32,000 nt of DNA from Tannockella kyphosi (GCF_021054785.1 NZ_CP088239.1:1530001-1562000), one strand, 5' to 3'; counted from the stretch's first letter, positions 1-32,000 are shown. Translations and numbers: made by a program. The notes: a model not told the origin generated them from the sequence alone.

Positions 1-479
1 TATAAGAAAGCTATTTTATTATTAGAATCAATTTCTTTCATTTTCATCATTGAATAATGATTAAATGATGAATAATATACTTGCTTTTCTAATTGATATT
101 CTTTTATTAAATCATATACTATTTGTTCAATCCCAGGATAAAAGATATGATCTGTTTTGATTTCTAATTGCAATTCAAGATTAGTTCCTTGTATCAATTG
201 TAATAATTGTTCTAACGTTGGAATTCTAGCTTCAAATCCATCCATCTTATTATTTGCATAAAAAGAACATAACTCATGATATGTATAATCTTTAATAAAT
301 CCTTTTCCATTACAAGTACGATCAATTGTTTCATCATGTATTAATACAGCAATATTATCTTTTGTAAGATGAACATCTGTTTCTATCCCATCTACTTGCA
401 TTTCAATAGCTAGTTTAAAAGCATCTAGCGTATTTTCAGGAGCATAGCCACTAGCTCCTCTATGAGCATATACTAACAT
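1..479 (-). CDS. glycerophosphodiester phosphodiesterase (GDPD family), 5' part only; gene runs off the left edge
   Basis: Own minus-strand translation from the ATG at 479-477 gives MLVYAHRGASGYAPENTLDAFKLAIEMQVDGIETDVHLTKDNIAVLIHDETIDRTCNG... It carries the HRG..PENT and E-x-D-V-H-x-TKD motifs of GDPD/UgpQ-type enzymes. The frame stays open to base 1. It is absent from the ORF track because it is truncated. Confidence 0.8.
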   Translation of the reverse strand, partial: MLVYAHRGASGYAPENTLDAFKLAIEMQVDGIETDVHLTKDNIAVLIHDETIDRTCNGKGFIKDYTYHELCSFYANNKMDGFEARIPTLEQLLQLIQGTNLELQLEIKTDHIFYPGIEQIVYDLIKEYQLEKQVYYSSFNHYSMMKMKEIDSNNKIAFL

Positions 480-480
480 A

Positions 481-1302
481 TTACAAGAAGAAATATCCTA
501 AAACCATAAGTCCTAATACAATACGATACCACCCAAAAACAGTAAAATCATTCTTCTTAATATATTGCATTAAAAACTTAATTGCTACAATCGAAACAAC
601 AAAAGCTACAACCATCCCTAATACTAAAGTCATGATTTCTGCACTTGTAAATACGAACCCAAACTTTAACATCTTTAATAAGCTAGCTCCAAACATAACG
701 GGTATTGCTAGAAAGAAAGTGAACTCTGCTGCAACTGTTCTACTCATTCCTATTAAGATCCCACCTAATATCGTAGCTCCAGATCTAGAAGTACCTGGAA
801 TTAACGCTAATAATTGGAATATTCCAATAAAGAAAGCTAATTTATAAGTAACATCTTTTAATTCTGTTACTTGTGGTTGTTTGTTTTTATTTCTTTTTTC
901 AACAATAATAAATAAAATACCATAAATAATTAATGTACAAGCAACTGTAAATGGATTATAAAACATAGCATCAATAATATCATCAAATAAAATACCTATA
1001 ATAGCAGCAGGAACACAAGCTACTATAATCTTAAACCATAATGACATTGTGTCATAATCTATTAATATCTTTCCATGATTTTTCTTTAAAGGTAATAATT
1101 TCCAAAAGTATATTACTACAACAGCCATAATAGCTCCTAATTGAATCACTACTAAAAAGAACTCCATAAATGCATCACTAACATTTAATTTAATAAACTC
1201 ATCTACTAAAATCATATGTCCTGTACTACTAATTGGTAACCATTCACTAATACCTTCTACAACACCTAAAAAGATTACTTTTAATATCTCTATCATTTCC
1301 AT
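481..1302 (-). CDS. uppP: undecaprenyl-diphosphate phosphatase (BacA/UppP)
   Basis: 273-aa polytopic membrane ORF with the UppP signatures [14 protein letters not shown] near the N-terminus and [10 protein letters not shown] in the middle. Confidence 0.92.
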
Positions 1303-1390
1303 TATGATGTCCTCACTTTCACTTTTTCTAGTATATCATAGTCCTTTCAAAAAAAGAACTTTAATATCCATATTTAAAATACTCCTTCCA

Positions 1391-1789
1391 TTATTTTTTC
1401 TTTTCAGGTTTTGACTTAAACTTTTCATGATTCATATACTTGTCATATTCTACGCACAAAGTAGAAGAATGATTCCCTTGATTAACAATGCAACCAAATC
1501 GCATATGACCTACATAACCAAGATAACCTATTTTATAATCTCTATATAAAGACATAATATCATCTGGTCGCCTATCACTTGCAAGTACACCATCTCCATA
1601 GCTAAAACTCTCTTTATCTAATTGCTTAATAAAATGCTCCTTTGTTTCTTTATCCTTCACATGAATATATACACTTCCATATACATCCACCAAGTTTTTA
1701 AGCGTCCTTACTTTAAGTCTTTCCTTTCTTTGTCTTTTTTGATTCTTTTCAAACTCCTTTTTCACTACCTTTTTAATTTCTTTTTTCAT
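1391..1789 (-). CDS. hypothetical protein, 132 aa, Lys/Arg-rich at both ends, no TM segment
   Basis: Complete ORF with an AAGGAGG RBS about 12 nt upstream of the ATG. No family recognised. It sits directly behind the leader at 1822-1940. Confidence 0.55.
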   Translation of the reverse strand: MKKEIKKVVKKEFEKNQKRQRKERLKVRTLKNLVDVYGSVYIHVKDKETKEHFIKQLDKESFSYGDGVLASDRRPDDIMSLYRDYKIGYLGYVGHMRFGCIVNQGNHSSTLCVEYDKYMNHEKFKSKPEKKK

Positions 1790-1821
1790 TCATCTTTTCT
1801 TCCTCCTTCTTGATTAGAGTA

Positions 1822-1940
1822 GAAAAAGAAAATCCCATCGTTACCGACAGGATTATACGTTCATTCATTCCTTAGCACCTTATTAAAAGCAGGTTGCTGT
1901 ACGATCAATGGTCTTGTCCCTCACGTACTCTAGATAGTTT
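1822..1940 (-). promoter_or_regulatory. candidate S-box (SAM-I-like) riboswitch leader plus intrinsic terminator, upstream of ORF 1391-1789
   Basis: The minus-strand RNA reads CUAUCUAGAG-UACGU-GAGGGA-CAAGACC-AUUGAUCGUA-CAGCAACC-UGCUUUUAAUAAGG-UGCUAA. These are the conserved SAM-I core blocks (AUC.AGAG, GAGGGA, GCAACC, GGUGCUAA) in the correct order, with P2 (UACG/CGUA) and P3 (CCU/AGG) pairings. A 10-bp hairpin with a GUAA tetraloop (1831-1854) and a U-run (1822-1830) follow, then the RBS. A possible promoter TTGAAG-N17-TAATTT with a TG extension lies at 1948-1976. I could not find a convincing P4 or the 3' strand of P1. Confidence 0.4.
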
Positions 1941-2025
1941 ATATTTTAAATTATCATAAAACAGGTTACCCTTCAACATTATTGTTGCATTCATAGAAAT
2001 TGCATGTCCATGCATCCTTATTTTA

Positions 2026-2034
2026 TGCTATACT
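2026..2034 (+). promoter_or_regulatory. possible extended -10 element (TGCTATACT) for the tRNA gene
   Basis: TGnTATACT ends 8 nt before the tRNA 5' end. There is no good -35 at 17-bp spacing. Confidence 0.3.
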
Positions 2035-2042
2035 CTCCTTAT

Positions 2043-2117
2043 ACCCCTGTAGTTAAATGGATATAACAAGTCCCTCCTAAGGATTAGTTATCAGTTCGAT
2101 TCTGGTCGGGGGTGCCA
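2043..2117 (+). tRNA. tRNA-Arg: tRNA-Arg, anticodon CCT, with encoded CCA
   Basis: 75-nt cloverleaf folded by hand. Acceptor ACCCCTG/CGGGGGT (one G-U). D arm GTTA-AATGGATA-TAAC. Anticodon arm AGTCC-CTCCTAA-GGATT (U33, anticodon CCT, A37). T arm ATCAG-TTCGATT-CTGGT. Discriminator G, then CCA. Confidence 0.9.
2075..2109 (+). repeat. att-like direct repeat, copy A (3' part of tRNA-Arg from the anticodon onward)
   Basis: tcctaaggattagttatcagttcgattctggtcgg. The same 35-mer occurs at 4072-4106 and a diverged copy at 16919-16955. Confidence 0.85.
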
Positions 2118-2440
2118 AGAAAGCTAGTGTTTAAGACAATTTTTGGTCTTAACACTCGATTTATAGATTTTGAAAACAATAAAGTCAGCAAACTTTTTAT
2201 ATAAGTTTTACTGACTTTTTTGTTACTCTTTTTGGTTAAATCCCAGCTAACAAAGCGAGTTCGAATTTTCTATTTTGGCTTACAAAATTCCATTCCAGCT
2301 AACAGGATTTTATATCGTTGCTATATCTTGCTAACAAAGAGTCTGGCTACTAGTTCAAATTTTGTCCTGCAGTAAGTGTTTTAATCATTAACTCAGGCAA
2401 ATTAGGTGATTTATTAATAAGATTTAGCAACTCATTATTC
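2110..2440 (+). repeat. tRNA-distal arm, copy A; homologous with indels to 16956-17215
   Basis: Hand alignment shows long shared blocks, for example ttatagat, aagttttactgactt.tttgttactcttttt, tagttcaaattttgtc and taagtgttttaatca.taactcag. Copy A has roughly 12-nt and 55-60-nt insertions relative to copy C. Confidence 0.75.
2182..2222 (+). terminator. intrinsic terminator downstream of the tRNA
   Basis: Stem AAGTCAGCAAAC / GTTTTACTGACTT followed by TTTTTTGTT. It is preceded by a second hairpin, GTGTTTAAGAC / GTCTTAACAC, at 2127-2155. Confidence 0.6.
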
Positions 2441-2457
2441 TTATCAGTGAAATTAAA

Positions 2458-2486
2458 CAAAAGAAAGCTAGAAACAGTTTCTAGCC
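2458..2486 (-). terminator. intrinsic terminator of the 2512-3855 gene (T-runs on both sides)
   Basis: Stem GCTAGAAA / TTTCTAGC flanked by an A-run on the plus strand and TTTCTTTT on the minus strand. Confidence 0.65.
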
Positions 2487-2511
2487 TGTTTTTGTATTAT
2501 ATTATAAGCTA

Positions 2512-3855
2512 TTAAAAATATTTAACTTTCATTTTATTACTACTAATTTCCTTTTTTGTATAAACTATAAATTTTCCAGATCCTATTTTAGTAATAAGAT
2601 TTTTATCTAAAAGCCCCTTTAAATACTTGTTAGCCATTGTTTTTGATATACCAAGTAACTCTTCAACGTCTTTCCTAACTATGTTTTCACGCTTTTCAAT
2701 AAACGCAATAATTTCATGCTCCTCTTTTTTAAGAAGAACATTATCATTTATCACTTTTCTTTCGGTAATTTCATTTGTATTAAATAGCGTTATTTTAAAT
2801 GCATTATCACTTGTTTTTATCGATGGTTCTAGATTAGTATATTCATCATAACTTTCCATAATTTTTAAAATCCCTGTTCCATAAGCTTCGATTAGTTTTA
2901 ATCTATAAAAAACATTTGCCAAATTTTTATTTCTGAGTATCGATACCCCTAAAAGCATATCATCTTTAGTAATACCACGTAATAACCCTCCTACTGTAAC
3001 AATTTCGATACGGTTATCAAATATACTTATTAGTGTACTAGAACTAAATGAGTAGTCTCTATGAACTAATGCATTTAATAAAGCTTCTCTAATTGCTATT
3101 TGAGGATAATCATAGTTATCCACTCTTTTCAAACCATGTATTTCTGCTCTATTTCGATTATGTTTTCCGATAAACTCAAATGCATCATAAAGTTGCTTAA
3201 ATAATGAACCGGTAAATTCTATTCTATCTTTAAATATCGCTTTGCTTTCTCCTTCAAAGACAGCAGCTTTTATAGTATGAACACATTGCTCTGATAACAA
3301 TAAAGCAAGATTACTATAAAGTCCATCAATACCTAAAAGATTTAAAGATATCATTTGTTCTTTTAGAAATTTCAGATTTGCTTGATCAAATTCTTTTTTA
3401 CAAAAATCAAAAGTTAAATCTTGATTTATTGAACGTAGTTCTTCATATTCATCACTTGATGTCTCTTTAATCATTTTTATAATTAAAGTTTCACTTGCTG
3501 GAACCGATGACGCTCCCTGCCTTATAAATATCCCCTCAGGTCTTATTCCTTTAGAACCAATATAATACGGTCTCATTGTTCCTCTTTGCACAGCAATCAC
3601 AACGATATTTTTATTCTCTATCGTTTCTACTTGATAATCAATGAACATTGTTATATCAGGTTTTATTGTATCTCTAATCATATTGGTACATTTAAGAAAT
3701 ACATTATCAACATCATCTACCCCGAGTACAGATAAGTCATTACTGATTCCAATATAAATTTTACCTCCAGTTGTATTAGCAAATGCGATAACCGTTTTCT
3801 TAATTTCATCCGTATATTCTCTTTTATATTCTACGCTTTGATTTTCTAATTGCAT
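2512..3855 (-). CDS. AlbA_2 (Schlafen-type) / HATPase_c_4 / C-terminal winged-HTH protein; family often mis-annotated as RecG-like helicase or as a transcriptional regulator
   Basis: 447-aa ORF with a GGGAGGTG RBS. The N-terminus ESQSVEYK-type start (here ENQSVEYKREYTDEIKKTVIAFANTTGGKIYIGI) is the AlbA_2 signature. REALLNALVHRDYS...IEIVTVGGL...RNKNLANVFYRLKLIEAYGTGI is the HATPase_c_4 signature. The C-terminus EEHEIIAFIEKRENIVRKDVEELLGISKTMANKYLKGLLDKNLI is wHTH-like. Confidence 0.8.
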   Translation of the reverse strand: MQLENQSVEYKREYTDEIKKTVIAFANTTGGKIYIGISNDLSVLGVDDVDNVFLKCTNMIRDTIKPDITMFIDYQVETIENKNIVVIAVQRGTMRPYYIGSKGIRPEGIFIRQGASSVPASETLIIKMIKETSSDEYEELRSINQDLTFDFCKKEFDQANLKFLKEQMISLNLLGIDGLYSNLALLLSEQCVHTIKAAVFEGESKAIFKDRIEFTGSLFKQLYDAFEFIGKHNRNRAEIHGLKRVDNYDYPQIAIREALLNALVHRDYSFSSSTLISIFDNRIEIVTVGGLLRGITKDDMLLGVSILRNKNLANVFYRLKLIEAYGTGILKIMESYDEYTNLEPSIKTSDNAFKITLFNTNEITERKVINDNVLLKKEEHEIIAFIEKRENIVRKDVEELLGISKTMANKYLKGLLDKNLITKIGSGKFIVYTKKEISSNKMKVKYF

Positions 3856-3887
3856 AAATGCACCTCCCTTCTAATAGCATTCTATCA

Positions 3888-3934
3888 CTGTTCGAACACC
3901 AATACAAGTGTTCGAACACAAAACAAGTGTTCAA
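3888..3934. promoter_or_regulatory. three tandem operator-like sites built on the palindrome GTGTTCGAACAC, overlapping the putative promoter of 2512-3855
   Basis: ctGTTCGAACAC lies at 3888-3899, the perfect 12-bp palindrome GTGTTCGAACAC at 3908-3919, and the half-site caaGTGTTCaa at 3924-3934. The sites are spaced 19-20 bp apart. On the minus strand, TTGTAT-N17-TAGAAT encloses the first site. Confidence 0.5.
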
Positions 3935-4071
3935 TAAGAGCTATAATAATTTTTTTATTTATACGAGTTGTTTTTCAACGCTTAATCATCTGTATATTCC
4001 ATACATATTTGTCTTAACATTTATGCGCAAAATATACAATCTTAAGTTCGTCATAAATCTTCATACCGAAT

Positions 4072-4106
4072 TCCTAAGGATTAGTTATCAGTTCGATTCT
4101 GGTCGG
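4072..4106 (+). repeat. att-like direct repeat, copy B (displaced tRNA-Arg 3' half)
   Basis: 35/35 identical by eye to 2075-2109. After it the acceptor end is corrupted (ggagggggcca), followed by a shortened version of the tRNA terminator region (..aagattttcagcttttttgttt..). Confidence 0.85.
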
Positions 4107-4214
4107 AGGGGGCCAAAAAATAATGCTGCTAGCCTAAAGATTTTCAGCTTTTTTGTTTACACACAACTCTTATCTAAGATAAATATGTTTTTAATATATA
4201 TAAAACTTTGCTAA

Positions 4215-4729
4215 GAGGTAATTAACAAAGCAATAACATCACAAATTACTAGGAGTAAGTGGTAAATATGATTTATTTCATTACTTAAAACTTGCTGTGT
4301 TGCTACAATTTTTGATAAGATTTCTAATAGCTCAGGTCCATATCTTGCGTAGGAGTTTCTTTTACTTACTTTGATTCTTGCAAATAAGCTCCATTATAAT
4401 ATGCATCTACCAATCCGTGACATCGATTGCTCATGCCTTGTTTTTCTAATTGAGTTTTGAATACACTTCTTATGTACTGAAATTATCTGCCGTTATAATA
4501 TATATAGACTTGCTTTTATTGCATTCATTAATGATTCATTAGTAAGTTCTATATGATTCTTTTGACTTACTGATAAACTAATACCACTTCTGTCATATAA
4601 ATCTAAATACGAACTGATATAGACTTTCTCCTTGATCCCTGGATAAGCTATTTCCGTAATATCTGTACACCATACTTTATTAGGGTTTAATACTTCAAAT
4701 TCTCGATTAAGTGTGTTTTCATCTATAAT
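4215..4729 (-). mobile_element. IS3-family (IS150-like) transposase OrfB remnant, non-functional
   Basis: Minus-strand translation gives IIDENTLNREFEVLNPNKVWCTDITEIAYPGIKEKVYISSYLDLYDRSGISLSVSQKNHIELTNESLMNAIKA. After stops and frameshifts it continues ..SMSRIGRC..SLFARIK..ELLEILSKIV. These match the DDE/rve blocks of IS3 OrfB. There is no OrfA, no start codon and no recognisable terminal repeats. Confidence 0.7.
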
Positions 4730-4757
4730 TTATAGCTCCTTTCTTGTTTTAGGGTAT

Positions 4758-4784
4758 AAAAAAACACCTCCGAAGAAGGTGTTC
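4758..4784 (-). terminator. intrinsic terminator after the toxin pseudogene
   Basis: Minus strand ACACCT-tcttcgg-AGGTGT followed by TTTTTTT. Confidence 0.65.
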
Positions 4785-4801
4785 GATTAAATGTTCTACT
4801 A

Positions 4802-5108
4802 TTATTTTAATATAGTATCAAAATTTCTTTTACCATACAAAACACGAGCTATATTAACTTTGGTTGTTTCGTTATTTATTGTGTAAAAAATACAATAATT
4901 ATCGACAGGCGTCATTCGTAAATGTTGCCATTTAGAATTATCATATACCCGGTGTCTTTCGAGCAATGAATCAAGGGATAATATACCTTGCTATAATCGT
5001 TCTATCAGTTTAATTGCAGTATCTGGTTCTAGTAAACTATATGCGATATACCGATAAATTGCATATATATATCTTCTTTTGCATCCTTAGAAACATCTAC
5101 CGTATATA
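4802..5108 (-). pseudogene. ParE/RelE-family type II toxin, inactivated by a frameshift and an in-frame stop
   Basis: Hand translation gives ..YTVDVSKDAKEDIY, then a frameshift, then IYRYIAYSLLEPDTAIKLIERL, then a TAG, then QGILSLDSLLERHRVYDNSKWQHLRMTPVDNYCIFYTINNETTKVNIARVLYGKRNFDTILK and the stop. The C-terminal N-Y-x-I-F-Y..V-x-I-x-R-V-L-Y-G-x-R block is typical of ParE/RelE. It sits immediately downstream of the antitoxin. Confidence 0.7.
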
Positions 5109-5411
5109 TTATATCTCAAATTCCTTACGTAAATCTGAAAAAACTTTTTGTGCAGGTTCTACATCACCATTTTCAATACTAGTCAATCCTTTTTGAATTT
5201 CATTGATAAACTCAGCTTCACTCATTCTTCCCACATCTAAAGAGTGTGGTGGCATTTTTACTTCAAATGGTAAACCTCTTTGAAGAATAATCTGTTTATA
5301 AAACATATTTATTGCAGTTGATGCAGGTATTCCTAGTGTAGCTAAAATAGTTTCGGCTTGTTCTTTTACATCGGGTTCTATTCTTACATATAAATTTGCT
5401 GACTTTGCCAT
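5109..5411 (-). CDS. RelB/DinJ-family type II antitoxin (intact)
   Basis: MAKSANLYVRIEPDVKEQAETILATLGIPASTAINMFYKQIILQRGLPFEV matches the DinJ ribbon-helix-helix pattern. An AAGGAG RBS lies 8 nt before the ATG at 5411. The longer track ORF (to 5429) starts at a TTG without an RBS. Confidence 0.8.
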   Translation of the reverse strand: MAKSANLYVRIEPDVKEQAETILATLGIPASTAINMFYKQIILQRGLPFEVKMPPHSLDVGRMSEAEFINEIQKGLTSIENGDVEPAQKVFSDLRKEFEI

Positions 5412-5457
5412 ATAAAAAACTCCTTTCAAAGTTATATATATTTGTTATATGCAGTTG

Positions 5458-6294
5458 TCAGTACAATAGCAATACATCGATAATATCATCTACTGTGACA
5501 ATTCCTAGCATTGATCCACGACGATTCACTACCCCTAACACCTTTAAATCATACTTAGAAACTAAGTTAGATGCTTGTTCCTGATCTTCTAGTAACGAAG
5601 TTATCACTCATGATTTGCTGTATGATTTGGCCATTCCCTGCCAAGAAAATATCTCGAAGATCCGCAGTTCCAATCAAATGATTTTTGTCATCTATAACAA
5701 AAATTGTTTCAATAACTTCCGTTTCTGGACCGATTTTTTGATTTTTTGTAAGGATTCAGCAATAGACAAAGTTCCCTTAAGAGCAATGTATTCAGTGGTC
5801 ATAATACTTCCAACAGTATCATCTGGATATAATGGTAACTTTTGTAGTGTTTCCTTATCCTCTCTGCGAATAGACTTCAAAATTTCTTTTTGAACCCCAA
5901 CGTGCAATTCCCCTAAAACATCTGCAATGTCATCATTGGACATGTTTTGAAATAAGGAGAGAATATCTGATACTGATAATGCCGTGACAATCGCATTTTG
6001 TAGAGGTGCTTCTGCCTTCTCCAATATTTTTGCCATGTGAATACAGTCAATTTTTTTATAAAACGCCAATAAGGACCCCTTATCAAACTTCTCCAAAGCT
6101 ATTGCAATATCGATCAAATAAACGGAGTCGATGACCTGATGTAGAGACTGAACAGTACTAGTAAATAACAATTCCTGTATTTGATTTTCAGTACAAGACT
6201 CCCGCTCCTTTCGAGTTAAGACTTCGATTAAATTGGAAACTTCTTGTAATACAGAATCTGTGTTTTGATTTCCACAAGCATTCATTCGTTTCAC
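5458..6294 (-). pseudogene. mgtE: mgtE magnesium transporter remnant: MgtE_N plus CBS pair only, frameshifted, TM domain missing
   Basis: Track ORF 5692-6294 covers the MgtE N-domain and the start of the CBS region (YPDDTVGSIMTTEYIALKG). Two other frames continue it: ETIFVIDDKNHLIGTADLRDIFLAGNGQIIQQIMSDNFV, then LLEDQEQASNLVSKYDLKVLGVVNRRGSMLGIVTVDDIIDVL and a stop. The five-TM channel domain that normally follows DDIIDV is absent. Confidence 0.75.
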
Positions 6295-6316
6295 CTCTTG
6301 TTATCAATTACATCAG

Positions 6317-8158
6317 TTAGTGCGTATCATCCGTTACTTCTTCAAATTGACTATTATAAAGTTCCGCATAGAATCCTTTTTGGTTTAAAAGTTTCTCATG
6401 GCTACCGCTTTCTATAATATTACCGTCTTTCATTACTAATATAATATCTGCATTTTTAATTGTAGACAGTCTGTGTGCAATGATAAAAGATGTTTTTCCT
6501 TGAGACAACTTATCCATTGCCTTACCGATTAATAACTCTGTTCTTGTATCAACGGAACTTGTAGCCTCGTCTAAAATTATTAATTCTGATTTCTTAACCA
6601 TCGCACGTGCGATGGTAAGTAATTGCTTTTCTCCTGTTGATAAGGCAGCGTTACTCATAATGGTATGATATCCTTTTGGCATCGTTTTAATAGTATGATG
6701 AATTCCAACAGATTTACATGCCGCAATGATTTCATCTTCTGAAACATTTTGATTATATGCAATATTTTCCATAATAGTGCCATCAAACATCCATGTGTCT
6801 TGCAATACCATAGAAAACACATCGTGTAGACTCTCTCTCGTTATAGAGCGAATAGGAATGCCATCAATAGAAATCTCTCCGCTATTCACTTCATAAAAAC
6901 GCATAAGCAGATTTACCATAGTTGTTTTTCCTGCACCTGTAGGTCCTACAATCGCCACTTTCTCTCCAGCTTTAATTTCTGCATTAAAATCAGTAATAAT
7001 CATTTTATCTGGAGTGTATCCAAATGTTACATTTTTGAAGCTTACATCACCTTTAATATTTTTAATCTTTACTGCACCCTTTTCTTCTGGCGACAGTTCT
7101 TTCTCTTCAAGAAATTCAAATACACGCTCACTTGCTGCCGCTGCTGATTGCAATGTTGTCACCGATTGTGCTAGTGTTGCCAGTGGTTGTGTAAATAGAC
7201 GAATATACACCATGAATGCTACGATTACACCGAACGTAATACTTCCATTTATTACAAGCAATGCTCCAACTATACATACAACTACATATGAGAAATCACC
7301 TGTGAAATTCATAATAGGCATCATCATCCCAGATAAAAATTGCGCTTTCCATGCTGACTGATATAATTTCTCATTCTTTTTATGGAAATGCTTTTCTACA
7401 AACGTTTCTTTATTATAGGCTTTTATAATGGAGTGCCCAGTGTAAGTTTCTTCGACATGACCATTTAAATCACCAAGTCTCATTTGTTGTTGTATAAAGT
7501 GTTTCTGAGATTTTGCTATAATGATAGCCATAAAAGAAAATCCAAATATGGTTGAAAGCAAACCAGAAATCCCCATAATCCAGTTTGTATATAACATAAG
7601 TAATAGTGCTCCACTAAAATTCAAAACGCCACTAACAATTGAGGACATACTTTGATTTAAACTAGTACCTATTGTATCAATATCATTTACGAAGCGACTG
7701 AGTGTATCCCCATATGAAGTTCCATCAAAATATGCAAGTGGTAAACGATTTATTTTACTTGTCATTTCAGTACGTAATTTTTTACAAATTTTTTGAGAAA
7801 CAACTGCTAGAATACTTCCTTGAAGATATCCAAATACAAGGCTTAATCCATAGAGAATCGCCAAGAATGTACCAATACTTGCAACGGCCTCTAAATCCAC
7901 ACCTTCTGACATTCCTTCTAAAATCAGATTTGTAATCTTGGTCAATCTGCTTGGTCCCATAAGCGAGAAAACAGAAGATGTAATTGCTAAAACAATTGCA
8001 ATCGCTACGAAAACTGTATATCGTCCACAATATGCAAATAATTTCTTTAGACTTCCTGTAAAATCTTTTGCCTTATCGCCAGGTCTTCCTCCAGGAGGAC
8101 CTCCTGGTGGTCCTAAATTCACACCTGTATTTTGTGGTTTTGTCTCTTTGTTATGCAT
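6317..8158 (-). CDS. ABC exporter, fused permease/ATPase half-transporter (multidrug-type), second subunit
   Basis: 613 aa with a six-TM N-half. Walker A GPTGAGKTT, signature LSTGEKQ, Walker B LIILDEATS. The ATG overlaps the upstream stop (ATGCATAA). Confidence 0.9.
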   Translation of the reverse strand: MHNKETKPQNTGVNLGPPGGPPGGRPGDKAKDFTGSLKKLFAYCGRYTVFVAIAIVLAITSSVFSLMGPSRLTKITNLILEGMSEGVDLEAVASIGTFLAILYGLSLVFGYLQGSILAVVSQKICKKLRTEMTSKINRLPLAYFDGTSYGDTLSRFVNDIDTIGTSLNQSMSSIVSGVLNFSGALLLMLYTNWIMGISGLLSTIFGFSFMAIIIAKSQKHFIQQQMRLGDLNGHVEETYTGHSIIKAYNKETFVEKHFHKKNEKLYQSAWKAQFLSGMMMPIMNFTGDFSYVVVCIVGALLVINGSITFGVIVAFMVYIRLFTQPLATLAQSVTTLQSAAAASERVFEFLEEKELSPEEKGAVKIKNIKGDVSFKNVTFGYTPDKMIITDFNAEIKAGEKVAIVGPTGAGKTTMVNLLMRFYEVNSGEISIDGIPIRSITRESLHDVFSMVLQDTWMFDGTIMENIAYNQNVSEDEIIAACKSVGIHHTIKTMPKGYHTIMSNAALSTGEKQLLTIARAMVKKSELIILDEATSSVDTRTELLIGKAMDKLSQGKTSFIIAHRLSTIKNADIILVMKDGNIIESGSHEKLLNQKGFYAELYNSQFEEVTDDTH

Positions 8159-9905
8159 AATTTAATTCCTCCTTAGAGAGTTGCGATTCCGCAATTTCAC
8201 GGTAAAGTGCATTTTCTGATAATAAATTTTTATGTGTTCCAATTCCTGCTACTCTACCTTGATCTATTACAACAATGACATCTGCATCTTTTACTGTGCT
8301 AATTCTTTGAGCAACAATTAACTTTGTCGAACCTTTTGTCTGTGTTCTAAGTTTTTCCCTAAGCATACGATCCGTTCTATAATCAAGTGCTGAGAAACAA
8401 TCATCGAAAATATATATTTCCGCATCTTTATATAAGGCACGTGCAATAGAAACTCTCTGTTTTTGACCACCTGAAAGATTAAGTCCACCTTGAGATACAC
8501 TTCCATCAAAACCGATTTGATCCACGAAATCTTTTGCCTGCGCTATTTCTACCGCTTTATTTAAGTTCTCATTTGATATGTTTTTTTCTATACCAAATGC
8601 AATATTAGAAGTAATATCTCCATTAAATAATACTGCTGTTTGAGAAACAAACCCTAGTTTTTCACGAAGTGCATGTTGTGTATATTCCTTGACATTAATG
8701 CCATCAATTAATATTTCACCCTCAGTCACTTCGTAATTACGTAAAATCAACTTAGTAATTGTACTTTTACCACTACCTGTAGCGCCAATAAATGCAGCAG
8801 TTTCCCCTCTATGGATACGAAATGATATATTTTCTAAAACGTTTTCTTCGCTTTCAGCATATGAAAATGATACATTTTTAAATTCAATTGCTACTGGAAA
8901 AGTAGGATCACCACTCGTCTTTGAACCATCTTTAATTTTGTTCTCGAAATTAATTACTTCATCTATACGAGAAAGTGCTACAAGTGTACGAGGTAACATC
9001 ATAAAAATTGTGGTAAGGACCATAAATGATAATATGATCATCGTAGCATACGATGAAAATACAACCATATCTGAGAAAATAGTAAGTGCAGCCTCTGGGC
9101 TACCAGACTCACTGATTAAAGCAGCTCCTATCCAATAAACTGCAAGTGTAATTCCTGACATCAAACTTGACATGAATGGATTTAAAAATGCCATTGTAGC
9201 ATTCACAAATGTATTTGTAGATGCCACCTCTTGATTTGTTTTTTCAAATTTTTCTTCATGATAACCTTCTGCATTATAAGCACGTACGACTCTAACACCG
9301 GTTAAATGTTCACGAACAACGGTGTTCAATCCATCAATAATCTTCTGTAATTTTCTTGACTTTGGTACAGACATTGCTAACAGAATTCCAATTACACACA
9401 AAAACATAATTACAGCCACAATGGCAATTAATGAAAATGATGGATTGTTTGTTGAAATTTTATTAATTGCAAATATACACATAAATGGTGCTCTAATTAA
9501 TATTACAAATCCCATACACAATACCGTTTGAATCTGAGTAATATCATTTGTGGTACGAGTTATAAGACTTGCAATTGAGAAATTAGTGATATCTGCCATA
9601 GAAAATGAGTTCGTTTTAACATAAACATCTTCTCTCATCTTCATACATGCCTTTGTTGCTGCTTTTGCTGCACAAAAACCGGTTAAAATTGTAATAAATA
9701 AACTTAAGATTGAACAAAGTAACATATAGCCACCAACCATCAAGATCTCTGCCATTGTGCTACCTTCTGTTTGAACTAAGGTCGTAACCTCACTCATGAA
9801 TTCGGGAATTTTTAAATCTAATATCACTTGAACGATTACAAATCCAACTGTTATGACTAAAAGACCCCATTCTCTCTTTGTAAAGCTTTTAAATACTCTG
9901 GACAT
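8151..9905 (-). CDS. ABC exporter, fused permease/ATPase half-transporter, first subunit (probable heterodimer partner)
   Basis: 584 aa. Walker A GATGSGKST, signature LSGGQKQR, Walker B IYIFDDCFSALD. It overlaps the neighbouring genes at both ends. Confidence 0.9.
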   Translation of the reverse strand: MSRVFKSFTKREWGLLVITVGFVIVQVILDLKIPEFMSEVTTLVQTEGSTMAEILMVGGYMLLCSILSLFITILTGFCAAKAATKACMKMREDVYVKTNSFSMADITNFSIASLITRTTNDITQIQTVLCMGFVILIRAPFMCIFAINKISTNNPSFSLIAIVAVIMFLCVIGILLAMSVPKSRKLQKIIDGLNTVVREHLTGVRVVRAYNAEGYHEEKFEKTNQEVASTNTFVNATMAFLNPFMSSLMSGITLAVYWIGAALISESGSPEAALTIFSDMVVFSSYATMIILSFMVLTTIFMMLPRTLVALSRIDEVINFENKIKDGSKTSGDPTFPVAIEFKNVSFSYAESEENVLENISFRIHRGETAAFIGATGSGKSTITKLILRNYEVTEGEILIDGINVKEYTQHALREKLGFVSQTAVLFNGDITSNIAFGIEKNISNENLNKAVEIAQAKDFVDQIGFDGSVSQGGLNLSGGQKQRVSIARALYKDAEIYIFDDCFSALDYRTDRMLREKLRTQTKGSTKLIVAQRISTVKDADVIVVIDQGRVAGIGTHKNLLSENALYREIAESQLSKEELNYA

Positions 9906-11277
9906 TTTGTTCTCCTAACTCATTAGTATGATGTTTTTCTACTACTTTGTCTTTGCTACGTAATATTTTGTAAATATTCATACACAAGATAATTGTTAAA
10001 ATAAGGGTCAAGACATCCGAAATTGGCTGTGCCCATAACAGGCCATCTATTCCCATGGTGTAATTCATAATCAAGATTAGTGGCAAGAAAATAATACCTT
10101 GACGGCACGCGTTTGCCACAAGCGAAGATTTTTCTGCACCCATTGCACCAAGCGCATTGGTCAATACGTTGAACACACCCAGTAAACAGCCCGTACTCAA
10201 TAGGATTTGAGAGAAATAATATGCGTAGGCAAATGCTTCTTCATCGGCTAAAAATGCACCTACAATCTGAGTGAGTCCTACATAACAAAAACCGGTCATG
10301 ACCACACCGAGGGCTAGACCAAACAGGAGTGAAAACTTCAGAATATCCAGAAATCTATCCCAGTCTTTAGCTCCTACACAAAAACCTAAAATTGGTTGAA
10401 CCCCTTGACCGAGACCAACACATAGCATCCAACTAATCAAAATAATCTTCAAGGAAACACCAACACCTGCAACAGCAAGTTCCCCATAGTCTGACATGAG
10501 TAGATTGATTACTATTTGCGATACTGTCGTAAATATGATACCAAGAGAGGCTGGTATACCAATAGCAAGCACATTTCTACATACTTTTTCTTTCACCGTA
10601 AAATCTTTGAGTGAGATGCTTAATTTACTTTTTCTTTTTACAAAGAACAAAATATAATACAGTCCAGAGCAAATATTACCGATAGTTGTTGCGATTGCCG
10701 CACCAGGTACATTCATTCCTAACACCAAAATAAAAATTGGATCCAGCACAATATTTACAATATTCCCAATCAACATACCCATCATTGCTTTTTGTACATT
10801 TCCCTCTGCTCTTAGAATATTGGAAAAGCAAGTTTGCAGTATGATAAACGGACCACTCATGGCAAGAATAAAAATATACTGACTAACCATTTGCACGGTA
10901 GTGTCACTGGCGGCACCAAGTTTTACTGCAATATCGTCTGCGAATACGCATAAAAGTATCGAAACAAATATACCGACAATCACACTTGCCCCAAAAGCAA
11001 ACGAAGCTACTTTATTAGCATACACTTTGTTATCAGCCCCCAACGCTCTAGAGATAACTGAAGCACCTCCCATGCCAAAAATGGTACCAATCGAAATAAA
11101 TACCAAGAAAACAGGGGTTGCTAGAGATACAGATGTAACTTGAAGTGCATCTCCCGTTTGACCCACAAAAAATAGGTCGGCCATATTGTAGATGAGAACC
11201 ATTATCATACCAAGAATTGCTGGGATTGTGTTTTTTAGCACATATTTTGGTACTGGTTCATTAGAATTTATGTTCAT
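9889..11277 (-). CDS. MATE-family efflux transporter
   Basis: 462-aa protein of 12-TM type with a typical MATE N-terminus (..PAILGMIMVLIYNMADLFFVGQTGDALQVTSVSLATPVF..). Confidence 0.88.
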   Translation of the reverse strand: MNINSNEPVPKYVLKNTIPAILGMIMVLIYNMADLFFVGQTGDALQVTSVSLATPVFLVFISIGTIFGMGGASVISRALGADNKVYANKVASFAFGASVIVGIFVSILLCVFADDIAVKLGAASDTTVQMVSQYIFILAMSGPFIILQTCFSNILRAEGNVQKAMMGMLIGNIVNIVLDPIFILVLGMNVPGAAIATTIGNICSGLYYILFFVKRKSKLSISLKDFTVKEKVCRNVLAIGIPASLGIIFTTVSQIVINLLMSDYGELAVAGVGVSLKIILISWMLCVGLGQGVQPILGFCVGAKDWDRFLDILKFSLLFGLALGVVMTGFCYVGLTQIVGAFLADEEAFAYAYYFSQILLSTGCLLGVFNVLTNALGAMGAEKSSLVANACRQGIIFLPLILIMNYTMGIDGLLWAQPISDVLTLILTIILCMNIYKILRSKDKVVEKHHTNELGEQNVQSI

Positions 11278-11297
11278 ATTATTTCCTTTCCTAACAG

Positions 11298-11714
11298 TTA
11301 ATCAATTATCTTATGCAATAATGCAAATAATGTTTCTGTTTCTTTCTCTGTAAACTTTTCAAATAGTTCTTCTTGAAGCTCATCCATGCATTCACCAGCA
11401 GCCTCTGTACAAGATTTACCACGTTCGGTTAACTCTAGTAATTTAATTCTTCTATCTGCTTCATTTGTAAATGTTCTCACAAATCCATGAGCTTCAAGAC
11501 GTGCAATCATGCTTGCTGCGCTAGACTGAGCAACTTTAGCAACTGCTTCTATCTCTTTGTAAGATGCTTGGAATTCTTCTTTATGTCGCAAATATGCTAG
11601 TATATGACCTTGTGTTATGGTAAGATCTAAATCTTTTAATTTCACATTCCCTTTTTTCTCTATCTTCTCACTAATTTGTCTAAAACAATACAAAAAATGT
11701 TTTTCATATCTCAT
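11298..11714 (-). CDS. MarR-family transcriptional regulator
   Basis: About 138 aa with a wHTH core (LTITQGHILAYL...YKEIEAVAKVAQSSAASMIARLEAHGFVRTFTNEADRRIKLLELTERG). The ATG at 11714 lies 8 nt after GGAGG. The track start at 11717 is a GTG. Confidence 0.88.
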   Translation of the reverse strand: MRYEKHFLYCFRQISEKIEKKGNVKLKDLDLTITQGHILAYLRHKEEFQASYKEIEAVAKVAQSSAASMIARLEAHGFVRTFTNEADRRIKLLELTERGKSCTEAAGECMDELQEELFEKFTEKETETLFALLHKIID

Positions 11715-11768
11715 CACTTTTTCCTCCTCTAATCATTCATTTTTTATCAATAAACGAATGATAGCACA

Positions 11769-11816
11769 TTTAACAGTATTCTGTCAATAGTATACTGTTG
11801 ATAGAATACTGTTAAA
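11769..11816. promoter_or_regulatory. 48-bp near-perfect palindrome overlapping the marR-operon promoter (likely MarR operator)
   Basis: TTTAACAGTATTCT-GTCAATAGTATACTGTTGAT-AGAATACTGTTAAA has perfect 14-bp outer arms and a near-palindromic inner part. On the minus strand, TTGACA (11782-11787) and TATCAT (11758-11763) are 18 bp apart. Confidence 0.6.
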
Positions 11817-11943
11817 TATAACAAAAGAAAAGCAATCGGAAAATAAGGCTGAATTTGCCTATCTCCTGATTGCTCCTTTTTCTTTTATCTAATATCAATA
11901 TGGTCATTTCTAAGATGCTTTATTATTAAAGTTCTATAGCTTT

Positions 11944-12642
11944 TTAAATAAGCTCCACAGCACCTTTTACACCAACTTTCGATATATCAATACATTGATT
12001 ATAATTGCTCATATCTATCCATTCTTGATCTGTATAATGTTCATAATACTCTGAACGTTTTTTGTCAACACGTTGAATATTATTCTTCATTTCAACTTCT
12101 GTTTTAACCCCTACATCTTCCGGTACTTTATCATTTTTCAAAAAAGATGAAGTGTAATCCGCTAACATATCTTGACAATTTGCATGTAAGAATTCTGTAA
12201 AATTCATCGGATACATTGTCAAAAATTCCACCTTACCAACTGGAAAGGATAACGGTTTATTAAGAGCAATACTCAAAAGAGAACCAGCACATACTATATG
12301 ATACGAAGGTGCATTTTCACAAAAATATTTAAGTGAAGTAATTGCACGACCACACTCCTGAACCTCATCAAAAACAATTAATGTATTGTTAGGTTTTATA
12401 GTTTTACCAACAAAAAGACCTAATTCAAATAAAATTCTTGTAGTATTAAAATCAATTTCAAAAATTGATTTTAAACTTTCATTTTCTTCAAAATTGATAT
12501 AAACCATATCATTATAATATTCTTTACCAAATTCTTTTAATATAAATGTTTTTCCACATTGGCGAACACCCTTAACAATTAAAGGTTTTTTATTTTCATT
12601 ATCTTTCCAATTTCGCAAAGATTCCATAATTGTTCTTTTCAT
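11944..12642 (-). CDS. chimeric ORF: AAA_14-type ATPase N-terminal half fused to the C-terminal tail of a cytidylate-kinase-like protein; probably a deletion product
   Basis: Residues 1-165 show the AAA_14 pattern (KPLIVKGVRQCGKTFILKEFG..TLIVFDEVQECGRAITSLKYFCENAPSYHIVCAGSLL..SFPVGKVEFLTMYPMNFTEF) without the DUF4143 half. The tail ..RVDKKRSEYYEHYTDQEWIDMSNYNQCIDISKVGVKGAVELI resembles the end of cytidylate-kinase-like family proteins. Confidence 0.6.
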   Translation of the reverse strand: MKRTIMESLRNWKDNENKKPLIVKGVRQCGKTFILKEFGKEYYNDMVYINFEENESLKSIFEIDFNTTRILFELGLFVGKTIKPNNTLIVFDEVQECGRAITSLKYFCENAPSYHIVCAGSLLSIALNKPLSFPVGKVEFLTMYPMNFTEFLHANCQDMLADYTSSFLKNDKVPEDVGVKTEVEMKNNIQRVDKKRSEYYEHYTDQEWIDMSNYNQCIDISKVGVKGAVELI

Positions 12643-12731
12643 AATAATCCTCCTAGCATTAGTATTGATTAAATTACTTTAATTACACTATTAAGATTAA
12701 TATTGTCAATAAACACTGCATTTTAAGTATG

Positions 12732-12757
12732 AAAAACGCAATAAAGTATTGCGTTTT
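12732..12757 (-). terminator. intrinsic terminator after the reductase gene
   Basis: AAACGCAAT-acttt-ATTGCGTTT with T/A runs on both sides. Confidence 0.65.
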
Positions 12758-12763
12758 AGATAC

Positions 12764-15052
12764 TTATAGTTTTCTTAACTCTTCATCACAAGCAATTAAT
12801 ACTTCTTCTGGTATTTCATCAGACATTTCTACCACTTTTGCAAGTGTCATTTTTTTAGCAAAACCAATCATAGGATGATTAATTAGAGCTTCTGTAAAAT
12901 GTTTAATTAAGATTTCTCTTGCTTTTTCATTTGCCATTAATGCTCCAAGTTTTGTATCCTTGCTAAATCTTGGTTTTATAGTATCATCACTTTGTTGTGA
13001 ATTTGATGTATTTGCGCTTACGCTTTCATCAGCTTCTATCACTGGTTTTACAAGTGATGAAGTGAATAATTTTTGTGATAAACTCACTGAATTAGTTTCA
13101 TCTGCTTTTAAGTAATAAACAGCTTCATAAGCACTACGCACTGCATCTGCAATTCTACCTGCCTTGTTAGCATCACCTAAGATATATAAATTATTATCAA
13201 ATTGATATTTAAATGAATCTATTAGTTTACTGTCTCCTCGTACCCCTAGCGATAGAACTACTGCTTGTGCGGCTATTTCCATTTGTCCATCATCACCATT
13301 TACAATAATTTTATCTTCTTTTATTTCACAAAGTTCAGTAGATGTTTTAACTTCTACTTGTAGTTCTTTTAGATGTTTTAGCACATCTACAACATTTGGT
13401 GATAAATCAGTACCGATACCACTACCACTTCCTGGAGCTACATCAAATTCTTTTTCTATCACAGTAACTTTATTTCCTTTTGTCGCAAGGAATTCAGCAA
13501 CTTCTAATCCTGTTAATCCTGAACCTACTACAATAAATTCTTTATTTGTTATATTGAAATCATTTGTTAGTACATCATCTACCAAATATACATTTGGAAG
13601 ATTAACACCACGGAAAGGTGGTTTGATTGGACTACCACCAGTTGCAACAAAAACAGCAGCAGGTGCCATTTTAGCAACATCAGTTGCACTTACTTCACTA
13701 TTTAGTCGTACATCAACTTTTAATTTTTTCATTTCCAATGCCATACTATCGATAAGCCAACATAATTTCTCTTTATGAGGAGGTATTGATGCCATGAATA
13801 CTTGACCCCCAAGTTTATCAGCTTTTTCAAATAAAACAGGTTTGAAATTTCTTTGCGCCAGGTTAATAGCTGCTTGCATACCAGCTGGACCACCACCAAT
13901 AACAACAACACGTTTTCCATTACCATCTACTGGCATTTTCCCATATACAAGTTCAAATGAACAACGAGGATTAACAGCACATTTTATTGTTCTAGCACTA
14001 CCAAGTTCTTCGGCACAATATAGACAAGATATACAAGGTCTAATATCTTCTGCTAGTCCTTTTTTTGACTTATTGCACCACTCAGGATCCGCTAATTGAG
14101 CTCTTCCTAGCGCTACAAAGTCTAGATTATCTTCTACTAATAACTTTTCTGCAAAAGCAGGTTTTCTAATAACATCACAAGCAATAACTGGAATGGATAC
14201 AGCTTCTTTGATTGTTTTCCCTAAATGACGTTTCCATCCTTGATCATAAGAGATTGGTTCTGTTGATTCATTTGGTGCAGCATATCCACCCGCACTAACA
14301 TTTATTGCATTAAAACCAACTTTTTCTAAATGCTTTGCAATTTCAACAGCATCATCCAAAGTCATCCCACCTTCAAAAAAGTCATCCCCATTAATTCGAA
14401 TACAAACAGGGAAACTATCTCCACAAGCCATACGAATACCACGAATAATTTCTGTTGGGAATTGCATACGTTTTAGAAAGCTCCCACCATATTTATCAGT
14501 TCTTTGATTTGAGTATTCACACATAAATTGTTGAATAAGATACCCGTGTGCTCCATGTAATTCAACTCCATCAATACCAGCCATCTCACACATCTTAGCT
14601 GACATAACAAATTTACCTACAATTTCAGCAACTTCTTCTTCTGTAAGCTCTCTAGGTACTTCCGAGTTTGCTAAAGATTTGATAGCAGAAGGTCCAACAA
14701 TTTGTTCCCCAGAAAACATTTCTTTTCCTTCTCTACCAGGGTGATGCAATTGACAAAATATTTTTGCTCCTTGACGATGAACAGCATTTGCAAGACGTTC
14801 AAGACCAGGAATCATCCCAGGAGCTGTTGCATTTAATTGGACAGGATGACCAACACCAGATCCATCTGCAACTCTTGTAATCTCTGTAATAATCAAACCA
14901 CAACCACCAGCAGCACGTTCTTCATAATAACGTACAATTCGATCTGTGACTTCACCATTGATAGAGTTCAAGCCTGTTTCCATTGCCGGCATCACTACTC
15001 TATTTCTAATCTCTAAGTCACCTATTTTACCACTACTAAATAATTTCTTCAT
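12764..15052 (-). CDS. NADH:flavin oxidoreductase of the OYE-FMN / 4Fe-4S / FAD-NAD(P) type (2,4-dienoyl-CoA reductase / enoate reductase / BaiH-BaiCD family), with a C-terminal extension of about 110 aa
   Basis: OYE-like N-half (RNRVVMPAM..HGAHGYLIQQF). Cys cluster CISCLYC..x11..C. GGGPAGMQAA and VVGSGLTGLEVAEFLA dinucleotide folds. GGGAGGG lies 7 nt before the ATG at 15052. The track start at 15073 has no RBS. Confidence 0.85.
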   Translation of the reverse strand: MKKLFSSGKIGDLEIRNRVVMPAMETGLNSINGEVTDRIVRYYEERAAGGCGLIITEITRVADGSGVGHPVQLNATAPGMIPGLERLANAVHRQGAKIFCQLHHPGREGKEMFSGEQIVGPSAIKSLANSEVPRELTEEEVAEIVGKFVMSAKMCEMAGIDGVELHGAHGYLIQQFMCEYSNQRTDKYGGSFLKRMQFPTEIIRGIRMACGDSFPVCIRINGDDFFEGGMTLDDAVEIAKHLEKVGFNAINVSAGGYAAPNESTEPISYDQGWKRHLGKTIKEAVSIPVIACDVIRKPAFAEKLLVEDNLDFVALGRAQLADPEWCNKSKKGLAEDIRPCISCLYCAEELGSARTIKCAVNPRCSFELVYGKMPVDGNGKRVVVIGGGPAGMQAAINLAQRNFKPVLFEKADKLGGQVFMASIPPHKEKLCWLIDSMALEMKKLKVDVRLNSEVSATDVAKMAPAAVFVATGGSPIKPPFRGVNLPNVYLVDDVLTNDFNITNKEFIVVGSGLTGLEVAEFLATKGNKVTVIEKEFDVAPGSGSGIGTDLSPNVVDVLKHLKELQVEVKTSTELCEIKEDKIIVNGDDGQMEIAAQAVVLSLGVRGDSKLIDSFKYQFDNNLYILGDANKAGRIADAVRSAYEAVYYLKADETNSVSLSQKLFTSSLVKPVIEADESVSANTSNSQQSDDTIKPRFSKDTKLGALMANEKAREILIKHFTEALINHPMIGFAKKMTLAKVVEMSDEIPEEVLIACDEELRKL

Positions 15053-15493
15053 ATATTTACCCTCCCTATACATGTATATATGATATTATCTTTGGCCTAA
15101 TATTTATCCATTAAAAGTATATCATGTATAGTCTATACCGTAAATATAATGTACTGAAATACATCGAAAGATACAATACTATTTCTATCATCTGTTAACG
15201 AAATTTCATGTATATAACATCCTCGACTTTACTAATGATAATATCCTATTTTGGCCTGTATCAAGACTGGGGGACAAGTGATTAATAAGCAATCACCTTT
15301 GTTTCAAAGAAACAAAAAGGAATTGACTCTTTAAAAGAGTACTGGCAGTTATGACATTGCTATCTACGCTAACTTCTAAAAAGTTTGTCCAATTCACAAG
15401 ACTGCTGGTTACTTGCCTAGAGGTACTTTCATACAACTGAGCAACTTCTCTTGTTTTAATGCCATAATTTTCCTCCTAATTTAATTTTGGGCA

Positions 15494-15530
15494 TAAGAAA
15501 AGCACCTATCAAGGTTGGTTAATAAGTGCT
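15494..15530 (-). terminator. possible terminator downstream of 15598-15882
   Basis: Minus-strand stem AGCACTTAT / ATAGGTGCT with a 12-nt loop, then TTTCTT. Confidence 0.4.
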
Positions 15531-15597
15531 ATTACTTAATTAGAATTACTTTATTTATCTTTTTATTTTTGATACTGGTGTAAAGATATTGCTCATT

Positions 15598-15882
15598 TTA
15601 TTCAAAAGCAATTTCTTTTACCGGAATCCCCAAGATAGAATATTCAACATACTTTATTCCCGGAATAGGTTCTTCTGGCATAAAATTACCTTTAATTTCT
15701 ATTTGATAACCTAATCCATAATATGTTCCTGACCCACCATCATCAGCTGTTACAGGTATTGTAAATATAGGTTTTTCTGCACTATAAACTCTAAAATAAT
15801 CAAATATTCCAGTTCTTATCGATAAAATCAATAGAAAACCTAACATTACTCCTACAATTTTAATGGTTTTCTTCGTATTCAT
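15598..15882 (-). CDS. small hypothetical protein with an N-terminal membrane anchor or signal (94 aa)
   Basis: MNTKKTIKIVGVMLGFLLILSI.. A GGAG lies 7 nt before the ATG at 15882. The longer track ORF begins at a GTG. Confidence 0.55.
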   Translation of the reverse strand: MNTKKTIKIVGVMLGFLLILSIRTGIFDYFRVYSAEKPIFTIPVTADDGGSGTYYGLGYQIEIKGNFMPEEPIPGIKYVEYSILGIPVKEIAFE

Positions 15883-16045
15883 ATCATATCTCCATCCATT
15901 ATATAAATTGCACGGTATTCCCACCTTGTTTTCGTTATCTTTAGATTATCAAGATAATCTACGCACATAAAAGTACATATAAATGTTAACATTTATATGT
16001 GTTACATGAATTGCAACACACCCTTTTTTAGTAACAGTTTCAAAT

Positions 16046-16276
16046 TCAATTTATAAATAATTCACTTTCATTTTCCATCAAATCTTCTACTAAATATTTT
16101 GCATCTAAATTTTCTATGCCACACTCATTATTCGATATTTGCTTTGATAATTTGCTGTTGTAATAAACATCCATCGCTTTTCGAATATCTATGTTCTTTT
16201 TTTTTGCAAGAAAAGATATTATATCTTGCTCCAAATTTTGTTTATATATAGAATCTAAAGCTATTTTATTTGTCAT
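16046..16276 (-). CDS. small hypothetical protein (76 aa), third gene of a DUF3791/DUF3990-type module
   Basis: Complete ORF with a GTGAGGT RBS. Its position and size fit the second small partner of DUF3791-DUF3990-DUF3791 trios. The sequence assignment is tentative. Confidence 0.55.
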   Translation of the reverse strand: MTNKIALDSIYKQNLEQDIISFLAKKKNIDIRKAMDVYYNSKLSKQISNNECGIENLDAKYLVEDLMENESELFIN

Positions 16277-16446
16277 ATGATTTTACCTCACTTGATTTTT
16301 TAAATACTAATATTTTATGCACTTTTTTCTTCGACCACAAACCTCTAAAATACATATCAACCGTTTTAAAAACATCATCATCAGCGACATTACCAATGAT
16401 AATATCATATTTTTGGTTACTGCGTACTACCATGATAAACTATCAT
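16266..16446 (-). pseudogene. DUF3990-family gene remnant with a large internal deletion, frameshift and stop
   Basis: An ATGA overlap with the upstream stop gives MIVYHGSTQ then a stop, which is the typical DUF3990 start. One frame over it reads KYDIIIGNVADDDVFKTVDMYFRGLWSKKKVHKILVFKKSSEVKSYDK, the C-terminal D-I-I-x-G-x-V-A-D-D block. Only about 60 codons remain of a family that is normally much longer. Confidence 0.6.
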
Positions 16447-16661
16447 ATACGAACACCTTTCTCCCTTACAAATTCAGTTATATCTTCTACTAAATATTCT
16501 TTCCCTAATGTGTGTAAAGTATCATAACAAGGAATCACATAATCATCAAGAATTCCAGTAGTATTTAATATTTTATATACAGATACAGGTGTCATATTCC
16601 ATGCATCAGCTAAACTATATAAAATAAATATTGAAAATTGTAATTCCTTTTTTTCTGACAT
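16443..16661 (-). CDS. DUF3791-domain protein (72 aa)
   Basis: ..FSIFILYSLADAWNMTPVSVYKILNTTGILDDYVIPCYDTLHTLGKEYLVEDITEFVREKGV matches the DUF3791 pattern. The ATG at 16661 lies 8 nt after GGAAGGGGG. The track start is a TTG. Confidence 0.7.
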   Translation of the reverse strand: MSEKKELQFSIFILYSLADAWNMTPVSVYKILNTTGILDDYVIPCYDTLHTLGKEYLVEDITEFVREKGVRI

Positions 16662-16918
16662 ATGCAATACCCCCTTCCTTTTTTTAAAGTATACACTAAA
16701 AGTAAATGATTTAAAAGTTAACCTGAGTTAAATTTATATTTTATAGTAGTTTTCGAACTGACAATAAATCTCCAACCCTTTTGTTCTAACAATTGTAAAC
16801 AAGAGCCTAGAGGATCACAAATGTTGCTTGGAGAATGATGAGAGTCTAACCTATATAATCCCGAGCGTTTCTCAGTTGAACACTATTGTAGAAAACGTAA
16901 CACTTTGTGCACTAAACC

Positions 16919-16955
16919 CCTAAGGATTAGTTATCAGTTCGATTTTGGTTGGGGT
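16919..16955 (+). repeat. att-like direct repeat, copy C (diverged displaced tRNA-Arg 3' half)
   Basis: cctaaggattagttatcagttcgatt is identical to 2076-2101. The next part, ttggttggggt, compares with ctggtcgggggt in the tRNA. Confidence 0.8.
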
Positions 16956-17215
16956 TAAGAAAAGCTAATGTTTATCCAATTTTTGATATTAACATTCAAT
17001 TTATAGATATTCAAAAACAACAAAGTTTTAGATAAGTTTTACTGACTTCTTTGTTACTCTTTTTGATGAAATCCCTTCTAACAAGATTCTATATCCTGCT
17101 AACAATAAAATTATCTAGTAGTTCAAATTTTGTCTTTCTTTAAGTGTTTTAATCAATAACTCAGCCAATTTAGGTAATTGATGAATAAGATCTAGCAATT
17201 CTTCTAACACCACTT
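16956..17215 (+). repeat. tRNA-distal arm, copy C (homologous to 2110-2440)
   Basis: See the copy A entry. The left arm of the second terminator hairpin is missing here. Confidence 0.75.
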
Positions 17216-17308
17216 TCGATTGGTGTATATTGCACATAATAAGCATTTTCTAAACGTTGAGCATTTTATTTACTTTATTTTAACCAAAAAGTATAATTTC
17301 ATTTTAGT

Positions 17309-17338
17309 TAAAAAAGAAGGAATGTTATCATCCTTCTT
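17309..17338 (-). terminator. intrinsic terminator of the 1539-aa gene
   Basis: Minus strand GAAGGA-tgataacat-TCCTTC followed by TTTTTT. Confidence 0.65.
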
Positions 17339-17351
17339 TTCTTCCAATTAA

Positions 17352-20300
17352 TTAATTCTTATTTTCAATATTTTTTGTTCCTCTAATTATCAATCCTGTA
17401 TTTATTATTAAAATAATAATAAATGGTATAAATGTATGGTTATATAAAACCATATCACCACTAAAGTTCTGTGTAAGTATTAATAATACAATTACTAATA
17501 TTTGTAATATTGTTATTAATTTCTTATTCGTATTCTTTACTTTAACAAAATAATAAATAGTGCTAAGAATTGTAAATATTGCAGTAACCACACTCAATAA
17601 GCACCAATATTCTTTTTCTTGTATAAAACCAAGAAACTCTTGTACATAACTTAATACCTCATCTACAAAGTTATTTTCCTTTGTAGTAGTGCTTTGTGTA
17701 TCTTCATTAGAAGTTTCATTATAAGATCCACTATTACTAGAATTATCTTCTTCTACTCCTTCTGATTCTTCTGTTTCCTCTACTTCTTCTATTTCTTCTT
17801 CTACTTCTTGAGTAGAGTCAGTAGTTACATTTAATGAAGTATTAGTCGATGATTGATTTGTACTAGAAGATGTTGCATTGTTGTTAGTATCACTTTCCTC
17901 TACTACATCATCTACTACCGTATCATCCTCTTCTTCTACCACTACATCATCATCTGTTAATGCATAATCTAATGATGCTACAAGTTCTTCTAACTGCGTA
18001 GCCATGATTTCTATATCTGTATAATATAAATTAATATCTGATTGAGGATTCTCATAATCCGTATCTTCTTGTCTATAAAGATTAGCTTCCTCACTATAAT
18101 CAACATATTCTTGAAGCTCATCCATTGCATCATACTCTATAAATGTGTCTGTCACTTCTGCTAATAGTACATCATAACTAGCTAGTATTTCATCAAAGTA
18201 TGTATAGGTAGACATTTCTTCCAAAGGAATACTTACAGAAGAATAATTCATAAAGCTAGTATAACTACTAAGTTCTACCAACATTGTTTCAGCGCTAATT
18301 TCATTTGCTTCAAAACCACTATATCCTAAACCATATAAAATACTATTACCTGCAAAATTATATTTATTTAATAAACTAGTATCCGTAATATTATTTCTTT
18401 CTATATAAGCTATTGCATCATCTTGATATGTATTATCACTAACCATAAATTCATCTTGACAAGTAATACTATTTTGATTGAAAGTAATATAGTTTCTATC
18501 ATCACTAGAGAATATGTTTGAATAAATATAAATATTCTTAACATCTAAATTTACTACTTGCGTAATCTTCTCTGTATCTATTGCACTTGTTGCAAGATAG
18601 TATTCATCCCCATTTACAAAAGACTGATAGAATAAGATACCTGCATGAGCTGTATCAAAGTTATTAGCAATAGTAAATAAGTTATTATAAACAACTGCAT
18701 CTTCAAAAACAATTTCATCATGAGACAAGTCAGCATATACATACATTAATAATGGAACATTATTAAAATAATTAGATCCTACATATAAATCAGTACCATT
18801 TCTAACCTTAACACCACCTGCACCACCATTTTCCATTCCTTGGAAATAATTACCTACAATATCCAACCCATCATATCCTTTTGCATAAATAATATGATCT
18901 TTTCTATGAGGAGCACTACTATCATTTAATCCATAAATATATTTATCATCTGGTACATCTTCTGGGAATACCACATCTTTTTCTTCTCCCATATCAAAAT
19001 AGTTATTAGATATTAATGTGTTTTCATCTCTTCTAACTAGATTAATTCCTGTAAAGAAGTTTCCATTAGAAACACTAGGATCTATCATTCCACTATCTAT
19101 CAATGCTTGTATCATAGTAATTGTAGTTTCTTCTAACATATTACTTGGATCTAAATCATTTCCTGTACCAAAGTTTGTTAAGTCCCCAAAATAATTACTA
19201 ATAATATCAGTATTAATACTATCGTATAAATAGACTCCTTTTCCAGCATAATCATTCGTTCTAAAGAAGGCATTGCCTTCTACTAGGAAAGAACTGTTTT
19301 CTAAATCTAAATAAGCATTTAGATAAATAGTAGAATCAGTTTCTTCATAAGTACCATTTAAGAATACATTATCAATAAATACTAAATTAACCTTTACACT
19401 TCCTTTAAATCCAAAAGATACATTATCATATACCATTCCCTCACTAGTAAAATTAATAACTGGGAAATGATAATCACTTTCATCACCAATACTCTTTATT
19501 TCTGCAGCTACTGCAGTACTTACTAATATAGATGTTCCTTCACTATTTCCTTTTAAACCAAAATTAGAAAGAGAACTTTGTCCTAATAGTTCTGTTAAAA
19601 CAATTGAATCTTCTATTAAGTATACTCCTTCAGGGAAATACACATCCATTCCATAATTCCCAGCATAAGCAAGTAAGGTTTCTAAGTTTGCTGTATTATC
19701 TACTTTACCAGTATTATCTAAAGTAATATACTCACTACTATCGCTAACTTCATCACCGGGTTGCCACCCTACCGGTACTGTTGTTTGTGTTAATACATTT
19801 AAGTCTTCTTTTTCTAAAAAGTAATTAGTATCATATTGTTCATACAACACTTCTGTATCACTTCCAGTGAAACCAAAAATATCCAAATAATAATCTGATA
19901 ACATCAGACTACTTGCATCACTAGGATACTCTATATAGTCTTTTGCATCACTATCTAAGTCAGTATAAATGAATTGATTCTCTGTATATCTTCCAGGACT
20001 TGCAATTACTCCACCATTAGAATCTAAATCTAATAATTCTAAGTTTACTACTTTTACATAATATCCTGTTTCATTATGAACCATTGTTCCACTAGCATAA
20101 ACAATAGAATCACGATTCATTGTTGCACTACTTAATGTTCTAGATCTAGTAATAAATATACCCCCACTACCATTATCTTGGGTTACTATATCACTTACAT
20201 AAACTACTGCTCCATTTACTGCAATAGCATATCCTTGTCCATTTTTTATGGTTAAATTAGAAAGCATTACTCCTTCTGTATTATATACATCAATAGAATT

Positions 20301-21971
20301 AGTACTATTTCCATCACTATCAACACTTCCACCATTGATAATTGTTAAATCTTCTATTACTACATTGTATTGTTTAATCAATAAAGTACTTCCATTTAAA
20401 TCTAATATTTCACTACCATTAGAAGTAATCGTTACATTTTCTTCAATTAAAATACTTGTTGATTCTTCAGCTTCATTGTAATAATCACTAGAAATACAAA
20501 TATCACCAGTAAGTACTACTTTATTATTAACTCCAGCTACTGCATCTAAGAACTCAGCTTCAGTATCTACTTCTACTACAGTTTGTAAAGAATAACGATA
20601 TAGTGTTACATCACCCATTGATTCATAATAAGTACTAACAGGTGTTGTATAAAACAATTCATCTGCATTATTTGTAATCGTAATCGCATTACTAGCCGCA
20701 TTCTCTACATAAGCATCTGCTTCTACCCCTAAGACAACTAATTTATTTCCTGATACATCAAAACCTGAATTTAAAGTAACATTTGCTCCTATTAATGATT
20801 CATTATCAACACTCGATATTTCTATAAATGAACTTGTGTGATTCTTTCCTACAAATGTAGATCCTACTTTATCATTAATTTGAACATTGGATGCTACTAT
20901 TTTAAGACCCACCGATGCACCATCTTCTCCAGGTACAAAAGATAAGTTATTTAAACTAGCTCCCATATATACATCATTTGTTCCTGTATACCCTTTTACA
21001 TTAAACAAATACAAAGGAATAGTCGTCGTATAATTAACAAAATTAATAGACTCGATATCTGCCGTTAAACTAGTAATATATAAAGTATTCCCATTCATAT
21101 CTAAATCATTACCACCACCATTAATACGAATATTAGTAGTATAGGTGTTTGTTAAACGATTATTGTCATACGTTCCTGTTATTGTAATATCCTTTAGAAT
21201 ATGTATATCTACATTATACTTACTTAAAGCCTCTACAAATTCTGCTTCCGTATCTACTTCACATGTATATAAGTAATAATAATATGTAATATTTTGCGAA
21301 TATGCATAAGGATCCATAAACCCTTTATCGCTAGTTGCACCTGTTACACTACTACTAGCATCCTTATAAATAGAAACTTTTTCATTTTTAAATACATTAC
21401 CAGATTCTACGGATAATGTTCCATTATTGATAATACGAATTGCATTCGTACTGTGACTATCAGTCGTAACACTAGTAATTGTTACAACTGAACCATTTAC
21501 ATCAATTGCACCTGTTGCACTGTTATTTCCTTCAAAAGATAGATTATCTAAAGTGACTTCCTTTGTATTATAAAAAACAAAAGCATAAGCACTATACCCT
21601 TTCATAGTTAGGTTACTAATCGAAATATTCGTATTATTTTTAAATTCAATTTTACCACCACTAAAAGTAATGCTTGTCCCTTCTGTTGCAGTCAGTTCCA
21701 CATAACTTCTTAATACATCTATTGATTCACTCACTTCTATATCAGCAGTAATAGTAATCTTAATAGCAGCATCCGTGGTTTCCAGTGCAGTTTTTAATTC
21801 AGCAAAAGTAGCTACCTCTATGTTAGTCACGACAACATCATCTTGGGCATAAATAGCATTCGTTTGCCAATAGTCATCAATACTATCTACAATAACGCCT
21901 CCATATTGATAAATTCCAAATAGAAAAGAACATCCTACTAATATAACAAATAACTTCTTTAATAAATTCAT
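17352..21971 (-). CDS. giant surface protein (1539 aa): signal/anchor, three tandem beta-helix-like modules, pectate-lyase-3-like beta-helix region, acidic Ser/Thr-rich stalk, C-terminal three-TM anchor
   Basis: AGGAGG RBS. N-terminus MNLLKKLFVILVGCSFLFGIY. Three modules each open with ..ATFAELKTALE.., ..VDTEAEFVEALSK.. and ..VDTEAEFLDAVAG.. NTANLETLLAYAGNYGMDVYFPEGVYLI resembles the start of Pectate_lyase_3/tailspike-type domains. The D/E/S/T/N-rich tract lies at roughly 17690-17960. Three hydrophobic helices occupy the last 110 aa or so. No LPXTG motif was seen. Confidence 0.85.
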   Translation of the reverse strand: MNLLKKLFVILVGCSFLFGIYQYGGVIVDSIDDYWQTNAIYAQDDVVVTNIEVATFAELKTALETTDAAIKITITADIEVSESIDVLRSYVELTATEGTSITFSGGKIEFKNNTNISISNLTMKGYSAYAFVFYNTKEVTLDNLSFEGNNSATGAIDVNGSVVTITSVTTDSHSTNAIRIINNGTLSVESGNVFKNEKVSIYKDASSSVTGATSDKGFMDPYAYSQNITYYYYLYTCEVDTEAEFVEALSKYNVDIHILKDITITGTYDNNRLTNTYTTNIRINGGGNDLDMNGNTLYITSLTADIESINFVNYTTTIPLYLFNVKGYTGTNDVYMGASLNNLSFVPGEDGASVGLKIVASNVQINDKVGSTFVGKNHTSSFIEISSVDNESLIGANVTLNSGFDVSGNKLVVLGVEADAYVENAASNAITITNNADELFYTTPVSTYYESMGDVTLYRYSLQTVVEVDTEAEFLDAVAGVNNKVVLTGDICISSDYYNEAEESTSILIEENVTITSNGSEILDLNGSTLLIKQYNVVIEDLTIINGGSVDSDGNSTNSIDVYNTEGVMLSNLTIKNGQGYAIAVNGAVVYVSDIVTQDNGSGGIFITRSRTLSSATMNRDSIVYASGTMVHNETGYYVKVVNLELLDLDSNGGVIASPGRYTENQFIYTDLDSDAKDYIEYPSDASSLMLSDYYLDIFGFTGSDTEVLYEQYDTNYFLEKEDLNVLTQTTVPVGWQPGDEVSDSSEYITLDNTGKVDNTANLETLLAYAGNYGMDVYFPEGVYLIEDSIVLTELLGQSSLSNFGLKGNSEGTSILVSTAVAAEIKSIGDESDYHFPVINFTSEGMVYDNVSFGFKGSVKVNLVFIDNVFLNGTYEETDSTIYLNAYLDLENSSFLVEGNAFFRTNDYAGKGVYLYDSINTDIISNYFGDLTNFGTGNDLDPSNMLEETTITMIQALIDSGMIDPSVSNGNFFTGINLVRRDENTLISNNYFDMGEEKDVVFPEDVPDDKYIYGLNDSSAPHRKDHIIYAKGYDGLDIVGNYFQGMENGGAGGVKVRNGTDLYVGSNYFNNVPLLMYVYADLSHDEIVFEDAVVYNNLFTIANNFDTAHAGILFYQSFVNGDEYYLATSAIDTEKITQVVNLDVKNIYIYSNIFSSDDRNYITFNQNSITCQDEFMVSDNTYQDDAIAYIERNNITDTSLLNKYNFAGNSILYGLGYSGFEANEISAETMLVELSSYTSFMNYSSVSIPLEEMSTYTYFDEILASYDVLLAEVTDTFIEYDAMDELQEYVDYSEEANLYRQEDTDYENPQSDINLYYTDIEIMATQLEELVASLDYALTDDDVVVEEEDDTVVDDVVEESDTNNNATSSSTNQSSTNTSLNVTTDSTQEVEEEIEEVEETEESEGVEEDNSSNSGSYNETSNEDTQSTTTKENNFVDEVLSYVQEFLGFIQEKEYWCLLSVVTAIFTILSTIYYFVKVKNTNKKLITILQILVIVLLILTQNFSGDMVLYNHTFIPFIIILIINTGLIIRGTKNIENKN

Positions 21972-22132
21972 CCTTTTTTCCTCCTTTCCTTTTTATAATT
22001 ATATTTATTGTCTAATTAAACTATAGCATGCATTGGATGATTTACAAATAAAACAGCTTATTATATAGTAAAAAAGTAAAAATAATAACAAAAATCACAC
22101 ATTGTAAAATACTTTTTAGATGAGTAGACAAT

Positions 22133-22160
22133 AAAAAAAGTTGATGCTTATCATCAACCC
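22133..22160 (-). terminator. intrinsic terminator of the GH gene
   Basis: GTTGATG-ataag-CATCAAC followed by TTTTTTT on the minus strand. Confidence 0.65.
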
Positions 22161-22184
22161 TTTTTCATATTATCTCGCATTTTT

Positions 22185-23225
22185 TTATTCTGGTTTTAAT
22201 TTCAATGGAATACAAACATTAAAACTAGGCCCATCAAATACCCATGGCTCCACTCCATTTGCAGTAGCTGCAAATAAGTGAGTAGGTTTGCCATCTTCAA
22301 ATAATAAATTAGCACGTTCTAAATGACATTGTGTTGTTACAGTTCCATCATCCCATGTTAACACTCTTGTATATGCTTTAGGTGACTTTGCTATTTGCCA
22401 ATGAATGCAATCTTTACTTTCTGCATAAATCCCAGAACCCCATTCACCAGTAATACCTCCACTATCATCTCTATAATCATCCTTCATTAATAAACAAAAA
22501 TGGTCTTTTTCATACCAAAGAAATGGATCTTCTACAAACCAATAAGGATTTTCAAATTGAAAAATAGGATCATCACTAATTCTTTCAAACTTACCATCTG
22601 GTTTATTTGCTACAACAACTCCTAATTGCAAGGGAGATTCACAGCTAGATCTAGATTTATAAATCATATATGTTTTACCACTTGGTAAAATAACAACACT
22701 TGGATTGGTTGTACAAGTACAATCCCAATAACGACAATCTCTAGGTTCTAATAACGGCTCATCTAATTGTTTCCAAGGTCCATATACTGATTTTGATGTA
22801 GCAACACCAATTCTTTTTTTATTCCATATTTCTGTAAATCTCTTTTTAGGAATATCTCCATTTTCACTAGGAATATCTCCACCAAAAGTAGTACCAAAAT
22901 AATATAAGTAATATGTTCCATCATAATACTTTATCGCTGGATTATGTTGATTTCTAGCATCAAAATATTGATGACTTCTTTCTTCAAAAACAAAAGAATG
23001 AAATAAATAAGGACCTTCTGGTGTTTCACTAATAGCGTGTGCTATTTTAGAGCGAAGTAACCAATTGGATCCAAATCCATATTTTTCCTCCCAACATGAT
23101 GCGAATAAATGGTACTTACCATCTTCACCTTTTATTGCACTTGCACACCATACATGGTATCCAGGCATATGATATCCACCATTTCTAGGTACAGTACAAC
23201 AAGCATTTTCAAACGGATTATGCAT
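22185..23225 (-). CDS. cytoplasmic glycoside-hydrolase-like protein, probably a five-bladed beta-propeller (GH43/GH117-like clan)
   Basis: 346 aa with no signal peptide and a GGAGGT RBS. Repeated W/Y-rich blade-like segments (..VWCASAIKGEDGKYHLFAS.., ..NPAIKYYDGTYYLYYFG.., ..NPSVVILPSGKTYMIYK.., ..VEDPFLWYEKDHFCLLM..). The family call comes from pattern memory only. Confidence 0.5.
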   Translation of the reverse strand: MHNPFENACCTVPRNGGYHMPGYHVWCASAIKGEDGKYHLFASCWEEKYGFGSNWLLRSKIAHAISETPEGPYLFHSFVFEERSHQYFDARNQHNPAIKYYDGTYYLYYFGTTFGGDIPSENGDIPKKRFTEIWNKKRIGVATSKSVYGPWKQLDEPLLEPRDCRYWDCTCTTNPSVVILPSGKTYMIYKSRSSCESPLQLGVVVANKPDGKFERISDDPIFQFENPYWFVEDPFLWYEKDHFCLLMKDDYRDDSGGITGEWGSGIYAESKDCIHWQIAKSPKAYTRVLTWDDGTVTTQCHLERANLLFEDGKPTHLFAATANGVEPWVFDGPSFNVCIPLKLKPE

Positions 23226-23364
23226 CTAACCTACCTCCTTTTTTTATTTCATTATACCTTCTTCTAAATATTATAACAAGTTAATGTAGTAACATTTAAT
23301 AAATTATTTTCTCTTAACAAATGATGTTCTATTTCGTATAATAAGATAATAAAGAGGTATTGAT

Positions 23365-24171
23365 ATGAAAAAGAAAAATTTTATCTTATTATTCATTATT
23401 GTTACATTGATTAGTGGTTGTGCAAGCTCATTATATGGAAATAGTGTAGTCTTAGAACAAAACTCAAATGAAACATGTTCTATTGAAAAACTTGATTTCG
23501 ATCTCTTAAAAGAACAACAACTAGAAGAATCATTATCGAATATATTAATTGTAATTGATGCCGGGCATCAATTAGTTGGTAACTCCCAACAAGAGCCTAT
23601 TGGGCCTGGTGCTAGCGAAACAAAAGCAAAAGTATCTTCTGGTACTTCAGGTGTTGCTTCAGGTGTACCTGAATATGAATTAACATTAGAAGTTTCTCTT
23701 AAATTACAAGAATTGTTAGAAGACAAAGGCTATTCTGTATTAATGATTCGTGAAACAAATGATGTTGATATAAGTAATAGTGAACGTGCAATGATCGCTA
23801 ATGACAATAATGCGGATATATTTTTACGCATTCATGCAAACGGATCTACTGATTCATCCGTTACTGGTGCTATGACAATTTGTCCAACTAGTAGCAATCC
23901 TTATTGTAGTGAAATATATGAAGCTAGTTATCTTTTGTCTTCCTTAGTTCTCGATCATTTGGTTGATTCCACTGGTTGTGTAAAAGAGAAGGTTTGGCAA
24001 ACAGATACAATGAGTGGAATCAATTGGTGCCAAGTTCCAGTTACCATTATTGAAATGGGCTATATGAGTAATGTAGAAGAAGACTTACTAATGCAAACAG
24101 ATGCTTATCAACAAAAAATAATTGAAGGAATTGCATCAGGAATTGATGCATACGTAGAAGCATGGTATTAA
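23365..24171 (+). CDS. N-acetylmuramoyl-L-alanine amidase (Amidase_3), lipoprotein
   Basis: Lipobox LISGC. Motifs [16 protein letters not shown] and IIEMGYMSN are typical of the Amidase_3/CwlD-like family. Confidence 0.85.
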
Positions 24172-24197
24172 AAAAGAGACAATTTGTCTCTTTTTTA
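24171..24197. terminator. bidirectional terminator between the convergent amidase and GGDEF genes
   Basis: AAAAAAGAGAC-aattt-GTCTCTTTTTT. Confidence 0.75.
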
Positions 24198-25274
24198 ATC
24201 TACAATTTGATTTCTTCCTTGTTGCTTGGCACTATATAATGCCGCATCTGCTCTATCTATACAATCGCTAAAACTCTCTGATACCTCTAATTGAGCTATT
24301 CCTATGCTAACTGTTTTCGTGTCCCCTCCAGGTAATAATAAACGATCTTCTGTCATACAACGAATTCTTTCTGCAATCGCAATTCCTTTTTCTTTTTTAG
24401 TATCTGTTAAAATAACCAAAAACTCTTCACCACCATATCGTATAACCATATCTTTTTTTCTAGTACATGATTTCAATATATCTGCAAACTTTTTAATAAC
24501 TCCATCCCCTACAGTATGACCAAATGTATCATTTACATCTTTAAAATGATCTAAATCAGCCATTAATACCGTAATATTTATATTTTGATGTTGAAAATCA
24601 CTATCTATTTTCTTAGAAATATCATCTACTACTCGTCGATTATATAAACCAGTTAAATAGTCTTCTCTCATCATCTTTTTTATTTTTTCATTCGCAACTT
24701 CTAATTGTGCTACATTTTCATTGATTTCATTTCTTAATTTCTTTTGAATTGAAATATCTACTATTTCTCCAACTAATCCTTTTTCATCTGTACTATTAAC
24801 TTGAAATCCTTTTGACCAATATAAAGAATCCCCTTTTTCTCCACCAGGTAATTCAAAACTAATTTCATAGTGTAAAGTTTCACCTGTACTTATTAATTTT
24901 AAATCTTCTTCTTGGTAACGAACACGATCACTTATTGGTAAAAAATCCAAATCTAAAACAGACTTATTTAAATAGTCTTCTCTTTCCATTCCAAAATATT
25001 TTGAATATTTTGGATTAAAATAAACAAACTCTCCCGTTTTGTTTTTAATAAAAATAGGATTTGGCAAAGCATCTAAGGAAGCTTCATAGAAACTACTTTT
25101 ATATTTACTTTCTATCAATTCTTTTTCCAATAGTTTATTTTGTTTCAAAGAAGTTATTATGTTTTTTTGTAAGTCATTCGATTTCTTTATTAATTCTTGT
25201 TTGACTTCTTCATCTAAGTCAGCAATATCAATATAGTCTATCAATTCTTGTAATTGTCTTGATAAATCTTCCAT
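24195..25274 (-). CDS. diguanylate cyclase: coiled-coil, PAS and GGDEF domains
   Basis: 359 aa. A PAS-like segment (LDALPNPIFIKNKTGEFVYFNPKYSKYFGM..). The GGDEF domain has the active site GGEEF and an RxxD I-site (RKKD) five residues upstream. Confidence 0.88.
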   Translation of the reverse strand: MEDLSRQLQELIDYIDIADLDEEVKQELIKKSNDLQKNIITSLKQNKLLEKELIESKYKSSFYEASLDALPNPIFIKNKTGEFVYFNPKYSKYFGMEREDYLNKSVLDLDFLPISDRVRYQEEDLKLISTGETLHYEISFELPGGEKGDSLYWSKGFQVNSTDEKGLVGEIVDISIQKKLRNEINENVAQLEVANEKIKKMMREDYLTGLYNRRVVDDISKKIDSDFQHQNINITVLMADLDHFKDVNDTFGHTVGDGVIKKFADILKSCTRKKDMVIRYGGEEFLVILTDTKKEKGIAIAERIRCMTEDRLLLPGGDTKTVSIGIAQLEVSESFSDCIDRADAALYSAKQQGRNQIVD

Positions 25275-25533
25275 AACTACTCCCCTTTTCTAATATACTA
25301 ACTATATCACAAAGTTTATACTTTTTCCTTATTTTTCAACGTTTTTAATAATATCATCTTTTTAAAGATAAATAAATTATCTATACCTTCATAAATAATT
25401 AGTTTATAATTTTTGTTTGATAGGCTTCATTTTTTCAAAAATGTTAAAAGCAAATAGTTCTAACAAGAGTCGCATCATCTGGTTTTCAAACAATAAAATT
25501 ATAAATATAATAAAACCTTTCTATATTATGCAA

Positions 25534-25558
25534 CAAAAAAACCTAACCGAAGTTAGGC
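25534..25558 (-). terminator. opp operon terminator (overlaps the oppF stop codon)
   Basis: Minus strand CCTAAC-ttcg-GTTAGG followed by TTTTTTT. Confidence 0.75.
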
Positions 25559-26479
25559 TTTTGTCCATTCTGCTAATTCTTCTGGAGTAGCAAGAACTTT
25601 ATGAGTTCCTTCTACTACATGTTGAGTACCTAAATTATAATCAATACCACTAGTATCATAGTCATATGATAGCGATACTCTTGTTTTTTCTACTCTAGGA
25701 TTTGGAGTAGGAATGGCACTTAATAATGATTTTGTATATGGGTGAATCGGGTTAGAGAATATTTCTTCTGTTGTTCCACTTTCTACTAAATGACCTAAAT
25801 GTAATACCCCAATATGATCAGAAATATATTTAACCATTGATAAATCATGTGCAATAAATAAGAAAGCAGTATTTGTTTCTTTTTGAATCTTTTTCATAAG
25901 ATTTACTACCTGTGCTTGAATTGATACGTCTAAAGCTGAAATAGCTTCATCTGCAATAATTAAGTCAGGATTCATAATAAACGCACGAGCAATACCAATA
26001 CGTTGTCTCTGTCCACCTGAGAACTGATGAGGATAACGTGTTGCATGTTCTTTCGATAAACCAACTAATTCTAAGATATCATATACTTTTTGATCTCTTT
26101 CTTCTTTGGTTGCACAAATTTTATGAATATCTAAACCTTCTGCAATAATATCTAACACTCTTTTTCTAGGGTTTAAACAAGCCATTGGATCTTGGAAAAT
26201 CATTTGCATTTTCGTACGTAATAACTTTACTTCTTTTTGAGTTAAGTTACCTGAAATGTTTTCACCATTAAAAATAATATCCCCTTCTGTTGGTTTATAT
26301 AAACGAATAATACTACGTCCAGTAGTAGATTTCCCTGAACCAGATTCCCCTACTAAACCATAAGTTTGTCCTGGCATAATTTCAAAAGAAATTCCATCTA
26401 CTGCTTTAACCGTAAATTTACGAGATATTTTAAAATGTTGTTTTAATCCTTTTACTTCTAGGATAGGTTTTTGTTCCAT
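25553..26479 (-). CDS. oppF: oligopeptide ABC transporter ATP-binding protein OppF
   Basis: Walker A [9 protein letters not shown], signature FSGGQRQR, Walker B [12 protein letters not shown]. It is the last gene of the ABCDF order. Confidence 0.9.
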   Translation of the reverse strand: [308 protein letters not shown]

Positions 26480-26480
26480 T

Positions 26481-27560
26481 TTATAAACCCTCCTTTTTCA
26501 TTTTTTCTAAACGAAGTTTTAAAGATTTAGGCATTTCTACTTTAGGAGCATTTGGATGCATTAACCAAGTAGCTACTTGATGAGTTTTTGATCCTTCTAC
26601 GTTAAACATAGGAGGTTCAATACGATAATCAATATTTAATGCGAATTCATTTCTAGGTGCAAAAGCATCTCCATCTACTCTTTCAGCAAGATTAGGTGGT
26701 GTTCCTGGAATTGCATATAATTGTTCATCATCTGTATCTAAATCAGGCATTGCTGATAAAAGACCCCAAGTATAAGGATGACGTGGATCATAATAGATTT
26801 CGTCAATTTTACCTGTTTCTATAATTTTTCCTGCATACATTACATTGACATAGTCAGCAACTTTCGCTACTACACCTAAATCATGTGTAATATAAATAAC
26901 AGAAATACCTTTTTTTCTTTGAATTTCTTGAATTAATTCAAGAATTTTAGCTTGAATAGTTACGTCTAATGCTGTTGTTGGTTCATCACAGATTAGAACA
27001 TAAGGATCACAAGATAATGCAATAGCAATAACAATACGTTGTCTCATCCCACCAGATAATTGATGAGGATAGTTTTTCATACGTTTTTCTGCATCTGTAA
27101 TACCTACTAATTCTAATAGTTCTAAAGATTTTTCATAAGCTTCTTCTTTTGTTTTATTGTAGTGGTAAATCATTGGTTCCATTACTTGTTTTCCAATTGT
27201 CATTGTTGGATTTAATGATGTCATTGGATCTTGGAATACCATTGCTATTTTACGACCACGAATTTCCTTTTGTAACATATCTTCTGATATTTTTGTAATA
27301 TCACAAGTTTTTTCTTCTCCAGTAAATTCATCTTCCCAATAATAATCAATTGAACCACTGTCAATCGTACCATTTCCAGCTAAAATACCCATAATAGCCT
27401 TTGTAGTAACTGATTTACCAGAACCTGATTCACCTACTATTGCAATAGTTTCTCCCTTATAAAGATCTAGATTTACTCCACGAATCGCACTAATACTACC
27501 GCTATCTGTTTTAAAAGAAATGTTAAGATCACGGATTTTTAATATTTTTTGTTTTTCCAT
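26481..27560 (-). CDS. oppD: oligopeptide ABC transporter ATP-binding protein OppD
   Basis: Walker A [9 protein letters not shown], signature LSGGMRQR, Walker B [11 protein letters not shown], plus the C-terminal oligopeptide-ABC extension. Confidence 0.9.
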   Translation of the reverse strand: [359 protein letters not shown]

Positions 27561-27563
27561 CTT

Positions 27564-28490
27564 CTACATCTCCTTCATTGTTGGGTCAAATGCATCTCTA
27601 AGACCATCTGCTAATAAGTTAAAGCTTAACATTAAGATTGCTAATACAATAACTGGAATTATTACCATGTATTGGTAAATAAGAATTGAATCAAACCCAG
27701 AATTAATCAATGATCCTAATGACGCTGTTGGTGCAGGAATACCTAAACCAATGAACGCTAAGAACGCTTCATAGAAAATCGCACTTGGAATAGAAAACAT
27801 TGACATAATAATTAATTGACTAAAAATATTTGGTAAAATATTTTTAAAGATAATGAATAATCCCCCGGCTCCTAATGTTTTAGAAGCTAATACAAATTCT
27901 TCTTCTTTTATTTTTAATACTTGAGCACGTGTAATACGACTCATACCAATCCAACCTGTTAACATTAATGCGATAATAATTGTTGTTAATGAGGCATTCA
28001 TAATAATTAATAATAAAGTTAAAATAACTAATGAAGGAATTGAACTAACAATTTCTTGGAAACGTTGCATCACCATATCCACTTTTCCACCAAAATATCC
28101 ACTAATAAGACCATAAACCATCCCAAAGCAAATATCGATAATTACAGCAGTAGCAGCAACAATTAACGAAATACGAGTCCCAATCCACACACGTGTCCAA
28201 AGGTCACGACCTAATACATCCGTACCAAACCAGTGTTCACTATTTGGAGCAATAGAACGAATAGAAGTATCTACTAAATCATATCTCCATCCTGAAACCA
28301 TAGGTGCAACAATAGACATAATAATAATGATAATAATCATTATTCCTCCAAGACAAGCACCTTTATTTTGTTTTAATCTTTTCCAGAAATCACTCATAAA
28401 GGAAGCTACTGGAAGTGCTTTTTCATGATAAATATCGTGTTTATCACCAACAAACTCGAAATCATCTTCTAAAAATTTATATTCTTCCAT
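27564..28490 (-). CDS. oppC: oligopeptide ABC transporter permease OppC
   Basis: 308-aa BPD_transp_1-type permease with an OppC-like N-terminus. Confidence 0.88.
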   Translation of the reverse strand: MEEYKFLEDDFEFVGDKHDIYHEKALPVASFMSDFWKRLKQNKGACLGGIMIIIIIIMSIVAPMVSGWRYDLVDTSIRSIAPNSEHWFGTDVLGRDLWTRVWIGTRISLIVAATAVIIDICFGMVYGLISGYFGGKVDMVMQRFQEIVSSIPSLVILTLLLIIMNASLTTIIIALMLTGWIGMSRITRAQVLKIKEEEFVLASKTLGAGGLFIIFKNILPNIFSQLIIMSMFSIPSAIFYEAFLAFIGLGIPAPTASLGSLINSGFDSILIYQYMVIIPVIVLAILMLSFNLLADGLRDAFDPTMKEM

Positions 28491-28493
28491 CTA

Positions 28494-29438
28494 CTAATCC
28501 CCCTTCCCTAAACGGATTCTAGGATCAATAATACCATAAGAAACATCTATTACTAACATCATAACTACATATAATAAGCTATATACAAAAGAAACAGCCA
28601 ATACTACATTATAATCATTTACAGTAATACCAGTAACTAATAATGTACCTAATCCAGGAATTGAGAATATTTTTTCCAAAACCATAGAACCAGTCATTAA
28701 GTTGACAAGAATAGGTCCTAAAACCGTAATAACAGGAATTAACGTATTACGAATTGCATGTTTACGAATTACAGTTCCACGATCTAATCCTTTTGCTTCT
28801 GCTAATGCGATATAATCACTACCCAAGACAGCAATCATTTCAGAACGTGTAAAACGTGCAATATTCGCAATAACCCCAAAAGATAGTGCAATTACTGGTA
28901 AAATCGATGATCTAATAACCTCACTCGATTTATATATAACTGGGAAAAACGAAAAGTTAACCCCAAGCACTAATAACAACAATAAACCAATTACAAATGA
29001 AGGTACACTAACCCCCATAACTGCAAAAATAGTAGCTAAACTATCCCAAATAGTATTTCGATGTAATGCCGCAAAAACACCAAGACCAAAACCAATACCA
29101 GTCCCAAAAATTACAGCAGCAATCCCAATACCAAAAGAAATAGGAATTCTAGGTAACACTAATAATGATACAGGATAGTTTTTAGAAATACCATAAGAAG
29201 TACCAAAATCACCTGACATCATGTTTTTAATATATGTGATAAATTGGACAAAAATTGGCTTATCCAAACCATATTGCGCATAAATAGCAGCCATTTGTGC
29301 TTCCGTTAATTTTTCATCATTAAATGGAGTACCTGGCATAAGTTTTAACATCAGGAATAGTATCGCTAATACAACAACTACCGTTATTACAGCTATTACT
29401 AATCGCTTCCCAATGAACTTCATCGTCGATTTGCTCAT
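28494..29438 (-). CDS. oppB: oligopeptide ABC transporter permease OppB
   Basis: 314-aa permease with a typical OppB/DppB start (..RLVIAVITVVVVLAILFLMLKLMPG.P). Confidence 0.88.
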   Translation of the reverse strand: MSKSTMKFIGKRLVIAVITVVVVLAILFLMLKLMPGTPFNDEKLTEAQMAAIYAQYGLDKPIFVQFITYIKNMMSGDFGTSYGISKNYPVSLLVLPRIPISFGIGIAAVIFGTGIGFGLGVFAALHRNTIWDSLATIFAVMGVSVPSFVIGLLLLLVLGVNFSFFPVIYKSSEVIRSSILPVIALSFGVIANIARFTRSEMIAVLGSDYIALAEAKGLDRGTVIRKHAIRNTLIPVITVLGPILVNLMTGSMVLEKIFSIPGLGTLLVTGITVNDYNVVLAVSFVYSLLYVVMMLVIDVSYGIIDPRIRLGKGD

Positions 29439-29460
29439 TTTTTACCTCCTATAAAAATAT

Positions 29461-29493
29461 AAACACATAGTAGCTTTTGACTATTATGTGTTT
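29461..29493 (-). terminator. intercistronic hairpin between oppA and oppB (partial terminator / mRNA stabiliser)
   Basis: 13-bp stem AAACACATAaTAG / CTActATGTGTTT with one mismatch, then a T-rich stretch. Confidence 0.45.
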
Positions 29494-29529
29494 ATAAATG
29501 TTTCAATCTGACTTTTTAATAAATCTAGA

Positions 29530-31140
29530 CTATTCTACGATAGCTAAATTTTTGTAAACGTATGATACACCAACTGCATGTGTTTCAATACCTGTTACAC
29601 TTGAAGAAATTAATGAAGCACCACCTACTTGGAAAATAGGGATAACTGGTAAGTCTTCCATCATAATTGCTTCAGCATCTTTTAAATATTGCCAACGTTC
29701 TTCATCTGTATCAGCAGCTGCAGCATTATCTAAAGCAGTATCATAAGCATCATTAGAATATCCACCGTAGTTATAAGCACCACCAGTGATATACATATTT
29801 AAGTAAGTAGTTGGATCTGCATAGTCAGGTCCCCAACGAGTTAATACCATTTGGAAATCAACATCTTTTTGTAATTCAATACGAGCTTCTTTAGTTTGCA
29901 TATTCATAGAAATAGTTAAACCTGGTAAAGCTTCTTGTAATTGAGATTGTAAATATTCAGCAGCACTTAAAGCAGGGTCTGCATTTTCATATAATAATTC
30001 AATAGTGATTTCTTCACCTAACTCATCTTGAGCTAATTCCCAATAATAAGCAGCTAAGTCTAAATCTTGTTCAAAGTAAACATCAGCAGTATCACGGTAA
30101 TCTTCACCATCTGGTCCTGTTGATAAATCATAAGGAACGAATCCATCAGCAACGATAGAACCATCTTGTAATACGTTTTCACATAAATCTTCATTGTCTA
30201 ATGCATAAGCAATAGCCATACGTAAGTTATAGTTTCCAGCAACTTCATCATATAAGTTGAATTGGAAATACCATAAGTAACCTTCTAATACAGAAGTAAA
30301 TTCATCTGAATCTTGATATAAACTAATTAAATCTGAACTAACTTTAGTGAAATCAACTTCTTCAGCTTCAAATGCAGTAACACTTGAAGAAACTTCAGCC
30401 ATGATTTGAATTTCAAAACCATCAACTTGTACAGCTTCAGCATCCCAATAAGTTTCACTTGTAGTGAAAGTTAATGAAGAACCTTTTTCCCAAGAAGTTA
30501 ATGTATATGGTCCACAAGAAATTAAATTTTCTGGAGTTAAACCATAATCACCATCTTGAGCATCATAGAATTCTTCGTTAATTGGATAGAATACTGGGAA
30601 TGTCATTAAGCTTAAGAAATATGGTGTATCTTGAGATAATGTAACTTCTAAAGTTAAATCATCAACAGCTACAACACCTAATTCAGCACTAGTATCTCCA
30701 TCATAAAGAATTTCATCAGCACCTGCAATAGCAGCACCATCAGTAGTAAATAAGTAAGCATATTCACAATCAGCAGAGTTAATTCCTCCGTTCCAAGCAA
30801 ATACGAAGTCAGCAGCAGTAACTTGTGTACCGTTTGACCAATAAGCTTCTCTTAAATAGAAAGTGTAAACTAAACCGTCATCACTTACATCATAAGATTC
30901 AGCTAATGAAGCAATGATGTTACCATCAGCATCTTGATCCATTAAACCATCAATAGTAGCATGGATCGCTGCAAATGAATCACCATCTGTAGCATACATT
31001 GAATCCATTGAAATTACGTCATTTTCTTTAGCAATAGTAACCCAAGCTCCATCATCTGTAGAAGCTGTGTCGTCACTAGAACACCCAACTAATGAAAATG
31101 CCATTGTTGCAAAAGCAACCATAGTAATAAATTTTTTCAT
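29530..31140 (-). CDS. oppA: oligopeptide-binding lipoprotein OppA (SBP family 5)
   Basis: 536 aa with lipobox LVGC and SBP_bac_5-like sequence. It is the first gene of the operon. Confidence 0.88.
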   Translation of the reverse strand: MKKFITMVAFATMAFSLVGCSSDDTASTDDGAWVTIAKENDVISMDSMYATDGDSFAAIHATIDGLMDQDADGNIIASLAESYDVSDDGLVYTFYLREAYWSNGTQVTAADFVFAWNGGINSADCEYAYLFTTDGAAIAGADEILYDGDTSAELGVVAVDDLTLEVTLSQDTPYFLSLMTFPVFYPINEEFYDAQDGDYGLTPENLISCGPYTLTSWEKGSSLTFTTSETYWDAEAVQVDGFEIQIMAEVSSSVTAFEAEEVDFTKVSSDLISLYQDSDEFTSVLEGYLWYFQFNLYDEVAGNYNLRMAIAYALDNEDLCENVLQDGSIVADGFVPYDLSTGPDGEDYRDTADVYFEQDLDLAAYYWELAQDELGEEITIELLYENADPALSAAEYLQSQLQEALPGLTISMNMQTKEARIELQKDVDFQMVLTRWGPDYADPTTYLNMYITGGAYNYGGYSNDAYDTALDNAAAADTDEERWQYLKDAEAIMMEDLPVIPIFQVGGASLISSSVTGIETHAVGVSYVYKNLAIVE

Positions 31141-31494
31141 TCTCTTTTTTCCCCTTTTCCCTCAATCTAGTGTATACATACGTCTTATCCCAAAATTGTA
31201 TACAACTAAATTTTGTATGACACTATAATCGCACACTGATAAAAAAATGTCAATACAATTATTACACTTTTATGAACAATTTTGTTAAATAGTATACTAG
31301 ACATTGTGTGATTTATAAATATCCTAAATATATATCCAAATAATAATTAAATGTATACAAAGTAATACATTTTATATTATTGTTTTTTTATTAATACAAC
31401 TTATTGTGGGTAAATAATAGACTATTTTGTTATAAATTTATTGTTTTTTAGTTATTTACTCCATTTTTGTTAAACATCTATTTTATCGTTATAT

Positions 31495-31545
31495 ATAAAA
31501 AAGATAATAAACACTTATCTCAATGGATAAGTATTTATTATCTTA
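31495..31545 (-). terminator. intrinsic terminator of the upstream peptide-ABC ATPase gene
   Basis: 19-bp arms AAGATAATAAAtACTTATC / GATAAGTgTTTATTATCTT, then TTTT on the minus strand. Confidence 0.75.
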
Positions 31546-31552
31546 TGTTTTA

Positions 31553-32000
31553 TTACAAATGGTGACAAGCAACGAGATGATCTTTTGCAACTTCTTGTAA
31601 AACAGGCTTTTCTGTTAAACAACGATCTGTTACACGGCTACATCTTCCTGCAAAAGGACAACCTGCCGGTAAATTAATTGGACTTGGTACATCTCCTTGT
31701 AATATAATTCTTTCTTTTTGTTTTTCTAAAGTTGGATCAGGTACTGGTACAGCTGATAACAACGCTTGTGAATAAGGATGTGTTGCATGAGAATAAACAA
31801 CTTGTGCAGGTCCTATTTCAACAACATGCCCTAAATACATAACTACTATACGATCTGAAATATAACGAACGATATCTAAGTCATGAGCAATAAATAAATA
31901 AGTTAATCCTAATTCTCTTTGTAAATCTCTTAGTAAGTTGATAATTTGAGACTGAATAGAAACATCTAACGCTGATATAGGTTCATCACATACTAAGAAT
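31553..32000 (-). CDS. dipeptide/oligopeptide ABC transporter ATP-binding protein (OppF/DppF-like), 3' part; gene continues beyond the right edge
   Basis: The track ORF starts at an internal Met. The same frame stays open to base 32000 (..[55 protein letters not shown]..). The C-terminal Cys-rich oligopeptide-ABC tail is present. Confidence 0.85.
   Translation of the reverse strand, partial: [148 protein letters not shown]

What the first reader, a model, noticed from the sequence alone, without database searches (positions are those of the whole stretch)
2043..17246. Tandem island array at tRNA-Arg(CCT): three direct copies of the tRNA 3' half and no recombinase
The 35-mer tcctaaggattagttatcagttcgattctggtcgg starts exactly at the anticodon of the intact tRNA (2075-2109). 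It recurs in direct orientation at 4072-4106 (35/35 identical by eye). A more diverged copy lies at 16919-16955, with the first 26 nt identical.

Each copy is followed by a version of the same downstream tRNA-terminator region. It is complete after copy A, shortened after copy B, and lacks one hairpin arm after copy C. So only the copy attached to the tRNA body looks functional.

Duplication of a tRNA 3' half is the established footprint of integrase-mediated insertion into tRNA genes, here of the anticodon-loop sublocation type. Three copies imply at least two successive insertions (accretion). Segment 1 is 2110-4071, about 2 kb with one gene. Segment 2 is 4107-16918, about 12.8 kb.

No ORF in the six-frame track, in either segment or elsewhere in the window, looks like a tyrosine or serine recombinase, an excisionase, or a phage or conjugation gene. 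The segments therefore look like non-autonomous (CIME-like, mobilised in trans) or fossilised islands. The best candidates for new biology in this window are the cargo of these segments.
Basis: partly seen in the sequence, partly recalled or inferred. Interest (0 to 1): 0.75.

Follow-up and report, generated by a model that had tools for sequence, protein, structure and literature searches.

The report
Decayed gene islands at a tRNA gene
Two old stretches of imported DNA sit one after the other behind an arginine tRNA gene of the fish-gut bacterium Tannockella kyphosi; they have lost the enzyme that inserted them and several of their genes are broken, which is a well-known and ordinary pattern.

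Summary
An intact tRNA-Arg(CCT) gene lies at 2043-2117. Its 3' half recurs in direct orientation at 4072-4106 (35/35) and at 16918-16952 (32/35); shuffles give none. All copies begin in the anticodon loop, a canonical crossover site for tyrosine integrases.

No tyrosine or serine recombinase, excisionase, phage or conjugation gene turned up in any large ORF or in six-frame scans of the gene-poor stretches next to the copies.

- Copies A and C share about 360/285 nt that also cover the tRNA's downstream region (about 85% identical).
- A degraded IS3-type DDE transposase lies about 110 nt from copy B.
- At least five cargo genes are pseudogenes: IS3 transposase, parE, mgtE, a PDC-S01 ATPase and DUF3990.

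The source is Tannockella kyphosi. Junction C is the same in metagenome contigs from eight sequencing runs and junction B in two, so the array looks fixed.

The cargo is ordinary: efflux pumps, a flavin reductase, toxin-antitoxin and defence remnants, and a Schlafen-type regulator.

Verdict: fossil, integrase-less tandem islands, a new instance of a known kind, of low interest. I could not retrieve an empty site or any evidence of excision.

The parts
2043..2117 (+). Intact tRNA-Arg(CCT) gene. Copy A of the repeat is 2075-2109, and the anticodon CCT is at 2076-2078.
   Evidence: ARAGORN; Rfam tRNA at 57.4 bits; pattern search.
2110..2433 (+). D': the region downstream of the regenerated tRNA. 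It holds two hairpins, the second a U-tailed terminator, and three direct GCTAACA motifs (2246-2336). Positions 2350-2433 carry the last 28 codons of a small ORF on the minus strand. The whole region is homologous to 16953-17201.
   Evidence: Alignments; repeat families D1 and D4; RNA fold z = -3.4; peptide coordinates; motif search.
2465..2487 (.). Hairpin matching the terminator consensus on both strands, between D' and the Schlafen-type gene.
   Evidence: Terminator scan, matches on both strands.
2512..3855 (-). The only gene of segment 1. It encodes a Schlafen AlbA_2 domain, a HATPase_c_4 domain and a C-terminal winged helix ('putative DNA-binding/RNA-binding domain protein').
   Evidence: Pfam; PHROGs phrog_12156. 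More than 8000 homologues; an identical 437-aa version occurs in Logan contigs.
3890..3935 (.). Repeated GTGTTCGAACAC palindromes upstream of the Schlafen-type gene. They are conserved in an 80%-identical homologue from another genome and are probably operator sites (inference).
   Evidence: Sequence; alignment with L044.
4072..4119 (+). Copy B, a displaced tRNA 3' half. It is 35/35 identical to copy A, followed by a damaged acceptor/CCA end (1 insertion and 2 substitutions).
   Evidence: (family D2).
4214..4708 (-). Degraded IS3-family DDE transposase (OrfB) pseudogene with in-frame stops and internal loss. The rve core lies at about 4510-4683.
   Evidence: Six-frame translation; Pfam rve, E = 1.8e-7, on the stop-masked frame; coordinates.
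4805..5068 (-). ParE toxin pseudogene, interrupted by stop codons.
   Evidence: Pfam ParE_toxin, E = 3.1e-7, on the stop-masked frame; coordinates.
5109..5429 (-). RelB/DinJ-type antitoxin gene, intact.
   Evidence: Pfam RelB, E = 4.6e-10; phrog_2737.
5467..6294 (-). Remnant of mgtE. The ORF holding only the MgtE_N domain is 5692-6294, and an out-of-frame stretch read by eye as a CBS remnant is at 5467-5574. The membrane domain is missing.
   Evidence: Pfam MgtE_N only; six-frame reading; coordinates.
6317..11717 (-). Efflux module: two ABC exporter half-transporters (6317-8158 and 8151-9905), a MATE transporter (9889-11277) and a MarR regulator (11298-11717). GC3 is higher than in the flanks.
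   Evidence: Pfam. GC3 is 0.20-0.33 here against 0.13-0.24 in flank genes.
11944..12642 (-). Truncated AAA_14 ATPase, a PDC-S01 candidate defence protein. Only profile positions 3-179 of 439 are present.
   Evidence: Pfam AAA_14; PADLOC PDC-S01, E = 2.2e-75, N-terminal half only.
12764..15073 (-). Old-yellow-enzyme domain fused to a pyridine-nucleotide-disulphide oxidoreductase domain (2,4-dienoyl-CoA/enoate reductase type).
   Evidence: Pfam Oxidored_FMN, E = 1.9e-69, plus Pyr_redox_2.
15598..15924 (-). 108-aa ORF of unknown function with a hydrophobic N-terminal stretch seen by eye. In two wild contigs, L053 and L055 (and probably a third, L059, whose contig ends early), it is replaced by a 136/165-aa ORF plus a NUDIX gene.
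   Evidence: No Pfam, PADLOC or PHROGs match; contig comparison.
16046..16667 (-). Remnant of candidate defence system PDC-M13. M13C is at 16046-16276, a broken DUF3990 (M13B) at about 16290-16439, and DUF3791 (M13A) at 16443-16667.
   Evidence: PADLOC; Pfam DUF3791 and a DUF3990 fragment covering profile positions 83-136 of 152.
16918..16965 (+). Copy C, the oldest displaced tRNA 3' half. It is 32/35 identical to copy A, its acceptor end has decayed, and it has no CCA.
   Evidence: (family D2). Conserved apart from 3 SNPs in 8 wild contigs.
16953..17246 (.). D: probably the original region downstream of the tRNA, with degraded hairpins. It holds a 43-aa ORF on the minus strand (17115-17246). 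Homology to D' ends at 17201.
   Evidence: Alignment; RNA fold z = +0.35; ORF coordinates.

Best explanation
Two genomic islands were inserted one after the other into the anticodon loop of the tRNA-Arg(CCT) gene of Tannockella kyphosi by tyrosine-integrase-type site-specific recombination.

Proposed history (inferred):
- Each insertion supplied a new 3' half for the tRNA and pushed the previous 3' half downstream.
- Copy C, with the region D that follows it, is the original tRNA end and its flank.
- Copy B arrived with the older island, segment 2 (4107-16917).
- Copy A, with D', arrived with the younger island, segment 1 (2110-4071).
- Segment 1's att-proximal arm is a copy of a tRNA-Arg downstream region, about 85% identical to the resident one. 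It was probably picked up by imprecise excision from a related host.

What the sequence shows:
- The integrase genes are absent. Possibly IS3-mediated deletion next to copy B removed one (inference).
- Many cargo genes have decayed.
- The array appears in every wild contig recovered.

I read these as fossil islands rather than working mobile elements. The recombination mechanism, the order of events and the capture of the flank are all inferred, not shown.
For: - Three direct copies of the tRNA 3' half, against none in shuffles. All begin within 3 nt of U33 in the anticodon loop.
- An unrelated Clostridiales genome (L019) has a displaced fragment beginning at the same position, next to RepA_N/DUF6017 and ParA genes of an integrated element.
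- Anticodon-centred attP sites are the commonest class in Islander, 2083 of 3919 islands. A regenerated tDNA plus a displaced fragment is the accepted island signature (PMC4383910).
- The copies decay with distance: 100%, 90% and 79% over 48 nt. A functional terminator follows only copy A.
- No recombinase, phage or conjugation domain was found in the ORFs and six-frame stretches scanned.
- At least five pseudogenes lie in segment 2.
- GC3 is raised in 5.7-11.3 kb.
- The closest homologue of the segment-1 gene for which longer context could be read (80% identical, L044) sits in a quite different context, so that gene moves between genomes.
- The right-hand interior of segment 2 varies between wild strains (NUDIX or HEPN/NTase replacements), while junction C is constant.
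- Decay of an integrated element into an integrase-less remnant, followed by accretion of another element at the same site, is a described route (PMC5704250).
Against: - No integrase gene or remnant was found, so the recombinase class is inferred only from the site.
- No empty site, single-island intermediate or circular junction could be retrieved.
- Most island genes, including the Schlafen-type gene, the flavin reductase and the toxin-antitoxin genes, have host-like GC3.
- The A-C repeat is about ten times longer than a normal att identity block. Explaining it needs an extra assumption, capture of a flank.
- The sequences to the left of copies B and C show no obvious inverted-repeat core site matching the anticodon stem.
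- The second apparent displaced fragment from another genome (L039) may be a decayed whole tRNA rather than an att fragment.
Confidence: 0.7

Rival explanations
1. The segments are still mobile as CIMEs (cis-mobilizable elements). They keep usable attL/attR sites and are excised, and perhaps transferred, by an integrase encoded elsewhere in the genome or by an incoming element.
For: - Copies A and B are 35/35 identical, including the whole anticodon-loop core.
- No integration or transfer genes lie inside the segments.
- Metagenome contigs L061 and L062 join the tRNA 5' half to other, non-tRNA sequences at 2081 and 2083. This suggests that recombination at this loop still goes on in the community.
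- CIMEs and their mobilisation in trans are documented (PMC5704250).
Against: - Copy C and its surroundings are decayed.
- Junction B is the same in 2 sequencing runs and junction C in 8.
- No ICE or IME remnants such as a relaxase, coupling protein or T4SS genes were found, so derivation from such an element is not shown.
- The left sides of copies B and C lack a recognisable core-type inverted repeat.
- The L061 and L062 tails may belong to other species, because 32-38 nt of the tRNA 5' half is identical across many Clostridia and the contigs come from k=31 assemblies.
Confidence: 0.12
2. The outer pair (A with D', and C with D) was made by homologous recombination rather than by an integrase. 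A circular DNA carrying a related copy of 'tRNA 3' half plus downstream region' would have integrated by a Campbell-type single crossover. Alternatively a local duplication of that block occurred and the copies then diverged.
For: - The A-C repeat spans 358 against 283 nt at about 85% identity. It runs far beyond the tRNA, to one shared end point at 2433/17201.
- Both copies carry the same truncated 28-codon ORF end.
- No integrase is present.
Against: - The left end of the homology block falls exactly at the anticodon loop, as it does for copy B and for L019. Homologous recombination or random duplication would not predict that.
- Copy B shares only the tRNA part.
- 15% divergence is unfavourable for RecA-mediated crossover. 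Within-species divergence is only about 1%.
- The incoming circle would still have had to carry an att-type tRNA fragment.
Confidence: 0.13
3. The repeats are chance matches or copies of a dispersed repeat family unrelated to any insertion.
For: None found.
Against: - Zero matches in 100 shuffles.
- No further copies in the window, even at low stringency.
- In the genome collection (one genome per species), 39 of 41 exact matches to the 26-mer are intact tRNA-Arg(CCT) genes.
Confidence: 0.01

Closest known systems
tRNA-gene genomic islands with an anticodon-centred attachment site (Islander class A; Williams 2002 sublocation scheme, cited in PMC4383910)
   Same: An intact tRNA gene lies at one end and direct displaced 3' fragments lie downstream. 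The fragments start in the anticodon loop and run to the 3' end of the tRNA. The cargo is unrelated to the flanks.
   Different: No integrase gene is present in either segment, and Islander's filters require one. The outermost repeat also includes about 250-320 nt of the tRNA's downstream flank.
CIME and tandem accretion arrays of streptococcal ICEs/IMEs (ICESt1-related elements; the tRNA-Lys arrays of S. agalactiae), as reviewed in PMC5704250
   Same: Integrase-less segments are bounded by att repeats and lie in tandem at the 3' part of a gene. The proposed route is the same: integration, decay, then a second integration at the same target.
   Different: No conjugation or mobilisation remnants were found, so an ICE or IME origin is not shown. 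No partner element with an integrase lies in the array. Excision was not tested. The host is an Erysipelotrichales bacterium from a fish gut.
Aberrant excision with capture of host flank (lambda gal/bio-type specialised transducing phages; Campbell's view of how attP-tRNA identity arises). Cited from my own knowledge.
   Same: The element-side arm next to the regenerated tRNA (D') is a diverged copy of the host-side flank (D). That is the expected result if an element excised imprecisely and took the attR flank with it.
   Different: No phage genes are present. The donor, the element and the event are all inferred. The captured block is only about 360 nt.
Defence-island remnants: PADLOC candidate systems PDC-S01 and PDC-M13, and ParE/RelB toxin-antitoxin modules
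   Same: The cargo includes members of these families. The content of the island's right-hand part turns over between strains.
   Different: The PDC-S01 ATPase is truncated, the DUF3990 component of PDC-M13 is broken and parE is a pseudogene. The systems are probably inactive.

Membership tests
tRNA-integrated genomic island (Islander definition) | An intact target tRNA gene at one end. | tested here: met
   tRNA-Arg(CCT) at 2043-2117.
tRNA-integrated genomic island (Islander definition) | A displaced fragment of the same tRNA gene, in direct orientation, at the other end. | tested here: met
   Copies at 4072-4119 and 16918-16965 on the + strand.
tRNA-integrated genomic island (Islander definition) | The fragment boundary lies at a canonical crossover sublocation (anticodon loop, T loop, or T/acceptor junction). 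| tested here: met
   Boundaries at 2075 for copy B and 2073-2076 for copy C, within the anticodon loop. L019 has the same boundary.
tRNA-integrated genomic island (Islander definition) | An integrase gene inside the island. | tested here: not met
   No Phage_integrase, Resolvase or Recombinase match in the ORFs scanned or in the six-frame scans of the gene-poor stretches. Only an rve fragment was found.
tRNA-integrated genomic island (Islander definition) | The island is absent from some related genomes (an empty site exists). | tested here: inconclusive
   Only occupied junctions were recovered from Logan contigs. The nearest other species is not syntenic here. The scan of genome contigs for the 26-mer tRNA fragment returned no locus sharing flanks with the window, and the metagenome scans for a D motif and for the L062 junction returned nothing.
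CIME (cis-mobilizable element) | Retains attL and attR. | tested here: met
   Copies A and B are identical over 35 nt. Copy C is 32/35 identical. Whether the sites are functional is unknown.
CIME (cis-mobilizable element) | [quoted passage not shown] | tested here: met
   None found in 2110-16917.
CIME (cis-mobilizable element) | Derived from an ICE or IME by deletion. | tested here: inconclusive
   No relaxase, T4SS, replication or mobilisation remnants were detected, so the ancestry is unknown.
CIME (cis-mobilizable element) | Excised or mobilised by a cognate integrase supplied in trans. | not testable with these tools
   This needs the whole genome and experiments. Only a 32-kb window was available.
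Prophage remnant | Phage structural, lysis or lysogeny genes, or their remnants. | tested here: not met
   PHROGs matches are limited to generic families: a Schlafen-type 'helicase', RelB, MarR and the oxidoreductase. The amidase_3 gene at 23365-24171 lies outside the array.
IS3 composite transposon | Two IS copies or inverted-repeat ends bracketing the cargo. | tested here: not met
   There is a single degraded rve fragment. The repeat search found no second copy.

The most novel reading that the evidence does not exclude
The anticodon loop of tRNA-Arg(CCT) may be a currently active recombination hot spot in wild T. kyphosi, served by an integrase encoded elsewhere.
- The 2-kb Schlafen-type cassette, bounded by two identical 35-nt sites, would then be a minimal one-gene CIME that still moves.
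- Some insertions (the L061 and L062 alleles) would not rebuild the tRNA. One of them instead brings another tRNA gene about 60 nt downstream of the junction.
Probability: 0.1. Interest if true: 0.5.

Novelty: new member of a known kind. Interest (0 to 1): 0.2.

Why it matters
This result mainly tidies annotation. It marks 2110-16917 of this T. kyphosi locus as horizontally acquired and largely decayed DNA. It also flags several ORFs as pseudogenes: an IS3 transposase, parE, mgtE, a PDC-S01 ATPase and DUF3990.

It adds an example from Erysipelotrichales (fish gut) to the long list of tRNA-linked tandem islands. The 360-nt repeat that includes the tRNA's own downstream flank is a modest but clean illustration of how an element may acquire host sequence next to its attachment site.

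Nothing here opens a long-standing question. The cargo families are ordinary.

Tried and rejected
- **Exact-protein look-ups.** The 132-aa ORF, BacA, the 447-aa Schlafen-type ORF, RelB (100 aa), the AAA_14 protein and MarR (138 aa) all returned nothing. The look-up fails on a single residue difference or a different start codon. Context was obtained only through homologue ids (P0002-4, P0122-3) and the 72-aa DUF3791 protein.
- **Viral contigs.** Scans for the 26-mer tRNA fragment, both variant junction tails and the tRNA-like start in L062 found nothing.
- **Metagenome contigs.** Scans for a conserved D/D' motif and for the L062 junction found nothing. The D motif is present in all Logan contigs, so the JGI set probably lacks this organism.
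- **Genome contigs.** The 26-mer scan returned 41 loci, and none shares flanks with the window. Integrase-like ORFs near those tRNAs, picked out by a sequence-motif search, were rare; the only one close to a tRNA (L016) lies just beyond a neighbouring tRNA-Ser.
- **L039.** I first counted it as a second displaced fragment. The alignment shows acceptor-like sequence upstream, so it may be a decayed whole tRNA. I dropped it as evidence.
- **Plasmid and phage BLAST of segment 1.** It gave only tRNA matches and distant Schlafen-type gene matches, with no tRNA nearby in those records.
- **The 28-aa shared ORF end in D/D'.** I considered that it might be an integrase C-terminus. It matches no Pfam family, and in D it is part of a 43-aa ORF, so I rejected the idea.
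- **Extension of the array to the right of copy C.** No further tRNA fragment was found at low stringency, and the composition there is host-like.

Full report
**1. The observation**

ARAGORN finds one tRNA in the window, tRNA-Arg(CCT), at 2043-2117 on the + strand. Rfam agrees. The 35-mer that starts at U33 of this tRNA (2075-2109) recurs exactly at 4072-4106. It recurs with three mismatches at 16918-16952. None of 100 dinucleotide-preserving shuffles gave a match.

All three copies are direct. Copy B continues through a slightly damaged acceptor/CCA end, 48 nt at 90% identity. Copy C is 79% identical over the same 48 nt and has no CCA (family D2). A low-stringency search found no further copy in the window.

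The RNA downstream of each copy behaves differently:
- After copy A there are two strong hairpins, the second with a U tail (z = -3.4).
- After copy B there is no stable structure.
- After copy C the fold is degraded (z = +0.35). A 10-nt deletion has removed one hairpin arm.

The sequence after copy B is not a convincing version of the same terminator.

**2.

- *A long outer repeat.* Copies A and C are the left ends of a much longer homologous block, 2076-2433 against 16919-17201. The block is about 85% identical in aligned columns, and copy A's version carries about 75 nt extra (families D1 and D4). It covers the tRNA's downstream spacer and the last 28 codons of a small minus-strand ORF. In D this ORF is a 43-aa reading frame at 17115-17246. 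In D' only its end survives, at 2350-2433.
- *A transposase remnant.* About 110 nt to the right of copy B lies a degraded IS3-family DDE transposase gene (Pfam rve, E = 1.8e-7, on the stop-masked frame; about 4214-4708, minus strand). A ParE toxin pseudogene follows, beside an intact RelB antitoxin gene.
- *More decay in segment 2.* mgtE is reduced to its N domain plus an out-of-frame stretch that I read by eye as a CBS remnant. The AAA_14/PDC-S01 ATPase keeps only profile positions 3-179 of 439. The DUF3990 component of a PDC-M13-like trio is a fragment.

**3. Gene content**

- Segment 1 (2110-4071) holds one gene. It encodes a Schlafen AlbA_2 domain, a HATPase_c_4 domain and a winged helix. 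This is a very common family, with more than 8000 hits.
- Segment 2 (4107-16917) holds the remnants listed above, two ABC exporters, a MATE pump, a MarR regulator, an OYE/flavin reductase fusion and small ORFs.
- To the left of the tRNA lie BacA/UppP and a 132-aa orphan ORF behind a SAM riboswitch.
- To the right lie a 1539-aa beta-helix protein gene, a GH43-like gene, an amidase gene, a GGDEF gene and an opp operon.

No tyrosine or serine recombinase, excisionase, phage or conjugation domain was found. I searched the large ORFs, and six-frame translations of 4100-5120 and 15050-16930 plus one frame of 2100-2520. Many short overlapping ORFs and 3856-4071 were not scanned.

Composition gives only modest support for foreign origin. 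GC3 is 0.21-0.34 for the four genes mgtE_N to MATE, against 0.13-0.24 for flank genes. The Schlafen-type gene, the reductase and the small genes look host-like.

**4. Source and population**

The 132-aa ORF is 100% identical to a protein of Tannockella kyphosi, a member of the Coprobacillaceae (Erysipelotrichales) that papers link to the hindgut of Kyphosus fish.

Logan assemblies of about a dozen sequencing runs contain DNA 98.7-99.5% identical to the window:
- Contigs for segment 1 end inside the 35-mer at both sides. That is expected for k=31 assemblies breaking at a repeat.
- Junction B is identical in two runs.
- Contigs from eight runs cross junction C, and those long enough continue from the beta-helix gene through D and copy C into DUF3791. 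They differ from the window by only three SNPs around the copy.
- To the left of DUF3791 the interior varies. In L053 and L055 a NUDIX gene and another ORF replace the 108-aa ORF (L059 probably matches, but its contig ends early). One contig (L056) has a HEPN/nucleotidyltransferase pair there.

The array therefore appears in every contig recovered, and its content still turns over. My look-ups could only retrieve occupied sites, so an empty-site allele is not excluded. The nearest other species (BacA 90% identical) has a sulfatase gene where the 132-aa ORF and the tRNA would be, so it is not informative.

**5. Is the site a real attachment site?**

In the genome collection (one genome per species) the 26-mer shared by all three copies occurs in 41 genomes, all Clostridia-type MAGs. 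Of these, 39 are intact tRNA-Arg(CCT) genes.

One of the others, L019, is a clean displaced fragment. It begins at the position equivalent to 2074, is followed by its own terminator-like hairpin and T run, and is preceded by RepA_N/DUF6017 and ParA genes. That is the typical end of an integrated plasmid-like or conjugative element. The second, L039, may be a decayed whole tRNA, so I do not count it.

Two Logan contigs, L061 and L062, carry the T. kyphosi left flank and diverge from the window after 2081 and 2083, running into non-tRNA sequence. Combined with the left boundaries of copies B and C and of L019, this would define a 7-nt common core, TCCTAAG, in the anticodon loop. That is the size of a tyrosine-recombinase overlap region (my own knowledge). 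However, 32-38 nt of the tRNA 5' half is identical in many Clostridia. These k=31 contigs may therefore be chimeric between species, and I treat them as a lead only.

The literature supports the framework:
- A regenerated tDNA plus a displaced fragment marks island ends, and anticodon-centred sites are the largest class (PMC4383910).
- Decay of an integrated element to an integrase-less CIME, followed by accretion of another element at the same site, is a described route (PMC5704250).

**6. Best explanation**

I propose two successive site-specific insertions at the anticodon loop.
- Copy C with D is the original tRNA end and flank.
- Copy B came with the older island, segment 2.
- Copy A with D' came with the younger island, segment 1.

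The gradient of decay (A intact, B 90%, C 79%) fits this order, as does the presence of a working terminator only after copy A.

D' is about 15% diverged from D, while strains differ by only about 1%. D' is therefore more likely a copy of the equivalent flank from a related host than a recent local duplication. It would have been carried in by segment 1 after an imprecise excision. This is inference.

The integrases have been lost. The IS3 remnant beside copy B suggests one way this could have happened (inference).

Rivals:
- The segments are still mobilisable in trans (0.12).
- The outer repeat arose by homologous, Campbell-type recombination or by duplication (0.13).
- The repeats are chance matches (refuted).

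**7. Comparison, novelty and verdict**

The locus works like a tRNA-linked island array, or CIME accretion. It fails the formal Islander criterion of an integrase in each island, and an ICE or IME ancestry is not shown. It is best filed as fossil, integrase-less islands.

This is a new instance of a known kind, in an organism where none has been described in the papers I could search. The cargo is ordinary. Interest is about 0.2.

The most novel reading still open is an active hot spot with a one-gene CIME and insertions that do not restore the tRNA. I give it a probability of about 0.1.

Noticed in passing
window 1832-1940 (-), with the ORF at 1391-1789 (-): A SAM (S-box) riboswitch (Rfam, 46.8 bits against a gathering score of 44.4) sits directly upstream of a 132-aa ORF. 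That ORF has no Pfam, PADLOC or PHROGs match, and the search of the 5.8-billion-sequence protein database returned a single hit, from T. kyphosi itself. It is an orphan gene that appears to be under SAM control.
   Followed up: partly
L062 1-110 and L061 1-60 (Logan contigs; reverse complement of the window left flank): Two metagenome contigs join the tRNA-Arg 5' half to non-tRNA sequence just after the anticodon loop. In L062 the join forms a perfect 9-bp hairpin around the loop (AACAAGTCC CTCCTAA GGACTTGTT), and another tRNA gene starts about 60 nt further on. These may be alternative insertions that do not rebuild the tRNA, or they may be cross-species assembly chimeras.
   Followed up: partly
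window 3890-3935: Repeated GTGTTCGAACAC palindromes lie between the Schlafen-type gene and copy B. They are conserved upstream of an 80%-identical homologue in an unrelated context (L044). They are probably operators for autoregulation through the protein's C-terminal winged helix.
   Followed up: partly
window 2246-2336: Three direct GCTAACA motifs lie within 91 nt of D', spaced 52 and 32 nt apart, and one copy lies in D at 17098. They could be protein-binding (arm-type) sites or simply an internal tandem duplication. The window-wide count is not significant (8 found, 4.2 expected), but the clustering is local.
   Followed up: no
window 15598-15879, compared with L053 8325-9247, L055 and L056: Strain-level gene replacement occurs inside the island. 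The 108-aa ORF of the window is replaced by a 136/165-aa ORF plus a NUDIX hydrolase in L053 and L055 (probably also L059, whose contig ends early). Another contig (L056) has a HEPN/nucleotidyltransferase pair next to DUF3791. Two contigs also end at 15410-15480, which hints at a further branch point in the assembly graph.
   Followed up: partly
window 11768-11817: A near-perfect 25+25-nt palindrome (92% complementary, no spacer) lies upstream of the MarR gene and the efflux operon. It is a likely MarR operator (inverted repeat I2).
   Followed up: no
window 17352-21971 (-): A 1539-aa protein gives only a weak beta-helix match in Pfam and has an acidic, repetitive C-terminal region. The wild-strain version is 1546 aa. 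It was not characterised further ([family D6], 10, 52).
   Followed up: no
L016 (CANQJW010000026.1), about 500-1700 nt downstream of tRNA-Arg(CCT): In this rabbit-gut Clostridia MAG an ORF of at least 391 aa, which runs to the end of the retrieved stretch and carries an HDLRHS motif, lies just after a tRNA-Ser(CGA) that follows tRNA-Arg(CCT). It is probably a tyrosine integrase of an island in tRNA-Ser rather than in tRNA-Arg.
   Followed up: no
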